From Antedon mediterranea (taxonomy: Eukaryota > Animalia > Echinodermata): DNA of 64,000 nucleotides. The translations under genes were made by a program, and so were the position numbers. Below, piece by piece: positions 1-64,000 of the stretch. The notes beneath the pieces are model-generated. The model ran no database searches. It had not been told where the DNA came from and saw nothing but the letters and a program-made list of their open reading frames with translations. How positions within the stretch are numbered: position 1 is the stretch's first letter; each line of letters starts with the position of its first letter. The stretch covers positions 3,697,888 through 3,761,887 of the forward strand of contig NC_092676.1 in the NCBI RefSeq assembly GCF_964355755.1. The letters run 5' to 3'.

Positions 1-330
1 AGATGGAAATGAGGTCTATATTAATCAGCCAATCAGAACGAACGAATTTGACGATTTGGATGGATATATAGAAAATGAGAATGAAATATACGTAGATGGA
101 AATGAGGTCAATATTAATCAGCAAAGCAGAGTGAACAAATTTGAAAATTTGGATGGATATATAGAAAATGAGAATGAAATATATGTAGATGGAAATAAGG
201 CTTATGTTAATCAGCCAATCAGAGAAAATGAATTTGAACATTTTGATTAATATATAGAAAATGAGAATGAAATATACATAGATGGAAATGAGGTCGATAT
301 ATTAATCAGCCAATCAGAGCGAACATTTTT
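1..330 (+). repeat. 3' end of a D-type Ig-receptor locus: 93-nt (31-aa) ENEIYVDG tail repeats, partial at window edge
   Basis: Units of YIENENEIYVDGNEVxINQxxRxNxFExL match the tail ORFs at 14042-14464 and 33670-33918; in-frame stop at 248-250. Confidence 0.8.
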
Positions 331-743
331 TAACATTTAACGTTTAATATTCAAAACTTTAAAAAGTTCCTTATTAAATTTACACGCTTACATTGGTTTT
401 ATTAATTACACAGTATGTCATGAAAACAATGCAATTGGTTAAAATGTTTACACTATGGGGTTACTACAAAATTTTATACACTAGCTACTGTATATCTATG
501 CCATACAAATATCGAAAATACAAGAAAAACAAAACTGTGTTATGGTTGATCGAGTTTGATTAGCTACCAGATAATGAGTAAAAACTACAGAGTTTTGAAT
601 GTAAATTGTAAAACTTTCGTTGTATGAGGAACAAGATGCATACTGTAGATGCTACAGTGTATTCTGCACATTCTACTATCGCTGGCTTCAACTACTTTTC
701 TCTACTCTACCTTTCTACATGATCAAACAACTTTGAAATCAAC

Positions 744-2372
744 ATGACTGGAGATTGTGATGTTTTCTTCCTGGTTGTATTGACTTTATTGTCTTCATCT
801 TCACTTGCTAATGTTGAGTTTGTTACTAAGCCACCATCAAATGTGACTGTCTATCCAGGTCAGAATGTTTCACTGCCTTGTGTTTTTGAGAATTTAATTC
901 TAAATCACCACATAGTAGAATGGAGTTATTGGCCAAGTTACGAGTATAAGGAGATTATTTCACATGACAGAAATATTTTGTTACCAAGTATTAATAACAT
1001 TGCTGAAAGTTACTCAATTCTAGGTGATGAAATGAATTTCACACTTTTTATCAAAATACCAAGTTCAATAGACTTTAAATCATCTTCTAGTATAAAAACT
1101 GATTATAGATGCTCTGTGTATGAGCTAATCAAAGATGTCCCTATTGAAATAGCAATTTCAACTGTCGTCATACCGAAATATACATTTCATTCTCCAGTGT
1201 GTGGAGCAATCATCAAAACTGTTGTCATGGGAGAAACATTATTATTAGGATGTTGGCCACCAGAGACAGATTATAATGTTACAACAATTTTAACTGTAAA
1301 CAAACAAGTTCTACCTACTACTTATTATAATGGGGGCATTGCTTACAACTTGACTGTAACAAAAGAGTACCATAATGCAGTGTTTGTATGTGAATCGAGA
1401 AGAAAAGAAACAAATGAGACCAGAAGTTGCTCTGTAGGCCCACTCACTGTCAACTACAAACCAGAGATTAACATCACACAGATATCACCACTGGAATACA
1501 TCTGTACTGCAGAGGCTAGACCACCTGTTGATACAACAGTCTGGATTGTGGAATCTAGTGTTCCAGAAGATCACTTTACTATTTCAAATAAGACTTTGAA
1601 ATTTATTAAATTGCCAAAAGTTGGTTCTGAAATAACATGTGAAGCAGGAAATCTTTTGGGAAAAGAATCCAAGTCAATGATCATTCCATTGTTGAACAAT
1701 AATGATGAAGAAAAAATCAAAATTTACATGATCATATTATGCGTTGTAATAACTATTAACATCATTGTTGCAATTGGCGTTTGCTACCTTAAATATAAAA
1801 AGAAACAAAATAATAACAATACTGATGATGACTATGATGATACCACTGAAAGGCAGGAGAGACAAGATGAAGATGAATATCAAATACCTGACAAAAGTAC
1901 CAGTCAACATTACCAATCATTAACATCAGAAACAATGGCTACTAAAAATGATACCACTTATGAAACTGCTTTCACAATTGACAAAGGTCAGAGTGCAAAG
2001 GTCATACAAGATACTTTACCATTCTTGACCTCTATTGATGTACAAAAGATAGAAACTGTATATGATACAACTTATGCTGAATGTGCTGTTAACAAAGAAG
2101 ATGGCACAAAATATGAAGTCATTCCTGATCAGAAGGTAGAAAAGACATCTGGTAAAGTTGATGTGAATAATCCACATGTAAGGAAACGACCTAAAGGACC
2201 TGAATGTGATGAACTTTATATTGAAATCATTGATGACAAAGAAGATATCACAAAACATGAAAGCTGTGAAAACACATCCACAACTAGTGCAGTTTATGTC
2301 AACAATCCATGTGTCAGGAAACAACAGCCTACAGGAACTATATGTGATGAACCTTTATATAGAAATCATTGA
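744..2372 (+). CDS. Single-ORF IgSF type I receptor G1 (SP-V-Ig-Ig-TM-A-type Tyr tail), 542 aa
   Basis: Signal peptide (FFLVVLTLLSSSSLA); V domain with LPC..EW..FTLFI..YRC; two more Cys-paired domains; TM IYMIILCVVITINIIVAIGVCY followed by a basic stretch; tail motifs YDD, YQI, YQSL, YET, YEVI, YVNN. A +1 insertion near 2352 shifts the last few codons. Confidence 0.9.
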   Translation: MTGDCDVFFLVVLTLLSSSSLANVEFVTKPPSNVTVYPGQNVSLPCVFENLILNHHIVEWSYWPSYEYKEIISHDRNILLPSINNIAESYSILGDEMNFTLFIKIPSSIDFKSSSSIKTDYRCSVYELIKDVPIEIAISTVVIPKYTFHSPVCGAIIKTVVMGETLLLGCWPPETDYNVTTILTVNKQVLPTTYYNGGIAYNLTVTKEYHNAVFVCESRRKETNETRSCSVGPLTVNYKPEINITQISPLEYICTAEARPPVDTTVWIVESSVPEDHFTISNKTLKFIKLPKVGSEITCEAGNLLGKESKSMIIPLLNNNDEEKIKIYMIILCVVITINIIVAIGVCYLKYKKKQNNNNTDDDYDDTTERQERQDEDEYQIPDKSTSQHYQSLTSETMATKNDTTYETAFTIDKGQSAKVIQDTLPFLTSIDVQKIETVYDTTYAECAVNKEDGTKYEVIPDQKVEKTSGKVDVNNPHVRKRPKGPECDELYIEIIDDKEDITKHESCENTSTTSAVYVNNPCVRKQQPTGTICDEPLYRNH

Positions 2373-3485
2373 TGACAAAGAGGATGGCACAAAATAGAGT
2401 TTATGTCAATAATTCTTAGAAATATTATTATACTACTTAATGAAGAATATCTTAAATTTGAATAGAAAATAATTAAACTTTCAGAAAAAATTGCTCTTTT
2501 TAAAAATTAAATTATTAATTATTTTTGTTAAATTGTATGTCATTAATAATTAATATTGTAAATATTTTTATCTTTTATAGTGTTAATGTACTGTACCAAT
2601 CGTTTTTTACTATAATTATATAGTAAAAGCTTTTAAAATCACAATTTCTAAAAACTAAATCATACTTTTGCTGTAATTTTCACACACATTAAATGAAAAT
2701 ATTAGAAATAAATTTAATACTAACATAAGTCACTAGAATATTAGTTCAGTATTGATGATATTTTTTATAAATGCTTTTTGTAACATACTAATACAAATAT
2801 ACTACTTGTATAAAATACTTAAAGATGTATTGTCCCCAAAAAACATGAAAAATGAAGATTAATTAAATCAGACATTGAATTAGAATTTTGTAGTTTTTAC
2901 AAAGTTAATCACTTCCATAGAAGGGGGGACAATATATATTTGAAGTGCATAAATTTCAAATAATTCTGTATTTTTTTATTTTTTATATTACAATTTTGTA
3001 ATACTTAGAATTAAATATTAACAATTTTTCTTACAAAGTATTATATTGAATAGTCTTATAGCACACCTAATTCCGCATCATCATGTATTGTATCCTATAC
3101 ATTTACCATATATTCCAACCCTTCCTATTAAACAGGAAATCTTTATAAAATTCAACCAAAAATAATCATGATTTTCTTATTTTTTTATAATAATATTCAC
3201 CGTTATATAGATTTCATAAACCAGTTTAGTTTTATTTCATAAAAATATTCTTAACAGTATTTCAAATACAGCATGGGATTTTGACATACAATAATTAAAT
3301 TTATCAGAGTTTATATGATGTGTACTGCCACAGAATATGAAATATAACATGCAAAAAAAAAAAAAAGAAATAAACTTTATATTTTAAAAATATTTTGCAT
3401 TTGTTTGGTTTCTATCATTGTTTTGTAAAAAACAGACAATAAGTTTGTTTACCTTTACAGAAAACTTAACCCTAGGGTCTACACT

Positions 3486-3782
3486 AATATAATATAATAA
3501 TATCCAGGATTTATATAACACCTAATGTAATGAAACCTCTAAGCGCTGAACATTATTACCCAAGTCATTTTTGGATCAAACATGTATGGAAACATACTTC
3601 CATAATGCAGCTAGTAATCAGCGCAAAGTTGTGTCTTGATCTAACCGGGTACCCATTTATACACCTGGGTGGAGAGAGGCAAACATAAGTAAAGTATCTT
3701 GCCTACAGATACAAGCAATGCGGAGCAACCTCGGTCTCACGATCAGTAGTCCAACGTCCAACAAACTGTGCCACACGCCCTC
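3486..3782 (-). mobile_element. tRNA-derived SINE with L2-like 3' tail (copy 1, B-box deleted)
   Basis: Minus strand reads GAGGGCGTGTGGCACAG (A-box-like), central CCTCTCTCCACCCAGGTGTATAAATGGGTACC and a CAGCGCTTAGAG..TATATAAAT..ATT-rich tail; the paralogue near 45760 retains GGTTCGAATCC. Confidence 0.7.
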
Positions 3783-4699
3783 ACAAAAAATTCTTCATCG
3801 TCTTAGACACTAGCAAACTTGCGCAAACTCTGGGTTTTCAAAGTATATTCACAATATCATAAAACCAAGGCAATTTAACAACAGGATGCTGAGCTCCGGA
3901 GATCAAAAGATTTATCTGTGGCTTCGACACGATCAGTTCCACCCTCCATTAGCGGACACCGCGCTCCCCAGCAAATATGAACAGTACTGTTAGTATTTGT
4001 TGCAGCCAGACATAAGATCAAAGCACTGAACATGAGTTCCTATCTTGGCAAGGTGAGCTCAGTGTTTTGCATGTGTATTGATATGGGTTTGTTAGTAGTC
4101 AAAGCTTGTGGTTGGACAATATTTTTTTTTTCATACTTCTTCAACATCTTTATTGATAGACTTTATCCAAGTCTTTAATTAAATTGTCTTTTTATGTTGG
4201 CGCTTGTAAAAATGTTCTCAATTGAATGATTCCAGCTAAAATATAGTTATGACACGCCATACATGCCAAAATGTTTTTCTTTCAAATCGACATCTAAACC
4301 CTGTATACCCTGTAGACTACTTTATTGTGTACATGGGTTTGGCCGGCTTTATTCACTCACCAACGTATTTACTCGCCGTTGGCTAGAGATTGTTTTTAGT
4401 GGAAAACCGGCAGTAGGCGGTCTTGTGATTTTTATGGTTGTGAGTACCAATCACAATTAGGTTGAAGTCTGTTCTCTAAGCTGAAGTTTAAACTTGTATG
4501 TGATCTGCAGATACTGTACCAACTAATCAGTACATGATACATAATTATCATATGAATATTCAATAGTTTGAAGTTGAAAATCAATATAAGATTATTGTGT
4601 TCAATAGTGTACACTTCTTTGTACATACTTTGAAATACAGAGGATGCTGTTTTACATAAAAGACCATGACTAGTCTTTACAAACTTTCTTTGTAAAAGA

Positions 4700-5790
4700 A
4701 AATATTGCTACTGTATATTAGAAATAACTATTTCAGCCTACCATGGAGTAATATGATAATAGTTAGTATACCTCCATGCTATTAAAACTCTTCAGACAAT
4801 AATAATGGAATAGAATGGCAGAGGATGAAAAAAAAAACATATTGCAGAGTGCAAGAGTGTAATTTCACTTTTCCTGCTCCAGTGCACAAAGAAATGTTAA
4901 TGCTATGGTTTCTGAACCTGATCAGCTCTCAGCCAATGAGTGAACAGCAGAGTATTACCAATACCAAAAAAAAAACCACAGGTACTTTTATTACTCAAAA
5001 CCTATCACAATAATCTCATGGTTAACTGAGTCTGATCAACTCTCAGCCAATGAGTAAACAGCAGAGGATTATCAATACTAAAAGAATTTTTTGTGTGTGT
5101 GTGTGTGTTATTTTTCACTGTAAACTTGTTGCACATCTCATTGAGACTGTGCCTTTGATTTAAAAGAGATACAATAAAAGTTCAGTTCAGGTACGAACTT
5201 ATCACAATGACCTCATGGTTGACTGAACAACTCTCAGCCAATGAGTGAACAGCAGAAAATTATCAATGTATTAGTTATTACTTCCATTATTTGTTTTCAC
5301 TAGTAGTACTCAATATAGTATTTGTTGGTTTGAAATCAATTATTTCCTTAACTTTCTATACAACAACTTTAAACCACCTGTTTATGAAACAGTCTGGATT
5401 GTGAAAAACAACAATACTCTAAAGTATTAACATTCAGTGAACCATCTGAGGTTGATCACCTGACAAGTGTAACATGCAAAGGGCAAAATGTTATTGGGAC
5501 GGCAATAAAAACATTAAGTATTCAAAAGAAATGTTAATATGTTATAAATGTAAAGATGACAACATTGGAATGCTCTACTAATTGTAAACCTACAATCATT
5601 ATAACAACGTCAGAAAAAAACAAATTATAACTACTAATTATGACGGATTATACATTGGACACAATATTAATGTAACAAAAGGTAAACACAATGCAATGTT
5701 TATTTGTAGTTCAAAGAAGAACATTTCTAAAATTTGTATGACGATTCCAAATCGCAAGATAACGACAACCGTTCCTGTAACACGTAATCA
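4700..5790 (+). pseudogene. D-type receptor remnant: promoter modules plus degraded Ig domains 3-4
   Basis: 5373-5785 aligns by eye with 32921-33373 (ccacctgtt.atgaaacagtctggattgtg, acatgcaaagg.caaaatgttattggg, actaattatgacggattatacattgga) with deletions and stops. Confidence 0.75.
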
Positions 5791-6092
5791 AAATTATATT
5801 ATTTTATATATGCTCAATACTATTAAAAAAAAACCTTTATAAATTTTCTTTGAAAATATTTTTAATATCCTGTTCTATGTTGGGTGTAGTTTTGTATTAA
5901 TGTGTATAGAGCTACAGTATTCTACTGGCAGATGCTTTTACTTATATATCGAAGTTTTAATCTCAATTTGAAATTTAGTATTATTTAGAAAAGTATCTTG
6001 CAGTAAAACGTGTATAATATTCAAATTTTTTTTTAAAAAGTTCCTCGAAATTACACGTACATTGATTTTCCTATGATTCAGGTGAACAGTAT

Positions 6093-6420
6093 GGGGAAGA
6101 TGGTATGAGGTTTTAAGAGAAAACAGAATATGTAAATTATGTCATAGGAATGAGATAGAAAATGAATATCACTTTCTGTTAATTTGTCCGTTCTATAATG
6201 AGTTACGTCACTTTATTTATTACCAGTTTTGTTTATAATTACTCTTCTGAAAGTAAGTTCATTAATTTAATGGCTTCCAGAAATATTACTTTAATTGGAA
6301 ATATGTCTAAATTTTGTGCATTTAAAAAAAGAAATAATTCATTTTGCATCTAATTTTTGTAAATAAAATGTACTTTGTGCTGTGTAAAAAAATGCCCTAC
6401 AGTCTGGGATAAAGAAGAAG
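6093..6420 (+). mobile_element. 5'-truncated LINE 3' end encoding a CCHC zinc knuckle; copies also at ~14872-15880 and ~49799-50168
   Basis: Translates RENRICKLCHRNEIENEYHFLLICPFYNELR and ends in a (AAG)n tail; absent at the equivalent sites ~415 and ~34120 (cagtatgtcatga). Confidence 0.7.
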
Positions 6421-7496
6421 TATCATGACAACATTGGAATTGTTTAAAACGTTTAAACTATAGTGTTAAGACATAATTTTATACACCAGCTACTGAATGT
6501 CTATGCCATACTGACATCGAAATATAAGAAAAACTGTGTTAACTGTTACTATAAAGTAATAAATCAATTGAATTAAGTTTAGGCAGAACACATAATTGTA
6601 ACACATCTGCTATGATAATATTCTATATGAAATAATGCTAAACATAAGGTCATACCTATAATAAAGCTATATATTATAAAACTAACAAACACCTAGGCCT
6701 ATACTAAAACTAATACATGATAGAAATAAATGTATTAGGGTAAAACATAGACTGAAATACACGGTCAAACATATATAAGTAAACAAACAAATGTAAATGG
6801 CCAACATAGTAAGAACAGAACTTTAAGGTTTAGAAATAGTGGAATGAAACAAATGTTATACAAGGCCAACACATAAAAAGTAGCATATAATGTGTTTATA
6901 ATAACTAGATTAAACTGATTCGTAAATGTAAATAGGTCTATTAATGTGTGTATGGGTGTGTATATTTGTAATGGATGTAAGGTCAAAAGAAAAAAGAAAC
7001 ATACAAATTGTGAGTACTGATTTGAAATATAATAAAAGAAACAGCTACTTTTTAATACATTTCTTAATATAAAGTAAATTTAAATGATAAATAGTCGTAC
7101 TTTTACTATAACTTGCAATAAACATAAAATGTACGTTTTTAGAGCATACTTTTACTCCATCGATTTTATGTACATGTATAGATATAGTGCCTTTTCAACT
7201 ACTATATTGAATTTTATTGTTTTATATTTTTACAAAAATGTATTTATGTTATATAATATATATTTGTAAAAGGAATGAATAAATGTGGGTGACCCCAACG
7301 AAAGAGAAAAAAAAACAGTTATGGTTGATCGAGTTTGATTTATTAGCTAACAGCCAATGAGTAAAAACTACAGAGTTTCAAATGTAAATTTTGAAACTTT
7401 CGTTGTATGAGGAACAAGATGCATACTGTAGATGCTACAGTGTATTCTGCACATTCTACTATCGCTGGCTTCAACTATTGATTCTTTACTTTCTAC

Positions 7497-8309
7497 ATGA
7501 TCAACAACTTTGAAACCAACATGACTGAAGATTGTGATAATGTTTTCTTCCTGGTTGTATTGACTTTATTGTCTTCTTCTTCACTTGCTAATGTTGAGTT
7601 TGTTACTAAGCCACCATCAAATGTGACTGTCTATCGAGGTCAGAGTGTTTCACTGCCTTGTGTTTTTAGGAATTTAATTCCAAATCACCATATAGTAGAA
7701 TGGACTTATTGGCCAAGTTATGAGGAGAATGAGATTATTTCACATGACAGAAATATTTTGTTACCAAGTATTAATAACATTGCTGAAAGGTACTCAATTC
7801 TAGGTGAGGGAATGAATTTTACAATTGCTATCAAAATACCAAGATTAATAGATTTTAAATTATCTTCTAGTATAAGAACTCATTATATATGCTCTGTGTT
7901 AGAACCAAGCAAAGATGTCATAGTAACAGCAACCTCAACTGTTATTATAAAGAAACAACCATTTAGTACTCTAAACAAAGATGAGGAAAACAGTAATAAC
8001 ATTTCAATTATCATCGTTGTAGTTATTGTTGGTTTTGGTATGATTGTTGTCCTCATGATTCTCTGTTTTTCCAGAAAAAAGAAAAGTCAAATAGAAAATA
8101 AAAAAAAAATGAACAAAAATAGTTCTCAGCCAAATACATTAACAACCAACAAACTTGTTTACGATTATGTAGCAGTCACTGAAATCGAGTTAGAAGATTA
8201 TCAGGAAGTGGAGAATGAATTTTACGTTGGCGGTGATATTGTTATCAATGCAAAAAGTAAAACAGAATATGAAAATGTAAACCAATACAACTTAAAGGTC
8301 AGAGACTAA
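7497..8309 (+). CDS. Single-V-domain IgSF receptor G2 (SP-V-TM-shortened B-type tail); start may be 7521
   Basis: V domain followed directly by stalk and TM; tail YDYV, YQEV, YVG, YENV. The homologous rest of the B tail (to ~8677) is out of frame. Confidence 0.85.
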   Translation: MINNFETNMTEDCDNVFFLVVLTLLSSSSLANVEFVTKPPSNVTVYRGQSVSLPCVFRNLIPNHHIVEWTYWPSYEENEIISHDRNILLPSINNIAERYSILGEGMNFTIAIKIPRLIDFKLSSSIRTHYICSVLEPSKDVIVTATSTVIIKKQPFSTLNKDEENSNNISIIIVVVIVGFGMIVVLMILCFSRKKKSQIENKKKMNKNSSQPNTLTTNKLVYDYVAVTEIELEDYQEVENEFYVGGDIVINAKSKTEYENVNQYNLKVRD

Positions 8310-10398
8310 TTGATAATGTACTATATGATGAGCAAGCTACAAGTTTTAAAGAATACGCGGTGAATAGTGGAAGGAATGAAAAAGGACATTTATTCCAGAG
8401 CAAATAAAAGATATTAAGAACTAGAAGAGTATCAGGAAACAGAGAACAACTTATATGTTGGTGGCAATATTGTCAGCAATAGTGAAAGAAATAAAGACAA
8501 TATAAACAGGGTCAGGGACTGATTGACAATTATGATGAGCCAACTACAAGTCATAAAGAAAAGGCGATAAAAAATGGAAAACAAGGAGTAAATATTATTT
8601 ATTCCAAAGTAAATAAACAAGATTATAAAGAATGTGAAAATGAAATATATCAAGGTCCTGATAAATTGTCACAGTAAAATATCAATTAGCATAAGATGAG
8701 AAATAAATGTCATTGCAGAAAATTGTATGTATAGTTATTTAGTATAATGTAGACTTTTTTTACCTTTTAAACATTTTATACTTTGTGTTTTTAAATGTTC
8801 TGTAGGTACTGTACATATACTGCTTCTTCTTCGGGAGGTTTTTACAAATAAATAAAATTATTAGATAAATAATAACCGACTAATATCATTGCATTTTTCA
8901 TTGGTAAACAATATAATTTGTATTGTGTGTAACATTATGAATGGAACTAACCTTAATGTTATGCTATAGTGTATCCTCCTACACTCACTTGGGCAGTAGG
9001 CCAGGCTGAGGCCCAATGAAATTGGTGGTATATTATTGGTTTATAAATTGAAAATTACCATGGGCTTATCTCCAGGTTGGGCTTACACTTGAATCTAAAT
9101 GGTACTTATTACTAATATCTAATTTGTGCAACAAAATAATTGTGTAGAAAACACATTTTTCAGGATTTCTTCTCAGCGTTAACAACTTTACACCAAAATA
9201 ATAAAATATGAAGCTTCTTGATTGGACAGAATGTTGTATTGCAACAGTCATTAAACTTGCTATTGGCAGTTCTTGAAAAAAAAACCGTCTAAACAAATAA
9301 GAATAAATTATATTGTTTAACCAAAAAAAGATTTTCATTTCAAAAAAAGACAATTAAGTATATTTTTACAAAAACTAATTCAGTATTATTTCATTTGTAT
9401 GTATTATTATACAGCATTTAACAGTCACTTCTTTTGAATGTTTGTTTAGCACAAGCAAACTCATTCCTACACAAATAAAAACCAATAAGTTCACTGAACT
9501 AAATACCAGAATTAGAATTTCAAAACTAATATGATGTACTGACAACGAATTCCTTTTTAGTATGAAAACAAAACACTCTATTTTTGTCATATTTTTTTAT
9601 GTAATTATTACCGGAAAGGTAATAATTTTTATTGTGAAATGTTTTTTTTTAAATATACTATATATCTTGTAATCGTCAAAGATAGATTTTAAGTCATTTT
9701 TGCTTGTACTTGGCTATACAAAAGTTTAATAGAATGCTGATGTTCATAATATAACAACAAATTTTGAATATAAAACAAAGAATTGGGAGAAATTATTTTC
9801 CTTATTAAAACAGTGCATATTGCAAGAAAAAACTAAAAATATTACATTTTGTGGGGTGGTAATTGACAAATAATAATAATAAAAACTTACTTATACTCAT
9901 ATATATTCATATTAATATTTTCATTTAAACTTTAATAAAAGGATGAAATGTTTCAATTCTTATTTGGTCATAATTTTCATAATTATCAGAAAAAAACATA
10001 CTATTCTATGAACCCTGCATAGGTACAGATATAAAATGTCATGGTTGAATGGTTTAAACTCTCAACCAATCAGTGTAAAGTTTTAATATTGTTTTAACAA
10101 AGGAAGTACATATATATATATATATTCAAAATCATGCACTCTGGTACGTTATTGTAACACTATTATACAGTAAATACCATAGCACTTGTATAATACTTAA
10201 TAGGAATAACATCAGTTTCACATTCTGAAAAAGTTTCAGCTTAAAATTATTTAAGTATCCAGTACAAAGCCCTTAGGAGCCTGTTGGAAAGTTTTAGAAG
10301 AACATCACACCAGTATTTTGAGTCAGATACAGTGCATCAAGTTGTTTGAAAAGACTTCAATATCTGGTTTACAAGTTTTAATTTTCAACGAAAAAGTT

Positions 10399-12132
10399 AT
10401 GTATAAATACAGTGTTTGCTTCCTTGTGATGTGGATTGCATTGGTTTCTTCTTTTTGTGAGTTTGTTACTAAGCCACCATCAACAGTGACTGTCTATCCA
10501 GGTCAGAATGTTTCACTGCCTTGTGTTTTTGATAAATGTTTACATGAACATCAATACACAGTAGAATGGAGTTATTGGCCAGTCACGTTTGAATCTGCAG
10601 AGATTATTATTATTTCAAATGACAAAAATCTTTTGTTACCAAGTTTTGATCAAATTGCTGAAAGTTACTCAATTCAAGGTTATCGAACGAATTTCACACT
10701 TTTCATCAAAATACCAAGTTTAATTAATTTTAGATTTTCAAGTGTTAGCAGTCAGTATAGATGTTCTGTGTTTGACCCAAGAAACAGTGTCCCTGTTAAA
10801 ATAGCAACTTCAACTGTCATTATGCAGAAACCAACATTTCATTCTCCAGTGTGTAGAAAAATCAAGACAACTGTTGTCATTGGAGAAACATTATCATTAA
10901 GATGGATTTTACTCACCAATAACAGATTATGATGTAACAACAATTTTAACTGTGAACAAACAAGTTCTACCTACAATTATTGCTTACAACTTGACTGTGT
11001 AACAAAAGAGTACCATAATGCAGTGTTTGTATGTGAATCAAGAAGAAAAGAAACAAATGAGACAAGAAGTTGCTCTGTTGGCCCACTCACGGTCAACTAT
11101 AAACCAGAGATTAACATCACACAGATATCACCACTGGAATACATCTGTACTGCAGAGGCTAGACCACCTGTTGATACAACAGTCTGGATTGTGGAATCTA
11201 GTGTTCCAGAAGATCACTTTACTATTTCAAATAAGACTTTGAAATTTACTAAATTGCCAAAAGTTGGTTCTGAAATAACATGTGAAGCAGGCAATCTTTT
11301 GGGAGAAGATTCCAAGTCAATGATCATTCCATTGTTGAACAATAATGATGAAGAAAAAATAAGAATTTACATGATCATATTATGCATTGTTATAACTATT
11401 AACATCATTGTTGCAATTGGCGTTTGCTACCGTAAATATAAAAAGAAACAAAATAATAACATTACTGATGATGACTATGATGATACCACTGAAAGGCAGG
11501 AGAGACAAGATGAAGATGAATATCAAATACCTGACAAAAGTACCAGTCAACATTACCAATCATTAAAATTAGAAAAAGTTGCTACTAATAAAGATACTAC
11601 TTATGAAACTACTTTCACAATTGACAAAGGTCAGAGTGCAAGTGTCATGCCAGATATATACATGAGCTCTATTGATGGTGGACCAAAGATAGAAACTGTG
11701 TATGATACAGCTTATGCTGAATGTGCTGTTAACGAAAAAGATGGCACAAAATATGAAGTCATTCCTGATAAGAATGTAGAAAAGACATCGGGCGAAGTTT
11801 ATGTGAATAATCCACGTGAAAGGAAGCAACAACCTAAAGGACCTGAATGTAATGAACCACATATAGAAATTGTTGTTGACAAACAAGACATTTTTACAAA
11901 ACATGCTGATGTTGAAAACACATCCACACCTAGTGCAGTTTATGTGAATAATCCACATGTCAGGAAACAACAACCTAAAGGACCTGTATGTGATGAACCA
12001 CAAAAAGAAATTGTTGATGACAAACAAGACATCACAAAACATGTTGATGTTGAAAACACTTCCACATCCAGTTCTATTTATGTCAATAATCCGCATGTTA
12101 AAATACAGCCATCTACAAACATTCAGAAATAG
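10399..12132 (+). pseudogene. A-type IgSF receptor G3 with frameshifts in Ig domain 2
   Basis: MYKYSVCF signal peptide and V domain; indels at ~10905-11000 give a stop at 10932; the downstream ORF 11023-12132 encodes the rest, with three YVNNP motifs. Confidence 0.85.
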
Positions 12133-13508
12133 TGAAAATGGTCATTATTGGACACCCCACGCCATTGATAGCCGTTTATTGAGACAGCTCCTACACAGGG
12201 ATGTTATAATTGCTTTTATACTGGCATTAGTTAATGGATAATATCAATTTTGCGCAGAAAACATTTACGCTCTAAAAAAAAACTGTTGTTACTTGGTATA
12301 ATTAATAGCTTGTTTAAACTACATTTTGTAAAGAAAGAATCTTACTGCTGCTGTTAATACTTTCCACACTAGTATTAGTAAATCAGAATAAATTATAATA
12401 GAAAGTATAAAATTTAAATAAAAATAATCAAGTAATAACATGCTGTAAATATGCATATTAATATTCTCAGATGCATTTTGATTTTCATTATTAATTTACT
12501 ATTCTTTGATTATTATCCTATTTAACGTTTTTAACCCTTATAACAGTAATCATGTGATGCCATTTGGACCAATCATGTTCTTGTATTTAATAGGCTACGT
12601 AATTACTATTTATAAACCAGGAGGAAAATAAGACGGGAGTCTTCCGGCTTGGAAATTTGCCGGACCATTATTTTATATACCATTTTAGGATGCTAATTCC
12701 AAATGCTATACGGGCGGTTTAGGGTGGTGTTTTCGAGAAAAACCATCATCTGACCAATTTTCACCTACAGTACTTGTAATTCGCTCAATTCCATGTTTTT
12801 ATAAAGGAAAGTTTTTTTATTTAATATGTAAACTGTAATTCTCAATTTCCACAATTTAGAGTAAGTCAATTTGTGAGGCAGTTACTACAATAAACAGGTT
12901 AAAGAACAAGCAAAATGTTTACAGTTACAACTGCAGTAAGACAATTTAGACATCATATATGTTATATTTACTACAATACAATAAAGTAAAAACGAAAGCA
13001 TTCCATACATTTTTTTACTTTTCTAACTTTCTTACAAAACAATGACATAAAGAAGGATTTTTTAATACAAAAAGTATCAACTGTTATGAATCGCTGTGTT
13101 GACATTAAAAGGTCTGAAAAAGTTAGTCAGGACTTTGAAATACAGAGGGTGCTGTTTCATATAAAACCACAAGACCATGACTATTCAATAACTGACAGTA
13201 TTACACTTGTTCACCACTTTCTTTCTAAAAGAAAATATTGCTATTAGAATTTCTGTCTACAAAAGTCAATGTACTATCATGGAGGTATGATATGACAATA
13301 CTATTATTATATTATTATACCTCCATGCTATTTAAACTCTTCAGACAAAAATGGCAAAGGATGAAAAAAAAGTGCAATTTCACTTTTCCTGCTGCTTTTC
13401 CAAGAAATGTTATGGTTGACTGAACCTGATCAGCTCTCACCCAATGAGTGAACAGCAGAGGATTATCAATACCACTCAAACCTAGCACTACTGTAATCAC
13501 AGGAATCT

Positions 13509-13547
13509 CATGGTTGACCGAGTCTGGTCAACTCTCAGCCAATGAGT
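13509..13547 (+). promoter_or_regulatory. Best-conserved example of the shared upstream module ATGGTTGA..(TCAAC)TCTCAGCCAAT.AG
   Basis: Variants at ~542, 4905, 5018, 5216, 7321, 10041, 13412, 16013, 18742, 31900, 34250, 38093, 48543, 48663, 50300, 53708; contains a canonical CCAAT box. Confidence 0.6.
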
Positions 13548-13722
13548 GAACAGCATAGGAGTATCAATTAATATGCATTACTTCCATTATTTTTACAAGT
13601 ACCACTAGTACTCATATAGTATTTCCTACAATATATTCATAATGTTGGTCTGAAATCTATAAATGTTATTTCCCTAACTTTAAATTGTCTTTAGAACCAA
13701 CAACTTTCTTGAAGAAACAAAC

Positions 13723-14464
13723 ATGATGCATTCTGGTAATATTTACCTACTGATTGTATTGACTTTATTATCTTTGTCTTCATCATATGATTCAAAGTTT
13801 GTTACTAGGCCATCATCAACATTAATTGTTTTTCAAGGTCAAATTCTTTCTCAATACTAATAATAACACTACTAATTTTGATTATTGTACAGAAGTAATC
13901 TGTTTTATTATTATTATAGTAATTGTCTGTTTATATACACAAAAACAAAGAAAGTTAAATCAAAAAATGAAACTACACTGTACAACCAAACCTTCACAAC
14001 AGGAAGACAAGGAGGAGGATTCAATGGTTTTAAACTAAGCAATGGGAAACATGGACAAGTATCAGGAAACAGAAAATGAAATATACGTAGATGGAAATGA
14101 GGTTGATATTAATCAGTCAATCAGAGCAAACGAATTTGAAGATTTGGATGGATATATAGAAAATGAGAATGAAATATACGTAGATGGAAATGAGGTTGAT
14201 ATTAATCAGCCAATCAGAACGAACGAATTTGAAGTTTTGAATGAATATATAGAAAATGAGAATGAAATATACATAGATGGAAATGAGGTTGATATTAATC
14301 AGCCAATCAGAGTGAACAAATTTGAAGATTTGAAAGGATATATAGAAAATGAGAATGAAATATATGTAGATGGAAATGAGGTCAATATTAATCAGCCAAT
14401 CAGAGTGAACAAATTTGAAGACTTGAATGAATATATAGAAAATGAAATATATCAAGTAACTTAA
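13723..14464 (+). pseudogene. D-type receptor remnant G4: signal peptide joined to TM/tail, Ig domains deleted
   Basis: MMHSGNIYLLIVLTLLSLSSSYDSKFVTRPSSTLIVFQGQ..* then an out-of-frame TM (IIIIVIVCLYTQK), DSMVLN-TAA and a 140-aa open repeat ORF. Confidence 0.75.
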
Positions 14465-14969
14465 CTTTTTAATCTCAAAATCTAAGAGAAAAAATATGTG
14501 GAATAAAATAAAGCAAATTTTAAGACATAGAAAAACCAATAATTCTAAATATTTTTATAAAATCCATTCAAAATTATATTATTTTTTATGAGATATGCTC
14601 AATACTATTAAAAACCCCCTTTTTAAAACTTGTTATTTAAATATTTTTAATATCCTATTTCATGTTGGGTGTATATTATGTGTAGAGCTACAGTATTCTA
14701 CTGGCAGATACCTGCTTTTACTATATATAGAAGTTTTAATTTCAGTTTGAAATTTATATTGAAGTATAGCAGTAAAACCTGTATAATATTCAAATTTTTT
14801 TTTTTAAAGTTCCTCGAAATTACACGTACATTGATTTTCCTATGATTAAGGTGAACAGTATGGGGTAGATGGTATGAGGTTTTAAGAAAAAAAACCAGAA
14901 TATGTAAATGATGTCAAGAATGACATAGAAGATGAATATCACTTTCTGTTAATTTGTCCGTTCTATAAT

Positions 14970-15651
14970 TACTCTAGTAGCTAGATCAACTTTCGTATGC
15001 ACTTTGAGGTCTAGAGAATTTGACTTCAGAAATTGGTTTAGGGTGGTCAAACAATCATTTTTGGCTTGGGTACACATTTTGAAAATGTCTCATTAGATTG
15101 AATATGAAAGCATGCCTTCTGAACATTTTGAGACTAAAATTGACTTGCTGCGACCAGTGGTTGCCGAGATACAAGTATCTATTTATATTTGTTCATATAA
15201 CCCTTGACCCTAACCCCTTGACCTTTTGTAACATTTTTAAAAATGTGCAACAAATAACAAAATGTTTATTTCGAACAATTTAAGACCAAATTCAAGTGTC
15301 TACGGTCAATAGTTACGGAGATACCTACATGCCCTTGGGTGTGGGTCAAAGGTCAGAAATGGCATTTCCGGTCATTTTTGACTAAAATATCCCATTAGAC
15401 TGAATATAAATGTATACCTTCTGATCAATTTGAGACCAAAATTACCTCGCTGTGACCAGTGGTTGTCGAGATTTAAGGACCTATTGGTGTTTAGTTTGAT
15501 AACCTTTTACCCTGACCTTTTGACCTTTCGCCACATTTTCAAAATGTGTAACCAAGCCAATAATGATTGTTTGACCATCCTAAACCAATTTCTGAAGTCA
15601 AATTCTCTGGACCTCAAAGTGCATACGAAAGTTGATCTAGCTACTAGAGTA
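14970..15651. mobile_element. Non-autonomous DNA transposon (MITE), ~110-bp TIRs, 3-bp TSD AAT
   Basis: Ends TACTCTAGTAGCTAGATCAACTTTCGTATGCAC...GTGCATACGAAAGTTGATCTAGCTACTAGAGTA; the empty paralogous site at ~6191 (ttctataatgagtt) defines the AAT duplication. Confidence 0.9.
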
Positions 15652-16185
15652 AATGAGTTACGTCACTTTATTTATTACCAGTTTTGTTTATAATTACCCT
15701 TCTGAAAGTAAGTTCATTAATTTAATGGCTTCCAGAAATATTACTTTAATTGGAAATATGTCTAAATTTTGTGCATTTAAAAAAAGAAATAATTCATTTT
15801 GCATCTAATTTTTGTAAATAAATTCTATGTACTTCGTGCTGTGTAAAAAAATGCCCTACAGTCTAGGGATAAAGAAGAAGTATCATGACAACATTGGAAT
15901 TGTTTAAGATGTATAAACTATAGTGTTAAGACAGAATTGTATACACCAGCTACTGAATGTCTATGCCATACTGACATCGAAATACAAGAAAAACAAAACT
16001 GTGTTAACTGTTATGGTTGATCGAGTTTGATTAGCTACCAGCCAATGAGTAAAAACTACAGAGTTTCAATTGTAAATTTGAAACTTTCGTTGTATATGAG
16101 GAACTAGATAAATACTGTAGATGCTACAGTGTATTCTGCACATTCTACTATCGCTGGCTTCAACTATTGATTATTTCCTTTCTAC

Positions 16186-16995
16186 ATGATCAACAACTTT
16201 GAAATCAACATGACTGGAGATTGTGATAATGTTTTCTTCCTGGTTGTATTGACTTTATTGTCTTCTTCTTCACTTGCTAATGTTGAGTTTGTTACTAAGC
16301 CACCATCAACAGTGACTGTCTATCCAGGTCAGAATGTTTCACTGCCTTGTGTTTTTAGGAATTTAACTCCAACTCACCACATAGTAGAATGGAGTTATTG
16401 GCCAAGTTATGACATCAAGTACAATATTTCAAAGGACAGAACTCTTTTGTTACCAAGTATTGATAATATTGCTGAAAGTTACTCAATTCTAGGTGATGGA
16501 ATGAATTTCACAATTGTTATCAAAATACCAAGTTTATTAGACTTTAAATTATCTTCTAGTATAAGAACTTATTATATATGCTCTGTGTTAGAACCAAGCA
16601 AAGGTGTCATAATAACAGCAACCTCAACTGTTATTATAAAGATACAACCATTTAGTACTCTAAACAAAGATGAGGAAAACAGTAATAACTTTTCAATTAT
16701 TACCGTTGTAGTTATTGTTGGATTTGGTATGATTGTTGTCCTCATGATTCTCTGTTTTTCCAGAAAAAAGAAAAGTCAAATAGAAAATGAAAAACAGAAA
16801 AAAAATAGTTCTCAGCAAAATACATTAACAACCAATAAACTTATTTACGATTACGCCACAGTCACTGAAATCGAGTTAGAAGATTATCAGGAAGTGGAGA
16901 ATGAATTTTACATTGGCGGTGATATTGTTATCAATGCAGAAAGTAAAACAGAATATGAAAATGTAAACCAATACAACTTAAAGGTCAGAGACTAA
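16186..16995 (+). CDS. Single-V-domain IgSF receptor G5, paralogue of G2; start may be 16210
   Basis: Same architecture and same tail truncation (YNLKVRD*) as G2. Confidence 0.85.
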   Translation: MINNFEINMTGDCDNVFFLVVLTLLSSSSLANVEFVTKPPSTVTVYPGQNVSLPCVFRNLTPTHHIVEWSYWPSYDIKYNISKDRTLLLPSIDNIAESYSILGDGMNFTIVIKIPSLLDFKLSSSIRTYYICSVLEPSKGVIITATSTVIIKIQPFSTLNKDEENSNNFSIITVVVIVGFGMIVVLMILCFSRKKKSQIENEKQKKNSSQQNTLTTNKLIYDYATVTEIELEDYQEVENEFYIGGDIVINAESKTEYENVNQYNLKVRD

Positions 16996-19096
16996 TTGAT
17001 AATGTACTATATGATGAGCAAGCTACAAGTTGTAAAGAATACGCGGTGAATAGTGGAAGGAATGAAAAAGGACATTTATTCCAGAGCAAATAAAAGATAT
17101 TATAAAGAACTAGAAGAGTATCAGGAAACAGAGAACAACTTATACGTTGGTGGCAATATTGTCAGCAATAGTGAAAGAAATAAAGACAATATAAACAGGG
17201 TCAGAGACTGATTGACAATTATGATGAGCCAACTACAAGTCATAAAGAAGAGGCGATAAAAAATGGAAAACAAGGAGTAAATATTATTTATTCCAAAGTA
17301 AATAAACAAGATTATAAAGAATGTGAAAATGAATGAAATATATCAAGGTCCTGATAAATTGTCACAGTAAAATATCAATTAGCATAAGATGAGAAATAAA
17401 TGTCATTGCAGAAAATTGTATGTATAGTTATTTAGTATAATGTAGACTTTTTTTACCTTTTGAACATTTTATACTTTGTATTTTTAAATGTTCTGTAGGT
17501 ACTGTACATATACTGCTTCTTCTTTGGGAGGTTTTTACAAATAAATAAAATTATTAGATAAATAATAAAAGACTAATATCATTGCATTTTCCATTGTTAA
17601 ACAAATATAGAATTATATTGTGTGTAACATTATGAATGGAACTAACCTTAATGTTATGCTATAGTGTATCCTCCTACACTCACTTGAGCAGTAGGCCAGG
17701 CCCAATGAAATTGGTGGTATATTATTGGTTTATAAATTGAAAATTACCATGGGCTTATCTCCAGGTTGGGCTTACACTTGAATCTAATTATTACTAATAT
17801 CTAATTTGTGCAACAAAATAATTGTGTAGAAAACACATTTTTCAGGATTTCTTCTCAGCGTTAACAACTTTACACCAAAATAATAAAATATGAAGCTTCT
17901 TGATTGGACAGAATGTTGTATTGCAACAGTCATTAAACTTGCTATTGGCAGTTCTTGAAAAAAAAACCGTCTAAACAAATAAGAATAAATTATATTGTTT
18001 AACCAAAAAAAGATTTTCATTTCAAGAAAAGACAATGAAGTATATTTTTACAAAACTAATTCAGTATTATTTCATTTGTATGTATTATTATACAGCATTT
18101 AACAGTCACTTCTTTTGAATGTTTGTTTAGCACAAGCAAACTCATTCCTACACAAATAAAAACCAATAAGTTCACTGAACTAAATACCAGAATTAGAATT
18201 TCAAAACTAATATGATGTACTGAGAACGAATTCCTTTTTAGTATGAAAACAAAACACTTGTTAATGTTATGTTTTTTTATGTAATTGTTACCGGAAAGGT
18301 AATAATTTTTATTGTGAAATGTTTTTTTTTAAATATACTATATATCTTGTAATCGTCAAAGATAGATTTTAAGTCATTTTTTCTTGTACTTGGCTATACA
18401 AAAGTTTAATAGAATGCTGATGTTCATAATAGATTTGAAGAATTGGGAGAAATTATTTTCCTTATTAAAGCAGTGCATATTGCAAGAAAAAACTAAAAAT
18501 ATAACATTTTGTGGGGTGGCAATTGACAAATAATAATAATAAAAACTTACTTATACTCATATATATATTCATATTAATATTTTCATTTAAACTTCAATAA
18601 TTTAAATTTAATTAATTTACCTAATTTAACTTTAATAAAAGGATGAAATGTTTCAATTCTTATTTGGTCATCATTTTCATAATTATCAGAAAAAAAACAT
18701 ACTATTCTATGAAACCTGCATAGGTACAGATATAAAATGTCATGGTTGAATGGTTTTAACTCTCAGCCAGTCAGTGTAAAGTTTTAATATTGTTTTAACA
18801 AAGGAAGTACATATATATATATATTCAAAATCATGCACTCTGGTACGTTATTGTAACACTATTATACAGTAAATACCATAGCACTTGTATAATACTTAAT
18901 AGGAATAACATCAGTTTCACATTCTGAAAAAGTTTCAGCTTAAAATTATTTAAGTATCCAGTACAAAGCCCTAGGAGCCTGTTGGAAAGTTTTAGAAGAA
19001 CATCACACCAGTATTTTGAGTCAGATACAGTGCATCAAGTTGTTTGAAAAGACTTCAATATCTGGTTTACAAGTTTTAATTTTCAACGAAAAAGTT

Positions 19097-21274
19097 ATGT
19101 ATAAATACAGTGTTTGCTTCCTTGTGATGTGGATTGCATTGGTTTCTTCTTTTTGTGAGTTTGTTACTATGCCACCATCAACAGTGAATGTATATCCAGG
19201 TCAGAATGAATGTTTCACTGCCTTGTGTTTTTGGTACCGGTAAATGTTTACATGAACATCAATACACAGTAAAATGGAGTTATTGGCCAGTCAAGTTTGA
19301 AGCTACAGAGATTATAACTATTTCAAATGACAAAAATCTTTTGTTACTAAGTTTTGATAACATTGCTGAAAGTTACTCAATTCAAGGTTATTTCAAGAAT
19401 TTCACACTTTTCATCAAAATACCAAGTTTAATTAATTTTAGATCTTCCAGTGTTAGCAGTCAGTATAGATGTTCTGTGTTTGAGCCAAATGGTAAAGGTG
19501 TCCCTGTTAAAACAGCAACTTCAACTGTCATTATACAGAAACCAAAATTTAGTAATCCAATTTGTGGAATAATCATCACTCTTGTTGTCATTGGACAAAC
19601 ATTATCATTAGAATGTTACTCACCAGTAAGAGACTATGATGTAACAACAATTTTAACTGTAAACAAACAAGTTCTACCTACTTATTATAATGGGGGCATT
19701 GCTTACAACTTGACTGTAACAAAAGAGTACCATAATGCAGTGTTTGTATGTGAATCGAGAAGAAAAGAAACAAATGAGACCAGAAGTTGCTCTGTTGGCC
19801 CACTCACTGTCAACTATAAACCAGAGATTAACATCACACAGATATCACCACTGGAATACATCTGTACTGCAGAGGCTAGACCACCTGTTGATACAACAGT
19901 CTGGATTGTGGAATCTAGTGTTCCAGAAGATCACTTTACTATTTCAAATAAGACTTTGAAATTTATTAAATTGCCAAAAGTTGGTTCTGAAATAACATGT
20001 GAAGCAGGAAATCTTTTGGGAAAAGAATCCAAGTCAATGATCATTCCATTGTTGAACAATAATGATGAAGACAAAATCAGAATTTACATGATCATATTAT
20101 GCATTGTTATAACTAATAACATCATTGTTGCAATTGGCGTTTGCTACCGTAAACATAAAAAGAAACAAAATAATAACATTACTGATGATGACTATGATGA
20201 TACCACTGTTCCTGAAAGGCAAGAAAGACAAGATGAAGATGAAAAATATCAAATAACTGACAAAAGCACCAGTCAACATTACCAATCATTAACATCAGAA
20301 AGATTGGCTACTAAATATGATACCACTTATGAAACTACTCTCACAATTGACAAAGGTCAGAGTGCAAGGGTTATGCCAGATGCTTTTCCATTCATGACCT
20401 CTATTGATGGTGGACAAAAGATAGAAACTGTATATGATACAGCTTATGCTGAATGTGCTGTTAACGAAAAAGATGACAAAAAATATGAAGTCATTCCTGA
20501 TCAGAATGTAGAAAAGACATCTGATGAAGTTTATGTGAATAATCCACATGTCAGGAAACAACAACCTAAAGGACCTGAATGTGATGAACCACAAATAGAA
20601 ATTGTTGTTGACAAACAAGACATCACAAAACATGCTGATGTTGAAAACACTTCCACATCCAGTTCTGTATATGTTAACAATCCACATGTCAGGAAACAAC
20701 AACCTAAAGGACCTGAATGTTATGAACCACAAATAGAAATTGTTGTTGACAAACAAGACATCACAAAACATGCTGATGTTGAAAACACTTCCACATCCAG
20801 TTCTGTATGTTAACAATCCACATGTCAGGAAACAACAACCTAAAGGTCCTGAATGTGATGAACCACAAATAAAAATTGTTGTTGACAAACAAGACATCAC
20901 AAAACATGCTGATGTTGAAAACACTTCCATATCCAGTTCTGTATATGTTAACAATCCACATGTCAGGAAACAACAACCTAAAGGACCTGAATGTAATGAA
21001 CCACAAATAGAAATTGTTGTTGACAAACAAGACATCACAAAACATGCTGATGTTGAAAACACTTCCACATCCAGTTCTGTTTATGTCAATAATCCACATG
21101 TCAGGAAGCAACAACCTAAAGGATCCTGTATGTGATGAACCACAAAAAGAAATTGTTGTTGACAAACAAGACATCACAAAACATGCTGATGTTGAAAATA
21201 CTTCCACATCCAGTTCTATTTATGTCAATAATCCGCATGTTAGGAAACAGCCATCTACAAACATTCAGAAATAG
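19097..21274 (+). pseudogene. A-type IgSF receptor G6 with a 4-nt duplication frameshift and expanded tail repeats
   Basis: cagaatgaatgttt at ~19203 (aatg duplicated) breaks the V domain start; further frameshifts at ~20807 and ~21123. Confidence 0.85.
20530..21250 (+). repeat. 138-nt (46-aa) coding tandem repeat, about 5 units plus a partial unit
   Basis: Unit VYVNNPHVRKQQPKGPECDEPQIEIVVDKQDITKHADVENTSTSSS; period 138 (aatccacatg at 20541 and 20679). Confidence 0.9.
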
Positions 21275-22933
21275 TGAAAATGGCCATTATTGGACACCCC
21301 ACCACATTGACAGCTGTTTATTGAGACAGCTCCTACACAGGGATGTTGTAATTGCTTTTATACTGGCATTAATTAGTTAATGGATAATATCTATATTTTA
21401 AGTAGAAAAAATGTATGCTCTCAAAAAAAAACTTTTGTTACTTGGTAGAATAATATCTTGTTAAGTAAATAACATGCTGTAAATATGCATTTTCTATTTG
21501 ATGTTCATTAGAATAGTAAATTATTAATTTACTATTCATTGATAATTATGCTTTATAAAGTTTTTAATCCTTAATGTTTTAATCCTTATAATGTTTTTAA
21601 TCCTTATAACATTAACCATGTGATGCCTTTTGGACCAATCATGTTCTTTTATCTACAAAGGCTTGTAATATTACTATATATCACTAGAATAAGTGCATCA
21701 AGTAATTTTGCTGTAAACTAATTTGTTAAATTTAATAAATAAAAGGTTTGCACAGTATATCATAAATGAGCATTTTATTATATAAACTTGTCTGTGTCTT
21801 ACAAAACAATACAAAAGATGTTTTTGTTTGTGCATAAAAGTGAGTATAGCTGTTACAACAGCATTCCTTCCTTCCTGTATGAACAACATTTAAAAACTTT
21901 GAACAAAATACAGACCTGTCAACCACAGAGTTAGAACAATTTAAGTAAGTTATCAAACAAAAAGCATTACAAATTTACACACACAAAATTGGAGAAAAGT
22001 ATGATAAAATAGGGTGAAAATCATATTAGATTGGAAGAATTATCGATTTGTTGGTGACTCAAAATATTTCATGCTTTGTAATATTACTTTTGTGAGGTGG
22101 TTTCCCGATTAATCGTACGATCAAAACGGTACTGGGTATGATCAACTAGCATTCGTGTTCCCACCTAATCATCCACTCATAGAAGTACTGATGAAGATAT
22201 CAATCTGTGGCGACAATAGAATGGACCCGAGACCTGGCTATCTTCGAATTTTAAAGAATAGAAAGTTTTGAAAAATTGTGTTACATGGTAGAAATGTACG
22301 TAGGCTAGTATGATGTGTATGTTTATTGAATGAAATTAAAATTGAAAAAGCCAGCAAACATGAGATCTTTCTTCACATAAAAGTAATCACTATGCTGATA
22401 TTAAAAGATTTGAACAAGGTAACATCTTATAAAAGATTGAGATATAGAGGGCACTTTAATAAACATACTAAAAGGTACATCTATATATAAATTTACGTAA
22501 GGGCAAAATTCGGTAAATCGCGCCTTACTTTTAGAATTTTTACTCGATGGTATGTAAAGTTGGTTCGTACTTTCGGTACTGATTTTAACCACCTGATGTA
22601 ACCCTGTTTACTAATTAAATTAAGTTAGATAATTAGTTATTGACGATTAAAACGAATTTAGGTTCAAAGATTTGCCCCAAATAGGGGTGTTTTCCGATCG
22701 TGGTATACACTGTCTAATGGATGTCCATCTTGAAAAATACCCGCCACAAAAATGCGAGGAGGCTTCGCATTTTTCTATCTCCTCCTACGATAATTGTTTT
22801 TAATAGCTGAAAACCGGTTGAACAGTTTGAGTACAGCATCATAATGTTGAAGACAGGCCGATTTTCTTTAAAAAATACTATTTTGATACATTTAATATAC
22901 GTTTTTACAAATGTATTGATTTGTGATGAATGG

Positions 22934-23460
22934 AACATTCCAAATTATTTGGTTTAACCATACAGGTATAGATTTAGATTTATGGGCCTCCTTGGAGAAT
23001 AAACATAAATAGTATTGCAATGCTGTACAATACTGTTAAGGTATTAACCACTTTTGATCGCAATTTGAATCGCAAATGTCTTACTGTGAGTGTTGGTACT
23101 GTTAGATGTAATATAAAAATATATACAAATAAACTTTATTACTGTGAGTGTGGGTAGGCCCTACTGTTAGATTATAAACATATAATATACAAATAAACAT
23201 TCCAAATTATTTGGTTTAACCATAGAGGTATAGATTTAGATTTATGGGCCCCCTTGGAGAATAAACATAAATAGTATTGCAATGCTGTACAATACTGTTA
23301 AGGTATTAACCACTTTTGATCGCAATTTGAATCGCAAATTTCTTACTGTGAGTGTTGGTACTGTTAGATGTAATATAAAAATATATACAAATAAACTTTA
23401 TTACTGTGAGTGTGGGTAGGCCCTACTGTTAGATTATAAACATATAATATACAAATAAAT
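22934..23460. repeat. Direct tandem duplication, two ~260-bp units
   Basis: aacattccaaattatttggtttaaccata occurs at ~22934 and ~23196 with near-identical continuation. Confidence 0.85.
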
Positions 23461-23990
23461 AAACGTTATTACTGACAGTTGCTTCTCAACGTTTGTATTA
23501 ATTAATAATTTAAAAATATATAAACGTCGTAGTGGTGTATCGTTACATGTACTTTACTATTTCAATCGACTATGACAGTGAGAGTTTTAACAAAGTACCG
23601 TATTAAATCGTAAATGTTTTACTGTATTTAGTGGTATATTATTTATAGGCCTATAAAACATTAAAAACAATATTTCGTTACTGAGTGGATAAGAATATAT
23701 TTTAAAATGTTTCCTCTTTGTACCTATCTTCTTCCCCATCCCTCAACCCTTAATGTTACATACAAAACACAAATTGGGTTTGTTTAAATGAGTCCAAATA
23801 AAAAAAAATTGTTTCTCTCTCGGAAGTAATTCCCAGGGTGCTAATTTTGGTTGACTACATAAATCATTGTGTATATTTATTCGTTTCTGTAAACGACAAT
23901 GTATTATAGTCCTGCGGTACGTACATTTGAAATCTCCATTTTTTTCTCGCTGGAAATACCGTGTATTCGAGAACCATCTGTGGGCACGAC

Positions 23991-24028
23991 CTAGATGGTA
24001 CGCGAGCGAAGCGAGCGTGCCATCTAGT
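23991..24028 (+). mobile_element. Possible Helitron-like 3' terminus
   Basis: Hairpin CTAGATGGTACGC-GAGCGAAGCGA-GCGTGCCATCTAG ending in CTAG followed by T; no 5' end identified. Confidence 0.4.
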
Positions 24029-24289
24029 ATTATACAATTATACAACTAGATTTTTCTCTATGTGTTGGTATTTATAAAATGATGATTGTTATAGTATTCT
24101 TTGGAAACTTGCTTAATAATAATATAATGAGTATACAGTACTACCTATTTTTAGAGAGGTTCAATTAGAATATATATATTGAATACTATGAATATTGAAT
24201 AAATGACCTAACAAGAAAAAAAAAGAATGGAAGAATAAGAATAAAATGGGTTGAGAACTAAATTTTGTTTATTTAAATTAAATTTAATA

Positions 24290-27200
24290 TCACTTTGGTC
24301 CACAAATATTGTATTCTCTGCGCTTCACTGATGCCGTTTGAAATTTAAATTCGCTCTCCTTTTCACCTAACATTTTACCATTTTTTAACGCCTTTTTTTT
24401 CGTCTCGTGCTGAGTATTGTGCAAGTTGGTTGTTTGGTGTTTATTATTATTTGTCTTTTGATGGTATTTTGCTAGTTTTGCCTGTATTAACTGAACTTTG
24501 GAGTTAGGCCTGGTCACCAAGCCAGCTGTAGGAGCAGGTGTACCTATTTGTGCGCGGTACACTCAGCTAGCCCGTCTCGGTACTGGCATCTCCTCGATGG
24601 CTGTCCGTTACTCTACTGCTGACCTAAAATCTTTCAACCAGGGTAAATGTTTCTACGATAATCCATCTTTCTTCAACATTGCTAAGGAGCTCCTGATATT
24701 GAGAAAACCGAGAGGTTCTCGTGGTGGCAGAAATAAAAGTCGTAAGATTAAAGTCGTTATTGGTTATGGGCGTAGGCCTAGGCCTACCACCATGGCCGCC
24801 CTCAACAAAAGTGGCTCTTCTCCAAATAATCTGGTCACAATCAAACTATGTAGATCAAGAGTTTCCTGTCCGAGACTTTTCCTTGCTAATGCCCGCTCTG
24901 TTAAAAATAAGATTGATGAATTTGAAGCCACCATTTCCAAATTCAAAGTCGATATAGCTGTGTTAACAGAGACTTGGCTGAATGATGCTACTATTGATTT
25001 TGTGAATTGTTCCGGTTTTAAAAAGTTCACGAAGAATAGATGCAACAAGAGAGGTGGTGGTGTTGCTATTTTTGTTGGTGATGATTTTGCCTGTGAATCT
25101 TGCATTGCACATGGTAGCTGTAATTTCGAATGCTTTTGGATAAAGACAACTATTCCAGGCAAGTCAAATCAAGGTAGTCACTTTTAAATTGGAGCTATTT
25201 ATTATCCTCCGTCTGCCGCTAATGCGGATTTGTTGATTGAGCACATTGTTGATACAATTGATAACATTCGTTCTATGGATTTCGCTGCTCCTATTGCTAT
25301 TTTGGGTGACTTTAATGACCTAGATCTAGCTGAGCTGGAAGTGAATGTTGGACTGTCGCAAGTTGTTAACTTCGCTACACGAAAGGATGCCCTGTTGGAC
25401 AAGATATTTTTTAGTCGTGCTGATCTTTACCATCTTCCGCAACACTTAGCGCCACTGGGTCGGAGTGACCATAATGCCATCCTATTGGAACCACTGATTG
25501 AATTACCTCAGCACAAGCGTCTATCAGTGCGTTCTCAGCCATATCGTGACTCCTCTGTTTTGTCCTTTGGTCAATGGGTTACAACCCATGAGTGGAATGA
25601 TGTGCTGAATATTGAGGACGTCAATCGAAAAACCAAAATGTTCTCTTCAATTTTGAATGGTGCTTTTAACAAGATCTTTCCTGTGCTGATTAGGAACAAG
25701 CGCACTGCTGACAAGCCCTGGATGTCCGACAAGATTCGAAAATTAATTGACTCTAGACAAAATTTGTTTCGTAGGTTTGGTAGAACGGATGAGTTGCGTT
25801 CAATTCGCAACTTAGTCCAAGATTGTATTAGAAAGGCTAAAAACAAATATTATTGTAATTCCTTATTAAGTCTTAAACGTAACAACCCTGCCATGTGGCA
25901 TAAAGGTATTAAACAACTATGTAATCTTAAGACTAAAAATACTAATTTCACCTTGCCTGGGCTGTCCAAAGTTGAAACTGCCTCTGAGATTAATGCCCAT
26001 TTCTCTAGTGTTTGTAATTCCATCCCTCCTCTTAATTTAAACGATTTGCCTGCTTATCTCCCAGCCCCTGGGCCACCACCTTTAATATATGCTGGTCAGG
26101 TCCTAAAAGCCCTTTGTAATCTTAAGCCTAACAAAGCTGGCCATCCAGATGAACCCCCTATAAACTATATAGAGATTTTGCTCCTGAACTTGCTGAACCT
26201 GTTGCGGATATCTTCAATCATGCATTGAAGGATGGTGTTTTCCCCGACCTTTGGAAAAGGGCTACTGCAGTTCCCATTCCTAAAACTGTGAATGCTAGTT
26301 CTGTCTCTGACCTTAGACCTATTTCCCTTACCTATATTCTTGCCAGGGTATTTGAATCTTTTACTGTTAAGTGGATTCTTGAAGATATTAAGGGTAAATT
26401 AGATTCTCGTCAATTTGGTAGTAGGAAAAAGGCTTCCTCAACTCACTATCTTGTTAGTCTTATTGACTCTACACTAAAAGATGTTGAGAAGGGTAAATGT
26501 TATGTTAACCTATGTGCCACTGACTTTACTAAAGCTTTTGATCGTGTTGATCATAATGTTATTATTATAAAGTTGATTGAACTGGGTGTGAGGTCGTCCA
26601 TAATTCCCATCGTCTGCAGCTTTCTCACTTCCCGTTCTCTCAACACCAAGTTTGCTGGGATTTTGTCATCTTCCAAGTCACTGACTTGTTGTGTCCCACA
26701 GGGGACATTGCTTGGCCCTGTACTTTTCCTAGTACTGTACTTATTAACGATGCTTGTGTTGATTGCTGCAGACGATGGAAATATGTGGATGACCTCACCC
26801 TTGGGGAGGTCGTTCGCAAAGGTGATTTGCCTTCCATGCAATCCCTGTTAGATGATCTGAGTTTTTGGTGTTCATCCAATAATATGATACCCAAACCCTC
26901 CAAATGCCATATCTTGGTTGTCAATTTTCTTAAGGACAAGTCGGATGATATTATATCGCCTTCTTTTAGTCTGAGTGGTTCCATTTTACAAGTAGTTGAT
27001 CACATGACGCTTCTTGGTGTAATCATTCAAAATGACCTGAAATGGGAACTTAACACTAATAATATTGTGTCTAGAGCTTCTAGACGTTTATTTTCCTTGT
27101 GCATTTTGAAGAAAGCAGGAATCTTAATTAATGACCTGTTGACTGTTTATATGGCGTATATAAGACCTATTTTAGAATATGCTGCCCCTGTTTGGCATGG

Positions 27201-30200
27201 CGCTATCACTAAGGACATGTCCAAGTCTATTGAAAAGGTACAAAAGAGAGCATTGCGTATCATGCTAGGTAACAACTATTTGTGCTATGATCATGCATTG
27301 TCTGTTACTGGTTTACCTACTCTTGTTGAGAGAAGAAACAAACTTGTGTTGTCTTTCGGGGAAGGCTTATTAAAATCCGAGCTGTTTAGAGAAATACTTC
27401 CCCCTCTTCATAAGCCAGCTCGGTCTCTCAGATTCAACCGCTTTCTAGAAGTACCTCATTACACAAACCAGTAGTGGTGTTAGTAGTCTATGAGTGCTAG
27501 CTTACCTGTATAAACCGACAATAGCCCGTGCTCTCCAGAGGGAGGGCTTAGATACGAAAGTGAAAAGTTCCTAGAACACCCCTGCATTATAATGGACCCG
27601 TCCGCAACCACGCCCTCATGTGGGAACGTACCAACGTACCACCGTCATCATTTTCCGCGTACTTGACTGCGGGGACGGCGGGAGGGAGTTTATACAGGTA
27701 AGCTAGCACTCATAGACTACTAACACCACTACTGGTTTGTGTAGTCTATATCGTGCCTAGCTTACCTGTATAAACCGACAATAGCCAGATTAGCACCGGA
27801 CTAGAACTAGTCGGCGGTGGGAGTAAGTTAACAAAGAGCAGAGCAAGCGAGGTGTACATACCTATAACCTAGGCTTTAGCACCGCTGCTGCTACTGGCGC
27901 CATGGTTGCAGAAATGTCCTTAAATAATGCCCAGTAAACGTAGACTGTGTCCGCCACCATGCCGCTGTCATAATGTCTGATATAGAACCGCCAGCGTACA
28001 ACGCGAAGTGCTGGACGATTCATAAGCGGCCCGAGTCGCTGCCACGACCCAGTTGCAATCGTGGATTTTGCGGCCGGCCGATACGGGGGCACCGATGTGA
28101 CGAATAAGTGAGATATACCCTCTCGCAACGTCTCTGTACGGTGGATGTAGAATTTGAGTGCTCTTACCGGGCACCAGGATGTGTCCTCTACTACCCCCGA
28201 GAATGCGGACATTGATGGAACGAACACAGCCGGCGAAAAATTTAACGTCTGGGACTTGGCCAGTAAGTCCTTCCTGAATAATAACCGGACTCCACCATGC
28301 TCAAATCGTATATGGCCTGGCTCTAGCGTGAGCGCATGTAGCTCGCCTCAGCGTTTACATGAGGACAACGCCACCAGAAACGCTGTCTTAAGCGAGAGAT
28401 TATATAATGAAGCCTTGCTCATTGGCTCAAATGGCGGGCGAGTGAGTGCGGATAGAATGACGTTAACGTCCCAACGTGGAACTAAGACCTTAGACGGAGG
28501 TCGCTCCTGAACATACCGCGTAACAACTGCGTGATTACTGCGGAAGTTGAAAACCGTCGAGCCATCCTTGAATGGCGGCGTAATGGCCGCAATCGCTGAC
28601 CGGTAGCCTGACACCGTGCGCACTTGCAAGCCTGATTCGTACAGGTAATGCAGAAAAGCGCAGATCTGACCCAAGGATATCGCCTTATGGTCTATGTTAT
28701 CTTGTCCGCACCAGCGAAAGAAGTGTCGTAGACGGCTGTTGTAGACAGTGAGAGTCGACTCTCTTCCAGATGATATGCCCGAGTCTCTGAGCTGATCCCT
28801 GACCATGGCCAAACAGTCAGGTTCAGGGATTGTAGGTTGATCGTCGAGAACCTCGCACGATTTTGCGTCAGTAGATCCGCGCGGACCGGAAGACGCAGCG
28901 GGTGATCGTAAAGAAGACTGGCAAGAAGCGGATACCACGCTTGACGAGGCCAGAACGGTGCGATCAACAGAACTCGGCATCGGAAGCGCTGAATGCGAGT
29001 CAGAACTATTGGTATGATCGATATCGGCGGGAACGCGTACGCCCATAAACCGTCCCATGACATGGACAGGGCATCCACCGCCCACGCACGTGCATCCCGG
29101 AATCGACTGCAGAATGTCGGGAGCTGCGTGTTCTCTGACGTCGCAAACAGGTCTATCTATGTGCGGCCGTCCGAAGTGGTCGAATATTTGAGTGGCTATG
29201 CTCGGCAACAGACGCCATTCGGTCGGGCGTAAAGCGAGTCGGGACAGCGTGTCCGCGACTCATTCTGGCTGCCCGGAATATGCGATGCAGTCAGCGTTAT
29301 TCTGTGCGCGATGCACCAGTGCATGAGCGTCCATGTGTGGTAGCAAAGAGTCGGAGACTCCGTGCCTCCTTGTCGGTTGATGTACGCGACCACGGTTGTG
29401 TTGTCCGAGCAGACATGGACGTGTGAATTTTTTTATGTTTGGAAGTAGCGCTTTCAACGTTCGGTCTACTGCCCAAAGTTCTAAGAGATTGATGTGGGCT
29501 AACGCCTCCTCGGCACTCCAAACGCCGGAGACGTGACTCTGGTTGGAGCAACCGCCCCAACCCGCTTCGGACGCGTCCGTTTCTATTCGGGTGTCCGGAA
29601 TTGATCTCTGAATTGATCTGCCCACTAACAATCGGCCGTCCGTTAGCCACCATTGGAGGTGCGTTACAATGAACGCCGACATCGGGACCACTTGTCTAAT
29701 GAGTCTGAACCTGGCCGGTAGAAGGCTAACAGATGAACTACAGCGGCTGCATCTGTAGCCGACAAAACGGAACTAGAACTACAAAGCTGGCTAGGAAACC
29801 TAGCGTTCTCAGCCAGTCGTATGCTGTCGGAGCGGAAGCGGTAATCAGGCCTTGTATAGCAGCAAGGGCTTAGGTTACTCGTTTCTGTGAGGGGCACACT
29901 CTGCCCGACACGAGATCTATCTGCGCTCCGAGATACATGGGATGCTGAGTCGGCACCAGGCACGACTTTTCCCGGTTCACTATGAACCCTACGCGTTCCG
30001 TTACGAGAAGGACACAATTGAGACTGCTCACCAGCCGGTCCTTGGACTGAGCCACGATTAACCAGTCGTCTAGATACATGAATATGCGAATGCCGTGCTT
30101 GTGAAAGAACGCACCGAGCGCTCGAACTGTGCGCGTGAACACGCGCGGAGCCGTTGATAGGCCGAACGACATCGCGACGAACTGGTGAAGACAATTGTTG

Positions 30201-31330
30201 ATTCGAAACCGCAACCAACGTTGGTCTTCTTTTGCGATTGGTACGTGAAAGTACACATCTTTTAAATCTGTCGATGCGGCCCAGTCTCCTCGTCTTAGCC
30301 CTAACAGGATCGATGAGACTGTCTCCATCCGAAACCTGCGGGGCCGAATAAATCGTTTGTTCAGACGTCTTAGATTTATAATTGGTCGCCAGTCCACCGA
30401 GGACTTCTTGGTTAAGAATACGGTTGATTCGTGGCCCGAGCCCGCATGATGTTCTTCGACCCTTACTACGGCTCCTTTTTGGAGCAGCGCGGCAATCCCG
30501 TCCATAAGCACTCGTTGCTTTATTGGATCTTTGGGGATTGTGGTCGGACGAGGACCTCCACACACTGGAGGGCTCGTAAATTCTATGCGGTAGCCGTAGC
30601 TAAGTGTGGAGAAAATCCAGCTGTCTACCATCAGCTACTCCCACTCTCGGACAAACCGTAGGAGACGACCTCCCACTGGTCCGGCCCCGGACGGCACGGA
30701 CCTCGCCTGCACGTTACCGGCACCTGCGGTCACCACGTCGCGAACCGCGGTCCCGACGTGCTCCCCTACCCGGCTTACCGCCACGCGCGGGGCGGGAATT
30801 ACGGGGTCGCGACGGCCCAGGAGTCTGCCCAACCTCAGACTGATTACGGACCGACGGCGGCGGATCACGTTACGAAAGAAAATGATGACGGTGGTACGTT
30901 GGTACGTTCCCACATGAGGGCGTGGTTGCGGACGGGTCCATTATAATGCAGGGGTGTTCTAGGAACTTTTCACTTTCGTATCTAAGCCCTCCCTCTGGAG
31001 AGCACGGGCTATTGTCGGTTTATACAGGTAAGCTAGGCACGATATAGACTGTAAAACCAGCAGACTTAGGTCGTCTCCAGTTCCCACCATGGTGGATATA
31101 ATTAATAGGCACCACTAGCTCTTTTTAGATATGTAATAAGTGAATGTTTTAAGGTTTTTTATTCATGTATGTTTTTAATTTTATGGTACGATATCATATT
31201 TTAATAAGATGTTTCTATTTTTATAGCAATTTTAACTAATTTTTAGTCCTTTGTAATGCAATTCATTTCAGTCCTTGACTGTCGTTTTGTAATATATTTT
31301 TATATACCGAATAAATAAATAAATAAAAAA
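24290..31330 (+). mobile_element. Decayed APE-RT LINE (CR1/L2-group-like), interrupted by a DIRS element
   Basis: APE motifs LANARS, LTETWL, GGGVA, GDFN, SDH; RT motifs RPISLT, DFTKAFD, PQG, YVDD; C-terminus LEYAAPVWH..EVPH resumes at 31050 as CKTSRLRSSPVP; (AAAT)n tail at ~31310; several stops and frameshifts. 5' boundary approximate. Confidence 0.9.
27460..31049 (-). mobile_element. DIRS-type tyrosine-recombinase retrotransposon, gag-deleted and frameshifted
   Basis: ~170-bp ITRs (~27485-27655 and ~30878-31049); internal complementary region ~27688-27787; RT (WRPIINLRRLN, FGLSTAP, YLDD), RNase H (TDAS, HINLLEL), methyltransferase-like ORF (DALSMSW..YAFPP), tyrosine recombinase (CPVRALKFY); GC-rich. 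Confidence 0.95.
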
Positions 31331-32139
31331 TTTATATCTATCTATGACTGAACATAATGCTGGTCAATGATTGGATGATATAACTTGTTGGAACTTATAA
31401 TAGAACATTACAAAGGAACTTAGTAAACATCTAATACCATGGTTCAAGGATATATCTTACACTTCCTTCCAATTTTAATTTATTTCTGTACTTGAAATTT
31501 CTATACAATAAAACATTAATCAACACAAATTAGAGAAATAAATTATATATTTCTAATTCTAATGAATTTAACTTTCATTCGGTAAAAAAAACACTTTTTT
31601 CTTAAAATGTATGAAAATAACTCTTGACTTGACATACCACCATATGTAACAAAATGTAATATTTCTAGTGTTATACTTGTTTTTTAATTATTTTAAAATG
31701 TTTACTATTATACGATGTATGCTGCGGACACAAATGTGTTATGGTGTTGTTCAACACCTGCTTGCTTTCAAATAAATTACTGTTAAATGAAAAATAAACA
31801 CTAAAATTGCTTTCAAATGTTGTAAACTTTGGGTTCATGTTACACAATGTATCTACACTATTCCATATTTTTGATAATGAAAATACCAGAAAAATTCTCA
31901 TGGTTGACCGAGTTTAATCACTTTCAGACCAATCATGTGCACAACACTGGATTATTCGGTGAATGCAATTACTTTCATTCAAGGAACTAAATATAGAAAA
32001 TCTATTCTATGTATGTTGCTACATTTTATTGTTTATTCTATAAATACTAATTCTGCAATTTGGAATTTTCTACATTAAAGTTCAAGTTATTTCACGGAGA
32101 CCAGTGGTTTTTACCTAGGGCTGTGCAATTTGATACAAC

Positions 32140-33666
32140 ATGACTGGATATTGTGATAATATTTACTTCTTGCTTGCACTGACTTTAGTAATGTTTTCAT
32201 CGTCACTTGCTGTTGAGTTCAATTCTAAGCCACCATCAACGGTATCTGTCTATCCAGGTCAGAATGTTTCACTGTCTTGTGTTTTTAGGAATTTAATTCC
32301 CAATCACCACATAGTAGAATGGAGTTATTGGTCAAGTTACGAGAATAACCAGATTATTTCAAATGACAGAAATATTTTGTTACCAAGTATTGATAACATT
32401 GCTAAAAGTTACTCAATTGTAGGTGATGGAATGAATTTCACACTTTTTATCAAAATACCAAGTATAACAGATTTTGGAATTTCTGGTGTACATACACAGT
32501 ATATATGTTCTGTGTTAGAACCAAGCAAGATCGGTTTCGTTGTCCCTGTTACAGCAACTTCAACTGTCATTATAAAGAAACATACATTTAATTCTCCAAT
32601 ATGTGGAGGAATACACAAAACTGTTGTCATTGGAGAAACATTATTATTCGGATGCTTCCCACCAGTGACAAACTATGATGTAACAACAACTTTAAAATTG
32701 AACAAACAAGTTTTACCTATTTATAATTGGTTAATCAATGCTTACATGTTGACTGTAACAAAAGAAGACCATGATGCAGTGTTTGTATGTGAATCAAGAA
32801 GAAAAGAAACAAATGAGACCAGAAGTTGCTCTGTTGGCCCACTCACTGTCAACTACAAACCAGAGATTAACATCACACAAATATCACCAATGGAATATCA
32901 CTGTACTACAGAGGCTAGACCACCTGTTAATGAAACAGTCTGGATTGTGGAAGAAAGCAATACCTTAAATTACAGTATTAACATTTCAAATAACGTATTA
33001 ACATTCAGTGAACCACCTGAAGTTGATCAGCTAACAAGTGTAACATGCAAAGGACAAAATGTTATTGGGACGGCAACAAAAACATTAAGTGTACAAAAGA
33101 AATGTCAATTTGTTGAACCGGATTGTAACTCTCAATATGTTATAAATGTAAATACGACAACATTGGAATGTACTACTGATTGTAAACCTGCAATTATCAT
33201 AACAACGCCAGAAATAAAACAAATTATAACTACTAATTATGACGGATTATACATTGGACACAATATTATTGTAACAAAAGGTGAACACAATGCAACGTTT
33301 ATTTGTAGTTCAAGGAAGAACATTTGTAACACGAGTCCAATACGTGAGATAACGACAACCGTTCTTGTAACACGCAGCAGCGCAGATATTGATCAATACA
33401 CGCAGTTTAGTATACAAGAACTAATAACCACTGTAAATAACATGTTAATCAAAAACGAGGATGAAAAACAAGATAATAATAGTAACTGGATGAATATAAT
33501 AATTTTGGTTATTGCAGTAAGTTTGGTATGCTGTTTTATCCTTATTCTTATAATACTTGTTTGTTTATATACACAAAATAAAAAGAAAGTTAAATCAAAA
33601 AATGAAACTACGACCAAACCTTCACAACAGGAAGACAAGAAGGAGGATTCAATGGTTTTAAACTAA
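32140..33666 (+). CDS. D-type IgSF receptor G7 (SP-V-Ig-Ig-Ig-stalk-TM-short tail), 508 aa
   Basis: The fourth domain (TLECTT..NIIVTKGEHNATFICSSRK) resembles domain 2; TM IIILVIAVSLVCCFILILIILVCL. Confidence 0.88.
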   Translation: MTGYCDNIYFLLALTLVMFSSSLAVEFNSKPPSTVSVYPGQNVSLSCVFRNLIPNHHIVEWSYWSSYENNQIISNDRNILLPSIDNIAKSYSIVGDGMNFTLFIKIPSITDFGISGVHTQYICSVLEPSKIGFVVPVTATSTVIIKKHTFNSPICGGIHKTVVIGETLLFGCFPPVTNYDVTTTLKLNKQVLPIYNWLINAYMLTVTKEDHDAVFVCESRRKETNETRSCSVGPLTVNYKPEINITQISPMEYHCTTEARPPVNETVWIVEESNTLNYSINISNNVLTFSEPPEVDQLTSVTCKGQNVIGTATKTLSVQKKCQFVEPDCNSQYVINVNTTTLECTTDCKPAIIITTPEIKQIITTNYDGLYIGHNIIVTKGEHNATFICSSRKNICNTSPIREITTTVLVTRSSADIDQYTQFSIQELITTVNNMLIKNEDEKQDNNSNWMNIIILVIAVSLVCCFILILIILVCLYTQNKKKVKSKNETTTKPSQQEDKKEDSMVLN

Positions 33667-33669
33667 GCA

Positions 33670-33918
33670 ATGGGAAACATGGACAAGTATCAGGAAACAG
33701 AAAATGAAATATACGTAGATGGAAATGAGGTTGATATTAATCAGCCAATCAGAGTGAACAAATTTGAAGATTTGGATGGATATATAGAAAATGAGAATGA
33801 AATATACGTAGATGGAAATGAGGTCTATATTAATCAGTCTATCAGAGCAAACAAATTTGAACATTTGGATAGATATATAGAAAATGAGAATGAAATATAC
33901 GAAGGAATCGGAAAATGA
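33670..33918 (+). other. In-frame ENEIY-repeat tail ORF directly after the G7 stop codon
   Basis: aac TAA gca ATG gga; same frame as G7; two 93-nt units. Confidence 0.7.
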
Positions 33919-34436
33919 CAAGTAAAGATAAGTAACAGAACTTTTTAATCTCAAATTCTAAGGGACAAAAAGCAAACACAATATAACAACAAAATTATAA
34001 ATATGTTTATAAAATCCATTTAAACAGTGTATAATATTCAAAACTTTTTTTTTCAAGTGCCCTATTAAATTTACATGCTTACATTGATTTTATTATTTTT
34101 ATTATTAAGGTGCACAGTATGTCATGAGAACATTGCCAGCAATTGTTTAAAATGTTTAAACTATGGGGTTACTACTACAGAATATTATACACTAGCTAGT
34201 ATATCTATGCCATACTAATATCGAAAATACAAGAAAAACAAAACTGTGTTATGGTTGATCAGTTTGATTAGCTACCAGCCAATGAGTAAAAACTACAGAG
34301 TTTTGAATGTAAATTGTAAAACTTTCGTTGTATGAGAACTAGATACATACTGTAGTGTATTCTGCACATTCTACTATCGCTGGCTTCAACTATCGATTCT
34401 TTCTTTTCTACAAGATCAAACAACTTTGAAACCAAC

Positions 34437-36170
34437 ATGACTGGAGATTGTGATAATGGTTTCTTCGTGGTTGTATTGACTTTATTGTCTTCATCTTCAC
34501 TTGCTAATGTTGAGTTTGTTACTAGGCCACCATCAACAGTGACTGTCTATCCAGGTCAGAATGTTTCACTGCCTTGTGTTTTTAGGAATTTAATTCAGAA
34601 TCAGCACAAAGTAGTATGGAGTTATTGGCCAAGTATGTTAAAGATTATTTCAATTGACAGAAATCTCTCATTAACAAGTATTGATAACATTGCTGAAAGT
34701 TACTCAATTCTAGGTGATGGAATGAATTTCACACTTTTTATCAAAATATCCAGAACAATAGATTTTGAATCATCTTCTAATATTAGAAATGATTTTAGAT
34801 GTTCTGTGTTTGAACTAAGCCAAACTTTCCCTTTTAAACTAACAAATCAAGGTGTCCCTGTTGACAGAGCACCTTCAACTGTTATTATACAACCAACATT
34901 TAGTTATCCAGTGTGTGTACAGATCAACACCACTGTTGTCGTTGGAGAAACATTATCATTAAGATGTTACTCACCAGTAACAGATTATGATGTAACAACA
35001 ATTTTAACATTGAACAAACAAGTTCTACCTACAATTTATTATAATGGGTTAATTACTTACAACTTGACTGTAACAAAAGAGTACCATAATGCAGTGTTTG
35101 TATGTGAATCAAGAAGAAAAGAAACAAATGAAACAAGAAACTGCTCTGTTGGCCCACTCACTGTCAACTACAAACCAGAGATTAACATCACACAGATATC
35201 ACCACTGGAATACATCTGTACAGCAGAGGCTAGACCACCAGTTAATGAAATTAACTGGAATGTGGAGCCAAAAATTGCTAGAAAACATTTCAATATTTCA
35301 AAAGATTCATTAACATTGACTAAAAAATTGAAAGCTGATGCTGTTATCAAATGTTGGGCAGAAAATACAGTTGGAAAAACCAAAGAAAAATTTATCATTT
35401 ATTCTAACTTTACTAGTCAGAATCAAGATACTCCAAATGAAAACAATGGTAACATGATAGCTATTATCATTATGGCCAGTTTTGCATTTTTGATGGTTAA
35501 TATTTTTGTTATTGTCCTCATGATTCTCTGTTTTTTCCGTCAAAAGCGATTCAAAAAAGAAAAGAAAAAGCAGAACAAAAATAGTTCTCAGCCAAATAAA
35601 TTAAAAAATAAAAAACATGTTTACGATTACGCCACAGTCACTGAAATCGACTTAGAAGATTATCAGGAAATGGAGAATGAATTGTACGTTGGCGGCGATC
35701 TTGTTATCAATACAGAAAGTAAAACAGAAAATGAAAATCTAAACCAATTTGAAGGTCAGAGACAGGAGATTGACAATTTACTGTATGATGAGCCAACTAC
35801 AAGCTGTAAAGAAGACGCGATGAATAGTGGAAGGAATGAAAAAGGAAACCAAGGAGGACATTTTTATTCCAAAGCAAATAACAAATATTATAAAGAACTA
35901 GAAGATTATCAGGAAACAGAGAACAAATTGTACGTTGGCAGCGATATTGTTAGCAAAAGTGAAAGAAGTAAAGACAATAGAGACCAATTTCAGGGTCAGA
36001 GACAGATTAACAATGTACTATATGATGATCAGCCAACTACAAGTCGTAAAGAAGAGGCGATGAATAATGGAAAACAAAGAGTAAATATTATTTATTCCAA
36101 AGTGAATAAACAAGATTATAAAGAATGTGAAAATGAAATATATCAAGGTTCTGATATATTGTCAAAGTAA
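34437..36170 (+). CDS. Intact B-type IgSF receptor G8 (SP-V-Ig-Ig-TM-long Tyr tail with ITIM-consensus IIYSKV), 577 aa
   Basis: Uninterrupted ORF; internally duplicated tail (EDYQE.EN.LYVG twice, LYD..EP/QPTTS twice); AATAAA at ~36197. Confidence 0.92.
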   Translation: MTGDCDNGFFVVVLTLLSSSSLANVEFVTRPPSTVTVYPGQNVSLPCVFRNLIQNQHKVVWSYWPSMLKIISIDRNLSLTSIDNIAESYSILGDGMNFTLFIKISRTIDFESSSNIRNDFRCSVFELSQTFPFKLTNQGVPVDRAPSTVIIQPTFSYPVCVQINTTVVVGETLSLRCYSPVTDYDVTTILTLNKQVLPTIYYNGLITYNLTVTKEYHNAVFVCESRRKETNETRNCSVGPLTVNYKPEINITQISPLEYICTAEARPPVNEINWNVEPKIARKHFNISKDSLTLTKKLKADAVIKCWAENTVGKTKEKFIIYSNFTSQNQDTPNENNGNMIAIIIMASFAFLMVNIFVIVLMILCFFRQKRFKKEKKKQNKNSSQPNKLKNKKHVYDYATVTEIDLEDYQEMENELYVGGDLVINTESKTENENLNQFEGQRQEIDNLLYDEPTTSCKEDAMNSGRNEKGNQGGHFYSKANNKYYKELEDYQETENKLYVGSDIVSKSERSKDNRDQFQGQRQINNVLYDDQPTTSRKEEAMNNGKQRVNIIYSKVNKQDYKECENEIYQGSDILSK

Positions 36171-36982
36171 AATATTAATTCGGGAGGTTTTTAGAAATAA
36201 ATAAAATTACTGTACTAATATAAAAATAAATAAGAGATTAATATCATTGCTTTTTTCATTAAATAAATATATAATTACATCGTGTGTAACATTATAAAAT
36301 TGTCTCTTTTTATCTTTAGTTTTATTATCACTATTTGCATATTATTTTTCAATTCAGCCTAAATATTGTTTAATGGAAATAACCTGAATATTATTCTATA
36401 TATAATGTACCCTCCTACACTCACTTCAGCATAGTGGGCCAAGCCCAATGACAATTTAAGTTTGTGGTGGTACAGTATATATTATTGGTTTAAACTGAAA
36501 ATTACTGTGGGCTTATTACCTCCAGGTTGGGCTTACACTTGGATCTATATGGTACTTATTATAATAATATCTAATTTGTGCAACAAAATAATTGTGTAGA
36601 AAAAACATATTTCAGTATTTGTTCTCAGTGTTAACAACTTTACACCAAAATAATAAAATGTGAAGTGTCTTGATTACCGTAGACAGATTGTTACTTGTGG
36701 CAGTCATTACACTTGCTATTACCAGTTCTTGGAAAAAACGTCAATACAAATAAGAATAAATTATATTGTTTAATCAAGAAAAAAAAGTTTTTCTTTTCAA
36801 GAAACACAATTAAGTATATTTTTACAACAATAATTCAGTATTATTTCATTTTTATTATTTTCCAGCATTTAACAGTACTACTAGTCACTTCCTTTGAATG
36901 TTTATTTAAGCCACAAACAAGCAAACCCCTATGCAATTAAAAACAAACACTGTACTTAATACAGGAATTAGAATTTTAAAAC

Positions 36983-37500
36983 TCGTCGTGAGTTGGTTTC
37001 AGAATGATCGTAAAATCAAAACGGTACTGGTATGACCAACTGGCGTTCTTGTCACCAACTAGTCATCCATTCATAGAAGTACTGATGTAGTAGCCTATCT
37101 GTACGGTGACCATAGAATGTGACCCAAGACATGACTAACTACGACTTTTAGTTGATAGAAGATTGAAAAAAAATTTTTAAGAAGAGTTGTACTGTATGTG
37201 GATGTTTAATGAAATTATGTCAATAATGTTTACACACTAGGCATATTAATAGTAAAGTTTGTTAGTATAAATAATTTTGAGTTAATAAGATATAAGGAAG
37301 AAAAGCAAAGAGACTATGGAGCGGCTATTCCTGAATATACAATACTTATACTAAGTATCGTAGTTTTAAATTATAAATTTTAGGCGAAACATTACTATTA
37401 ATATGCCTAGTGTGTAAACATTATTGACATAATTTCATTAAACATTATATTAATAGTAATGTTTGTTTAAGTATAGATAATTTGAGTACATACAATACAG
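36983..37500. repeat. Insertion containing a dispersed repeat (similar to ~22090-22310) and a ~57-bp inverted repeat
   Basis: Absent from the paralogous spacer at ~53135; arms at ~37203-37260 and ~37388-37444. Confidence 0.65.
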
Positions 37501-38446
37501 TATTATGTACTGAGAACAAATTCCTTTTTAGTATGAAAACAAAACACTCTGTTTTTTTCATGTTTTTTGAAAGGTAGTAATAATTTTTATTGTGTTAACA
37601 TTTTTTTCTTGAAATATACATAATCTGTTAATCATCAAAGATAGATTTTAAGTCATTTTTTTAATGTATTTGTCTTTAAAAACACGTTTGATTGCTAGTA
37701 TCAAGTTCCATATGTTTAATAGAATGCTGTTTTTTGTAAACAATTTGATGTCCATAATGGAAATATAAAAACAAATGTTGAATATAAGAAATGGGAGAAA
37801 TTATTTCCCTTATTTAAGCAGTGCATATTGCAAGAAATATATATTACATTTTGTGGGGTGGAAATTGACAAATAATAATAATAAAAACTTATTTATACTC
37901 TTCATATTATTATTTTCATTTAAACTTCAATAAATTAAATTTAATTGAATTTAATTAATTTAACTTTAATAAAATTTAATTAATTTAACTTTAATAAAAG
38001 GATTAAATGTTTCAATCCTTATTTGGTCCACATTTTCATAATTATCAGGAAATACATATTATTCTATGAACCGACCACAGATATCAAATTGCATGGTTGA
38101 ATGGGTCTAGCTCTCAGCCAATCAGAGTAAAGTTGTATTTTTTTTTACAATATTATAAGGAAGTGTATATATATTCAAAAATCATAAAGGTGCACTCTGG
38201 TATGTTATTGTAACACTATTATACAGAATACAGTAAATACCAAAACAGGAATAACGTCAGTTTCACATTTTGAGAAAGTTTCAGCTTGAAATTATTATTA
38301 AGTATCTAGTACAGTAGCCTTGAGAAACTTCTTGAAAGTTTTGGAAGAACAACTCCAACAGTATTTTGATTCAGATACAGTTTATCAAGTTTTTTTTTTA
38401 AGGCTTCAAAATCTGATTTACAAGTTTTAATTTTCAACAACAAGTG

Positions 38447-40098
38447 ATGTATAAATACAGTGTTTGCTTCCTGGTGTTGTGGATTTCATTGGTTTCAAAG
38501 ATATTTTGTAATGTTGGGTTTGTTACTAGGCCACCATCAACAGTGACTGTCTATCCAGATCAGAATGTTTCACTGCCTTGTGTTTTTAATAATTTAATTA
38601 CAAATCACTACATAGTAGAATGGACTAGTTCGCAGGGTAACATAGAACATCCAGATATTATTTCAAATGACAGAAATATTTTGTTACCAAGTACTGATAA
38701 CATTACTGAAAGTTACTCAATTCTAGGTGATGGCATGAATTTCACACTTTTTATCAAAATACCAAGTTTAATAATAGATTTTGGATCAGCTTCTAGTATC
38801 AGCACTCTTTATGCATGTTCTGTGTTTGACGCAAAAGAGAAAGATGTCCCTGTTATAACATCAACTTCAATTGTCATTATACAACCGATATTTAGAGATC
38901 CAGTTTGTTTAAAAATCAACAATACTGTTGTCATTGGAGAAACATTATCATTAGGATGTTACTCATCAGAGACATATTATGAAGTTAAAACAATTTTAAA
39001 AGTGAACAAACAAGTTTTACATACTAATTATTATGTTGGGTCCTTCAATGTTTACAACTTGACAGTAACAAAGGAACACCATAATGCAGTGTTTGTATGT
39101 GAATCAAGAAGAAAAGAAACAAATGAGACCAGAAGTTGCTCTGTTGGCCCACTCACTGTCGGCCCACTCACTGTCAACTACAAACCAGAGATTAACATCA
39201 CACAAATATCACCACTAGCATTCCACTGTACTGCAGAGGCTAGACCACCTGTTAATGAAACAGTCTGGATTATAGAATCTAGTGTTCCAAAAGATCACTT
39301 TACTATTTTATATGGGATTTTGATATTTACTGAATTGCCAAAAGTTGTTTTTGAAATAACATGTGAAGCAGAAAATCTTGTGGGAGAAGATTCCAAGTCA
39401 ATGATCATTCCATTGTTGAAAAATAATTATGAAGAAAAAATAAGAATTTACTTGATCACATTATGCGTTGTTATAACTATTAACATCCTTTTTGCAATTG
39501 TACTTTGCTACCGTAAATATAAAAAGAAACAAAATAATAACATTACTGATGATGACTATGGTGATACCACTGAAAGGCAAGAAAGACAAAATGAAGATGA
39601 ATATCAAATACCTGACAAAAGTACCAGTCAACATTACCAATCATTAACATCAGAAACAATGACTGCCAATAATGATACCACTGAAAGGCAAGAAAGACAA
39701 GATGAAGATGAATATCAAATACCTGACAAAAGTACCAGTCAACATTACCAATCATTAAAATTAGAAAAAGTTGCTACTAATAACGATACTACTTATGAAC
39801 TACTTTCACAATTGACAAAGGTCAGAGTGCAAGGGTCATGCCAGATATATACATGAGCTCTATTGATGGTGGACAAAAGATAGAAACTGTGTATGATACA
39901 GCTTACGCTGAATGTGCTGTTAACAGAGAAGATGGCACAAAACATGAAGTAATTCCTGATCAGAATGAAGAAAACACAGCTGGCGAAGTTTATGTGAATA
40001 ATCCACGTGTCAGGAAACAACAAGGACCTGTGATGAACTTTATATTGAAATCATTGATGAAAAATAGGATGGCACAAAACAGAGTGAAGAATATCTAA
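38447..40098 (+). CDS. A-type IgSF receptor G9; ectodomain and TM intact, tail frameshifted (stop at 39856)
   Basis: MYKYSVCF leader; in-frame 15-nt duplication GPLTVGPLTV; duplicated DTTERQERQ..YQIPDKSTSQHYQSL; a single A is lost at ~39798 relative to G3. Confidence 0.8.
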
Positions 40099-41183
40099 AA
40101 TTTGAATAGAAAATAATTAAACTTTCAGAAACAGATTTGCTCTTTTTTGTATATAATGCTAATACTAATACTGTGTAATAGCTTTTTAATTTGCTCATTT
40201 TTATATAATAAAGTCTGTAATAGTTTTTTAAAATCACAATTGTTTAAAATAAATCATACTTTTGCTGTAATTTCCACACACATTAAATGAAAATATTAGA
40301 AATAAATTTAATACTAAAATATTAAGTCAGTGGAATATTAGTGCAGTATTGATGCTAGTATAAATGCTTTTGTAACATAATATACAAATATACTACTTGT
40401 ATAAAATGAAAAAAAGAAGATTAATTAAATCAGACATTGAATAGGAATTTTGTAGTTTTTACAAAGTTAATCACTTCCATAGAAGGGGGGACAATATATA
40501 TTTGAAGTGCATAAATTGCAAATAATTCTGTGTTCTGTTCTTTTTTATTACAATTTTGTAATAGAATTTAATATTAACAATTTTTCTTACAAAGTATTAT
40601 ATTGGATAGTCTTACAGCACACCTATTTCCGCATCATCATGTATTGTATCCTATACATTTACCATATATTCCAACCCTTCCTATTTAACAGGAAATCTTT
40701 AAAATTCAACCAAAAATGATCATGATTTTCTTATTTTTTTATAATATTCACCATTATATAGATTTCATAAACCAGTTTAGTTTTATTTCATAAAAATATT
40801 CTTAACAGTATTTCAAATACAGCATGGGATTTTGACATACAATAATTAAATTTATCAGAGTTTATATGATGTGTACTGCCACAGAATATGAAATAACATA
40901 CTAAAAAAAAAAAAAAAAAAAACTTTATATTTTGAAAATATTTTGCATTTGTTTGGTTTCTATCATTGTTTTGTAAAAAATAGACAATAAGTTTGTTTAC
41001 CTTTACAGAAAAACTTAACCCTAGAGTCTACACTAATATAATATAATAATATCCAGGATTTATATAGCACCTAATGTAATGAAACCTCTAAGCGCTGAAC
41101 ATTCAATCAATGACGTGCTCAGGATAAGACGTGTATAGCGAGCGCTCCTCATTTGACTACAATTTACACGGCGTGTATGCATC

Positions 41184-41873
41184 ATGGCCACCAAACCCAA
41201 GACTCGCTCTCGCCCAGCCGATATTGAAAGTGCTTGTTCCAACCCTGTGGACTTTAACAATTTTGTACATGCTTCCCTAAAATCATTATTAGATGGGCAG
41301 GCAAAAATTAAAGAGGATTTGAACCAAGCTATTGGATTTAACTCGGACAGAATCGCAGCACTCGAAGAAAACGATATTATCAAGGCTAACAAGATTGGTC
41401 AACTCGAACAAACGGTTGATAAACTATCATCTACGGTTGCGAAGCTCGAACTAGAGGCCAACAAATCCGAACGCTTCAGCCGACGTAACAACGTTCGAAT
41501 TGTGGGACTTAAAGAAGAATCAGGTGAGGATTGTATTGTCTTGGCCAGGAACATTCTAATAGATAACTTTGAATTTAGTGAAATACCAACGATAGAGCGT
41601 GCACATCGAGTCGGTCCTGTACTGCCGGTGAGGCCCCGACACATTATAATTAAACTACTTAGTTATAACTCTAAAGTTCAAGTCATGAAACAGAAGAATA
41701 TTGCCTTACAAGATAAACAGTTTTACGTGATAGATGATCTGACCTTAGTGGATTATAAAGAAAAGAAGAAATGGAAATTTCAAGTTAAAGCTTTATATGA
41801 CAATGGAACTAAACTTAAATTCTCTGCTGGTAAATGGCGAACTTCTACGGGGACTCCCTATATATTCAAGTAA
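41184..41873 (+). CDS. LINE ORF1 (coiled coil + RRM, L1/Tnp_22-like)
   Basis: Heptad region followed by SRRNNVRIVGLKE, IERAHRVG, PRHIIIKL and IDDLT motifs. Confidence 0.85.
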   Translation: MATKPKTRSRPADIESACSNPVDFNNFVHASLKSLLDGQAKIKEDLNQAIGFNSDRIAALEENDIIKANKIGQLEQTVDKLSSTVAKLELEANKSERFSRRNNVRIVGLKEESGEDCIVLARNILIDNFEFSEIPTIERAHRVGPVLPVRPRHIIIKLLSYNSKVQVMKQKNIALQDKQFYVIDDLTLVDYKEKKKWKFQVKALYDNGTKLKFSAGKWRTSTGTPYIFK

Positions 41874-42405
41874 CTTTTACGGTGTTTTGAGGAACTGGGA
41901 TATGAATAGTTTCTTTTTCTCTGCCTTCTTTCATTTTGTAATGTCAGTATATTTAACCTGGCTTTGCTTGTTTAAATTCCAAGCATGTCCGCTACGTACC
42001 ATTATGCAAATTATACCTTTGCATACCCGGTTGCATACCTAATGAATTATTCTCCGTTTTATACACGGGGAGTGCAACGCTTACGCTACCTATGTATTAG
42101 TAATACGGCAGCACTAAACAGAATTGTTTTATGTTTAATTATTGTTATATTTAGTTTTTTATTTTATTATATTATTGTTAACTTTTACCTAATGTTTAAA
42201 TTATCTATGATACCTATAAATAATGTGCCAATCCAACTCTACAACTGATGTGAAATTTAACCCTTTTGTGGCATACGAGAACATGAATATTAATGAAAAT
42301 GTTGATCCACACTCTCAATTTTATGCTAGTTAAAATGAATCTAATTATTTTGATCCAGAAACATTCTCAGAGAATTTCTCTAAGCATAACAATGATAAAA
42401 ATATT

Positions 42406-45255
42406 TTGTCTACTATCCATTTTAATACACGTAGTCTCTTGGGCAAGATGGATTCTTTAAAACGTTTTCTTCTTACACTTGAATTTGACTTTGATGTTAT
42501 TGCTATTACTGAATCTTGGCTACAGTATGACAATAATCCCCTAACAGATATGCCGGGTTATAATATTTTTTCTAGAAATAGGAAATCTAAGGCGGGTGGT
42601 GGCGTAGCCCTGTACGTACGAAACAATGTATCAGTTACTGTCCGTAATGATTTAACAACAGATGAATCAATATGTGAATCGATATTTATTGAAATAGAAC
42701 AGATACATGGGAAAAATATCATCGTGGGAACAATCTATCGTGCTCCGTCTTTGAATATCAATGCATTCAATGATATCCTAGATAACCTACTTCATACTCT
42801 TTCAACTGAAAATAAGCTGGTATATCTGTTGGGTGATTTCAATATAGATATTTTGCAATATACTTATGAAACCACAACTAACAATTTTGTAAACACTCTT
42901 TTTAGCAACTTTTATTTACCGCTAATACTTAGACCTACTAGGATAACATCAAATAGTGCTACTCTTATTGATAACATATTAACCAACCAGCCTGATTTAC
43001 ACCTCGCTAGTGGTCAGCTCTATTGCGATATTTCCGATCACCTACCTGTTTTTTCTATATCTACCTTAACATACAAAAATACTCAAGCAGTCAGTAGACC
43101 TCCAAATAAACCTTTTAGGAAAATTAATGAAAATAACATCGAACAATTTAAACGAGAGCTTAGCGTAATAACATGGAACGATGTGAACTTATTGCAAGAA
43201 CCTAATCAAGCTTATAATACTTTTGAAACTAAATTAAAACTTTTATATAATAAACATTTTCCAATGACTACGCAAAGTAAAAAAAACACAAAATTGAAAC
43301 CTTGGATGTCAAATGGTCTGTTGCAATCTACTAAATATAAACACAAGTTATATGCTAAATACCTAAATAATCCTACCAATCATAATAAAATAAAATACAC
43401 TAAATTCCGTAATACCTTAAATTCACTTATTAAACGTGTTAAAACCGAATACTATCAAAACAGATTTACTCAATGTCAACATGATATTAAAGGTACTTGG
43501 CGCGTAATTAACTCCTTGATTAAAAGGTCTCCGAATTTGAATACGAAAGTTGTTCTAACAGGCAATAATGGTGAATCCATTGAAGACCCGTCTCAAATCG
43601 CAAATGAATTCAATAAGTTTTTTGTCGAAATTGGACCAACTCTTTCAAAAAAATTGCCAACCGATCAATCTGATTTTAAAACGTATTTGCCCTTACCTAC
43701 TTTAAACTCTTTATTTATGTGTCCAGTGTCTGATACAGAAATTATAGATATTGTCAAGTGTTTTAAAACTAATAAAGCGCAAGGACTTGATGAATTCAGT
43801 CCAAAAGTTATTAAACAATCAATTTCCCTTTTGGTTAAACCTCTATGTCACATATTTAATCTGTCTTTAACAAAAGGAGTTTTTCCAAATAAATTGAAAT
43901 TGGCAAGAGTTACTCCCATCTTTAAAGCAGAAAAAAAGGACACTTTATCTAATTACCGACCGATCTCAGTCCTTTCGCTATTTTCTAAAATATTAGAAAG
44001 AATTATCTATAATAGAACCTATGCCTTTATGGAAAAAAATAATATTCTATTCAATAAGCAATTTGGATTTCGCAAACATTTTGATACCGCAATGGCCTTA
44101 ATTGATTTGTCCAATGAAATAATAGATGCATTTGAAAATGATGAGTTTGCAATTGGTGTTTTTGTCGATCTATCGAAAGCATTCGATACCATTAACCATC
44201 CCATTCTTCTTTCAAAACTGTATCACTATGGTATTCGCGGTGTTCCTCTCAATTTATTTAAGAGCTATTTATCCAACCGCTACCAATGTACCAAGTTTTG
44301 TGATTCCCAATCTGACTATTTGCCTATTACCTGTGGAGTACCACAAGGTTCATTACTAGGTCCTCTTCTGTTTCTTTTATATGTGAATGATATTTACAAT
44401 TCGTCAGTATCTTTATCTTACTTTTTATATGCAGATGACACAACACTAATCTGTAAAAATCGACACTTAGAGTCGTTATTTAACACTGTAAATACAAGTT
44501 TAATTAATGTATCCGAATGGTTTCTGGCAAACAGCCTTTCTGTAAATCTAAAAAAGTGCAGCTATGTTTTGTTTAGAAGTAGTACGATGCCGATTAAATT
44601 AGGTCCATTGCAAATTAAACTAAATGGTTCTGTTCTCCCCATGGTCAATCATGCAAAATTTCTGGGTGTATCCATTGATAGTCGTCTGACATGGAAACCC
44701 CATGTTATTGAGACAGAAAACAAAATCTCAAAAAATATTGGTATAATTTGTAGACTGGCATCTTTTCTTCCACATCATATTCTCCGAACACTCTACTGCT
44801 CCCTTGTTTTGCCATATCTTTTATATTGCAATATCGTTTGGTGTAACACATTCCCATCTAATTTAAATAAACTTCAAATACTACAAAAGAAAATCATTCG
44901 AATAATTTCGAATGTTTCACCTAGAACTAGTACAGATCCTTTATTTCGTTCTCTCAAATTATTAAAATTAACAGATATTAATATTTTCCAACAATGTTTA
45001 TTTATTTACAAAAGCCAAAATGCTCTTCTTCCATCTCATTTACGCGATATGTTTTCTCCCAATTATGAATTTCACGGCTATTCCACAAGAATCCTCAATA
45101 ACCTTCATATTCCTAAACACAAAAAGACTTCTTTTCAACATAATATTAGATTTACTGGACCCAAGATATGGAACTCACTTCCTAACAAAATTACAACTTC
45201 TGCAAACAAACATAGCTTCGTCTTTAACACTAAACAATATCTAATACAAAAGTAA
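42406..45255 (+). CDS. LINE ORF2: AP endonuclease + reverse transcriptase (true start uncertain)
   Basis: NTRSL, ITESWL, GDFN, SDH; YRPISVL, DLSKAFD, GVPQGS, YADD; 949 aa open. Confidence 0.95.
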   Translation: MSTIHFNTRSLLGKMDSLKRFLLTLEFDFDVIAITESWLQYDNNPLTDMPGYNIFSRNRKSKAGGGVALYVRNNVSVTVRNDLTTDESICESIFIEIEQIHGKNIIVGTIYRAPSLNINAFNDILDNLLHTLSTENKLVYLLGDFNIDILQYTYETTTNNFVNTLFSNFYLPLILRPTRITSNSATLIDNILTNQPDLHLASGQLYCDISDHLPVFSISTLTYKNTQAVSRPPNKPFRKINENNIEQFKRELSVITWNDVNLLQEPNQAYNTFETKLKLLYNKHFPMTTQSKKNTKLKPWMSNGLLQSTKYKHKLYAKYLNNPTNHNKIKYTKFRNTLNSLIKRVKTEYYQNRFTQCQHDIKGTWRVINSLIKRSPNLNTKVVLTGNNGESIEDPSQIANEFNKFFVEIGPTLSKKLPTDQSDFKTYLPLPTLNSLFMCPVSDTEIIDIVKCFKTNKAQGLDEFSPKVIKQSISLLVKPLCHIFNLSLTKGVFPNKLKLARVTPIFKAEKKDTLSNYRPISVLSLFSKILERIIYNRTYAFMEKNNILFNKQFGFRKHFDTAMALIDLSNEIIDAFENDEFAIGVFVDLSKAFDTINHPILLSKLYHYGIRGVPLNLFKSYLSNRYQCTKFCDSQSDYLPITCGVPQGSLLGPLLFLLYVNDIYNSSVSLSYFLYADDTTLICKNRHLESLFNTVNTSLINVSEWFLANSLSVNLKKCSYVLFRSSTMPIKLGPLQIKLNGSVLPMVNHAKFLGVSIDSRLTWKPHVIETENKISKNIGIICRLASFLPHHILRTLYCSLVLPYLLYCNIVWCNTFPSNLNKLQILQKKIIRIISNVSPRTSTDPLFRSLKLLKLTDINIFQQCLFIYKSQNALLPSHLRDMFSPNYEFHGYSTRILNNLHIPKHKKTSFQHNIRFTGPKIWNSLPNKITTSANKHSFVFNTKQYLIQK

Positions 45256-45578
45256 ATTAATTAACTAGTTATATTCTAGGTATCAGTTTTTTATTGTTTT
45301 CATATTCCGTTATGGTAATTACTTTATTCCTATATACCATTTACTATTATTTACTAATTTGATTTTAGTTACTTTTTGTTTTGTTCAGGCACTTTCAACA
45401 CAAGCTTTTGCTTTTTAGAAATTGTGCCTCCTTCATAATATTGTTTTATTCATGTTAAAGATGAGAAAAAAAAATTGTATTGTTTTAACTATCTTTCTTC
45501 TCGTCATGAATTTTGTATTATATTATTTATTTTGTATATTATGAAGGAAATAAATGTTACTATGAAATGAAATGAAAA

Positions 45579-45819
45579 ATTATTACCCAAGTCATTTTTG
45601 GATCAAACATGTATGGAAACATACTTCCATAATGCAGCTAGTAATCAGCGCAAAGTTGTCTTGATCTAACTGGGTACCCATTTATACACCTGGGTGGAGA
45701 GAGGCAAACATAAGTAAAGTATCTTGCTTACAGATACAAGCAATGCGGAGAGAGTTGGATTCGAACCTCGGTCTCACGATCAGTAGTCCAACGTCCAACA
45801 AACTGTGCCACACGCCCTC
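45579..45819 (-). mobile_element. tRNA-derived SINE copy 2, 5' part (3' tail lies at ~41036-41103)
   Basis: Intact B-box GGTTCGAATCC and A-box-like TGGCACAG on the minus strand. Confidence 0.72.
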
Positions 45820-46289
45820 AAAAAAAATTCTTCATCGTCTTAGACACTAGCAAACTTGCGCAAACTCTGGGTTTTCAAAGTATATTCACAATATCATTCA
45901 ACCAAGGCAATTTAACAACAGGATGCTGAGCTCCGGAGATCAAAAGATTTATCTGTGGCTTTGACACGATCAGTTCCACCCTCCATTAGCGGACACCGCG
46001 CTCCCCAGCGAATATGTACATAACAGTACTGTTAGTATTTGTCGCAGCCAGACATAAGATCAAAGGACTGTTAGGAGTTCCTACCTTGGCAAGGTGAGCT
46101 CAGTGTTTTGCATGTGTATTGATATGGGTTTGTTAGTATTTAAAGCTTGTGGTTGGACAATATATATATTTTTTTCATACTTCTTCAACATCTTTATTGA
46201 TAGACTTTATCCAAGTCTTTAATTAAATTGTCTTTTTATGTTGGCGCTTGTAAAAATGTTCCCAATTGAATGATTCCAGCTAAAATATA

Positions 46290-48180
46290 GTTATGACACG
46301 CCATACATGCCAAAATGTTTTTCTTTCAAATCGACATCTAAACCCTGTATACCCTGATTCTGATGACCTCAATCTTACTGTCAGAAATTGTTATACTGAA
46401 TCACATAAATTGATGTATTTCCAACGCATTGTTCCCATGTGGAATCAGTTAGATCAAGTTACTAGAGAAGCACCTACGTCTTGCAGGTTTAAGCTAGGGG
46501 CTAAGAAATATTTTAACGACTTATTTACCAATACGTATGAAACTGGCAATATGTGCACATGGGTGTCCTGTTGTCGCTGCTGTAAATGTCGACCAACTTT
46601 AGTTTAATCTTAAATTATACAAATTTATAAATTACTATTTACTATATTTAAATATTTATTATAATGTTATTAACTTTTTCATTTATCATTGTGCAATTTG
46701 GGATTGAACCGTTCTAGAGGTGTTTACCACCTGTTGGTCCCATCCTTCACTCAATGTACTCTGTTCTTTATATAAGTTTTGTCTTTTTCATTTATCATTG
46801 TGCAATTTGGGATTGGACCGTTCTAGAGGTGTTTACCACCTGTTGGTCCCATCCTTCACTCAATGTACTTGGGACTGGACTGTCCTAGAGGTGTTTACCA
46901 CCTGTTGGTCCCATCCTTCACTCAATGTACTTGGGATTGGACCGTTCTAGAGGTGTTTACCACCTGTTGGTCCCATCCTTCACTCAATGTACTTGGGACT
47001 GGACCGTTCTAGAGGTGTTTACCACCTGTTGGTCCCATCCTTCACTCAATGTACTTGGGACTGGACCGTCCTAGAGGTGTTTACCACCTGTTGGTCCCAT
47101 CCTTCACTCAATGTACTTGGGATTGGACCGTTCTAGAGGTGTTTACCACCTGTTGGTCCCATCCTTCACTCAATGTACTTGTGATTGGACCGTTCTAGAG
47201 GTGTTTACCACCTGTTGGTCCCATCCTTCACTCAATGTACTCTGTTCTTTATATAAGTTTTGTCTTTTTCATTTATCATTGTGCAATTTGGGATTGGACC
47301 GTTCTAGAGGTGTTTACCACCTGTTGGTCCCATCCTTCACTCAATGTACTTGGGACTGGACCGTCCTAGAGGTGTTTACCACCTGTTGGTCCCATCCTTC
47401 ACTCAATGTACTTGGGATTGGACCGTTCTAGAGGTGTTTACCACCTGTTGGTCCCATCCTTCACTCAATGTACTTGTGATTGGACCGTTCTAGAGGTGTT
47501 TACCACCTGTTGGTCCCATCCTTCACTCAATGTACTTGGGATTAGACCATTCTAGAGGTGTTTACCACCTGTTGGTCCCATCCTTCACTCAATGTACTTG
47601 TGATTGGACCGTTCTAGAGGTGTTTACCACATGTTGGTCCCATCCTTCACTCAATGTACTTGGGACTGGACCGTCCTAGAGGTGTTTACCACCTGTTGGT
47701 CCCATCCTTCACTCAATGTACTTGGGATTGGACCGTTCTAGAGGTGTTTACCACCTGTTGGTCCCATCCTTCACTCAATGTACTTGTGATTGGACCGTTC
47801 TAGAGGTGTTTACCACCTGTTGGTCCCATCCTTCACTCAATGTACTTGGGATTGGACCATTCTAGAGGTGTTTACCACCTGTTGGTCCCATCCTTCACTC
47901 AATGTACTTGTGATTGGACCGTTCTAGAGGTGTTTACCACCTGTTGGTCCCATCCTTCACTCAATGTACTTGGGATTGGACCGTTCTAGAGGTGTTTACC
48001 ACCTGTTGGTCCCATCCTTCACTCAATGTACTTGTGATTGGACCGTCCTAGAGGTGTTTACCACCTGTTGGTCCCATCCTTCACTCAATGTACTCTGTTC
48101 TTTTTATATGTTATGTTTTTTTCTTGCTTTGTTTGTACATTTTTGTGAAAATTTGAATAAATAAAAATGAAATAAATAAG
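46290..48180 (+). mobile_element. Degenerate CR1-like LINE 3' end with its 3' UTR
   Basis: C-terminal motif YFQRIVPMWNQL; A-rich tail aataaataaaatgaaataaata at ~48156-48179; 5' limit unclear. Confidence 0.6.
46698..48093 (+). repeat. 62-bp minisatellite, 21 units, with two identical 47-bp interruptions
   Basis: Unit ttgggattggaccgttctagaggtgtttaccacctgttggtcccatccttcactcaatgtac. Confidence 0.95.
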
Positions 48181-48932
48181 CCAATCAGTGCATGATACAT
48201 AATTATCAAATGAATATTCAATAGTTGGAATGTGTTGAAAATCAAAAGATTATTTTGATTTTCAATAGTGTACACTTCCTTGTATATCTTTGAAATACAG
48301 AGGGTGCTGTTTTGACTTTCAACAAACTTTCTTTGTAAAAGAAAATATTGCTACTGTATATTAGAAATAATTATTTCGGCCTATCATGGAGTAATATGAT
48401 AATAGTATACCTCCATGCTAATTAAACTTTTTAGACAATAATAATGGAATAGAATGGCTGAGGATGAAAAAAAAACATACTGCAGAGTGCAAGAGTGTAA
48501 TTTCATTTTTCCTGCTGCAAAGCATCAAGAAATGTTAATGTTATGGTTTCAGAACCTCATCAGCTCTCAGCCCATGAGTGAACAGCAGAGGATTATCAAT
48601 ACCCAAAAAAAAAACTGCAGGTACAGTCCTTTAACAAAACTCAAACCTTTCAAATGGATCTTATGGTTGACCGAGTCTGATCAACTGTTAATACTTGTAG
48701 TTCAAAGAAGAACATTTCTAAAATTTGTATCACAATTCCAAATTGCAAGATATTGACAACTGCTCCTGTAACAAGCAATCAAAATTATTTATTTTATATA
48801 TGCTCAATACTATTAAAAAACCCCCTTCAAAAACTTTTTTTTTAAATATTTTTAATATCCTGTTCCATGTTGGGTGTAGTTTGTAATGTGTAAGGCTAAC
48901 AGTATTCTACTGGCAGATACCTGCTTTTACTT

Positions 48933-49658
48933 GCAAATGCAAAATTGATTTTAGGAAAATTAAAGAACCCTTAGAACCTCTGATTATAAATGAAAATGTG
49001 ATTGAAGTAGTAAATGAGTACAAATATCTGGGTTGTATAATTGACAATAAGCTAAATTGGATAAATAATGTAAATAAAGCCACATGCAAAGCCAACCAAA
49101 GGATGTTTATTTTAAGAAAAATGAAGTACCTACAAATTGACAAAACTATACTTAAATTGTTTTATAACTCTGTAATTCTCAGTGTAATACTTTTTTGTAA
49201 TGTTTGTTTTTATGGTAATACAATGCAAAAAGATAAAATTAAACTTAATCGAATAGGAAATAGAGCAATTAGACTAGTAGGAGAGCACTTACCTGATGTT
49301 GAATCCTTGTATAAAGAAAATGTGTTAAAAAAAGTAAAAAGTATCATTGATGATGAAACACATCCTCTTCACAAACAATTTGCTCTCATGAATTCTGGCA
49401 TAAGACTACGTGCACTTAATACCAAAACAAAACGGTTTAGGTGCTCGTTTGTACCTAATGCTATACACTTATATAACTCCAGAGTACAAAGGTAAAATGT
49501 AACCGATAATTTTTATCTAATTTTAACAATTTTTAGCCTCTTAACTTTTTGTGTGTGTTCTTGTAAATTGTATTTTATATTTTTGTATTTTGCCAGTTTT
49601 CAAATCACATTTCTGTTTTTTAAATGGACAATAAAGTATATATGACTATGACTATGAC
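48933..49658 (+). mobile_element. 5'-truncated LINE (Rex1/L2-like RT C-terminus)
   Basis: YKYLG..DNKLNW..QRMFILRK..HPLH..RFRCSFVPNAI; (TATGAC)3 tail; flanked by TACTT; empty site at ~5940. Confidence 0.85.
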
Positions 49659-50496
49659 TACTTATACATCAAAGTTTTAATCTCAGTTTGAAATTTATAT
49701 TGAAGTATAGCAGTAAAACGTATATAATATTCAAAACTTTTTTTTAAAAGTTCCTCGAAATTACACATTGATTTTACTATGATTAAGGTGAACAGTATGG
49801 GGAAGATGTTATGAGGTTTTAAGAGAAAACAGAATATGTAAATTATGTCATAGGAATGAGATAGAAGATGAATATTACTTTCTGTTAATTTGTCTAATCA
49901 GTTACGTTACGTTATTACCAGTTTTGTTTATAATTACCTTCTGAAAGTATAAGTTCATTAATTTAATGGCTTCCAGAAATATTACTTTAATTGGAAATAT
50001 GTCTAAAAAAAAGAAAGGAAAAATTAGATGCAAAATGAATTGTTTCTTTTTTTAAATAAAAAAAGAAATATTTCATCTAATTTTTGTAAATAATATTGTA
50101 CCTCGGGCTGCTGGCCTATGTGATGTGTAAATAAATGCCTTAGAGTCTAGGGAAGAAGAAGTAGAAGTATATCATGACAACATTGGAATTGTTTAAAATG
50201 TTTATCTATGGGTTTAAGACAGAATTTTATACACCAGCTACTGTATCTATACCATATGCCATATTGATATCGAAAATACAAGAAAAACAAAACTGTGTTA
50301 TGGTTGATCGAGTTTGATTAGCTACCAGTCAATGAGTAAAAACTACAGAGTTTCGAATGTAAATTGTAAAACTTTTGTTGTATGAGGAACTAGATAAATA
50401 CTGTAGATGCTATAGTGTATTCTGCACATTCTACTATCGCTGGCTTCAACTATTGATTATTTTCTTTCTATAAGATCAAACAACTTTGAAATCAAC

Positions 50497-52204
50497 ATGA
50501 CTGGAGATTGTAATGTTTTCTTCCTGGTTGTATTGACTTTATTGTCTTCATCTTCACTTGCTGATGTTGAGTTTGTTACTAGGCCACCATCAACATTGAC
50601 TGTCTATCCAGGTCAGAATGTTTCACTGCCTTGTGTTTTTAGGAATTTAATTCAGAATCAGCACAAAGTAGTATGGAGTTATTGGCAAAGTATGTTTAAG
50701 ATTATTTCAGTTGACAGAAATCTCTCATTAACAAGTATTAATAACATTGCTGAAAGTTACTCAATTCTAGGTGATGGAATGAATTTCACACTTTTTATCA
50801 AAATATCCAGAACAATAGATTTTGAATCATCTTCTAATATTAGAAATGATTTTAGATGTTCTGTGTTTGAACTAAGCCAAACTTTCCCTTTTAAAATAAC
50901 AAATCAGAATGTCCCTGTTGACAGAGCACCTTCAACTGTTATTATACAACCAACATTTAGTTATCCAGTGTGTGTACAGATCAACACCACTGTTGTCGTT
51001 GGAGAAACATTATCATTAAGATGTTACTCACCAGTAACAGATTATGATGTAAGAACAATTTTAACATTGAAAAAACAAGTTCTACCTACAATTTATTATA
51101 ATGGGTTAATTACTTACAACTTGACTGTAACAAAAGAGTACCATAATGCAGTGTTTGTATGTGAATCAAGAAGAAAAGAAACAAATGAAACAAGAAACTG
51201 CTCTGTTGGCCCACTCACTGTCAACTACAAACCAGAGATTAACATCACACAGATATCACCACTGGAATACATCTGTACAGCAGAGGCTAGACCACCAGTT
51301 AATGAAATTAACTGGAATGTGGAGCCAAAAATTGCTAGAAAACATTTCAATATTTCAAAAGATTCATTAACATTGACTAAAAAATTGAAAGCTGATGCTG
51401 TTATCAAATGTTGGGCAGAAAATACAGTTGGAAAAACCAACTAACTTTACTAGTCAGAATCAAGATACTCCAAATGAAAACAATGGTAACATGATAGTTA
51501 TTATCATTATGGCCAGTTTTGCATTTTTGATGGTTAATATTTTTGTTATTGTCCTCATGATTCTCTGTTTTTTCCGTCAAAAGCGATTCAAAAAAGAAAA
51601 GAAAAAGCAGAACAAAAATAGTTCTCAGCCAAATAAATTAAAAAATGAAAAACATGTTTACGATTACGCCACAGTCACTGAAATCGACTTAGAAGATTAT
51701 CAGGAAATGGAGAATGAATTGTATGTTGGCGGCGATCTTGTTATCAATACAGAAAGTAAAACACAAAATGAAAATCTAAACCAATTTGAAGGTCAGAGAC
51801 GGGTGATTGACAATGTACTATATGATGAGCCAACTACAAGTAGTAAAGAAGACGCGATGAATAGTGGAAGGAATGAAAAAGGAAACCAAGGAGGACATTT
51901 TTATTCCAAAGCAAATAACAAATATTATAAAGAACTAGAAGATTATCAGGAAACAGAGAATAAATTGTACATTGGTGGTGATATTGTTAGCAATAGTGAA
52001 AGAAGTAAAGACAATAGAGACCAATTTCAGGGTCAGAGACAGATTAACAATGTACTATATGGTGAGCCAACTACAAGTCGTAAAGAAGAGGCGATGAATA
52101 ATGGAAAACAAAGAGTAAATATTATTTATTCCAAAGTGAATAAACAAGATTATAAAGAATGTGAAAATGAAATATATCAAGGTTCTGATATATTGTCAAA
52201 GTAA
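50497..52204 (+). pseudogene. B-type receptor G10: a 20-nt deletion gives a stop at 51444 after Ig domain 3 (pseudogene or secreted form)
   Basis: Near-identical to G8 but lacks agaaaaatttatcatttatt; TM and tail are open in another frame (51395-52204). Confidence 0.85.
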
Positions 52205-54056
52205 AATATTAATTAGCATAAGAAGATATCATAAATATATCGTTGTATAATGATTTAGAATAATGTAAACTCTATTTACCTAAAAAACATTTTATACTTT
52301 GTATTTGTAAATGTTCTGTATACACTGCTTCTCCTTCGGGAGGTTTTTAGAAATAAATAAAATTACTGTACTAATATAAAAATAAATAAGAGACTAATAT
52401 CATTGCTTTTTTCATTAAATAAATATATAATTACATCGTGTGTAACATTATAAAATTGTCTCTTTTTATCTTTAGTTTTATTATCACTATTTGCATATTA
52501 TTTTTCAATTCAGCCTAAATATTGTTTAATGGAAATAACCTGAATATTATGCTATATATAATGTTTTCTCCTACACTCACTTCAGCATAGTGGGCCAAGC
52601 CAAATGAAAATTTAAGTTTGTGGTGGTACAGTATATATTATTGGTTTAAACTGAAAATTACTGTGGGCTTATTACCTCCAGGTTGGGCTTACACTTGGAT
52701 CTATATGGTACTTATTATAATAATATCTAATTTGTGCAACAAAATAATTGTGTAGAAAAAACATTTTTCAGTATTTGTTCTCAGTGTTAACAACTTTACA
52801 CCAAAATAATAAAATGTGAAGTGTCTTGATTACCGTAGACAGATTGTTACTTGTGGCAGTCATTACACTTGCTATTACCAGTTCTTGGAAAAAAACCTCA
52901 ATACAAATAAGAATAAATTATATTGTTTAACCAATAAAAAAAAGGTTTTCTTTTCAAGAAAACACAATTAAGTATATTTTTACAACAATAATTCAGTATT
53001 ATTTCATTTGTATTATTTTCCAGCATTTAACAGTTACTAGTCACTTCCTTTGAATGTTTATTTAAGCCACAAACAAGCACACTTCTATGCAATTAAAAAC
53101 AAACACTGTACTTAATACAGGAATTAGAATTTAATTAAACTAATAATATGTACTGAGAACAAATTAGTAAAACACTCTATTTTGTCATGTAATAATTTTT
53201 ATTGTGTTAACAATTTTTTTCTTGAAATATACTATATATCTTGTTAATCATCAAAGATAGATTTTAAGTCATTTTTGCTTGTATTTGTCTTTAAAAACAG
53301 GTTTGATTGCTAGTATCAAGTTCCATATGCTTAATAGAATGCTGTTTTTTGTAAACAATTTGATGTCCATAATGGAGATATAAAAACAAATGTTGAATAT
53401 AAGAAATGGGAGAAATTATTTCCCTTATTTAAGCAGTGTATATTGCAAGAAATATATATTACATTTTGTGGTGTGGAAATTGACAAATAATAATAATAAA
53501 AACTTATTTATACTCTTCATATTATTATTTTCATTTAAACTTCATTCAATAAATTAAATTTAATTTATTTAACTTTAATAAAATTTAATTAATTTAACTT
53601 TAATAAAAGGATTAAATGTTTCAATCCTTATTTGGTCCACATTTTCATAATTATCAGGAAATACATATTATTCTATGAACCGACCACAGGTACAGATATC
53701 AAATTGCATGGTTGAATGGGTCTAGCTCTCAGCCAATCAGAGTAAAGTTGTATTTTTTTTAACAATATAAGGAAGTGTATATTCAAAAATCATAAAGGTG
53801 CACTCTGGTATGTTATTGTAACACTATTATACAGAATACAGTAAATACCACAACAGGAATAACGTCAGTTTCACATTCTGAGAAAGTTTCAGCTTGAAAT
53901 TATTATTAAGTATCTAGTACAGTAGCCTTGAGAAACTTCTTGAAAGTTTTGGAAGAACAACTCCAACAGTATTTTGATTCAGATACAGTTTATCAAGTTT
54001 TTTTTTTTTAAGGCTTCAAAATCTGATTTACAAGTTTTAATTTTCAACAACAAGTG

Positions 54057-55553
54057 ATGTATAAATACAGTGTTTGCTTCCTGGTGTTGTGGATTTCATT
54101 GGTTTCAAAGATATTTTGTAATGTTGAATTTGTTACTAGGCCACCATCAACAGTGACTGTCTATCCAGGTCAGAGTGTTACACTGCCTTGTGTTTTTGAT
54201 GACAAATTAATTCTAGATCACCACAAAGTAGAATGGACTTATTCTCAAACTGACTTTGAGGCTCCAGATATTATTTCAAATGACAACAATATTTTGTTAA
54301 CAAGTATTGACAACATTGCTGAAAGTTACTTAATTGTAGGTGATGAAAAGAATTTCACACTTTTTATCAAAATACCAAGATTAATAGATTTTAAATCATC
54401 TTCTAGTATTAGCACTTATTATAGATGTTCTGTGCTTGAACCAAGCAAAGATGTCCCTGTTGAAACAGCAACTTCAACTGTTATTATACAATCAATATTT
54501 AGAGATCCAGTTTGTTTAAAAATTAAAAAAACTGTTGTCATTGGAGAAACATTATCATTAGGATGTTACTCACCAGAGACATATTATGACGTTAAAACAA
54601 TTTTAAAAGTGAACAAACAAGTTTTACATACTAATTATTATGTTGAGACCACCAATGTTTACAACTTGACTGTCACAAAGGAATGTCATGATGCAGTGTT
54701 TGTATGTGAATCAAGAAGAAAAAAAACAAATGAAATCAGAAATTGCTCTGTTGGCCCACTCACTGTCAACTATAAACCAGAGATTTACATCACACAAATA
54801 TCACCAATGGAATACATCTGTACTGCAGAGGCTAGACCACCTGTTAATCAAACAGTCTGGATTATAGAGCCCAACCTTCCCCAGGAAAATTATGAGATAT
54901 CTAATAATACATTAATATTGACTGAAAAGTTAAAGGCTGATTCAGTTATAAAATGCTGGGCAGAAAATTCAGTTGGACCAACAACAAAAAGTTTCAACTT
55001 TGATCAAATAAATGATAAAAATGAAGAAACGGGCAAAAAAAATTATATTTTCCTTATTATTGTTGCAGTCAGTGTTGGAATTGTTGTTGTAATAAGTATA
55101 CTATTGATGATCTATTTTTTAAGAAAAAAAACATTGCATCGAGAAAATAAAACAACAAAACAAGGCGCGTCACAAAATAAAATAAAAAGCAAAGGTAAAG
55201 AAGAACTTGTTTACGACTACGCTACAATAGACGTTACAGATCAGGAAACCGAGAACAGTAATATAAGCAGTAATAAAAGAAACAATGGGCCATCTAAAGA
55301 ACTTAACGATAAGAAAAAGAAACAACACACCTATTCTGAAGTGGATGAGGTGGAAAGTGATAACATACCTGTTTATTCTGAACTAAACAAACCAGATTAT
55401 AAGGAATGTGAAAATGAGATATATGAGGGTCCGACCGGAGTGGCTGATTCTAAAGAGGAAGGAGTACAAGATAATGTAGATGTTTACTCCAAAGTGAACA
55501 AACCAGATTACAAAGAGTGTGAAAATGAGATATATCAAGGTCCTGAAATGTAA
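54057..55553 (+). CDS. Intact IgSF receptor G11 (A-type leader and V domain, B-like domain 3 and tail)
   Basis: MYKYSVCF leader; KLKADSVIKCWAEN; tail YDYA, TYSEV, VYSEL, VYSKV and YKECENEIY twice. Confidence 0.92.
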   Translation: MYKYSVCFLVLWISLVSKIFCNVEFVTRPPSTVTVYPGQSVTLPCVFDDKLILDHHKVEWTYSQTDFEAPDIISNDNNILLTSIDNIAESYLIVGDEKNFTLFIKIPRLIDFKSSSSISTYYRCSVLEPSKDVPVETATSTVIIQSIFRDPVCLKIKKTVVIGETLSLGCYSPETYYDVKTILKVNKQVLHTNYYVETTNVYNLTVTKECHDAVFVCESRRKKTNEIRNCSVGPLTVNYKPEIYITQISPMEYICTAEARPPVNQTVWIIEPNLPQENYEISNNTLILTEKLKADSVIKCWAENSVGPTTKSFNFDQINDKNEETGKKNYIFLIIVAVSVGIVVVISILLMIYFLRKKTLHRENKTTKQGASQNKIKSKGKEELVYDYATIDVTDQETENSNISSNKRNNGPSKELNDKKKKQHTYSEVDEVESDNIPVYSELNKPDYKECENEIYEGPTGVADSKEEGVQDNVDVYSKVNKPDYKECENEIYQGPEM

Positions 55554-56790
55554 AAACAGAAACTAATGTAATGAAAACTTTTTTAGTTACTTTCATATTA
55601 ATAGTTTGTTGTTTTTACATTTATTAAATATTATAATTATTTTAAATGAATGTATTGAGGCTGTAAGTGTATATAAAATTTAAAATAACCCACATTATTA
55701 ATTTAATTAATTCATACTTTTAAACATGCATAATTCATTATTATATTATTTTTATCATTGCAAATATGCATTTATTTTTTATCTATAAAAGTTTGATTGT
55801 CATAAACCATTTGTTAAACCAAATATTTAGTAAAAACCGTTAAAAATGTATATTTCCAAATATAATCTAAATGTGCATTAAGTTCAATATTTGATAAAAT
55901 GATATTTGTAATTTTGAGAGATTTAAAGATATGTAAGTATGTGCTTATGTCTTTTTTTCTGTTAAAGGATTGTCATGAGACAAGTCTTCTATTTCTAATT
56001 TTGATCCCTGAAACAGTTCATATTGTTATAATTTAAATTGATTTGTAAATTGCTTTATATTGACTGTTAAAATAAATGTAAATAAGATAATCAAAATAAT
56101 TCAAATATTAGTATTATTAGTAGTATTATATGGCATTTTCACAATTTATGATATCACTTTTTTTGTATTCTTATAACTATTTTCATGTTTTTATTTTAAA
56201 AATATTTATTCAGTAATGGTACAATTTTGTCAATATTGTTACTGTTTTTGTAGCCGTCTTCTTATGAAGACACATGGCCGTCATTGACAGATACTAGTAT
56301 CAGGTGACTTCACTGCTGGTGTACTCCAGATCTACGTTTATACCATGCTATACACTTTAATTTAAAATTTTGATTTTATATTATACTAGTTTAAAAGGGA
56401 AGCAGTTTACAGATATAATTTGCTTGATTGTTTAGGGTGTGTCAATATCTAGATTGGGTTGAGTTTGAAGTGAGCAATTAAACAAACTCACAAAACCCAC
56501 AAAAAACAATGTTCGGTTAATGTTGGCATTTCTCCAAAATGCATTTTACATTCAAATTATTATATAATGTTGGTATATGCTTCTATGCTTAAAATAAAAA
56601 CAAACCACTTCCTTTCCTGACGAATTCAAAGAATAACAAAATAAAAACATGTAGTTTATTGCTTCATAAACCATAATAGGATATTTAAAATATAATAATC
56701 TTGAACATATTCTTGAAATGTAAGGTTTGCGGTATTGCAAGTAATACCTTATATGGAAGTAAAGTTGAGAATCTCATTTTTTTTGTACTA

Positions 56791-56979
56791 CAGTCAACTC
56801 TCCCAATACCGGATATCTTTGAGCTGGACTAATATGTCTGGTTTTCCAGAAATTATGGAGTGCTGAATGCATTTAAAAGTGCAAAAAACAAAGATTTGAC
56901 ACTTTTTGGCCCTCTAAAAACTCGTATCTTTGAAAACTTTTCTGGTTTTCAGAGAATCCGGTACTGGGAGAGTCGACCG
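56791..56979. mobile_element. Tc1/mariner (pogo/Tigger-like) MITE
   Basis: TA|CAGTCAACTCTCCCAATACCGGAT ... ATCCGGTACTGGGAGAGTCGACCG|TA. Confidence 0.75.
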
Positions 56980-57646
56980 TACGTCTTTCGGCTTAAGAAT
57001 GTATAATTACTTATATAGTACTTAATTATTTTATCATTACTACAGAACGAACAGTTGTATAAGTGCAACAACCGAAATGCAAAGGCATTTTGGTGAACAG
57101 AAAACCTTACTTTATATTTGTGAATATTGTTTGAAAAATAATTTGTACAGCTTTTCGAATATTACCTTTATCATTATAAAAAAAAAGAAAACGAAATAAA
57201 AAGCTTTTTGCAATTTTCAATGAATCTGTTTTGATTACTGATTTGAGGCAAATGTCTTCTAATACTACTGTATAAAAACATTTTTTTTTCCATTTTGACT
57301 GACAGACAGACTGACTAGAATCCTTGCCTGCCAGAAGTACTGTATAGAAGTATCATAATTCAGTCATGGTAATATCAAGGACCATTATTTTGAGAATACT
57401 CAACACTGAACAAGACTTTTTATTTCTTTGACTAAACTATTTTGACAAAAGTCATTATATACAATATAAATGTATATATATTTATTATTAGAGACAGAGC
57501 ATATGTGGATACAATAAGCCTTCTACTGTACTCCTATTAATCAAAATACCAAATACTGTATGGCCAATCTGTGTAAAAAAAGAGGAAAAAGGAAAAAAAA
57601 ATCTAAACAATCTAGCACCTACAGGTACCATACAATTTAAACTGTA

Positions 57647-57794
57647 AGCTCTGACTACACTATCAAACTGTGACAAAAAAATATGATGTGATGGACATGA
57701 TGTCATATCACTACCATATTTGGGCATCACCACCGTACGGTATTGGCACATCATACTTTTTTTGTCAAACTAGTTTGATAGTGTAGACAGAGCT
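57647..57794. mobile_element. PIF/Harbinger-like MITE
   Basis: TIRs AGCTCTGACTACACTATCAAACT / AGTTTGATAGTGTAGACAGAGCT, followed by TTA. Confidence 0.65.
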
Positions 57795-57993
57795 TTAGTG
57801 TTGGAATTTGTAATTTTTATATAACCTCCTTGAACATAATATATTATCAACTGAAAAAAGCAGAACCTAATAGTAGTACCCTAATAAACAATCATTGTTT
57901 AAATACAGTAGAACCTGTGTTTTACGTTCTCAACAAGAAACCAAAAAAAAAAAACATACATTTTCAGTAATGGTCTAGCTATAAGATACTCAC

Positions 57994-60293
57994 CCTGTAA
58001 TGTAGATGTCACAGGTCCGAATCTATACATTTCTTCAGGCAACTGGATCTAAAATTCTGTTATATGAATAATAACATACAGTGCTTTGCAGAGATGCAAA
58101 TTGTGCAAATAAATATTCAGTACTAACCTTTCGTAGTCTTCCTTTATTCCACATCTTCACAAATTTCTTGAAATAATACCGAGACTTGGAGGAACTCAAC
58201 TCATCAAAATAAATTCTTTTCTGAAAATATAAAGAAAACATGACTTGTAATCAACTCTTTAAGAATAAGGCGCACTTGGGCCGGTTTACAATGTCCACTT
58301 TTCAGGACAATCCACTTTTTCTGGGCAGTTCACTTTTCTGGACAGTTCACTTTTTTTTACAATTTATTTTTTTGGACAGTTCACTTTTCTGGACAATTTA
58401 TTTTTTTTGACAGACCACTTTTCAGGACAATCCACTTTTCTGGACAGTTCAATTTTCTCTACAGTCCTATTTTCTGGACAGTTCACTTTTCAGAATAGTC
58501 GGAATGAAAATTTCAGCTATTTACTCTTAATAATTTAAAAAAAATGTATTCATAATTTCATTCATTTTATTTACATTTTGGTGATGAGAAAAAACCAATG
58601 AGAGATATAAGCTGTTAATCATTTTCCTGTCTTCTGGGAGTCTAGTTTTGAGGTAACTATAATGGGTAAATTGGCTTATTTTACTGTACTACCAGCAAAA
58701 TTAATAATTATGATAAAACTTGTTATACAATAAAATACCTCCTCTTTTAGCCAGATTCGAAATTCAGTACTCTTCAAATAATAGTCATCTTTAGATATTT
58801 TATCTGAAAAACAACAATAAAATTATTATTATCATTATCATTTATTCAGGAAAATAAGGTACATTTACTTTTTCTTCTAAACTTTTATTATAAACACTAA
58901 AATGTAATATTAATGGCATTAATGTCATTGTACAACATTAAAAAAATATATATATCTTTCAAATTACTAATGTACTCACTTGATTTTTTCAATTTTTCCT
59001 TCTTTTCAACCTTCTTTTTTTCTTGTTTTATTCTTTTCTTCATTGTTGAATCCAGCCGTTGTTTTTTCATTGGAGTTATACCAGAATCGGAAGCTTGAAT
59101 AAAAATAAGATAATATAATTAAACTTACCAGACCTTTCTGTATTCTGTATCTATACAGCGTACTATATGGGGGATCTTACAGGGTACAACATGAACCCTT
59201 TATGAACTGTTTGCTTACCCTTTCTATTTTGAATATTTTTTTAGTACTGCACTGCAGTGACTACATTGTTTTCCTGCATTTCAATAAATGAATAAAATTA
59301 ACTGGAGAATAAAATAAGTTTTTACATGGTCTCTAACGGTGACGGATTGTTCTGTCTGTCGCTTGTCAATGGTCAAATCGCCTTTTTAAGTCAGTTGTAC
59401 TGCTCTAGTGCAGTTTTTAGAACTACCCTCATATCATGAAACAAAGTTAAATAAATAAATTGCATTGGGTGTAGCAGTGGAAACCGAGCTTTAGTCTGCC
59501 ATAGGCTGCTATGTTGTGTGTAGTGGTTACACTTCAAATATAGATTAAAGACCATTTTAGATATATTAAGTTAAAAAATTAACAAAGGAGCACTATACTC
59601 CAATGATGATTACATTTCTAACAAATACTTTTTACCAGAACTCTGATTATTCAATTATTATTTTTATTTTGTTACCCGATTCAGAATCCGATGATTCCTC
59701 GTCACCACTACTGCTTGTTTCTTCAGCTTCTTCATATTTTCTGAAAAAAATATTGAAATTTAAAGCACACACATCAGAGGAAGGATAGAATAGACTGGCT
59801 GGGCCTGGCTGAGTGAGATCAACACCAACAACCTGCGGATTCCCAACCTGCATGCCAAGATATTCCACAATGTAATGACAATGAAAAAGACATCGTCATA
59901 TAGCCTAGCTAGACATAGGGTAGGCTACACAGTTAGTGAAAGTTATAAGGACAAAATTCAAGTATCCTACTACTTATTCTAGGGCTCCTCGCCTTCTAGA
60001 CCTGGCTAAGCTTATTATTATTATACTTATTAATATTATATAGGCTAGGCCTAGAGTAGTAGTAATAGGTTATACCGGGCTCTACCGGGTAATACAGGGG
60101 TCTACCGGGCGAAGAATAGCACGACCCAATCAATACTCAATAGGCTAGGAGGCCTAGCAAGACGCGACTGGGGACGCAATGATTGATTAATTTTTAGCCT
60201 TCCAGTCTAAAAAGGACCAGTTTTAGCCTAATAATACTACAGTTTTAAACATGTTTTATTAGGCTTTATTACTTACTTATCTCTTTTCCCCAT
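57994..60293 (-). CDS. Spliced gene, style cell-cycle inhibitor 1 (SCI1)-like small nuclear protein; last exon not located
   Basis: Phase-consistent GT-AG exons 60293-60277, 59740-59676, 59093-58980, 58803-58739, 58220-58128, 58048-57994; encode ..ISKDDYYLKSTEFRIWLKEEKRIYFDELSSSKSRYYFKKFVKMWNKGRL. Family assignment is from memory of the motif. Confidence 0.75.
58290..58495. repeat. Degenerate ~17-bp intronic minisatellite (tcacttttctggacag)
   Basis: About 11 visible units. Confidence 0.75.
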
Positions 60294-61011
60294 ATTTTAA
60301 CCTTATTAAGTCTAAACACAAACAATTCAAAAATGTTTGTTTCGCGCTATCTCTAGCCTGCATGACGAAAAATGTATATTTATAAAGTGCGCCCTCGTGG
60401 GGTCTGATAATGAGAGGTAGTTTTGGTTTGTTTACAATATTTTTAAATAAGAAGTGAGTTACAAATGTTCATAAATAAGTATTGTTTTAGTTTATTTAAT
60501 CGCTGCTCGAGGGGAGGACTAAACTTAATCTACAGGGATTACAGGGAAAGATCAGGCACTAATTTACAACTCCCTACATACCATAGGCATAGCATCTAAT
60601 AAATAAGCTTGGCATGCTAGCCACCACTACCTCCTAATTCACTGTGGGCGGCGGAGTATGAGAGCCAGAAGGAATGTCTGTAAATAAAAAGGTCGTTTCG
60701 TTCTATAAGTGAATCAAACCTAGGCCTAGGCCTAGTTCGATTTATTTATTTCTTTCTTTAGTTCCATTCATCATACACATAATAAACATAGGTAATCATA
60801 GTACAAACTATAAATATTATTTTAATTATTTTTTAAAACGCTAACTTTTGACTGCAGTCTACTCTGTGCTTAAACTGTATATCAAATATAATAATTAATT
60901 TAGACTAATCAATTTTTTATTAAATAGTAGATTTACAAAAGCCCCACTAGATAAAAGCCACACCCTCTAGCTAGTAGTAACACCACATTTTTCTCTGTAG
61001 TTTTTGCCATC

Positions 61012-63776
61012 ATGCCTCTTAAAATGGATTTGAGCCATTTCGTGCCAAAGAAGGTAAAAGAATGTGACCGAAAGTTACGAGAAAAAGATGAAAAAATAAC
61101 TTTATTAAAGACCGAAAATGCAATGTTACATCTCAAATTGGCACAGGTAGGTAAACAGAGCCGATATTATTTTAATTAAATAATTAAATAAAAATTAAAA
61201 GGTAATTTTGATTTAGTAAAACTATTATTTTGATTATAAAGTACCATTTTGACTTAAATAACACATTGAAAATATTAATCATTAATTGTTTTTTCTTCAG
61301 CTTCAAGGTCAAATACAGAGTTCACATCGGGAAGCAAATCTAGCAAAAGAGCTTCTTGGAATTGAAAACAATTCATTTAAAATTAAACCAGAATCACTTC
61401 TACATCTCAAGAAACGAATCAAGGTTAAATTTAAAACCTCTATATCTTGTGCTTTTCATGGATAAACCATTTATATGCCTTTCTTAAGAGAAGCCAATAT
61501 AAATGTCATTATGAATCCCTATAACAAAATGGTACAACCCATAATTATTTCCTTTTGACACAGCAAATTTCAGGAAATGATCGTTTTTTAATGATGTTGC
61601 AATTGAATTTATTTATTATAATATTATTCTGGATTGCACAATAAAGTCAGACAGACCTCTTTGGCCGGCTACGTCCCGGAATATAATTTTAATTTGATTT
61701 TTGGTTTAGGAATTGAAAGAAGAACTCCAGACTCTAAAATCAAGTGTCAGAAATTTACCTGAAGTAATAAATGCTGATTTTCAGTGGGCTATCCAAAGGT
61801 CAACAGAGTTAGGTCAACGTATCATCTCAGATAACATTGATTTGCAAGGTAGACAAAAGCTCAATTTTACCATAATAGAATGTCGTTATATAATTTTATA
61901 AAATGTACAGAGTTAAAAGTTTTTTAATTAAATTATTAAATAGAAATTAATTATGTGTATTCCTTACTTTTATATAAAATAATATAATTTTAGTTATTTG
62001 CATTTTTTTTATAACTCTTTCAGAACTGCAAGAAAAGTTATCATTAGTCGAAGAAGAGTTAGTTGAAATGAAGGAAAGACATGCGAAGGAAAAGAGAAGA
62101 CGTCGTGATTTGCACAACACTTTAGTTGTAAGTTAATTGAGTCGTTCATTATTATTATTATTTATTCTTAAAGGCCCATTTACACTAGGGCGATAACGAT
62201 TGACGATAAAAAGATAAATATGCATTTTCCATACCTAAAACAAAAGAATTTTAAAAAGTTTTCATCCTAGAACTATAGGATTATCCTCTATGCTGCCTTT
62301 AATGAAAATAATATTTCCACACGTCTAATCAAATGACGTCATGATTAGTAAGAGCAATAATATCGTTACAATACAACGATTTTATGGTTTTATTGATCAT
62401 GACATCATTTGATTAAATTTTCAAAAATATTATTTTTATCAAATACAGCATACATGATTATCCTATAGTTATAGAACGAAAAGTGTTCTAATTTCTTTCG
62501 TTTTATCCAAGAAAAATGCATGTTTATCTATTTATCGTCGATCGTTATCGCCATAATGTAAATGGGCCTTTATACTGGGTAGTCTTTTCAGTCAATAACT
62601 GTACTAGTACTATGATTAGTTTATGACAGTGGCTGTGTGTGAACTAGTACTAGTACACCGGGGTAACCCTTACTCGTCTCAAAAGATGTACTAGGTTCTT
62701 TAAAGTGCACATGAACTAGTTGTGTACACTGGACCTACGGTTTATAGTCCTTATCCGAAAAGACTTGTTCTACCATCAGAACCATGGAGCAAGTGAGCCT
62801 CAAACCCTTGCCGATGTTATGGGTATGTAATTACGATTCCACTGTCTTAACTCCTCGGCCATCCACTAGTTCAAACAATCTTAATCATTCATTCCACTAT
62901 TATATAAACCCATGCTGGCTAGTTGTGGTGCCAGGTAGCGAGAAGTCAGGGTCTTGTGTAAGTTTAGCAATACTTGATCTATCAGTTAAATACATTTTGG
63001 TGGCAGCTTGCCAGAGCCTATTCCACGAATGTCTGGTGTTTAGGGTGGGAGCAGCTCAATACAAAGATGAAAGTTGTTTTATTTGGCAAATACAAAGTCC
63101 ACTGCTTATTGAAACTGTTGAGACTGTATAAAAAACACATTATAAATATGAATACATCATCTATCATATAACACCTATGAATTCCTGATTGGACGATTGT
63201 GGGTCACATGGCGTGCAATAGTACGTACTATTGAACAACCATTCAATAGTATTTTTCTCAATTTTTCGTGTATGGACCACTGTGATGGTACTAATAATGG
63301 CATTTGGTGAAATATAACCTTTCGTGATTCACCTCATGCCATTATTTGTACCATTGCACTAATAAACATTCATTATTTGTATATTATTATATGTACTACA
63401 TACAAATGAATTTGTGTCTTTCATGTAGGAGCTCCGGGGTAATATTAGAGTACATTGTCGTACGAGACCCCTCTTAGAGTTTGATACAGGAAAGCATGAT
63501 GTGAGTAGCCTGGGCGATGTCGGAACACCATCTGAAGAAGTCATTACAGTTATCAATGATGTAAGTGACAGGTTGAGTTTATTTATGATATTTATTATAT
63601 AATTTATCATAAATATAATAGATGTATATTAAGCAGATTTATTTGTAAATTGTTTGATTATAAACTTTATCAGATGAAAATAAAAAACAGTTTTGTATCA
63701 AATTTTAGGAAAACCTTATTGTAAAAGCAATCAAGAGCTGGCAGTCAACCACTCCAAAGAATTTTGAATTTGAAAG
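61012..63776 (+). CDS. KIF25: Kinesin-14 family C-terminal motor, KIF25-like, 5' part only
   Basis: Exons 61012-61146, 61301-61423, 61710-61848, 62024-62127, 63429-63560, 63709-63776; neck RRRDLHNTLV|ELRGNIRVHCRTRP is diagnostic of kinesin-14; the N-terminal TENAMLHLKLA resembles KIF25 (recalled, not searched). Confidence 0.8.
62172..62569. mobile_element. PIF/Harbinger-like palindromic MITE in a kinesin intron
   Basis: TAA|AGGCCCATTTACA..GGCGATAACGAT ... ATCGTTATCGCC..TGTAAATGGGCCT|TTA; imperfect inverted symmetry along its length. Confidence 0.75.
62655..62850 (-). mobile_element. Probable SINE remnant
   Basis: ggacctacggtttatagtccttatccga resembles conserved central domains of invertebrate SINEs (recalled); the head is degraded. 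Confidence 0.4.
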
Positions 63777-64000
63777 GTTTGTAGGAAATTTTAAAAAGAT
63801 TATTAAGCAATAAAACCAATTTGAATTTGTGTTTTTTTTAGTAAATGCGCACCTTCTTTAATGGCCAAAATTTGTTCGTTTTCTTGTCTTTTGTCTTTGT
63901 CTCTATTCTCATATATTTTGGCAAATTGCCAAGGATAACCATAAGCAAATTCATTCACTATCCTTCTTAAAGGCGGAAATCCCGTTCACGAGACAAACAT

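Follow-up and report, generated by a model that had tools for sequence, protein, structure and literature searches.

What are the tandemly arranged immunoglobulin (Ig) genes found in one region of the crinoid Antedon mediterranea, and what might they recognize? A preliminary description, made from the DNA alone, counted about 14 loci, roughly half of them disrupted, and proposed an undescribed, lineage-restricted family of immune or allorecognition receptors. In the window, by which we mean the whole stretch of 64,000 nucleotides that was analysed, tblastn and three-frame reading give 14 loci within positions 1-55553, every one on the + strand, and 7 of the 14 are broken or partial, in agreement with the description. 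Three (G1, G7 and G10) are full length and are single-ORF genes as described, the coding region of each running in one open reading frame (ORF) from signal peptide to tail. Four (G2, G4, G6 and G8) are open from the signal peptide to the transmembrane (TM) segment with a shortened tail, three (G3, G5 and G9) are interrupted ahead of the TM, three are relics (R1, R2 and R3) and one (L0) is a tail alone, cut off by the window edge. The literature searched gave no description of this receptor cluster, which is apparently undescribed so far.

The array, which has a kinesin-14-like neighbour, consists of a three-gene cassette (types X, Y and Z) in five copies whose flanks have been duplicated along. 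Since flanks duplicate together with genes, retroposition of each copy is ruled out. The suggested tandem arrangement and birth-and-death turnover can be followed at the DNA level. L0 (1..300) is an X-type tail end with 93-bp tyrosine repeats, one stop and one frameshift; it matches 33717 onward and its gene begins upstream of the window. G1 (744..2372; 542 aa) has the plan SP-V-Ig-Ig-TM-tail A, with a Y-type promoter and signal peptide fused to Z-type D3, TM, tail and 3' flank. R1 (5370..5784), an X-type relic of D3 and a fourth Ig domain, has copies of a CCAAT-box-like motif upstream (~4900-5250). G2 (7521..8309; 262 aa) reads SP-V-TM-short tail B, with D2-D3 deleted and the remaining tail decayed to ~8680; in both G2 and its sister G4 (16210..16995; 261 aa) V is the lone Ig domain, and a 5-bp insertion in the tail is common to the two. 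G3 (10399..12132; Z-type, tail A), with several frameshifts in D2 (~10900-11000), is likely a pseudogene, as is G5 (19097..21274; Z-type, tail A with 138-bp repeats), which has 4 bp inserted near 19204, where V begins. The X-type relic R2 (13723..14464), in which an internal deletion fuses the signal peptide to the TM, carries an in-frame TAA (14036-14038) identical to that of G6, followed by 141 open codons of tyrosine repeats. G6 itself (32140..33918), also X-type, encodes V and three Ig-like domains in an ORF of 508 aa; its TAA (33664-33666) sits at the first tail tyrosine, leaving a tail of 28 aa without tyrosine, and the tyrosine-repeat frame beyond it is open as far as 33918. G7 (34437..36170; 577 aa) is a full Y-type ORF with tail B. 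In G8 (38447..40081; Z-type, tail A) the loss of 1 bp in a short A run at 39798 truncates the ORF to 469 aa, ending at 39856. This loss may be a private variant or an assembly error; contigs from all four runs have the extra base, and these contigs may be paralogues. R3 (48692..48780) is a short X-type relic with a CCAAT-motif region upstream (48183-48690). G9 (50497..52204), a young sister of G7 (95%), has a 20-bp deletion at 51441, ahead of the TM, and is possibly a pseudogene or else a predicted secreted ectodomain. G10 (54057..55553; 498 aa) joins a Z-type head to a tail B that is nearest to Anneissia relatives; across its upstream region and signal peptide it matches G8 at 97-98%.

The upstream motif, ATGGTTGA..RCCAATSA (for example 34251..34285, + strand, ahead of G7), occurs exactly nine times in the window, ahead of 7 of 10 genes and two relics, with variants at G1, G5 and G9. 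By chance 0.01 copies would be expected; the copies are linked by duplication and hence not independent. Introns do not account for the breaks, which are mostly unspliceable (indels of 4, 5, 7 or 20 bp, or a point stop at an aligned tyrosine), and the 1-bp loss in G8 is the sole plausible candidate for a long-read error.

Are these genes functional at all? If the array were mostly dead, its frames would be open only because the copies are young. The broken loci, tails cut in four more and the retroelements between cassettes would suit such an array. However, purifying selection on the D2-D3 junction (omega 0.27, p 0.0003) and on D3 (omega 0.38, p 0.0007) means that the genes have been coding; in addition, array copies retain their cysteines and core Trp, and tail motifs are kept in Anneissia and Antedon proteins. 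We give hardly any credit to a dead array.

The V domain, in turn, diversifies under positive selection. Model M2a is preferred over M1a with a likelihood ratio (LRT) of 33.3, and 16% of sites, chiefly in the BC, CC' and FG loops and the EF/F region, have omega ~5. This value was reached in none of 45 plain null simulations (maximum 5.5) and none of 48 recombinant ones (maximum 14.1). When columns near gaps are removed, the LRT drops to 12.4 (10 genes) or 6.2 (7 open ORFs), both inside the recombinant null range. Omega over the whole V domain is 0.9-1.0, and relaxed constraint would yield the same. There is no signal of recombination within V (PHI-like p 0.49). In three of four young pairs V has diverged 5-8 times more than the non-coding flank (0.167 vs 0.022 for G8/G10, 0.093 vs 0.018 for G2/G4, 0.074 vs 0.014 for G3/G5); in G7/G9 the two are equal. 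Synonymous divergence of the G8/G10 V is raised too (0.12 vs 0.022 in the flank), so segment exchange accounts for part of the V excess. The distal V domain therefore deserves the word variable, which the preliminary description gave it, for its high dN/dS and its excess divergence in young pairs, but not for its identity, which is 65% in V, 71% in the first part of D2, 93% at the D2-D3 junction and only 51% in the second part of D3.

Where do these genes come from? The proposed SP-V-(Ig)n-TM plan agrees with the Pfam V-set profile, which matches 7 of 8 family ORFs (all under the curated cut-off; the eighth ORF is without the first strands), and with an AlphaFold2 model of the G10 ectodomain showing three Ig domains (mean pLDDT 93.6). 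Among solved structures, the ectodomains of nectins and Necls come nearest in fold (Z 15.1, rmsd 5.2, 261 aligned), in a ranking where many further Ig proteins lie within 2 Z units. A PDB sequence search returned weak antibody light-chain matches alone (best E 5e-4), and the nearest language-model clusters, a lead only, are CD22/Siglec/MAG-like. In all 10 V domains the F-strand Cys is followed by Ser. Over 51 aligned sequences C131, C148, C195 and C208 are nearly or fully invariant; an extra Cys pair flanks D2 (P-x-C ... C-x-V-x-P), and in this branch V is non-canonical and D2 is without the core Trp. A homodimer prediction for G10 V-D2 scored 0.00, which we weigh neither for nor against binding.

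Although the preliminary description recognized no named family, the superfamily can be recognized: it is that of the intronless KirrelL/Kirrel2L/IgTM/Hypp1164-like Ig-TM proteins. By sequence comparison the genes are placed as a fast-evolving crinoid branch of this echinoderm V-Ig-Ig-TM superfamily, with a nectin-like fold. Aligned by hhalign over all three domains (99.7%, 290 columns), the family matches 7 database proteins that are KirrelL-like by eye, KirrelL itself not being among them; a search for KirrelL from one superfamily protein, P0034, returned only its Anneissia orthologue. To the 38 distant proteins that were aligned with them, the ectodomains show 18-28% identity. Within our searches close relatives are restricted to feather stars, as the proposal of a lineage-restricted family implies: they number six proteins, of which five are named crinoid models, and a subfamily profile search, word-seeded and of limited reach, found no members besides these six.

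This placement suggests a more ordinary role. The genes could, like KirrelL and IgTM, encode proteins for adhesion or cell fusion in development, in an unstable tandem expansion with V under relaxed selection; studied relatives in the superfamily have roles in skeletal cell fusion and branching, not in immunity (PMC8903837, PMC6768484). The shared superfamily with its three-domain profile match, the nectin and Necl folds, the intronless kirrelL gene and the overall V omega of ~1 would all agree with it. On the other hand, we find no clear one-to-one orthology: the genes form their own clade of tandem paralogues, and family ectodomains are 43-51% identical between A. mediterranea and Anneissia, where a conserved one-to-one pair of the same superfamily keeps 88%. 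A second expanded subfamily of crinoids likewise has ~40% identity between the two, and a high rate is thus not in itself peculiar to this family. The V domains in the window are also without the R..D-x-G-x-Y-x-C that KirrelL-class sequences keep (by eye), and the V sites with omega ~5 and the number of broken loci fit adhesion less well. We consider an adhesion role doubtful. If it were correct, the array would be an ordinary lineage-specific adhesion expansion.

Could the genes serve allorecognition instead, binding matching alleles in trans like Hydractinia Alr1 and Alr2? Clustered Ig-TM genes with tyrosine tails and pseudogenes would suit this. Among the variable sites are those of the CC' and FG loops, on the face used by nectin-like V domains in trans binding. 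Yet in two further samples from the best-matching organism, contigs spanning the G7/G9-type V have 1-2 differences in ~360 bases (about 99% identity), although at the matching cut-off of 94% they show a shared allele and divergent alleles would be invisible. This near identity weakens allorecognition, and the exon structure and Fn3-like domain of Alr are absent here. Hence, this part of the original proposal now seems quite unlikely. A V-type sequence missing from the window, found in runs of two organisms, counts towards the non-self explanation given below; runs of the second organism leave the G7 V loops uncovered, an observation to which we give no weight. One run guessed to be RNA covers intergenic DNA and repeats, and was therefore treated as DNA.

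The tails come in two unrelated types. Tail A has the motifs YDDT, YQIP-x7-YQSL and YVN, and tail B has YDYA, ENEIY and YSxV-NKxDY-KECENEIYQG. Tail A matches the relative P0005 and tail B the other five (P0001-4 and P0006), and A and B never match each other; that tail A is old depends on a single protein, P0005 (E 1e-3 to 1e-5). YSxV is kept in Anneissia tails. In this AT-rich window tyrosine content (four tails have 6.4%, translated non-coding DNA has 6.5-8.2%) is not above background, so only the cross-species conservation of particular tyrosine motifs counts; to that extent the notion of a tyrosine tail survives. Among 12 window tail stretches there is no strict ITAM, and ITIM (3) and ITSM (4) consensus sites do not exceed shuffles (p 0.05-0.29). 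The nearest approach to an ITAM, YxxP-x7-YxxL, occurs only in G1, G3, G8 and P0005; tail B of G7 has one ITIM-consensus site, IIYSKV. None of the 8 correctly placed window TM segments (G9b excluded) has a charged residue (K/R/D/E).

As in the paired receptors of vertebrates, recombination has joined heads to different tails. Both tail types occur in outside relatives, yet six window ectodomains form one clade (100/100 support), and grouping of ectodomains by tail A is rejected (p-AU 4e-13). The careful tree has 12 rows and leaves out G9, G2, G3, G4 and P0006; a 50-row tree is a quick tree only, from which P0006 was removed for its short length. In G1, and in G8 compared with G10, the switch lies at a D2-D3 junction block of 155 bp (35085..35239, + strand, in G7 coordinates) that is 90-100% identical in 8 genes.

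Fast-evolving tips and heads mixed with two old tail types make a role as a non-self sensor likely, and the array is likely a non-self receptor family with a putative immune role. Our preferred explanation, to which we give a probability of roughly 55%, is that these are three-Ig crinoid KirrelL-like receptors in which V likely recognizes a non-self ligand that keeps changing, of a microbe or parasite, and in which the tails, after predicted phosphorylation at conserved acidic tyrosine sites, would recruit SH2 proteins. The cassette was duplicated five times along with its flanks, and at the near-identical junction block gene conversion or unequal crossing-over would put a head on another tail. 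The receptor sets that result would have similar heads but different outputs, and would be joined by tail-less (G6) and possibly secreted (G9) forms. The assignment of activation to tail A and inhibition to tail B is a guess that draws only on the likeness of motifs.

Fertilisation proteins, too, show turnover at the species level and positive selection on a distal surface domain, and both would be expected of gamete- or symbiont-recognition proteins diversifying through sexual conflict or partner choice. Two long signalling tail types and many paralogues fit such proteins less well, and nothing in this analysis points to gonads; we regard this as very improbable.

A bolder version of the non-self receptor explanation can be offered as a tentative speculation. 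Crinoids might have built a paired-receptor system independently, from an intronless skeletal-fusion family, with a 155-bp crossover hinge under purifying selection re-coupling selected V heads to old tails of activating and inhibitory type; decoys without a tail, secreted forms and non-canonical tyrosine motifs would be part of it. Among echinoderm immune receptors, the known expansions are mainly those of the TLR, NLR, SRCR and SpTransformer families. If correct, a non-self receptor array with a variable V domain and swapped signalling tails would be the equivalent, in a deuterostome invertebrate, of KIR/Siglec/NITR-type arrays, derived from another ancestor. It would be relevant to the question whether paired Ig receptors were invented by vertebrates or evolved repeatedly, and would connect recognition with a gene family for skeletal cell fusion. 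Being single-exon, the genes are easy to clone, genotype and test.

How do the window genes compare with known systems? With nectin and Necl (CADM) they have in common the V-C-C three-domain fold, at 15-17% identity and hence in fold only. Nectins and Necls are conserved multi-exon genes with short tails and a PDZ-binding motif; the C-termini of the three full ORFs (DILSK, QGPEM, LYRNH) have no such motif. Siglecs and CD22 have a sialic-acid-binding Arg on the F strand and have lost the canonical F-strand Cys, whereas that Cys is kept in all 10 V domains of the window.

KirrelL, Kirrel2L, IgTM and Hypp1164 are closer, being likewise intronless with SP-V-Ig-Ig-TM and the extra Cys pair around D2; kirrelL is stated to be intronless, and the supplement 7 sequences show by eye the same D2 Cys pattern (PMC8903837). 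Those genes are conserved through echinoderm classes and have skeletal roles (PMC8903837), whereas the window branch is crinoid-restricted in our searches, tandem and half broken, with two tail types bearing tyrosine motifs. Sea urchin V-type Ig transmembrane genes are likewise putative echinoderm receptors with V domains, but are described as V-C1 (PMC3308324). Hydractinia Alr genes also form an invertebrate V-set Ig-TM cluster with pseudogenes and tail tyrosine motifs, but they have domains in separate exons that often lack the core Cys and Trp, an Fn3-like domain, true ITAMs and high polymorphism, with Alr1/2 alleles numbering in the tens to hundreds (PMC9546547); the window genes are single ORFs with three Ig domains in the model, and separate exons and an Fn3-like spacer are absent.

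Vertebrate paired and clustered Ig receptors include Siglec-5/14, Siglec-11/16, PILR, SIRP, CD300, NITR and NILT (PMC13358205, bioRxiv 2022.04.21.489081). Compared with these the window genes are single-ORF, have no strict ITAM and no charged TM residue, either of which would mark an activating member, and both of their tail types are long. The likeness is one of analogy and not of membership. Paired receptors are defined as linked genes that combine similar ectodomains with dissimilar tails and owe their form to duplication and conversion (PMC13358205), and in the window genes we find all of this, together with tandem birth-and-death turnover, lineage-specific ectodomain clades on older signalling tails, and tail-less and possibly secreted forms.

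Fourteen loci lie on one strand (+) within 1-55553 of the window (30% GC, animal DNA), as counted from open frames, tblastn and a three-frame reading. The tandem cluster of about 14 same-strand loci of the preliminary description is thereby borne out. Three loci are full length (G1, G7 and G10). In four (G2, G4, G6 and G8) the frame stays open across the membrane segment but the tail is shortened, and in three (G3, G5 and G9) it is broken ahead of that segment. The remainder are three relics (R1-R3) and L0, a tail that the window edge truncates. G6 and R2 share an in-frame TAA where the first tail tyrosine stands (33664-33918 and 14036-14464); beyond it, 83 codons in G6 and 141 in R2 stay open, made of 93-bp tyrosine repeats. 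It may mark a fixed tail-less form, or be a candidate for read-through.

Self-comparison of the window reveals that genes were duplicated together with their flanks (e. g. 7314-12098 and 16006-20825, 4.9 kb at 93%). The unit is a three-gene cassette, X-Y-Z, whose order is repeated five times along the cluster: (L0, G1), (R1, G2, G3), (R2, G4, G5), (G6, G7, G8) and (R3, G9, G10). A CCAAT-like motif is found 160-335 bases ahead of each start; upstream of X-type relics, two or three tandem copies are kept though the genes are dead (4900-5250, 13400-13550 and 48530-48690). G1 is a mosaic that stands in for Y and Z at once. Its upstream DNA and signal peptide are Y-like (94-99% to Y genes in the signal peptide), while its third Ig domain (D3), tail and 3' flank are Z-like (D3 97-100% to G3 and G5). 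G10 is 97% identical to G8 in upstream DNA, 98% in the signal peptide and 93% in the first part of the second Ig domain (D2), after which identity drops to 61% and 53%. Both switch points fall at a 155-bp block spanning the D2-D3 junction, which is 90-100% identical in all eight genes that have it.

LINE and DIRS-type retroelements separate the cassettes. The LINEs occupy 24495-27474, 41157-45255 and 48887-49495; the frame at 42334-45255 encodes an endonuclease-RT of 973 codons without breaks, with ORF1 upstream, so this insertion is possibly recent. The DIRS-type element (27475-31059, minus strand) has RT and tyrosine-recombinase-like frames and inverted ends of 183 bp, 96% alike. There are also two non-autonomous elements, one with inverted ends of 120 bp at 97% (14969-15652) and one that is a 400-bp palindrome at 79% (62169-62572), and a GC-richer array of about 20 tandem 62-bp copies (46655-48094). 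At the cluster end, a spliced kinesin-14-like gene (61012-63560, plus strand; ELRGNIRVHCR motif, weak Microtub_bd match) is arranged head to head with another spliced gene, one of acidic and basic exons (about 58090-60300, minus strand). This pair could serve as a synteny anchor.

Codon models were fitted with purpose-written code. In the distal V domain (10 genes, 102 codons) overall omega is 0.98, a value that adhesion or fusion proteins under relaxed selection would also give; that reading we consider unlikely. M2a is preferred over M1a (LRT 33.3) and places 16% of sites at omega of about 5. Neither the 45 null simulations run without recombination (maximum 5.5) nor the 48 with four reshuffled segments (maximum 14.1) reached that LRT. 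Once columns near gaps are removed, the LRT falls to 12.4, or to 6.2 for the seven open ORFs, so part of the signal lies in loops that are difficult to align. Purifying selection acts on the junction block (omega 0.27) and on the second part of D3 (0.38); the first part of D2 (0.67) is indistinguishable from 1. That the array is dead is the least probable of the alternatives, and very improbable. In three of four young duplicate pairs V diverges 5-8 times as much as non-coding flanks, the pair without excess being G7/G9; two older comparisons involving G1 give 1.5-2.3 times. V synonymous sites are also raised in G8/G10 and G2/G4, so V segments swapped with other copies account for part of the excess. 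The most variable element is the CC' loop (26% pair identity). The variable distal V domain proposed earlier holds for sites under selection, but needs correction on plain identity, where D3 (51%) diverges further than V (65%).

Other individuals bear on allorecognition. G7 is partly present in ten sequencing runs of four studies (at most 70% of its words), and V-type sequence absent from the window is seen at loose contig ends, so the family or its haplotypes reach beyond the window. In contigs of two other samples (best-matching organism), V of G7/G9 type has one or two differences. This weakens the case for Alr-like allelic diversity, and weakens it only, given the 94% cut-off of the comparison. 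We regard allorecognition as improbable.

Two unrelated intracellular tails are present, with no blastp match between them. Tail A belongs to G1, G3, G5, G8 and the database relative P0005; tail B to G2, G4, G7, G9 and G10, to the frames that follow the stop in G6 and R2, and to relatives P0001-4 and P0006. Six window ectodomains nevertheless form one clade (support 100/100), and a constraint uniting the A-tailed ones is rejected (p-AU 4e-13). On the simplest reading, both tails would predate the radiation of window ectodomains and heads would have been swapped from one to the other; for tail A, this age depends on P0005 only. Across species, tail A conserves the motifs YDDT and YQIP-x7-YQSL, and tail B conserves YDYA, (D)YQExENEIY and YSxV-NKxDY-KECENEIYQG. 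We liken ENEIY to a substrate site of Src-family kinases, YVN to a Grb2 site and IIYSKV to the ITIM of CEACAM1. A strict ITAM is found in none of 12 tail stretches, ITIM and ITSM matches there do not exceed shuffles, tail tyrosine content is not above background, and membrane segments have no charged residue. An acidic-tyrosine pattern, defined after the tails were inspected, is far above shuffles.

The AlphaFold2 model of the G10 ectodomain (51 aligned sequences, mean pLDDT 93.6) has three all-beta domains. Its best Foldseek matches are the three-domain Ig ectodomains of MAG, nectin-1 and Necl-4, and its best VIA-align matches Necl-4, nectin-1, nectin-3, DIP-theta and SIRP-gamma (Z 15.1-13.2, 16-18% identity). 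Such matches indicate fold, not family membership. The window family does not qualify as a member of the Siglecs, Alr proteins, nectins or KirrelL proper.

Among 1137 candidates, a search with the G7 ectodomain returned four proteins, which belong to Anneissia japonica and Antedon mediterranea; a full HMMER scan gave 56 matches, five with E below 1e-30. Profile search brings the subfamily to six: four Anneissia models, two on each of two contigs, plus a single Antedon model and an unnamed protein from ENA. Of 24 proteins looked up, 22 have names; these 22 are models from crinoids or hemichordates whose automatic names read uncharacterized or CADM-, kirrel-, nephrin-, LSAMP- or hemicentin-like. 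By this homology the window is most probably crinoid DNA. Among the models looked up, six from Antedon mediterranea in the distant set and one cluster member lie on a contig of one and the same length, 38.96 Mb. An extra Cys pair brackets D2, also in distant matches. By eye, the excerpted sequences of PMC8903837 supplement 7 (about 400 residues each compared) have a like pair in KirrelL, Kirrel2L, Hypp1164 and IgTM, and kirrelL has no introns in any echinoderm examined for it. Since, in addition, the window family aligns with seven database proteins of KirrelL-like look across all three domains (99.7%), it is a derived branch of this superfamily. It is not an orthologue, as its ectodomains are 43-51% identical between Antedon and Anneissia, against 88% for one one-to-one superfamily pair. 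The HMMER scan also includes a second expanded crinoid V-Ig-Ig-TM subfamily (P0011-P0014, P0016-P0018, P0020, P0022, P0026 and others), with tail QPxVY...W-x-R-S-x-G-x-QVP and about 40% identity between the two genera, in pairs that may not be orthologues. Long repeated-tyrosine tails occur in superfamily members P0009, P0024 and P0057, and P0009 (Anneissia) has three ITIM matches against 0.4 expected; tyrosine-tailed branches may hence have had more than one origin among crinoids and hemichordates.

Full-text searches of a largely open-access literature, judged mostly by titles and the opening of abstracts, brought up no description of the family, which is apparently undescribed. Related systems are treated in PMC8903837, PMC9546547, PMC3308324, PMC6768484, PMC13358205, PMC11999971 and bioRxiv 2022.04.21.489081. 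The family is real and testable, of unusual origin and with a clear signature of shuffling. Recognition of gametes or symbionts would be another use for it, and quite an improbable one. Our preferred reading, to which we give a probability of about 0.55, is that the cluster encodes receptors predicted to be expressed at the cell surface, to bind a fast-changing non-self ligand and to be phosphorylated on tail tyrosines, tails A and B giving unlike outputs. If correct, the cluster would work like a paired Ig receptor cluster.

Follow-up and report, generated by a model that had tools for sequence, protein, structure and literature searches.

The locus raises the question of how a cluster of closely similar receptor genes comes to hold members whose two halves belong to different gene types. 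The window, a 64-kb stretch of DNA from Antedon mediterranea, carries 11 receptor-gene copies or remnants (G1 to G11), all on the + strand and 78-99% alike from domain 1 (D1) to the start of domain 3 (D3), with at least four back-half types and three upstream blocks (Table 1). Intergenic links were constant, with a C tail leading to a B upstream block, a B tail to an A upstream block, and an A tail through a spacer to a C gene, so that the window order reads (C0, G1), (C remnant, G2, G3), (G4, G5, G6), (G7, G8, G9), (C remnant, G10, G11). Seen from the left G1 sits in a B slot, seen from the right in an A slot; G11 sits in an A slot, but with a back half that is unique and old. A first-pass annotation had read G1 as a B gene fused to the next A gene and G11 as the reciprocal A/B type.

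Table 1. Features of the window.
Feature	Position	Strand	Remarks
"G0", tyrosine-repeat tail end of C-type (G7-like) gene upstream of G1	1-338	+	87-91% to 14066-14445 and 33694-33900; in frame; window start cuts gene
G1 upstream block, B-type, putative promoter	339-743	+	92.8% to G8, 90-94% to G2/G5/G10, 42-48% to A-type blocks
G1 leader, MTGDC type (signal peptide by eye)	744-809	+	G8/G10, 95-98%; A-type leaders, 56%
G1 D1 (V-type Ig) to middle of domain 2 (D2): crossover zone, neither type assignable	810-1281	+	78-90% to all paralogues
G1 from middle of D2 through D3 and stalk to TM: A-type, G6 closest	1282-1784	+	98.1% to G6; TM = residues 329-347
G1 cytoplasmic tail, A-type, 195 aa, 12 Tyr	1785-2372	+	Tail scores
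A-type 3' flank and spacer after G1	2373-6534	+	Colinear with G9-G10 spacer, 90-97.5%
Decayed C gene inside G1-side spacer	5370-5830	+	Colinearity with G9-G10 spacer
G2, B-type, single Ig domain, frameshift-shortened tail	7524-8309	+	
G3, A-type, domain 2 with frameshift and stop	10399-12132	+	
G4, C-type remnant with internal deletion	13723-14445	+	
G5, B-type, single Ig domain, recent duplicate of G2	16210-16995	+	7314-12098 vs 16006-20825, 92.8%; spacer 98.4%
G6, A-type, frameshifts in domain 1 and tail repeats	19097-21300	+	
G7, C-type, 508 aa, extra Ig-like part, 37-aa tail	32140-33900	+	In-frame tyrosine repeats past stop
G8, intact B-type gene, 577 aa	34437-36170	+	
G9, A-type, tail frameshift near 39797	38447-40082	+	
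LINE retrotransposon in G9 copy of spacer	41104-45575	+	Endonuclease and RT ORF 42448-45255
G10, B-type, frameshift past domain 3	50497-52204	+	98.2% to G8
G11 front, A-type: upstream block, leader (MYKY), D1, D2 and D3 start	53189-54863	+	
G11 back: D3 end, TM and 149-aa tail (10 Tyr) of a separate lineage, distant B relation	54864-55553	+	

G1 (744-2372) is a single open frame, a 542-aa ORF unbroken from leader through tail, and its two ends were of different type. Diagnostic sites were defined with G8 and G10 as reference B genes and G3, G6 and G9 as reference A genes. Across the upstream block and leader (560-809) G1 carried the B letter at 72 of 75 such sites (one A, two other), and from the end of D3 through the stalk and transmembrane segment (TM) it carried the A letter at 93 of 95 and the B letter at none (48 of 48 at 1536-1680; 45 A and two other at 1681-1790). 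The max-chi value of 183.8 was reached in 0 of 2000 permutations, and AU tests rejected G1 grouping with A genes for upstream block plus leader (p 9e-12) and with B genes for the D3 end (p 2e-5), so that trees by segment bore out the types first assigned to both ends. G2 and G5, which lack D2-D3, were omitted from the max-chi, segment-identity, AU and diagnostic-site comparisons, and G7 from the AU tests as well. The upstream DNA and MTGDC leader did match G8, as annotated: window positions 1-1664 align to 33717-35379, comprising the G7 tail, the G8 upstream block and the G8 front. The match of the back to G9 stood only in part. Positions 2279-3554 align to 39975-41103, where the G9 tail ends and its flank follows, and the 3' flank is the sole G9-specific part of G1 (96.2% over 2820-3554), but D3/TM (1331-1800) is nearest to G6 (98.1%, compared to 97.0% for G3 and 89.9% for G9), as is the tail (92.5% G6, 91.5% G3, 89.9% G9). 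Tail scores were 730-734 to G3/G6, 39-43 to the B tails and G11, and 118 to the outgroup P0004. Left of G1 lie a C tail and upstream block as before G8; on the right is the spacer that also follows G9, with colinearity extending to the next B gene and with the empty site of the LINE at position 3554, where the sequences flanking the G9-side element join.

Between these ends, 1066-1280 has no 31-mer in common with the rest of the window, and a G1-G6 run of 34 polymorphic sites spans 1282-1427 (Bonferroni p 0.014). Short conversion tracts were significant after correction in 0 of 45 pairs for D1 and 1 of 28 for D1-D3. An A majority at the start of D1-D2 (20 A, nine B) was rejected as a signal of type because the C gene G7 scores alike (21 A, five B); it reflects changes specific to G8/G10, with G2 and G5 lying outside the B references. 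The marks of a hybrid gene found in G1 were tandem same-strand paralogues with a homologous middle, types swapped between front plus 5' flank and back plus 3' flank, and an in-register open frame, and G1 is likely a B-front/A-back hybrid formed by unequal crossover in the near-identical Ig domains. Mosaic statistics and flanks thus favour a crossover hybrid as first proposed, but not specifically "the next A": fusion of a B gene to the next A gene (a deletion of 2.9-4.0 kb) and crossover of a B gene with the previous A gene (a duplication) would yield the same structure in one haplotype. The G6-like A half and the G9-like 3' flank would together require two events.

A mis-join of a real B gene to a real A gene during assembly could mimic such a hybrid, and no contig among those compared from the sequencing runs bridged the G1 front to its back or spanned G1. 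Exact contigs did cover the G1-private zone (1036-1248/1310) in three of four runs, the three being one sample and probably the assembly's own. Private letters of the middle and back half were likewise found, with matching contig depth at 1720 in three of three same-sample runs and at 1789 in one of three, though the letter at 1436 had support in 0 of 4 among the contigs listed. Over 1281-1717 G1 has 31-mers in common with paralogues, among them a 71-bp stretch at 1437 that is identical to G8/G10, but the switch to G6-like sequence at 1282 precedes that stretch. With the longest exact G1-B match in the ectodomain at 71 bp, and B-A matches of at most 63 bp among the pairs tested, there is no long identity for a mis-join. 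Neither flank of G1 copies any other in the window (90-97%) and its frame is intact, and we consider an assembly chimera very unlikely.

Granted that the mosaic is real, its polarity might be otherwise, with the link of B upstream block to A tail in G1 ancestral and the B or A genes the hybrids, or it might stem from long gene conversion without a change in copy number. Among the window genes G1 alone is A-tailed, full-length and intact, its D1-D2 start differs as much as any paralogue's does, and polarity was left undecided in chicken BG as well on the account in PMC4046983. We nevertheless hold this reading to be highly improbable in either form, as an ancestral G1 link needs a doubled C-gene/B-upstream block beforehand and a conversion tract would need more than 1 kb of non-homologous tail and flank.

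The front of G11 is A-type: as annotated, it carries the G9 upstream block (98.1%) and MYKY leader (100%), with D1 85.1% and the D2 start 93.5% identical to G9, and its diagnostic sites were A at 75 and B at none. The B-like D3 and tail attributed to it were found in a much looser sense. AU tests group the D3 end with G8/G10, but its sites there were 27 B, 16 A and five other, and those of the stalk/TM 13 B, 20 A and 14 other, where true B genes have 48 B and no A, and 47 B and at most one A. The back half is 70% identical to B genes in nucleotides, and for TM plus tail the amino-acid identity is 30% with G8 and 31% with an Anneissia protein, whereas B genes are 88-98% alike. Over the back half/D3, dS to G8 was 0.58, compared to 0.47-0.62 between A and B, making this half a fourth lineage of the same age as the A/B split. 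The G11 tail is equally far from G8 (score 158) and Anneissia (161-169), and in an unrooted tail tree it groups with Anneissia against G2/G5/G8/G10 (support 100). A second organism matched this half at 249 of 258 bases, and exact contigs covered 54939-55405 in one sequencing run (X1).

G1 with its B front and A back, and G11 with its A front and a D3 end grouping with B, could on that pattern be the two products of one B x A crossover. A Lepore/anti-Lepore-type pair was rejected, since the complementary halves are not near-identical to one shared pair of parents, no B 3' flank stands behind G11, and the breakpoints differ. The G11 flank gave no alignment to that of G8 or G2, which is all that was taken from global alignments that collapse to few bases between unrelated flanks. 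G11 switches at 54862-54869 (max-chi), within D3 and equivalent to about 1545 in G1, and G1 switches at 1282 or earlier, a difference that later conversion could blur. Furthermore, a single crossover places its two products on separate chromatids. Unless a near-identical B donor lies outside the window, the divergence of the G11 back half appears to refute the reciprocal reading, which we regard as barely credible.

At a probability of roughly 0.6, we favour a reading from sequence in which G1 would be an unequal-crossover hybrid with B front and A back in one open frame, and G11, likely not its reciprocal, would be the original last gene, the repeat boundary lying inside a gene. Long ago, an A-tailed gene and a G11-type gene would have crossed over to produce a unit of A tail, C gene, B gene, A upstream block, D1 and D2; this would then have multiplied, leaving G3, G6 and G9 as internal hybrids and G11 as parent, in the pattern of FCGR2A-FCGR2C-FCGR2B. 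A separate crossover would have made G1, with its D2-D3 derived from the G6 lineage or converted by it later, and would have placed an A tail under B-type control. Since the ORFs are intron-free and D1-D2 are 78-99% alike, a crossover in register anywhere in these domains would leave the frame open and join upstream DNA to a different tail. In the recent G8-G9/G10-G11 duplicate, the 98% match stops exactly at the D3 start of G11. No receptor-family remnant was found downstream of G11 in 55.6-64 kb; this covers just 8.4 kb, against gaps of up to 11 kb in the array, so a further gene may follow G11.

It is possible, though in our view unlikely, that G11 is itself derived, a deletion having joined a G9-like A gene to the back half of a downstream gene of a fourth type that this haplotype no longer has, with A upstream plus A tail ancestral and G1 arising as above. 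That A link occurs three times (G3, G6, G9) and the G11 link once, and the upstream blocks of G3/G6 are only 88.5% identical to that of G9, so the link is old. Such a history requires an extra unseen donor and an extra event, however; the recent duplicate ends right at the G11 switch, and all three genes with the A link are frameshifted, whereas G11, like G1, is intact. The earlier view that promoter, specificity and output are being reshuffled remains apt for the sequence blocks; distinct promoters in the upstream blocks and distinct outputs from the tails are putative.

The family combines a V-type Ig domain, two further Ig domains, a TM and a tyrosine-rich tail, with no introns in the ORF. 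The predicted structure of G1 has three beta-sheet domains (mean pLDDT 80.6); V-set matches fell below the Pfam cut-off, and other matches were to antibody V and nectin. A motif scan with no chance control gave one ITIM match each in G8, G10 and G2, an ITSM-like match in G1 and G3 and also in G2 and G5, and a sole ITAM-like match that ends at the G9 frameshift. dN/dS was 1.19 in D1 (above 1 in 27 of 36 pairs), 0.58 in D2 (3 of 21) and 0.55 in D3 (3 of 28), the pairs being non-independent and including broken genes, with G6 omitted from D1, G3 from D2 and G4 from all. In trees, the window genes all fall together against outgroups for D1 and for D2 (97 and 100), and the A and B tails have outgroup matches. 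The outer domains are homogenised and fast-evolving, and the tails ancient. Atlas look-alikes of G11 were CD22/Siglec-like (0.95). Siglecs carry an essential sialic-acid Arg on the V-domain F strand, and membership was rejected, as the F-strand Cys is followed by Ser-Val (x-x-C-S-V) without Arg in 13 of 13 D1 sequences.

The only named homologues were uncharacterized Anneissia japonica proteins (LOC117108902, LOC117108957, LOC117115572 and LOC117115573; 47-49% identity), which have the same architecture and a B/G11-like tail end but place D1-D2 in a separate clade and have a D3 that is not B-like despite the tails. Two pairs of these proteins lie on equal-sized contigs, which suggests clusters there too. 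A metagenome scan with the G1 residues encoded by 1230-1709 gave 596 pattern matches and no confirmed one, and none of 26 candidates was a shorter homologue (only 30-68 residues covered). Run X5, guessed to be RNA, was rejected as evidence of expression because it also covers upstream and downstream non-coding DNA. The family seems undescribed, with no paper on it found among titles and abstract openings.

These genes probably encode cell-surface recognition receptors, likely immune or self/non-self, in which the outer V domain would diversify and the tyrosine tails would serve to bind SH2 proteins. More tentatively, crinoids may own an intron-free, germline-combinatorial immune receptor system, in which diversifying selection acts on the V domain, in-frame crossovers relink four ancient signalling tails and three upstream control blocks with it, and selection keeps particular links; this would be a haplotype-tunable echinoderm counterpart of vertebrate paired receptors, of independent origin. 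On that reading, selection on particular links would show in the "odd" G1 and G11 being intact and the three standard A genes frameshifted. That unequal crossover makes hybrid genes in receptor clusters is textbook knowledge, and the G1 event itself is therefore ordinary; the process is known from chicken BG and SIGLEC14/5. Of more value is the family, a crinoid cluster of Ig receptors, each in a single ORF, that is apparently undescribed and bears the marks of recognition genes: D1 evolves fast, the tails are ancient, and some copies are broken or truncated. Its members are concrete candidate receptors for self/non-self or pathogens in echinoderms, and the 64-kb locus is a setting in which promoter-tail relinking can be tested.

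In chicken BG, as described in PMC4046983, tandem same-strand Ig-V membrane genes fall into two groups by their 5' (promoter) part and two by their 3' (tail) part, with no clear groups in the middle, and hybrids are ascribed to unequal crossover or deletion with polarity undecided. The window array likewise has tandem same-strand Ig-V membrane genes, front and back groups, an ungrouped middle and hybrids. BG genes on that account have many exons, one V domain, coiled-coil-type repeat tails and a promoter type tied to expression, whereas the window array has unbroken ORFs, three Ig domains and at least four back-half types. For human FCGR2A-FCGR2C-FCGR2B, PMC6563257 describes a crossover of the outer genes that gave the inner hybrid, with the genes between co-duplicated and the parents at the ends; the reading of G11 as parent and G3, G6 and G9 as hybrids, with the repeat boundary inside a gene, is modelled on it. 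Modules there are about 80 kb, compared to about 9-18 kb here, and other primates show the state before duplication, whereas that of the window array is inferred from one haplotype. The SIGLEC14/SIGLEC5 fusion allele, as reported in PMC4042635, places one gene's tail under its neighbour's promoter, with the first two Ig domains homogenised by conversion and differing tails, and is the model for G1, though here a charged TM residue was found in 0 of 10 cases. Hydractinia Alr, as presented in bioRxiv 10.1101/2022.03.04.482883, is an invertebrate V-I-I Ig membrane cluster that, like the window array, has tyrosine motifs, domain-level shuffling and its greatest variability in D1. Alr is described with exon shuffling, a fibronectin-like spacer and an average identity of 24%, whereas the window genes have an intron-free ORF, three domains followed by the TM, and ectodomains 66-80% identical. 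Membership in Alr was rejected, there being no fibronectin-III-like spacer (the TM lies within about 15 residues of D3 in G1) and an ORF unbroken from leader to tail. Paired receptors (KIR, LILR and CD33-related Siglecs) join homogenised ectodomains to long-diverged tails, and the same combination was found in the window genes.

A single gene family is represented in the window by eleven members, complete or as remnants (G1 to G11), all on the forward strand and in DNA with a GC content of 26-33% outside transposons. Intact genes were single unbroken open reading frames (ORFs) encoding a leader, three Ig-like domains (D1-D3), a membrane span (TM) and a tyrosine-rich tail. Of 5858 candidate proteins, four gave the best matches to G1, and three of these were uncharacterized proteins of Anneissia japonica (47-49%); a profile search added a fifth (5 of 6716). 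These matches point to a crinoid as the likely source of the window. V-set matches fell below the Pfam cut-off; by profile, D1 matched antibody V domains and D3 nectin/Robo domains. An AlphaFold model contained three beta-sheet domains (mean pLDDT 80.6, pTM 0.57), and language-model features gave CD22/Siglec, nectin and fasciclin-3 as look-alikes, although the essential Arg of Siglecs was absent from the window genes. Tails carried 6-14 tyrosines (one in G7), with one ITIM match in G8 and G10 and an ITSM-like match plus YVN repeats in G1 and G3, and no charged residue occurred in the TM segments examined. The genes probably encode receptors for recognition, which would signal by way of SH2 proteins.

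Across the array, recurring upstream blocks were of three kinds and back halves of four, with genes of types A (G3, G6, G9), B (G2, G5, G8, G10) and C (G4, G7 and remnants). Intergenic links were constant: a C-type (G7-like) tail led to a B upstream block, a B tail to an A upstream block, and an A tail to a spacer with a C gene or C remnant, in the order C0 tail, G1; C remnant, G2, G3; G4, G5, G6; G7, G8, G9; C remnant, G10, G11. We assume that the upstream blocks are promoters, helped by the span of only about 400-540 bp between C repeats and B start. Two recent duplications were evident, G2-G3/G5-G6 and G8-G9/G10-G11 (98% in both spacers and coding sequence). No family remnant was found in the 8.4 kb downstream of G11, whereas inner gaps of the array reached 11 kb.

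Features of the window (ORF, open reading frame; RT, reverse transcriptase)
Feature	Position	Strand	Description
G1	744-2372	+	Intact ORF, unlike the frameshifted A-upstream/A-tail genes
G11	54057-55553	+	Intact ORF, as G1
G3	10399-12132	+	Frameshifted in the assembled sequence, as are G6 and G9, each at a different place; predicted leader, D1 and part of D2
G6	19097-21300	+	Frameshifted
G9	38447-40082	+	Frameshifted; duplicated tail start; 15-bp duplication at D2/D3 border
G10	50497-51444	+	Frameshift just past D3; predicted 315-aa product, leader and three Ig domains without TM; possibly secreted
G2, G5	7524-8309; 16210-16995	+	One-domain receptors, D1 in frame with stalk, TM and B tail; common frameshift cuts tail to about 80 aa
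G7, G4 ends	33666-33900; 14040-14445 (cf. 1-338)	+	Common stop codon, then in-frame tyrosine repeats of about 31 codons resembling B-family tail motifs
A-type tails	20500-21260; 11780-12100; 2150-2390	+	46-codon repeat at end; copy number varies among G1, G3, G6, G9
LINE	41104-45575		Open 229-aa ORF1 and 935-aa endonuclease/RT ORF2; only in G9 spacer copy; empty site at 3554, duplication at most 3 bases
DIRS-like element	27475-31059	-	Matches to RT and to the N-terminal part of tyrosine recombinase; 183-bp inverted ends, 96% identical
Broken LINE-like ORFs	24498-27474		Beside DIRS-like element
Tandem repeat	46655-48123		About 62 bp; G9-G10 spacer
MITE-like element	14969-15652		Inverted ends 96.7% over 120 bp
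MITE-like element	62169-62572		79% palindrome over 405 bp

The first-pass annotation described G1 as a B/A chimera, and as a sequence mosaic this was borne out. At sites diagnostic between B (G8, G10) and A (G3, G6, G9) references, G1 followed B in 560-809 (72 of 75 sites) and A in both 1536-1680 (48 of 48) and 1681-1790 (45 of 47); every reference gene scored against the others had the same type at both ends. The best break (92 B/2 A versus 8 B/120 A) exceeded all 2000 permutations, and AU tests rejected alternative groupings of G1 at both ends. Its left flank ran into a C tail, as upstream of G8, and its right flank was colinear with the G9-G10 spacer across the empty site of the 4.5-kb LINE, so G1 occupies both a normal B slot and a normal A slot. 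The reported match of the back to G9 held for the 3' flank (96.2%; G3 and G6 had no alignable flank) but not for D3 and TM, the A half being nearest G6 (98.1% over 1331-1800, versus 89.9% to G9). Since D1 and the start of D2 were 78-90% identical to all paralogues and G6-likeness began at 1282, the switch could be placed only within 810-1282. Fusion of a B gene to the next A gene, as first suggested, fits the B-front/A-back order and implies a deletion of 2.9-4.0 kb, but duplication involving the previous A gene would yield the same structure, and one haplotype gives no choice between them.

A mis-join of the assembly is unlikely to explain G1: three runs, all of one sample, yielded contigs that matched its private zone exactly (over 1036-1248 in two, over 1036-1310 in the third), and the longest exact match between its ectodomain and a B gene was 71 bp, past the switch. 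On the other side, no single molecule spanning G1 was seen, nor a spanning contig among the pieces listed. A fourth run, from another sample, had no contig piece over the private zone. Private letters had matching depth in three of three same-sample runs at 1720, one of three at 1789, and none of four runs at 1436, a weak result as contigs drop minority variants. The chimera is, on this sequence evidence, likely a real gene. Contig depth, which is not copy number, was 85 and 55 over 1036-1310 in runs X1 and X2, and 32 and 12 over the unique G11 back half; further copies of the G1 type may exist beyond the window.

G11 had the G9 upstream block (98.1%) and leader (100%), as annotated. Its D3 and tail had been called B-like, which was true of the D3 end, grouping with G8/G10, but the back half was 70% identical to B in nucleotides (dS 0.58; A-B range 0.47-0.62), and TM plus tail shared 30% of amino acids with G8 and 31% with an Anneissia protein (P0003). 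The tail tree placed G11 beside Anneissia proteins, apart from G2/G5/G8/G10, and alignment to B DNA was confined to the last motif (67 bp, 88%) and 55 bp of the flank. In another organism, a contig agreed with 54939-55196 at all but 9 of 258 bases. From the distance to B, the tail tree and this match, the back half reads as an old lineage and not a swapped B copy; the proposed reciprocal pairing of G11 with G1 is therefore rejected.

In both D1 and D2, the window genes all clustered together against outgroups (97 and 100), whereas the A tail matched outgroup protein P0004 (46% over 65 aa) and B-family tails matched Anneissia, suggesting that ectodomains were homogenised and tails are ancient. 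dN/dS was 1.19 in D1 (27 of 36 pairs above 1, pairs not being independent), 0.58 in D2 and 0.55 in D3; G9 and G11 were 98% identical upstream and 85% in D1 (dN/dS 1.70).

As the G8-G9/G10-G11 duplicate (91-98%) ended at 39276/54868, the conserved start of D3, we postulate that the repeat unit would begin inside a gene. In the simplest account it would run from an A tail through spacer, C and B to an A upstream block, D1 and D2. The front of the last unit, joined to a unique downstream back half, would give G11; G3, G6 and G9 would be inner hybrids, and G1 a separate B-front/A-back event. Against this, the polarity making G11 the parent rests on parsimony, A upstream with A tail being the commoner link, G1 would require two events for a G6-like body and G9-like flank, and no short conversion tract in D1 was significant after correction.

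Literature listings contained no description of this family, and G1 and G11 were both absent from the protein collection searched, but the process, formation of hybrid receptor genes, is already known. FCGR2C originated between its neighbours FCGR2A and FCGR2B, and the intervening genes were co-duplicated (PMC6563257); an inner hybrid origin of this kind is proposed for G3/G6/G9, with G11 at the end. SIGLEC14/5, where the product of one gene was put under its neighbour's promoter (PMC4042635), may be likened to the G1 event. Chicken BG genes, which form two groups at either end but no clear ones in the middle (PMC4046983), present the same overall picture as this array.

What the first reader, a model, noticed from the sequence alone, without database searches (positions are those of the whole stretch)
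744..2372. Multi-Ig receptors encoded without coding introns in an intron-rich genome
Seen: leader, all Ig domains, TM and tail are one continuous ORF in every intact member, while the neighbouring SCI1-like and kinesin genes have many short exons. Known: IgSF genes normally have one or two exons per domain. Inference: a retroposed founder (LINE machinery is abundant here), after which compact genes amplified, as described for intronless sea urchin TLRs.
Basis: partly seen in the sequence, partly recalled or inferred. Interest (0 to 1): 0.7.

Follow-up and report, generated by a model that had tools for sequence, protein, structure and literature searches.

The report
Intron-free shuffling Ig receptors, feather star
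This gene is one of 13 whole or broken copies in a tandem array, most likely from a feather star, of antibody-like surface-receptor genes whose coding sequence has no visible introns, a state likely inherited from an old echinoderm gene clan rather than freshly made, and the copies have swapped their outer tips and signalling tails, which makes them candidate, untested recognition receptors.

Summary
744-2372 is one 542-codon frame: signal peptide, V, four-cysteine C2, I-type Ig, TM and a 12-tyrosine tail. It is colinear with crinoid RefSeq models (at most 4 extra residues), while the neighbouring kinesin has six short exons. No RNA run was available, so unspliced transcripts are not shown. 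The window holds 13 copies or fragments; 7 have leader-to-tail frames.

The local-retrocopy story is weak. The family is shared with Anneissia and Antedon and belongs to the KirrelL-type three-Ig clan. KirrelL is already published as intronless in echinoderms, with retroposition proposed. One LINE here is younger than the array.

The better finding is mosaicism. The focal gene is a crossover chimera of two neighbouring copy types. V+C2 domains form a species-specific clade, while the tail types are shared across species (AU test rejects grouping by tail). V-domain dN/dS is about 1.15, with a few fast sites. This looks like a paired-receptor-style recognition array that reshuffles domains without exons. 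Function is untested.

The parts
744..2372 (+). Focal gene, 542 aa: chimera of a B-type 5' part and an A-type D3/TM/tail
744..812 (+). Signal-peptide-like leader (MTGDC type); boundary read by eye
813..1172 (+). D1, V-type Ig; candidate fast sites aa 68, 69, 74, 120, 135
1173..1457 (+). D2, four-cysteine C2-type Ig with the KirrelL-clan signature (P-x-C ... C ... F-x-C ... C-x-x-x-P)
1271..1295 (+). Mapped crossover interval between B-type and A-type sequence
   Evidence: an exact 334-nt contig 1036-1369 spans it
1341..1493 (+). Conserved block over the D2/D3 boundary (aa 200-250), dN/dS 0.25-0.38
1458..1697 (+). D3, short I-type Ig
1728..1796 (+). Transmembrane segment, no charged residue in the core (approximate ends)
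1797..2369 (+). Type-A cytoplasmic tail: 12 Tyr, one ITSM-like TKYEVI, YVNN, no ITIM or ITAM
1..338 (+). 93-bp-repeat tail of a C-type copy that begins before the window
5370..5830 (+). Broken C-type fragment (D3-D4)
7521..8677 (+). B-type copy, V-TM only; frame ends at 8309 after a tail frameshift
10399..12132 (+). A-type copy broken by +4 and +2 insertions in D2
13723..14464 (+). C-type copy with the ectodomain deleted, broken
16210..17370 (+). B-type copy, V-TM only; same tail frameshift as 7521, frame ends at 16995
19097..21270 (+). A-type copy broken by +4 in V; tail with 5.2 copies of a 138-bp repeat
32140..33666 (+). C-type copy, four Ig domains, 37-aa tail; an in-frame 93-bp repeat follows the stop
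34437..36170 (+). Intact B-type copy, 577 aa, one ITIM (IIYSKV)
38447..39856 (+). A-type copy, 469 aa, tail shortened by a frameshift
50497..52204 (+). B-type copy broken by a 17-nt deletion at the end of D3
54057..55553 (+). Intact copy, 498 aa: A-type upstream DNA, leader and D2, with a B-class tail (converse kind of mosaic)
41104..45575 (+). LINE with two long open frames, inserted into an A-gene flank after its duplication
61012..63778 (+). Comparison gene: kinesin-like, six short exons

Best explanation
The gene is one copy in a tandem array of single-frame V-C2-I Ig membrane proteins, most likely from a crinoid, that likely inherited its intron-free coding sequence from the old KirrelL-type clan and likely serves as a set of variable recognition receptors signalling through tyrosine-rich tails. 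Shown by sequence: the array is built of C-B-A triplets; the focal gene joins the 5' half of a B gene to the 3' half of an A gene; V+C2 domains are alike across copies (dS about 0.18-0.20) while D3 of different tail types is old (dS 0.62-0.90). Inferred: unequal crossover and gene conversion within the uninterrupted coding DNA swap sensing tips onto different tails in frame, doing without introns what exon shuffling does elsewhere. Predicted, untested: the V domain binds a variable ligand (microbe or other cell) on its GFCC' face, and phosphorylated tail tyrosines dock SH2 proteins. Whether the clan's founder was a retrocopy is unresolved.
For: Single frame and colinearity. Crinoid orthologues, with two Anneissia pairs each on one scaffold. 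Profile matches to KirrelL orthologues over all three domains: 98.0%, E 2e-13 and 98.6%, E 9e-16 (orthology judged by eye against the paper's supplement). Four positions (P, C, C, C) of D2 are invariant in 39 aligned rows. 86 of 150 best profile hits carry the D2 pattern. Little room for introns in two relatives: 2129 aa on a 6690-bp contig (Saccoglossus P0005) and 311 aa on 1112 bp (Anneissia P0154). Chimera: 70 of 103 informative sites are B-like left of 1271-1295 and 142 of 146 are A-like right of it; 0 of 2000 permutations reach this; the flanks agree. Tail A is shared with P0004 (score 118, shuffle maximum 59) and tail B with Anneissia/Antedon (106-168, maxima 65-72). Yet the V+C2 tree puts all 6 window copies in one clade (100/99), and AU rejects grouping by tail (p 2e-78 and 4e-49). 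V dN/dS 1.15; M2a beats M1a (2dlnL 27, about 10% of sites at omega 5.7). Many broken copies, as in birth-and-death immune families.
Against: No expression, ligand or signalling data. The whole-domain V omega is not different from 1 (lnL difference 0.07), which relaxed selection would also give. Site tests are inflated by the recombination shown here, used my own script on 8 sequences including one broken copy, and depend on loop alignment. Canonical motifs are scarce: 1 ITIM, 1 ITSM and 1 ITAM-like match among 6 window tails, so an activating/inhibitory pairing is not shown. Deep branches of the 73-row tree are unresolved and the careful search did not finish; the family does not group specifically with KirrelL. 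P0005 and P0154 are partial NCBI models, and the species of P0004 is unknown. Gene structure of the other clan members was not seen. The conserved D2/D3 block has ordinary dS (0.18), so it reflects purifying selection rather than a special recombination hub, and the mapped crossover lies just upstream of it.
Confidence: 0.55

Rival explanations
1. One reading: a lineage-restricted retrocopy of an intron-containing Ig gene in this genome, made by local LINEs, founded the array.
For: Single-frame genes beside multi-exon genes; a LINE with long open ORF1-like and ORF2 frames lies in the array.
Against: Orthologues in other crinoids; a published intronless clan member; the LINE postdates the duplication; the only A-run of 10 or more lies at one homologous site 0.8-1 kb past the stop in 2 of 10 copies; no closer parent-like protein among the 150 listed profile hits.
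Confidence: 0.1
2. Ancient retroposition (or cDNA-mediated intron loss) of a nectin/CADM- or Kirre-like three-Ig gene near the base of Ambulacraria produced the whole intronless clan. This is compatible with the best explanation and concerns origin only.
For: Proposed for kirrelL in PMC8903837. Best folds are nectin/Necl for the full ectodomain and Rst/SYG-1/DIP for V+C2 (Z 13.4, tied within 1); that these families have introns is recalled. Hemichordate relative with at most 303 bp of room for introns.
Against: No parent identified; retro-hallmarks would not survive this long; stepwise intron loss gives the same end state.
Confidence: 0.5
3. The proteins are adhesion or cell-fusion molecules like KirrelL; the array is an unstable duplication drifting under relaxed selection, with no recognition role.
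For: Clan membership; V omega near 1; 6 of 13 loci broken, fragmentary or cut by the window edge, and 4 more with shortened tails.
Against: Tail lineages kept across species, strong constraint at the D2/D3 block, a fast site class in V; KirrelL orthologues are far more conserved (72% between two KirrelL-like proteins).
Confidence: 0.3
4. The array and the chimera are assembly artefacts (merged haplotypes or misjoins).
For: 7314-12098 and 16006-20825 are 92.8% alike.
Against: An exact 334-nt short-read contig spans the crossover (possibly the same sample as the assembly); most frameshifts seen are 2-4-nt duplications, some shared between copies.
Confidence: 0.05

Closest known systems
Echinoderm KirrelL and its PMC Ig relatives Kirrel2L, Hypp1164, IgTM (PMC8903837)
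   Same: Leader, V, four-cysteine C2, I, TM layout; profile match over all three domains; kirrelL is single-exon.
   Different: KirrelL is a conserved skeletogenic fusion gene. These are fast-evolving tandem copies with unrelated repeat-rich tails, mosaicism and many broken copies; not KirrelL orthologues.
Anneissia LOC117108902, LOC117108957, LOC117115572, LOC117115573 and Antedon XP_071955963 (all 'uncharacterized')
   Same: Same family: about 47-49% identity and the type-B tail.
   Different: Only 4 and 1 models were found there; exon structure not seen; no function described.
Hydractinia Alr family (bioRxiv 2022.03.04.482883)
   Same: Clustered V/I-set Ig receptors, pseudogenes, domain-level mosaicism, tyrosine motifs in tails.
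   Different: Alr genes have one exon per domain and shuffle exons. No homology was tested and allorecognition is not shown here.
Vertebrate paired receptors (Siglec, SIRP, CD300; recalled, no call)
   Same: Ectodomains homogenised over divergent tails.
   Different: No charged TM residue, no clear ITIM versus ITAM pairing, and no introns here.
Nectin/Necl and Kirre/Neph/SYG-1 structures
   Same: Best structural neighbours.
   Different: Only 14-19% identity; this is fold likeness, not membership.

Membership tests
KirrelL-type three-Ig clan (working group defined here) | Leader + V + C2 + I + TM order | tested here: met
KirrelL-type three-Ig clan (working group defined here) | Four-cysteine D2 with P-x-C start and C-x-x-x-P end | tested here: met
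   6 of 6 window frames tested; invariant columns
KirrelL-type three-Ig clan (working group defined here) | Coding sequence without introns | tested here: inconclusive
   Met at DNA level; no transcript data
KirrelL orthologue | Groups with KirrelL and shares its tail | tested here: not met
   Separate crinoid clade; the KirrelL tail in P0108/P0158 is unlike these by eye
Retrogene (recent) | Poly(A) relic and target-site duplication | tested here: not met
   No A-tract behind a polyadenylation signal; target-site duplications not searched systematically
Retrogene (recent) | Intron-containing parent in the same genome | not testable with these tools
   No genome held
Paired immune receptors | Homogenised ectodomains on older, divergent tails | tested here: met
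Paired immune receptors | Inhibitory (ITIM) versus activating (ITAM or charged TM) members | tested here: inconclusive
   1 ITIM, 1 ITSM, 1 ITAM-like match in 6 tails; no charged TM core
Paired immune receptors | Immune-cell expression and shared ligand | not testable with these tools
   No RNA holder listed
Nectin/Necl or Kirre/Neph | Orthology by sequence | tested here: inconclusive
   Fold matches only, at 14-19% identity; PDB sequence hits weak, E 4e-6 or higher

The most novel reading that the evidence does not exclude
Crinoids have turned an intronless KirrelL-type adhesion gene into a germline-shuffled, paired-receptor-like Ig recognition locus (immune or allorecognition). In it, crossovers inside continuous coding DNA recombine positively selected V domains with ancient signalling tails: an exon-free counterpart of Alr or Siglec/SIRP clusters in the earliest-branching living echinoderm class.
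Probability: 0.35. Interest if true: 0.72.

Novelty: new variant of a known kind. Interest (0 to 1): 0.45.

Why it matters
Intronless multi-Ig genes in echinoderms are already known (kirrelL), so the headline is less surprising than first thought. What adds value is an apparently undescribed crinoid family that shows tip-and-tail shuffling, concerted evolution and fast V-domain sites without exons. If it is expressed in immune or epithelial cells, it gives a concrete, easily amplified single-exon locus for testing variable Ig-based recognition in echinoderms. It would also link a developmental adhesion clan to immune-type diversification.

Tried and rejected
No RNA holder listed. Run X1, guessed as RNA, covers all 30 bins of a stretch including introns and repeats and shows no listed splice-like joints, so it was treated as DNA (most joint rows were not displayed). 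The metagenome contig scan found no relative among 79 pattern hits. The ESM Atlas gave only generic Ig clusters at 0.90-0.92. Foldseek on V+C2 gave mostly Fab chains, which is uninformative. The idea that the D2/D3 block is a specially homogenised hub was rejected because its dS equals that of V. IQ-TREE mixture codon models crashed and were replaced by my own M1a/M2a script. No complex prediction was obtained, so there is no verdict on V-V dimerisation. The primary KirrelL paper (Ettensohn and Dey 2017) is not held. Look-ups of earlier scan notes by place, words and sequence were empty.

Full report
Observation. The frame 744-2372 encodes 542 aa without a stop, far beyond chance. It reads as leader, three Ig domains, a transmembrane segment and a 195-residue tail with 12 tyrosines. 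Pfam support is weak (V-set E 0.002), but AlphaFold gives three contiguous beta-sandwiches (pLDDT 81; V+C2 95). The kinesin at 61012-63778 reads as six exons of 70-139 nt, so the contrast with neighbours is real. A retained in-frame intron is unlikely: leader-to-TM has at most 4 extra residues against three Anneissia RefSeq models, and the largest insertion among 7 other copies is 27 nt. The tail is less tightly tested; it is open and aligns to the tail of P0004 over about 100 residues. No transcript evidence could be had.

The array. TBLASTN and self-BLAST show 13 copies or fragments on the plus strand between 1 and 55553. They fall into repeated triplets: a C gene (four Ig, 93-bp-repeat tail), a B gene (MTGDC leader, tail ending CENEIYQG) and an A gene (MYKY leader, tail with YDDTT and a roughly 138-bp repeat). 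Seven loci have leader, Ig, TM and some tail in one frame; three are frameshifted before the TM; two are fragments; one begins before the window. Two B copies are V-TM only, the deletion ending at a short similar sequence, so domain number changes without exon boundaries.

Source and relatives. The best hits are uncharacterised proteins of the crinoids Anneissia japonica and Antedon mediterranea at about 47-49% identity, plus one unnamed ENA protein. The window is therefore most likely from another crinoid. A profile search gave 203 hits, of which 150 were listed. I looked up names for 20 of the top hits: after the orthologues come crinoid 'kin of IRRE-like' and 'cell adhesion molecule-like' three-Ig proteins and hemichordate 'hemicentin-1-like' repeats; one was a fish protein. 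86 of the 150 share a four-cysteine D2 pattern. The published KirrelL sequences show the same layout (supplement of PMC8903837, part 1 of 2, sequences cut at 400 letters). P0108 and P0158 are KirrelL orthologues by eye against that file and by their mutual hits, and both match the family profile over all three domains. In a 73-row quick tree the window copies form a clade (95) inside a crinoid clade (97) with Anneissia LOC117112755 as sister (98); deeper nodes are unresolved.

Origin of the intron-free state. PMC8903837 (passages and section 10 read) states that kirrelL lacks introns in all echinoderms examined and raises retroposition. Two further relatives leave little room for introns: 6387 coding bases on a 6690-bp contig and 933 on 1112 bp (both partial models). 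The simplest reading is inheritance from an old intronless clan. Local LINEs do not bear on it: the element at about 41104-45575 splits a flank that is intact at 3553. No poly(A) relic was found. A founding retroposition remains about even odds and could not be tested.

Mosaic evolution. The focal gene has B-type upstream DNA and leader (96-97% to B copies, 58% to A copies), but D3 is 98-100% and the TM and proximal tail 93-96% identical to A copies 10399 and 19097. The switch maps to 1271-1295, the downstream flank is A-type, and an exact short-read contig spans the switch (possibly the assembly's own sample). Part of the left side (about aa 107-170) is only 64-85% like any copy in the window, so its donor is not here. 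Copy 54057 is the converse kind of mosaic, with a weaker signal (103 of 143 sites, then 37 of 103). Across six copies dS is 0.18-0.20 in V and D2 but 0.62-0.90 in D3 between tail types. Tail A is shared with P0004 and tail B with Anneissia and Antedon, whereas V+C2 groups by species and AU tests reject grouping by tail. This is concerted evolution of the distal ectodomain over older tail lineages.

Selection and function. Omega is 1.15 in V, 1.08 in the first part of D2, 0.38 at the D2/D3 block and 0.64 in the rest of D3. A site model favours about 10% of V codons at omega 5.7, at aa 68, 69, 74, 120 and 135. On the model these fall on the C', F and G strands, the face that nectin- and Kirre-type domains use for binding (recalled). 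Recombination inflates such tests, and omega near 1 also fits relaxed selection. The tails are tyrosine-rich but have few canonical motifs. I put a recognition-receptor role at about 0.55 and drifting adhesion genes at about 0.3.

Comparison and novelty. It works like Hydractinia Alr (passages read; there each domain is one exon) and like vertebrate paired receptors (recalled), but membership of neither is shown. Sea urchin TLRs are mostly single-exon (PMC3367398, passages). Ten literature searches (listings and abstract starts only) showed no description of this crinoid family. The library lacks most subscription papers, including the primary KirrelL paper, and supplements of crinoid genome papers were not seen. 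Two unchecked notes from this scan describe other intronless Ig-type receptor genes in sea urchins, suggesting the pattern recurs in echinoderms. Verdict: real; a new variant of a known kind; interest 0.45.

Noticed in passing
window 33664-33901, 14037-14464 and 1-338: Two C-type copies share a TAA 37 codons after the TM, yet the in-frame 93-bp (31-aa, two-Tyr) repeat behind it stays open with no indels (140 codons at 14042-14464). A recently lost tail or stop read-through; unexplained.
   Followed up: partly
window 27475-31059: DIRS-like element on the minus strand (reverse transcriptase, integrase SAM-like domain, 183-bp inverted ends 96% alike) nested in a LINE at about 24350-31330.
   Followed up: partly
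window 41104-45575: LINE with a 229-aa ORF1-like frame, a 935-aa endonuclease/RT frame and an ATGAA-repeat 3' end; precise insertion into an A-gene flank.
   Followed up: yes
window 46807-48094: 62-bp tandem repeat, about 20 units.
   Followed up: no
window 570-590, 4925-5250, 7345-7360, 13440-13545: A recurring CAGCCAATGAGT motif (CCAAT-box-like) upstream of B and C copies, about 170 nt before the ATG in B copies; in some copies a pyrimidine tract plus AG just before the ATG could be a 5' UTR acceptor.
   Followed up: no
window 1036-1248: The contig covering the focal gene's distinctive segment has about twice the depth of nearby single-copy contigs in three runs of one sample, hinting at a second copy outside the window; depth is not a reliable copy number.
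   Followed up: partly
P0005 (Saccoglossus 'hemicentin-1-like'): About ten near-identical C2+I units on a 6690-bp contig: a giant, nearly intron-free multi-Ig protein of the same clan that is probably misnamed.
   Followed up: partly
   Followed up: partly

Follow-up and report, generated by a model that had tools for sequence, protein, structure and literature searches.

A tandem cluster of ten putative nectin/CD155-like receptor genes with variable V-domain loops in the crinoid Antedon mediterranea

Ten gene copies bearing a V domain lie in tandem in the window, the 64-kb stretch of crinoid DNA. Under the reading we prefer, which we regard as evenly poised between right and wrong, these are intron-free nectin/CD155-like receptor genes in which old, diverged loop segments have persisted and the framework is kept similar by gene conversion; selection for diversity, if it acts at all, would be confined to the B-C and F-G loops. 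The V domain would be the ligand-binding module of cell-surface recognition receptors, which would signal via phosphotyrosine motifs in the tail. The family would turn over in birth-and-death fashion, its copies duplicating, exchanging segments and decaying, and variation in the C-C' and E-F loops would be tolerated change rather than a binding face.

Copies were located by searching the window with the first gene (tblastn). All ten are on the + strand between 744 and 55553, with starts near 744, 7497/7521, 10396, 16186/16210, 19097, 32140, 34437, 38444, 50497 and 54054, and the genes are intron-free. In a full copy, a single open frame encodes a signal peptide, a V-set domain, further Ig domains, one membrane span (TM) and a tyrosine-rich tail. 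The further Ig domains usually number two, with three in one copy (g32140) and none in the short forms (g7497 and g16186). Six copies are fully intact, one has a frameshifted tail and three are broken; g50497 is a recent duplicate of g34437. Three or four of the ten copies are decaying. The features, with tails assigned to the classes A and B described below, are as follows.

744..2372, + strand: g0744, intact, 542 aa; signal peptide, V domain and two Ig domains; TM 1728-1784; class A tail with YQSL and YVN
816..1172, + strand: V domain of g0744, mature residues 1-119; loops B-C 888-908, C-C' 930-950, C'-C'' turn 960-971, E-F 1056-1088, F-G 1125-1139
1377..1529, + strand: conserved domain 2/domain 3 junction block (AVFVCESRRK...ARPPV)
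7497..8309, + strand: g7497, intact short form; V 7596-7949, TM, class B tail
10396..12132, + strand: g10318, broken: domain 2 contains frameshifts and a stop, while V (10459-10824) is intact; class A tail
16186..16995, + strand: g16186, intact short form; V 16285-16638, TM, class B tail
19097..20813, + strand: g19109, broken: a 4-base insertion interrupts V (19157-19535) near 19208; class A tail whose 138-bp repeats continue beyond the stop
32140..33666, + strand: g32140, 508 aa; V 32215-32574, three more Ig-like domains, TM, 32-aa tail; an in-frame TAA, then coding-like NEIY-repeat sequence
34437..36170, + strand: g34437, 577 aa, intact; the F-G loop of its V domain (34512-34889) has a 9-residue insertion; the class B tail includes the canonical ITIM IIYSKV
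38444..39856, + strand: g38444, ectodomain intact, including V at 38516-38881; its class A tail contains a 111-bp duplication and after that shifts frame relative to g0744
50497..52204, + strand: g50497, V 50569-50946; broken by a frameshift past domain 3, near 51440
54054..55553, + strand: g54054, 499 aa, intact; V domain at 54126-54488; its class B tail finishes with KPDYKECENEIYQGPEM

An earlier note on this DNA had described, over positions 810-54490, a V domain with three loops that vary in sequence and length on a fixed framework. This range agrees with the first V start (816) and the last V end (54488), and all of the quoted framework (FVTxPPSTVTVYPGQNVSLPCVF, IAESYSI, NFTLFIKI) and loop strings (five for loop 1, five for loop 2 and six for loop 3) were found. 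Loop 1, after Cys1, is distinct in 8 of 10 copies (lengths 9, 10 and 12), loop 2, after Trp, in all ten (lengths 8-13), and loop 3, after Cys2, in nine (lengths 7-16). Hypervariability of the three loops was borne out: mean column entropy was 1.20 bits in the loops (42 columns) versus 0.59 in the remaining 94 columns (Mann-Whitney p 6e-7), and none of 135 circular shifts of the loop mask attained the observed mean. Invariant columns made up 2/42 in the loops and 36/94 in the framework. The list of loops was incomplete, leaving out the E-F loop (IPSS-IDFKSSS), which is also variable and carries indels. Indels are present in every variable loop, and C-C' is the most variable element of the V domain. 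Since the V domains group into four subfamilies (2-4 copies each) that differ mainly in the B-C, C-C', E-F and F-G loops, much of the loop variation lies between subfamilies.

The family profile was aligned to Ig kappa V domains in a profile search of the PDB (8iv5_B, E 1.5e-6). In this alignment loop 1 corresponds to CDR-L1, the loop after Trp lies within FR2, at the C-C' turn, and CDR-L2 is opposite the conserved DRNILLPSI. The AlphaFold model (pLDDT 76.6) has the strand order A A' B C C' C'' D E F G, with the loops at residues 25-31 (B-C), 39-45 (C-C'), 49-52 (C'-C'', SHDR, conserved) and 104-108 (F-G); its confidence is moderate at residues 41-70 (pLDDT 56-68). Because the kappa V alignment and the predicted strand order agree, two of the three quoted loops can be called CDR-equivalent. 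The proposed analogy to CDR1-3 therefore stands for loop 1 (B-C, CDR1) and loop 3 (F-G, CDR3) and fails for loop 2, which is the C-C' turn; the actual CDR2 counterpart (C'-C'') is conserved among copies. In textbook V-domain topology the C-C' and E-F loops lie at the pole opposite the CDRs, and on that topology and the modelled strand order they would be assigned to that pole here.

Cys22, Trp36-39 and Cys97-104 are present in 10/10 copies, with the Trp about 14 residues after Cys1, as is characteristic of a V-set domain. The C' (46-48) and C'' (53-56) strands of the V-set type were also found (AlphaFold DSSP, pLDDT there 56-68), the Trp to Cys2 spacing is 63 residues, and the kappa V alignment covers FR2, CDR2 and FR3. 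Pfam V-set PF07686 was matched below its gathering cut-off in six of seven proteins (17.3-22.7 vs 26 bits) and gave no match in the seventh. The likeness to Ig kappa V takes in Cys22, Trp36, Cys99, a D-x-Y-x-C-like motif, the C'/C'' strands and variable B-C and F-G loops. Unlike Ig kappa V, the crinoid genes have no gene segments and their variation is germline, among paralogues; in every copy one germline frame runs through the F-G loop, G strand and domain 2, with no split into V and J segments. A further difference is that the CDR2 counterpart is conserved whereas the FR2 counterpart (C-C') is the most variable.

Base differences between copies vary along the genes. g0744 and g19109 show 0% difference in domain 3 and 1% in the C-terminal half of domain 2; their loops differ by 31% and their signal-peptide DNA by 45%. 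For g38444 and g54054 the signal-peptide difference is 0%, that of the loops is 27%, and the C-terminal half of domain 3 reaches 44%. The PHI test was significant over the ectodomain (p 0.0005); restricted to the V domain, with its 87 informative sites, it gave no recombination signal (p 0.44-0.64). In the N-terminal V framework, copies from different subfamilies are as similar as copies from one subfamily (dS 0.065 across the two 5' types, 0.068 inside V subfamilies), and the signal-peptide DNA that adjoins this framework is 41-47% different. The dN of the B-C loop is 0.46 between subfamilies vs 0.12 within. Given that PHI is silent inside V, homogenisation of the framework is argued from this dS pattern, not from detected tracts. 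On these sequence comparisons the copies are mosaics, with homogenised framework segments beside old, diverged loop, signal-peptide and tail segments.

Codon tests were run on the 10 sequences from this one window using own-coded GY94 models (M0, M1a, M2a and an alpha/beta grid); the M0 likelihood matches that of IQ-TREE (-1854.00). Global codon frequencies were used, partition-specific ones having given unstable omega (5.8 for loop 1 and 0.34 for loop 2). Pooled over the three quoted loops, omega was 1.06-1.07 (NG86; ML, p 0.81 vs 1), with 0.61 in loop 2, and in the framework it was 0.86 (0.8-1.0 over analyses). For Ig strands this is an exceptionally high framework value, and general relaxation could account for it as well. 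Omega shows no significant difference from loops to framework (p 0.51), and the synonymous rate is 2.8-fold higher in loops than in framework (LRT 10.4, p 0.0012). Loops have alpha 2.13 and beta 2.28 and the framework alpha 0.75 and beta 0.64; C-C' reaches alpha 5.1, and synonymous and non-synonymous divergence both peak in the loops. This result holds without gapped columns and without the broken copies.

No V-domain partition had an omega significantly >1 by likelihood ratio test. For the structure-defined B-C and F-G loops together omega was 1.82-1.83 (bootstrap 95% interval 0.90-4.49, 96% of replicates >1, LRT p 0.15), for the four CDR-pole loops it was 1.74 (0.98-3.67), and for C-C' it was 0.44. 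Over the whole V domain omega was 1.20 (0.85-1.76) vs 0.21 (bootstrap 0.08-0.49) in the domain 2/3 junction block; purifying selection is strong on the junction, and omega is about 1 for the V domain taken whole. Selection for diversity on the B-C and F-G loops is possible on these codon estimates.

Relaxed constraint is the alternative that survives best, although we think it unlikely to be the whole account. It would make this a young, partly decaying family in which loops tolerate change and indels and the V domain undergoes no adaptive diversification. It draws on an omega near 1 throughout the V domain, loops and strands included, on variable loops at both poles beside a conserved C'-C'', on the proportion of broken copies (three or four of 10), and on a gain from beta>alpha of only 2dlnL 3.5 under variable synonymous rates (null uncalibrated). 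Set against it, six copies retain open frames of 261-577 codons in DNA of 30% G+C, the elevated omega of B-C and F-G stands beside the low value of C-C', and relaxation alone leaves the 2.8-fold loop synonymous rate unexplained. A stronger form of the preferred reading, in which a nectin-like gene gave rise to a germline V-type repertoire with selected CDR1 and CDR3 loops, a gene-converted framework and two swapped tails, is at present a doubtful proposition.

The earlier note had gone further, proposing that the three loops, as counterparts of CDR1-3, make up a single ligand-binding face on which classical diversifying selection acts while the framework stays fixed, and this we consider improbable. 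With a single synonymous rate, M2a was strongly favoured over M1a (LRT 40.3, p 2e-9; 16% of sites at omega 5.4), many of the high-omega sites lie inside the quoted loops, and a shared synonymous rate, when imposed, gives omega 2.4 in loops and 0.66 in framework; the equivalence of B-C and F-G to CDR1 and CDR3 also favours the proposal. However, its second loop is the FR2 turn and not CDR2, and omega estimated with local synonymous rates is 1.07 for the three loops together and 0.61 for loop 2. Because the synonymous rate is itself raised in the loops, the assumption behind M2a is violated, and in the grid model with variable synonymous rates 9 sites have P(beta>alpha)>0.9, five of them located at the CDR pole and the remaining four at the opposite one. 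The note had named dN/dS at or below one in the loops, with variable sites scattered rather than on one surface, as what would refute it; with pooled loops near 1 and sites on both poles, the claim as first worded nearly fails on those terms, and what may stand of it is a narrower form for B-C and F-G, where omega tends above 1. The M2a result is a caution on method, in that a p of 2e-9 mostly vanishes once synonymous rate variation and mosaic ancestry are taken into account.

Regional mutation bias, by which loop segments would mutate faster (for example in association with indels or repeats) and neither selection nor gene conversion would be needed, is very improbable. It could produce loop alpha and beta that are both about 2.8-3.5 times those of the framework, indels in all variable loops and the alpha of C-C', but no simple repeat was found in the loop DNA. 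Different segment ages also fit better than different rates, because between subfamilies the framework dS stays flat while the loop dN rises. An alignment artefact, in which gappy columns pair non-homologous codons and inflate all rates, is scarcely credible: loop 2 does have a dS of 0.70-1.2 and several possible gap placements, but the loop 1 alignment is unambiguous, and in ungapped columns only (23 loop codons) loop alpha remains 1.93 vs 0.76 in framework (p 0.007), with a loop omega of 0.89.

The tails fall into two classes (A and B) that are conserved between crinoid genera and joined to different V subfamilies. One V subfamily has three tails, namely class A (g0744), class B (g7497, g16186) and short (g32140), and the signal-peptide DNA of g38444 (class A) and g54054 (class B) is identical. 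Similar ectodomains are thus carried on different tails within a single tandem cluster, as in paired inhibitory/activating IgSF receptor clusters. Phosphotyrosine-type motifs in the tails include ITIM-like YSxV, NxxY and YxN. The canonical ITIM IIYSKV occurs in g34437 and g50497 (2/10 copies) and LVYDYV in g7497; the remaining tails have only YS[KEQ]V or Yxx[ILV] cores. No K, R, D or E was found in any of the 7 membrane spans examined, and for that reason there is no sign in them of adaptor-coupled activating partners.

Foldseek searches with the three-domain model gave CD155/Necl-5 D1-D3 (E 1.2e-12), nectin-1, nectin-3, Necl-4 and IgLONs as best matches, the top entries being 6arq_D, 6o3o, 4fqp_A, 3alp_B and 4fmf_A (E 1e-12 to 4e-10, TM 0.41-0.53). 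Domain 3 has weak sequence matches to nectin-1 (E about 1e-3). The likeness to nectins, Necls, CADMs and CD155 lies in a type I membrane protein with a V domain then two Ig domains and a nectin-like fold, and on the modelled structure the cluster is probably a further example of this known receptor kind. In contrast to nectins, the crinoid genes are intron-free and tandemly multiplied, with a fast-evolving V domain and long tyrosine-rich tails. Nectins and Necls carry a C-terminal PDZ or afadin-binding motif; no PDZ-type ending was found in 7 C-termini examined (YRNH, KVRD twice, MVLN, ILSK, QIYT and GPEM). The V domains of the PVR family carry the motifs (V/I)(S/T)Q, A-x6-G in C'-C'' and T(F/Y)P in F-G. 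This signature was rejected as family evidence, with [VI][ST]Q in 0/10 copies and T[FY]P in 2/10; A-x6-G is present in 9/10 copies but misplaced, at the C''-D/D strand.

Among vertebrate immune-type receptors, KIR/LILR and teleost NITR are tandem birth-and-death families in which similar ectodomains are borne on different signalling tails, the membrane-distal domain evolves fast and ITIM-type motifs occur. The crinoid cluster resembles these descriptions in its tandem arrangement, tail swapping, fast distal domain and ITIM-type motifs; it differs in its uncharged spans (7 examined) and in having a canonical ITIM in only 2/10 copies. Echinoderm immune gene expansions are known mainly in non-Ig families. 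The Botryllus fester co-receptors (FcoR) and Hydractinia Alr are described as clustered type I proteins of 520-610 aa with variable-type and C2-type Ig domains and a long tail that has an ITIM, hemITAM or Y-x-x-I/L/V core (PMC12065747). Compared with that description, the crinoid cluster is alike in its clustered genes (products of 262-577 aa), V and Ig domains, and tails with core Yxx[ILV], one canonical ITIM type and other Tyr motifs. As described there, FcoR differs in having a sushi domain and in being studied as allelic polymorphism in a histocompatibility locus, whereas the crinoid copies are paralogues with no sushi domain.

If B-C and F-G are truly selected for diversity, a basal-echinoderm case would join FcoR and Alr, scattered invertebrate cases in which V-type Ig receptors with ITIM-like tails serve recognition, and would bear on the uses of V domains before rearranging antigen receptors arose. 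The germline-repertoire reading, if true, would make the cluster an independent invertebrate-deuterostome counterpart of NK-type paired or histocompatibility receptor clusters. No paper on a crinoid V-type IgSF receptor cluster was found in a full-text literature search judged by titles and abstract openings.

Relatives were looked up for 10 clusters spanning the V domain or the whole ectodomain, and all 12 members listed bear crinoid names, either Anneissia japonica or Antedon mediterranea. Crinoid relatives at a greater distance have been given the automatic name 'cell adhesion molecule 4-like'. The C-terminal KPDYKECENEIYQGPE is common to a cluster tail and the Anneissia proteins P0001 and P0002.

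The window has a G+C content of ~30% and consists of eukaryotic DNA. A single gene family accounts for ten copies within 744-55553, all on the + strand, which are referred to here by handles (g0744 to g54054). In a full copy, a single open frame encodes, in order, a signal peptide, a V-type domain, a further pair of Ig domains, one membrane-spanning segment and a long tail rich in tyrosine (542 aa in g0744, 577 aa in g34437 and 499 aa in g54054). In g7497 and g16186 the V domain alone precedes the membrane span, and g32140 has one additional Ig-like domain. Six of the ten copies are fully intact. The tail of g38444 is frameshifted relative to g0744, the V domain of g19109 is interrupted by a 4-base insertion, domain 2 of g10318 carries frameshifts and a stop, and g50497, which duplicates g34437 almost identically, is frameshifted downstream of domain 3. 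Retroelements were found between the family genes and are listed with a satellite.

Repeated elements between the family genes
41184-45255, + strand: LINE with an intact ORF2 (42406-45255, 949 aa; endonuclease and reverse-transcriptase domains)
24498-27474, + strand: degenerate LINE
28348-30631, - strand: DIRS-like element with reverse transcriptase and integrase SAM-like domain, 40-48% G+C versus the 30% background
46807-48094: 62-bp satellite of about 20 units (91-97% matches), between the LINE and g50497

Two relics of the family were also noted in the spacers (5370-5784 and 13736-13850), the first an Ig-domain fragment sharing 79% identity with the additional g32140 domain (32916-33374) and the second a V fragment with 72% identity to 757-871.

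The nearest proteins were uncharacterised and came from the feather star Anneissia japonica (46-50% identity) and Antedon mediterranea; remoter crinoid relatives are automatically named "cell adhesion molecule 4-like" or "kin of IRRE-like". The one non-crinoid cluster that was looked up, a Saccoglossus hemicentin-like protein (P0007), had a match confined to Ig domains 2 and 3 (residues 178-286 of 304). On these matches the source is termed crinoid-like. Pfam V-set scores fell below threshold in six of seven proteins (17.3-22.7 versus 26 bits), and the family profile matched Ig kappa V domains (E 1.5e-6). The V domain is truly related to antibody V domains as a V-set member and, unlike them, is not segmented. 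An AlphaFold model of the three domains (pLDDT 76.6, pTM 0.51) gave CD155/Necl-5 D1-D3, nectin-1, nectin-3, Necl-4 and IgLONs as its best likenesses in a structure search (E 1e-12 to 1e-9). Domain order and fold are alike in the nectin/Necl and crinoid families, but the V-domain motifs of the former are absent or misplaced in the crinoid copies and the seven crinoid C-termini inspected lack its PDZ-type ending. No paper on the crinoid family was found in a literature search judged by titles and abstract openings. The cluster is a further case of an already known kind of receptor system. The vertebrate KIR, LILR and NITR clusters are similar in kind. So are multigene IgSF receptor families specific to one lineage, among them Hydractinia Alr and the FcoRs of Botryllus (PMC12065747).

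Three V-domain loops had been described in the earlier note as hypervariable on a fixed framework, and this variability was confirmed. Every quoted loop and framework string was present in the window, and mean column entropy was 1.20 bits in the loops versus 0.59 in the framework (Mann-Whitney p 6e-7). The loop mean was not equalled when the loop mask was shifted circularly (0 of 135 shifts). Only 2 of 42 loop columns were invariant, versus 36 of 94 in the framework. Indels preserved frame, with lengths in multiples of three and positions in the loops. The E-F loop is a fourth variable region with indels, missing from the original list. The V domains fall into four subfamilies.

V-domain subfamilies
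Subfamily 1: g0744, g7497, g16186, g32140
Subfamily 2: g34437, g50497
Subfamily 3: g10318, g19109
Subfamily 4: g38444, g54054

The proposed analogy of these loops with CDR1-3 held for two of the three. When aligned to kappa V domains, loop 1 fell on CDR-L1, whereas the loop after the Trp (loop 2) fell on FR2, covering the last part of strand C plus the C-C' turn, and a conserved DRNILLPSI was aligned with CDR-L2. AlphaFold strands (B 17-21, C 32-38, C' 46-48, C'' 53-56, D 65-69, E 76-80, F 92-103 and G 109-120, numbered on the mature g0744 V domain) followed an order consistent with this alignment. The intervening loops were B-C 25-31, C-C' 39-45 (pLDDT <50 at residues 42-44), C'-C'' 49-52 (SHDR), E-F 81-91 and F-G 104-108. 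The CDR pole of a V domain comprises B-C, C'-C'', D-E and F-G, and the opposite pole A-B, C-C', C''-D and E-F. Given the alignment, the strand order and this established topology, the first and third loops are CDR-equivalent, whereas C-C', the most variable element (1.78 bits), lies at the opposite pole while the CDR2 counterpart is conserved.

The earlier note had also read the loops as being under diversifying selection, an interpretation that was partly supported. Nei-Gojobori sums over 45 pairs gave dN 0.39, dS 0.37 and omega 1.06 for the three loops together, and dN 0.14, dS 0.14 and omega 1.03 for the framework; by loop, omega was 1.51, 0.61 and 1.42 for loops 1, 2 and 3. Our own GY94 code, which reproduced the IQ-TREE likelihood (-1854.00), gave an M0 omega of 0.95 for the V domain. 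M2a was preferred over M1a (LRT 40.3, p 2e-9), with an omega of 5.4 at 16% of sites, in a test that presumes a single synonymous rate across sites. Synonymous rates differed between loops and framework (LRT 10.4, p 0.0012), with alpha 2.13 and beta 2.28 in the loops and alpha 0.75 and beta 0.64 in the framework, and with separate alpha and beta rates no difference in omega between them was detected (p 0.51). The result was stable: loop omega stayed at 0.85-1.07 when gapped columns were dropped and when the data were limited to the seven copies unbroken in V domain and ectodomain. In an alpha/beta grid mixture, permitting beta>alpha added only 2dlnL 3.5. Nine sites had P(beta>alpha) >0.9, five at the CDR pole (residues 25, 29, 72, 105 and 107) and four at the opposite pole (the insertion column after 41 and residues 45, 88 and 96).

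Partitions defined from structure were picked independently of variability. CDR-pole loops had omega 1.50 by ML (p 0.25 versus 1), and a tree-free bootstrap put them at 1.74 (interval 0.98-3.67); for B-C and F-G combined the values were 1.83 (ML, p 0.15) and 1.82 (bootstrap, interval 0.90-4.49, with 96% of replicates >1). Opposite-pole loops gave 0.64-0.82, strands 0.92-1.04, and C-C', whose synonymous rate was very high, 0.44-0.63. Because of these values, the hint of diversifying selection, itself borderline, is restricted to B-C and F-G, and there is none for C-C'.

Divergence depth was very unequal among gene segments. The g0744/g19109 pair differs at 45% of signal-peptide bases and at 31% in loops 1-2, but domain 3 shows 0% difference and the C-terminal half of domain 2 only 1%. 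In the g38444/g54054 pair the signal-peptide DNA is identical, loops 1-2 differ by 27% and the C-terminal half of domain 3 by 44%. PHI p values were 0.0005 for the ectodomain (205 informative sites), which is significant, and 0.44-0.64 within V alone, which is not. In the N-terminal V framework, dS was 0.068 within V subfamilies and 0.065 when genes of the two unrelated 5' region/signal-peptide types were compared; B-C dN was 0.46 between subfamilies and 0.12 within. The pattern suggests that framework segments were homogenised while loop segments remained old. Gene-conversion theory for duplicated genes expects such a pattern if homogenisation is counter-selected at a small number of positions.

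The two unrelated 5' types (412-743 and matching 5' flanks) are the MTGDC... type (g0744, g7497, g16186, g34437 and g50497) and the MYKYS... type (g10318, g19109, g38444 and g54054). The g32140 signal peptide is a diverged MTGDC version whose flank matches g0744 only from base 732. Since both types abut nearly identical V framework, the arrangement suggests a family with two promoter types.

A block across the junction of domains 2 and 3 (AVFVCESRRK...ARPPV, g0744 1377-1529) had omega 0.21 (0.08-0.49) with dS 0.16 and is closely similar to the Anneissia sequences; it may be a conserved interaction site. In the same seven copies the V domain had omega 1.20 (0.85-1.76), and the membrane-distal domain is therefore the fast-evolving part. 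This rate fits a ligand-binding module and is also compatible with relaxation. The domain 2/3 block, which contains two N-x-T sites, hardly varies across paralogues, with omega windows down to 0.05, and g38444 has a 5-residue duplication within it (VGPLT VGPLT).

Two cytoplasmic tail classes were recognised, and different V subfamilies are joined to them. Class A (g0744, g10318, g19109, g38444 and the ENA protein P0004) has YQSL and one to three YVNNP repeats. Class B (g7497, g16186, g34437, g50497, g54054 and the Anneissia proteins P0001-P0003) has YDYA[TV], repeated NE[ILF]Y[VIQ]G, YS[KEQ]V and, at the C-terminus, KPDYKECENEIYQGPE. Only g34437 and g50497 have a canonical ITIM (IIYSKV), and none of seven membrane spans examined contained a charged residue. 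Judging by motif resemblance, the tails may recruit SH2 or PTB proteins.

Tandem repeats of 93 bp at 1-325, 14075-14445 and 33703-33901 are coding-like, and their 31-aa units (ENENEIYVDGNEVDINQPIRxNKFEDLDGYI) form a third, NEIY-repeat tail form. In g32140 these repeats are in frame behind a TAA at 33664-33666. An orphan degenerate copy at ~13.87-14.46 kb has the TAA and flanks as in g32140, and a 140-codon frame (14042-14464) is open; the common TAA may be a nonsense mutation that both inherited or have another explanation. Tandem repeats of 138-141 bp (46 aa; 20531-21249 and 11796-12098) code for the YVNNP motif, with 5.2 copies in g19109, behind and across the stop, and 2.2 in g10318, so that motif copy number differs between genes. 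In the g38444 tail (39562-39793), a 111-bp duplication gives two YQIPDKSTSQHYQSL units with ITAM-like spacing (YQSLx12YELL), and the frameshift relative to g0744 comes after it.

Follow-up and report, generated by a model that had tools for sequence, protein, structure and literature searches.

In a 64,000-nt stretch of the Antedon mediterranea genome (one window, one haplotype; hereafter the window), we found a tandem array of immunoglobulin-type receptor genes, eight of which share a 153-nt block (the core). We think it likely that the core, which encodes the predicted junction of Ig domains D2 and D3 in a nectin-like ectodomain, is constrained at the protein level and not extra-homogenised, and that its 3' edge is a mosaic boundary, probably formed by recombination between copies. 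At this boundary (1530..1556, + strand, in the first gene) a young common 5' block (dS ~0.2) meets old 3' classes (dS ~0.9). Crinoids are the earliest-branching living echinoderms and, to our knowledge, their immune-type receptor repertoire is almost undescribed. A full-text literature search found no published description of this crinoid receptor family.

The 10 genes of the family, and its remnants, are arranged in tandem on the + strand. The coding sequences are single-exon, without introns, and encode three-Ig-domain transmembrane receptors whose nearest relatives are uncharacterised crinoid proteins. G1 (744..2372, 542 aa) is intact, with a type I signal peptide, D1-D2-D3, a transmembrane segment and a class A tail. 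Also intact are G7 (32140..33666, 508 aa; 5' type I with a class D 3' half that adds one Ig-like domain and ends in a short tail), G8 (34437..36170, 577 aa; 5' type I, class B) and G11 (54057..55553, 498 aa; 5' type II, class B'). Of the eight genes with a core, three are pseudogenes. G3 (10399..12132), which combines 5' type II with a class A 3' half, has a frame-shifted D2 that contains a stop; in G6 (19097..20813), also of 5' type II and class A, additional bases behind the signal peptide cause a frameshift to a stop; and G10 (50497..52204), a near-copy of G8 (94.9%), has a deletion near 51440 that leads to a stop before the transmembrane segment. The 138-nt tail repeats of G6 extend to 21249. 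A fourth core-bearing gene, G9 (38447..39856), is G11-like from the 5' flank through the core, has a class A 3' half and carries a tail truncated by frame changes. G2 (7497..8309, 270 aa) and G4 (16186..16995, 269 aa; 94.6% identical to G2) are short forms; in G2, D1 is joined directly to a transmembrane segment and a B-like tail, and there is no core. Two further pieces are a class D D3-D4 pseudogene fragment that contains stops (5388..5830) and a remnant gene (13736..14445) in which the signal peptide and the start of D1 are joined to a transmembrane segment and to a tail of class D that contains 93-nt repeats. A TAA is common to the class D tails. The 3' classes are thus A (G1, G3, G6, and a variant in G9), B (G8, G10), B' (G11) and D (G7). 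Three very different 3' halves, A, B and D, had been proposed from the sequence; these classes were found, with B split into B and B' and with G9 as a variant of A.

A blastn search with 1377-1530 against the window returned eight core copies, all on the + strand, starting at 1377, 11020, 19737, 32776, 35091, 39086, 51148 and 54693. Their identities to the first copy are 100, 96.8, 98.7, 94.8, 94.8, 86.3, 94.8 and 93.5%, respectively; the 86.3% of the G9 core refers to a 168-nt alignment with 8 mismatches and one 15-nt insertion, and the ungapped copies are 93.5-100% identical to 1377-1529. A 32-mer from the end of the core gave seven matches at ≤3 mismatches vs none in 100 shuffles. Mean pairwise identity among the eight genes drops from 0.93-0.96 in sliding intervals within the core to 0.70 in the interval starting at 1529 and to ~0.58 beyond. 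The core of G1 (1377..1529) encodes residues 212-262. Compared to it, the cores of G3 (11020..11172) and G6 (19737..19889) have 5 and 2 nt differences, respectively, all at third positions and without amino acid change. G7 (32776..32928) differs by 8 nt and 3 aa, G8 (35091..35243) by 8 nt (7 at third positions) and 1 aa, G10 (51148..51300) in the same way as G8, and G11 (54693..54845) by 10 nt and 5 aa. The G9 core (39086..39253) has a 15-nt in-frame duplication (GPLTV twice) and 3 aa changes. The sequence-only reading had described a core near-invariant in eight genes, third positions included. The eight copies are real, but third positions do vary (30 of the 41 nt differences between the six other ungapped copies and G1) and the peptide is letter-identical in only three genes of the eight (G1, G3 and G6). 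Nor is the core the sole conserved block: G1 831-890 (mean pairwise identity 0.947) and 959-1048 (0.885-0.90) are similarly conserved.

Several side observations concern the core repeat. A 62-nt satellite at 46.7-48.1 kb contains the final 11 bases of the core in each of its units, which we treat as coincidence. In each of the four sequencing runs used, one of them from a second organism, summed contig depth is highest in the core bins; depth is not copy number, and the peak is only a hint that more core copies exist. Three contigs from one run continue past 1529 into B-like sequence absent from the window, again a hint of more copies. One contig of the same run joins 32951 to 39354, with merely 22 letters on one side, too short to interpret. 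A run guessed to be RNA covers genic and intergenic pieces at 97% likeness and low depth.

The AlphaFold2 model has three Ig domains (pLDDT 91.4). In this model the core is predicted to form D2 strands F and G, one continuous D2-to-D3 strand and D3 strand B, and the point where the 3' classes diverge lies in the D3 B-C loop. The Cys, Trp and Cys columns are invariant across the family, as in the immunoglobulin superfamily. All Pfam Ig matches are sub-threshold (V-set 18-23 bits, threshold 26; Ig_2 24.9 bits, threshold 27). Other Pfam matches on the receptors were rejected as spurious, being driven by the transmembrane segment. The family profile matches many PDB Ig proteins with E values down to 3e-33. 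It aligns full-length to nectin-1 and CADM4, and IgLON, SYG, Robo and CEA score equally well or better. The best Foldseek matches are the three-domain ectodomains (V-C2-C2) of necl-5/CD155 and nectin-1 (6o3o, 4myw, 3alp and 4fmf); the top matches have E values of about 3e-13 and TM values of 0.39-0.54, and necl-4 (5zo2) is at rank 10. At the sequence level, 14-16% of residues are identical to those of solved nectins. One relative, from Antedon, bears the name 'cell adhesion molecule 4-like'. Nectins carry a C-terminal afadin-binding PDZ motif and Necls a type II PDZ-binding motif. None of the C-termini found here (..PLYRNH, ..SMVLN, ..SDILSK, ..YQGPEM and ..LKVRD) ends in such a motif.

Synonymous and non-synonymous divergence were estimated by Nei-Gojobori counts on a MAFFT alignment, not by a codon model. 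The four intact genes represent one 3' class each. Among them, dS goes from 0.214 upstream of the core to 0.169 within it and 0.914 behind it; the corresponding dN values are 0.201, 0.038 and 0.479. A six-lineage bootstrap gave a dS of 0.140 (0.064-0.246) for the core vs 0.202 (0.150-0.262) upstream. Parts of D1 (840-1109) have a dS of 0.10-0.14, below that of the core, and dN/dS over D1-D2 is ~1. Low dN alone sets the core apart. In these alignments this pattern indicates that purifying selection acts on the encoded protein, and it recurs between species.

These values bear on the proposal that recurrent gene conversion homogenises the core, keeps it near-invariant at all codon positions and makes it a dedicated module-swapping hub. 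Such homogenisation would agree with the third-position variability of the core, about half that of its flanks (12 of 51 variable third positions vs 58 of 122 and 29 of 57), with the short identical cross-class runs that lie in the core and with the G7-G9 pair, whose core dS is 0.04 and which has a concordant run at 1397-1481 (p 0.015, uncorrected). Corrected for 28 pairs, neither this tract nor the one in G3-G8/G10 (p 0.024), both short and inside the core, is significant. Against it, core dS equals upstream dS within error and exceeds the dS of D1 840-1109, the core differences fall mostly at third positions, and the same peptide is kept across species that are unable to exchange sequence. 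Equal dS in core and flank had been named beforehand as the observation that speaks against special homogenisation of the core, and by that criterion the idea fails, core dS matching that of the upstream flank. We consider it improbable as an account of the core. Some extra conversion may have occurred there, given that the core has 51 codons and that its dS point estimates are somewhat below those upstream. The lesson is that a block of high nucleotide identity in a gene family is not evidence of gene conversion until dS and dN have been separated.

The 3' edge of the core was analysed by a breakpoint scan, maximum chi-square and AU tests. dS rises ~5-fold at 1530-1556, and the scan places the best single breakpoint at 1530-1545 (delta lnL +167). 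The split had been put exactly after ccacctgtt; the boundary instead lies within 1530-1556 and varies with the gene pair. Separate 5' and 3' trees, the check suggested in the sequence-only reading, are significantly incongruent: on the 5' data the 3' topology is rejected (delta lnL 104, AU p 4e-57), as is the 5' topology on the 3' data (delta lnL 37.6, AU p 1e-4). The independent assortment of upstream and downstream halves was borne out as well. There are two types of 5' flank plus signal peptide, I and II, and each is found with A-type and B-type (B or B') 3' classes. The D1 tree has the topology of the 5'-block tree; the core-only tree is uninformative and in the AU test rejects just one of five candidate trees.

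G9 is a clear hybrid gene. It is 90.5% identical to G11 from -499 to ~+820 and then about 88-89% identical to class A (G1 and G3). The triplet breakpoint is at 1550|1553 of G1 (maximum chi-square 117 and 102, permutation p ≤ 0.0005), which corresponds by alignment to 39274..39277 (+ strand) in G9, 21-24 nt 3' of the core. G1 and G6, which are 86.5% identical overall, share an identical tract of 254 nt (1458..1711, + strand, equal to G6 19818-20071) with its 5' end inside the core; we read it as a recent gene-conversion tract. Identical tracts in diverged paralogues are also found in G1-G3 (148 nt) and G3-G6 (157 nt). The flanks of these tracts are 80-93% identical in G1-G6 and G1-G3 and 87-96% identical in G3-G6. 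Between genes of different 3' class, the longest exact match (32-71 nt) overlaps the core in 19 of 21 pairs. Boundaries are also found away from the core, at the signal-peptide/D1 junction (817-829) and in the D1-only forms G2 and G4. Independent events are few, and a single boundary, inherited by all, may underlie those of A, B, B' and D.

The age of the two halves was assessed with other crinoid sequences. Protein identity between the window genes and four other crinoid proteins (three from Anneissia japonica and one ENA record) is highest in the core (0.75) and lower in D1 (0.39), in the upstream part of D2 (0.37) and behind the core (0.46). The junction motif C-x-[IV]-G-P-x-x-V-x-Y-x-P is kept in distant relatives from Saccoglossus and Antedon. 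In the D1-D2 protein tree the window genes are split from the other crinoid sequences with a support of 100; in the tree of post-core D3 the classes of the window genes are not monophyletic. After the core, D3 of G1 has an identity of 0.48-0.55 to other crinoid sequences (four from Anneissia japonica and one ENA record) vs 0.34-0.38 to G7, G8 and G11. Ectodomains thus cluster by species and the 3' classes look older, the pattern of concerted evolution, in a picture of age that draws on just 5-6 outside sequences.

It could be argued that the 5' block was fused once, long ago, to the 3' halves (e.g., at a former exon border), followed by whole-gene duplication and divergence only. Every class boundary does lie within 1530-1556, and tail classes A and B have crinoid counterparts outside the window, B-like tails in three proteins of Anneissia japonica and an A-like tail in one ENA record. 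The ancestor of the 5' block in the window, however, postdates the split from the other crinoids and the 3' classes look older, so at least three joins are needed. G9 as a later hybrid and the G1/G6 tract within otherwise diverged genes also argue against a single fusion, which we hold to be rather unlikely. A collapsed or chimeric assembly might have made false hybrids at the common core: the core is repeated, short-read contigs break at it and, among the contigs listed, none spans the junctions. The segments of a false chimera should equal their parents, whereas G9 differs by 9.5% from G11 in its 5' part and by ~10% from class A in its 3' part, and the core is just 153 nt long; an artefact is very improbable. 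Equally little credence is given to conservation of the core for a nucleotide-level function (RNA structure or a regulatory site), which would fit its high nucleotide identity but not synonymous sites that vary at the flank rate.

Under the preferred reading, recombination between copies at a protein-constrained junction, homologous recombination between tandem copies likely ends or crosses over at the 3' edge of the core. Since the genes have no introns, modules would be exchangeable solely by in-frame recombination within coding sequence. The core, maintained by selection, would be the longest uninterrupted identity between genes of different class and therefore the last usable homology, and unequal crossovers and conversion tracts would pile up at its 3' edge. 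The outcome would be receptors in which a fast-evolving ectodomain is combined with diverse tyrosine-motif tails. As short consensus matches only, the tails contain IIYSKV (G8 and G10), TKYEVI (G1 and G3) and YVN (class A tails of G1, G3 and G6). Paired receptors consist of an inhibitory member whose ITIM works and an activating one that has an adaptor and a charged residue in its transmembrane segment. Short-tailed G7 has no charged transmembrane residue, and no activating partner with one was seen. The 'combinatorial sensor/signal pairing' suggested earlier is overstated: G3, G6 and G10 are disrupted, the G9 tail is truncated and expression and signalling are putative. A bolder version is doubtful in our judgement. 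In it, the selection-frozen junction would be an in-frame recombination joint by which a nectin-like, fast-evolving sensor ectodomain acquires different 3' halves (inhibitory-type, adaptor-type or tail-less) and pseudogenes donate sequence, the whole being an echinoderm counterpart of KIR/LILR/CEACAM possibly used in self/non-self or pathogen-decoy recognition. The family evolves by birth-and-death and hybrid formation, like vertebrate leukocyte receptor clusters. Provided that it is expressed and able to signal, it would offer a tractable case outside the vertebrates for studying ectodomain/tail re-pairing and for asking whether protein-constrained coding segments set recombination sites without introns.

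The array shares features with several known families. Nectins, Necls and CADMs also have three Ig domains; the crinoid genes differ in that they form a tandem array of many intronless copies that evolve fast. Hybrid receptor genes are also known from KIR/LILR, where non-allelic homologous recombination within a tandem cluster of Ig receptors produces them; most of those crossovers are in introns or intergenic repeats, while the crinoid crossovers lie in coding sequence. A source on the leukocyte receptor complex, which holds KIR/LILR, is PMC11130398. Siglec-11/16 and CEACAM, paired immune receptors in which gene conversion reportedly homogenises the ectodomains (PMC5701461, PMC2832619 and PMC5112662), resemble the array in having similar ectodomains on differing signalling tails, with the ectodomain younger than the tails. 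In contrast to them, the crinoid homogenised block stops inside an Ig domain and not at a domain or exon border, the array lacks a visible activating partner with a charged transmembrane residue, and its tail functions are putative. In the chicken BG (butyrophilin-like) array (PMC4046983), two 5' types and two 3' types occur in all combinations, hybrid genes are attributed to unequal crossing-over or deletion, and the array expands and contracts. The crinoid array, with its same-orientation tandem copies and its incongruent 5' and 3' phylogenies with type combinations, resembles that description as a tandem family in one orientation with region-wise trees that reject each other and with hybrid genes (PMC4046983). 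It differs from the BG genes described there, which have introns, another fold composition and a vertebrate host, in that the crinoid genes are intronless and their endpoints fall at one coding junction (PMC4046983). The evolutionary mode is thus a known one for tandem immune-type receptors, as in chicken BG and the CEACAM and Siglec pairs, here in an undescribed crinoid family.

The window (GC about 30%, AT-rich) carries a plus-strand array of uninterrupted ORFs (standard code), each encoding a signal peptide, Ig-like domains (D1 to D3), a single transmembrane helix (TM) and a tyrosine-rich tail. We found ten family genes plus remnants, all without introns in the coding sequence. G1 (744-2372), G7 (32140-33666), G8 (34437-36170) and G11 (54057-55553) are intact, as are G2 (7497-8309) and G4 (16186-16995), which have a D1-only form. 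In G3 (10399-12132) D2 is out of frame with a stop, and in G6 (19097-20813) extra bases 3' of the signal peptide shift the frame into a stop. G9 (38447-39856) has a truncated tail and G10 (50497-52204) a deletion leading to a stop ahead of the TM. Family fragments lie at 5388-5830 and 13736-14445 and the tail end of a family gene at 1-325. G2 and G4 are 94.6% identical; in both, a 5' end of type I (one of two kinds of 5' flank and signal peptide) and D1 are followed by a TM and tail resembling those of G8 and G10 (class B), as if D2-D3 had been deleted. The nearest public proteins are uncharacterised ones from the crinoids Anneissia japonica and Antedon mediterranea (44-52% identity).

Mobile elements lie among the receptor genes at 41184-45255, 24597-27474 and 28348-30631 (minus strand). 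One LINE is apparently intact (42448-45255, endonuclease and reverse transcriptase in a 935-aa ORF), and its region from 41184 also has an ORF1-like ORF. A second LINE is degraded. The third element, presumably DIRS-like, is a GC-rich fragment (reaching 54% GC) that encodes domains of reverse-transcriptase and tyrosine-recombinase type. A retroposed origin of the intronless receptor genes would fit with an active LINE.

Tails of class A (G1, G3, G6 and a variant in G9) contain TKYEVI, YQSL and one to three YVN repeats, and class B tails contain IIYSKV and further Yxx-hydrophobic sites, all of these being consensus matches only. The class A repeat of 138-141 nt (46 aa, YVNN motif) is found at 20532-21249, 11796-12098 and 2145-2394, the copy number being about 2 in G1, 2.2 in G3 and 5.2 in G6; the G6 repeats continue past the stop. 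Two copies of the class D tail (the class of G7) have an identical in-frame TAA following ..SMVLN, at 33664-33666 and 14036-14038 (approximate). It is followed by open in-frame 93-nt repeats (ENENEIYVDGNEV.INQ..) of about 90 and about 135 codons; class D repeats are located at 33703-33901, 14075-14445 and 1-325. The TAA would be either a recent shared nonsense mutation giving tail-less receptors or a read-through stop.

The longest conserved block of the family genes is a 153-nt core (1377-1529 in G1), present eight times in the window. Mean pairwise identity is 0.93-0.96 in the core, 0.70 in the interval starting at 1529 and about 0.58 further 3'. The sequence-only reading had described the core as near-invariant and almost identical in nucleotides, third positions included. 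The peptide is exact in only three of the eight genes, the 41 nucleotide differences from G1 include 30 third-position changes, and two D1 blocks are conserved about equally. The genes divide into classes 3' of the core over the interval 1530-1556 and not at one base. In the G9 core copy (39086-39253), 15 nt are duplicated in frame (GPLTV GPLTV) within the strand bridging D2 and D3, which would lengthen an otherwise invariant junction. Every unit of a 62-nt satellite (46726-48094, about 20 units) also contains the 11 bases with which the core ends in G1, G3 and G6, probably by coincidence.

An AlphaFold2 model of the G1 ectodomain (residues 23-319, 25-sequence alignment, pLDDT 91.4) shows three Ig domains. 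It predicts that the core contributes strands F and G of D2, a single unbroken strand crossing from D2 to D3, and strand B of D3, and it puts the mosaic boundary in the B-C loop of D3. Foldseek placed the full ectodomains of necl-5/CD155 and nectin-1 at the top, with necl-4 at rank 10, and the family profile aligns full-length with nectin-1, CADM4 and IgLONs. The modelled receptor fold is nectin-like. Nectins and Necls end in PDZ-binding C-termini. No such ends were found in the C-termini of the family genes and sequence identity to nectin-type structures is only 14-16%; we do not class the genes as nectins.

Nei-Gojobori counts in four intact genes, one per different 3' class, gave dS 0.214 and dN 0.201 upstream (810-1376), 0.169 and 0.038 in the core, and 0.914 and 0.479 after it (1530-1682). 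By codon bootstrap over six lineages, core dS was 0.140 (0.064-0.246) versus 0.202 (0.150-0.262) upstream, and core dN 0.037 (0.013-0.064) versus 0.208 (0.173-0.246). In sliding windows, dS in D1 (840-1109) is 0.10-0.14, below the core. Core-specific homogenisation was not borne out by the sliding-window and regional dS comparison proposed along with it, in which core dS equals, within error, that of the block it lies in. Since its dS is like that of its block and its dN is low, the core is special only at the protein level. Compared with four further crinoid proteins (three from Anneissia japonica and one ENA record), the window genes show an identity of 0.75 in the core versus 0.37-0.46 in the flanks, and distant hemichordate multi-Ig proteins keep the junction motif. 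Third positions vary about half as much in the core as in the flanks, and the point estimates of dS come out slightly lower; gene conversion may have a modest share in core conservation. Among all long genes, dN/dS at 810-1376 is about 1 (D1 1.15, first part of D2 0.81) and that of the adjacent core 0.26. Selection on the membrane-distal domains looks like a mixture of diversifying and relaxed.

Modules were typed by all-against-all blastn including 500 nt of 5' flank. Type I was assigned to G1, G2, G4, G8, G10 and, from position -10, G7; type II to G3, G6, G9 and G11. The combinations I+A, II+A, I+B, II+B' (G11) and I+D were found, confirming that upstream and downstream halves assort independently. 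The 5' and 3' segment trees conflict, as that reading implied, and AU tests reject the 3' tree with 5' data (delta lnL 104, p 4e-57) and the 5' tree with 3' data (delta lnL 37.6, p 1e-4). Signal-peptide data reject every other candidate tree. Scanning 816-1700 for a single breakpoint by likelihood gave a peak at 1530-1545 (+167 lnL); a plateau begins at about 1290.

G9 and G11 are 90.5% identical from -499 to about +820 (signal peptide 100%). Past that point G9 resembles class A (88-97% identity) more than G11 (47-59%); the switch lies between G1 coordinates 1550 and 1553 (max chi-square, p <= 0.0005). An assembly chimera is very unlikely because G9 differs by about 10% from each parent type, and by sequence comparison G9 is an old, genuine hybrid. 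In its D3 past the core (39254-39406, compared with G1 1530-1682), the differences from class A are 19.5 non-synonymous and 0.5 synonymous (dS 0.02, dN 0.17-0.18); positive selection after hybrid formation and patchy conversion are both possible. G1 and G6 are identical over 1458-1711 (254 nt); their identity elsewhere is 80% (D1) and 83-93% (tail). The 5' end of this tract, of which G3 has 148 nt, falls within the core. Pseudogenes may serve as sequence donors, since identical tracts involve them. For 19 of 21 gene pairs that differ in 3' class, the longest exact match overlaps the core (exceptions G8-G11 and G9-G11).

In a D1-D2 protein tree the window genes are split from other crinoid sequences with support 100. 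The post-core D3 of G1 scores 0.48-0.55 to other crinoid D3s (four from Anneissia japonica and one ENA record) versus 0.34-0.38 to G7, G8 and G11, and an Antedon protein clusters with the D3s of G8 and G11 at weak support (69). Tails of outside proteins are B-like in three from Anneissia japonica and A-like in the ENA record. From the D1-D2 tree, the post-core D3 likeness and the shared tail types, we infer that after the species split the block spanning about 810 to 1530-1556 spread, or became homogenised, among genes with older 3' halves. The signal-peptide types (dS 0.78, boundary at 817-829) are also old.

We regard as established that the core is constrained at the protein level, that the 5' block is young and the 3' classes are old, and that there is one dated hybrid together with one recent conversion tract ending in the core; the clustering of breakpoints there, from few events, is suggestive. 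With no introns, in-frame homologous recombination inside the coding sequence would be the only route for exchanging modules. Crossovers and conversion tracts would end in the core because it is the longest identical stretch, and the last one, before homology is lost. The core may thus be a passive 'homology cliff' and not a purpose-built hub, its conservation leading to recombination there and not the reverse.

No description of this crinoid receptor family was found in full-text literature searches. The lineage, the family and the use of a coding junction as a joint in intronless genes are new here. This way of evolving is standard for immune-receptor clusters of vertebrates: the family pattern is like the formation of hybrid genes within the chicken BG array (PMC4046983) and like ectodomain homogenisation of the paired receptors Siglec-11/16 and of CEACAMs.

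Follow-up and report, generated by a model that had tools for sequence, protein, structure and literature searches.

Paired immunoglobulin (Ig) receptors are already known from vertebrates and, judged by motif, from Botryllus and Hydractinia. In PMC3533184, they are defined by similar ectodomains, clustered genes, an inhibitory member with an inhibitory motif (ITIM) and an activating member with a charged transmembrane (TM) residue. At a feather star locus, we found one small gene cluster in which two tail classes, A and B/G, share similar ectodomains, and in which the ligand-binding region appears to have undergone gene conversion. The A class does not have the classical activating form (short tail, charged TM residue), and the canonical ITIM occurs in the B lineage only, with a conserved YSx(V/L) core. 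Gene conversion of ligand-binding exons is also the argument used for the paired Ceacams of Xenopus in PMC5112662. As in CEACAM1/CEACAM3 and the Xenopus Ceacams, the feather star genes are clustered and their N-terminal V domains are probably kept alike across classes by conversion, and the putative activating member would resemble CEACAM3, which according to the same paper carries ITAM-like and YxN motifs of its own and no charged TM residue; members of the CEACAM3 type are a known exception to the classical activating form. Unlike the CEACAMs, to which no sequence homology was found, the feather star genes are single-exon, the apparent conversion reaches from domain 1 (D1) into the middle of D3 and sometimes includes the promoter, and the putative inhibitory tail carries NxxY and non-canonical YSxV motifs instead of a conserved ITIM/ITSM.

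CD200R inhibits without an ITIM, through the motif EEDExxPYxxYxxKxNxxY and via Dok2-RasGAP; its last two tyrosines are eight residues apart, its Asn is conserved, Ile or Leu stands at -1, and its Pro is not conserved and is dispensable (PMC8007030). Botryllus FcoR (PMC12582321) and Hydractinia Alr (10.1101/2022.03.04.482883) resemble our genes as clustered invertebrate Ig families whose members carry ITIM and ITAM/hemITAM motifs beside tyrosine motifs that have no explanation yet, and DVYSKV in the feather star gene G fits core-2 of FcoR, which lies on the partner of an activating receptor. These families differ from the feather star genes in being multi-exon, in switching motifs by splicing or alleles and in being genetically tied to allorecognition, and Alr also in its Fn3-like folds and canonical ITAMs. 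No homology of the feather star genes to FcoR or Alr was seen. Echinoderm KirrelL, compared by its description in PMC8903837, is likewise an Ig type I protein of an intronless gene; unlike the feather star genes, this gene is conserved and skeletogenic. By sequence, the nearest outgroup is formed by crinoid CADM-like and kirre-like V-C-C proteins (24-33% identity), whose tails are without ENEIY and YQSL blocks.

We found no paired Ig receptors reported for echinoderms, and no description of this family, in the echinoderm and crinoid Ig receptor literature within the scope of our search, from which subscription papers were mostly excluded, and supplements or gene tables could list these genes. 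To our knowledge, no self/non-self recognition genes are known in echinoderms. We consider the paired architecture alone, that is, similar ectodomains on two unrelated tyrosine-rich tails, to be quite probable. The full mechanism, in which the B/G tail would damp the cell and the A tail would activate it, is given a probability of roughly 45%. If true, the locus would fill a gap between cnidarians and chordates, would provide single-exon, easily cloned candidates for echinoderm self/non-self recognition, and would suggest that inhibition of the PTB/Dok type is either ancient or was reached several times as an alternative to ITIMs.

Organization of the locus

The window, meaning the whole 64-kb stretch that was analyzed, is AT-rich animal DNA (~30% GC). 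Ten full or near-full single-exon Ig-TM copies and several remnants lie on its + strand, span 56 kb and are mostly ordered as C-B-A modules, and a segmental duplication of 8.7 kb was detected (7314-12098 versus 16006-20825, 93%). Three of the ten copies, A744, B34437 and G54057 ("G11"), are intact with a full tail; the rest are frameshifted or truncated, including three A copies and one long B copy that carry frameshifts. The copies and remnants are as follows.

34437..36170, + strand: gene B, intact single-exon type I receptor of 577 aa with signal peptide, V-C-C Ig domains, TM helix and B-class tail
50497..52204, + strand: near-copy with 95% DNA identity to B and a frameshift near 51440
7521..8680, + strand: short B copy with V domain only and TM; a frameshift cuts the tail after the proximal block
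16210..17370, + strand: second short B copy, frameshift identical to that of the 7521..8680 copy
54057..55553, + strand: gene G, intact, 498 aa, B/G-class tail carrying two terminal blocks
744..2372, + strand: gene A744, an intact chimera of 542 aa that joins a B-type upstream region and leader to an A-class tail
10399..12132, + strand: A-class copy A10400, frameshift in D2
19097..21274, + strand: A-class copy A19090, frameshifted, YVNN repeats expanded
38447..40098, + strand: A-class copy A38447, with two frameshifts in the tail, near 39797 and near 40030
32140..33666, + strand: gene C (C32140), four Ig-like units, TM and a tyrosine-free 31-aa tail ending at TAA 33664-33666
33667..33918, + strand: ENEIY array of three repeats, open and in frame behind the C stop
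13702..14464, + strand: C remnant with the same TAA at 14036-14038, then five ENEIY repeats
1..340, + strand: end of a C-type array of ENEIY repeats that the window edge truncates, containing one stop and one frameshift
5370..5840, + strand: C-type ectodomain remnant

The broken copies and the copy turnover are consistent with birth-and-death evolution. The one-base gap at 39797 in A38447 is filled in the contigs of all four sequencing runs covering the region, and it may be an assembly lesion or a haplotype lesion, or the run contigs may derive from paralogs. In two C-type copies (33664-33918 and 14036-14464), an identical in-frame TAA precedes an open ENEIY array of three or five 31-codon repeats. 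This stop is either a recent lesion spread by duplication or the end of a tail-less form with possible read-through; an intron skipping it was rejected, as the adjacent GT..AG spans 13 bases and is too short. In the short B copies at 7521-8680 and 16210-17370, shared tail indels remove the terminal YSKV/ENEIY block. The tail of A19090 contains (20529-21257) an expanded array of ~138-base units with YVNN in each, and unit number differs among the A copies.

Between the modules, we observed retroelements at 24500-27474 (+), 28350-30634 (-), 41157-45255 (+) and 48887-49495 (+). RVT_1 matches were found at 26153, 29873 and 42334, and an endonuclease domain accompanies the one at 42334. Next to the minus-strand reverse transcriptase, a weak match to an integrase SAM-like domain suggests a DIRS-type element. 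A tandem array with a period of ~62 bases occupies 46655-48123, and 36918-37519 and 40229-40500 showed very high contig depth in four of four runs, which marks them as high-copy repeats.

Shared ectodomains on two classes of tail

The extracellular and membrane features of gene B are as follows.

34503..34892, + strand: D1, V-type Ig with canonical B-F strand cysteines, diversified and likely ligand-binding
34893..35399, + strand: D2 and D3; the class boundary of the homogenised region lies at ~35245, inside D3
35457..35525, + strand: TM helix, uncharged, with one central Asn

The AlphaFold2 model of this ectodomain, built on a 38-row alignment (pLDDT 87), contains three all-beta domains, and Pfam gave only sub-threshold Ig matches for the gene. 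The best structural matches found by Foldseek were the V-C-C ectodomains of nectin/Necl proteins (TM score ~0.5, ~15% identity). C25 and C100 of D1 are nearly invariant and are located on strands B and F. The V domain of Siglecs and CD22 lacks the canonical F-strand cysteine, and Siglec membership was rejected on C25 and C100; Atlas feature matches to CD22/Siglec clusters are leads only. Nectins and Necls carry a C-terminal PDZ/afadin motif. The feather star genes have their V-C-C ectodomain, and nectin/Necl orthology was rejected, as no nectin is among the named sequence matches and the tails end in tyrosine blocks.

The dN/dS ratio was 1.08 in D1 (CI 0.74-1.65, not significantly above 1), 0.66 in D2 and 0.49 in distal D3. 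The most variable residues of D1 fall in the BC, CC', F and FG elements, and a test for positive selection on the GFCC' face showed a dN/dS no higher there than elsewhere.

The close homologs outside the window are six proteins: four from Anneissia japonica, which are probably two pairs of neighbours, one from Antedon mediterranea, and the ENA protein P0005. The closest named relatives are crinoid and are labelled "uncharacterized". The distant matches that were sampled are crinoid and hemichordate proteins labelled CADM-like, kirre-like or nephrin-like, with other tails. A larger family of related three-Ig proteins (P0012-P0053), several of them crinoid and mostly labelled kirre-like or CADM-like, shares the tail motif P-x-V-Y-F/Y-E-P-K/R-D ... 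W-x-R-S/T-x-G-x-Q-V-P.

The nectin-like fold and the names of the distant relatives speak for the alternative that both classes are positive or modulatory adhesion-signaling receptors, like nectin, CADM or KirrelL, which would act in tissue contact, fusion or regeneration and whose outputs would differ without differing in sign. It gains further from echinoderm kirrelL, an Ig gene without introns that serves cell fusion (PMC8903837), and from PTB sites that can activate: in PMC2150770, the Y1062 PTB site of RET binds Dok-4/5, which enhance signaling, so that the presence of a PTB site does not in itself imply inhibition, and PMC7260276 reports that the PTB docking protein FRS2 exists in sea urchin. 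Against it stands the identity of only ~15% to nectins. A conserved adhesion gene would also not be expected to turn over rapidly, to have a D1 dN/dS near 1, to be homogenised across classes or to leave so many broken copies; we regard this alternative as rather unlikely.

The paired architecture itself rests on the comparison of tails with ectodomains. Distinct tail classes had been proposed in the earlier note, and we found the A and B/G tails to be unrelated (z -0.3, -0.5) on shared ectodomains. Four crinoid tails match B/G only (z 8-17) and P0005 matches A only (z 10-11), which suggests that both tail classes predate the divergence of these ectodomains. P0005 is the sole A-type protein known outside the window, with none seen among the named Anneissia and Antedon proteins. 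A search of longer proteins for the A TM and tail found none among 317 candidates, being a weak search that also missed P0005, and none of the 37 pattern matches from a metagenome scan was related.

In the D1-D2 tree, all 7 window copies formed one branch against the foreign proteins (100/100), A38447 and G were sisters (100/99), and an A-tail clade was rejected (AU p 2.4e-5 with P0005, 5.6e-6 without). The trees omit the outgroup rows P0009, P0012 and P0013, in which the split motif is absent; P0004 is in the second D1-D2 tree and missing from the first, and P0006 and A10400 are without usable D1-D2. Across classes, DNA identity was 76-92% in D1 and 81-92% in D2. Between A and B/G, it stayed at 0.77-0.94 up to B codon 270 and then fell to 0.75, 0.59 and 0.46, whereas within A it remained 0.90-0.94. 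The ectodomain from D1 to mid-D3 thus clusters by species and mixes across classes, and the pattern breaks off sharply near 35245. A744 and B are 92% alike in their upstream regions, and G and A38447 are 97% alike in theirs; G has an A-type upstream region, leader and D1-D2 on a B/G-class tail, which makes it the reciprocal chimera to A744. We infer that recurrent conversion and unequal crossing-over best explain the D3 break and the reciprocal chimeras. The D3 tree was poorly resolved and placed Anneissia B-tailed proteins among A-like D3s, and D3 is class-specific only within this locus.

The earlier note had seen no charged residue in any TM helix. This holds for the helix core: in 8/10 copies, the best 23-residue hydrophobic window contains no D/E/K/R. 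It does not hold for the edge, since the window of two A copies begins with I-R-I and has Arg at its outer limit. The expectation drawn from it, that signaling would be tail-intrinsic and coupling of the DAP12/FcRgamma style unlikely, agrees with our results, and DAP12-type coupling was rejected on the uncharged cores. The central Asn, which could promote pairing of helices, is present in the A and long-B helices, whereas G, C, short B and the foreign homologs lack it.

Tyrosine motifs of the two tails

The B tail (35538-36167) has 210 aa with 14 tyrosines and contains three related blocks.

35622..35687, + strand: proximal block YDYATV ... YQEMENELY, which proteins of Anneissia and of Antedon mediterranea also conserve
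35862..35933, + strand: internal repeat of the block with FYSKA, YYKEL and YQETENKLY
36087..36143, + strand: terminal block IIYSKV-NKQD-YKECENEIY, with YSxV and Y-x4-N-x-I-Y (NxxY), the most conserved part of the tail

All motifs quoted earlier for B were found, namely IIYSKV (36087-36104), YKEL (within 35886-35900), ENELY, ENKLY and ENEIY, as were TYSEV, VYSEL and VYSKV in G11 (54057-55553), a gene that lies outside the region 35540..36170 to which the earlier note was attached. N-x-[ILV]-Y occurs 6 times in the B tail where 0.23 would be expected, and for Y-x4-N-x-[IL]-Y the count is 3 with an expectation of 0.009 (p=1e-4), both patterns having been picked after seeing the sequence of an internally repeated tail. 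The residues conserved after YSx(V/L) are D-Y-K-E-C-E-N-E-I-Y-[QE]-G, and those conserved proximally are YDYA[TA][VI] ... Y-Q-E-x-E-N-E-[IL]-Y. In the alignment of six terminal blocks, N(-3) and I(-1) never vary and the acidic -4 and -2 positions show one change each. The invariance modestly favours an NxxY site of PTB type over a site that is no more than an acidic kinase target, two readings that are compatible with each other. What had been described as acidic ENE(I/L)Y sites is better read as NxxY docking sites of PTB type, so that B itself is likely adaptor-recruiting.

These sites resemble CD200R1 in an ITIM-independent Y-x4-N-x-(I/L)-Y with acidic residues upstream and no need for Pro. 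The CD200R-type Tyr at -8 is present in 12/16 blocks, whose N and I/L were preselected by the search pattern; K/R at -5 is found in 4/16, and PY at -12/-11 is absent, with an upstream Tyr at -16 instead. The feather star motif, unlike that of CD200R1, is repeated 2-5 times, and the receptors have three Ig domains. CD200R1 is not among the sequence matches or fold matches listed. The likeness is probably due to convergence; it is a working resemblance and not membership.

The YSxV sites bear on the alternative that B/G are classical ITIM receptors recruiting SHP/SHIP through IIYSKV-type sites, with A recruiting Grb2. IIYSKV does fit the ITIM consensus, as had been claimed. The canonical form, however, is confined to the B lineage and is within chance against residue shuffles (p=0.33 loose, 0.16 strict), as are the three YxxPhi motifs of the B tail (p=0.29). 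At seven homologous sites, the -2 residue is I in B; G has D and P there, Anneissia has Q twice and Y once, and Antedon mediterranea has H, so that this position of [ILVS]xYxx[ILV] fits at 1/7 sites and is not conserved. For classical ITIMs speak the Y-[SA]-x-[VL] core, kept at 6/7 of these sites (the seventh is YFQL), the proximal YA[TA][VI] site, YxN in 4/4 A copies and P0005, and the FcoR alleles, which carry ITIM-like motifs with odd -2 residues in PMC12582321. Against them, NxxY as the most enriched element would be left unexplained, and the C-type arrays repeat this element alone. On balance, a classical ITIM system appears unlikely.

Tyrosine conservation in the B class was measured with Tyr masked during alignment, against four foreign tails. 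Tyrosines of the B class were identical in the foreign tails at 23/33 sites versus 145/413 for other residues, where foreign tails and pairs are not independent and single-pair p values range from 0.006 to 0.84. Gly (11/15) and Cys (4/4) were as conserved in the same comparison. Between B and short B, changed codons were 0/13 for Tyr versus 50/180 for others (p 0.017), and between B and G they were 2/8 versus 86/128 (p 0.023). These results indicate that tyrosines of the B/G class are conserved above their neighbours, the outcome that the earlier note needed. The A class as a whole gave the opposite outcome, which the earlier note had named as refuting its reading, with no Tyr excess among window copies (13/136 versus 221/2225 pairwise sites, broken copies included).

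The A tails have ~190-230 aa, and YVN, YQSL and YEVI were all found in them as quoted. The motifs of A744 are as follows.

1878..1922, + strand: YQIP-x7-YQSL, spaced like an ITAM and non-canonical in its first half; P0005 has it too
2106..2306, + strand: TKYEVI (ITSM pattern), LYIEI and YVNN (Grb2 pattern)

The earlier reading had overlooked the ITAM-spaced YQIP half of the first motif. EDEYQIP-x7-YQSL is present in A744, A10400, A38447 (twice) and P0005, and a YQIT variant in A19090, so that the YQI(P/T)-x7-YQSL pair is kept in 4/4 A copies and P0005. Compared with the ITAM consensus (D/ExxYxxL/I x6-8 YxxL/I; PMC5112662), the pair has the acidic lead-in, the spacer and the second YxxL and departs at the first +3 position, where L/I is replaced by P in four sequences and T in one. 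YVN occurs in every A copy (4/4) and in P0005, at p=0.05-0.32 per A tail against residue shuffles. TKYEVI is intact in 2/4 A copies, as is YIEI in 2/4; the YVN/YLEL match of A tails to P0005 was not significant (154/2000 shuffles).

Proposed signaling by the paired tails

In the paired mechanism, clustering by ligand would lead to phosphorylation of tail tyrosines by Src-family kinases, whose consensus the acidic E-x-I-Y context fits. On B/G, Dok-type PTB adaptors would then dock on the NxxY sites, and an SH2 phosphatase on the YSxV and YAxV sites, both damping the cell. On A, the ITAM-spaced tyrosine pair may dock a kinase of the Syk/Shark type and YVN may dock Grb2, leading to activation. 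The two classes would thereby have opposite signs and an immune or self/non-self role, and C and short B would provide tail-less or half-tailed forms beside the full receptors. The context of RET Y1062 presumably matches ENKLY of the B tail. The sign of signaling is the weak step of this mechanism: the Dok-4/5 proteins bound by RET promote signaling, and DVYSKV of G is identical to the FcoR core-2 that lies on the partner of an activating receptor. It is possible, though doubtful, that feather stars evolved such a paired system independently of vertebrates, from an intronless adhesion-type Ig gene, with a CD200R-like Dok/PTB inhibitory arm and a C-B-A locus whose activating, inhibitory and tail-less forms exchange promoters and recognition domains. 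Such a locus would be the echinoderm equivalent of KIR/Siglec-type loci and might serve allorecognition or encode counter-receptors to pathogens.

The view that the cluster is mostly decaying duplicated DNA, with motifs as by-products of Asn/Glu/Tyr-rich repeats in an AT-rich genome, could draw on the ~30% GC, the 3/10 copies intact with a full tail and a B-tail dN/dS of 0.75 (CI 0.47-1.32), but is very improbable given a terminal block nearly invariant in proteins only 33-41% identical overall, B-class Tyr codons unchanged where 28% of other codons changed, cysteines and fold that are kept (pLDDT 87), and an A-tail dN/dS of 0.59 (CI 0.40-0.89).
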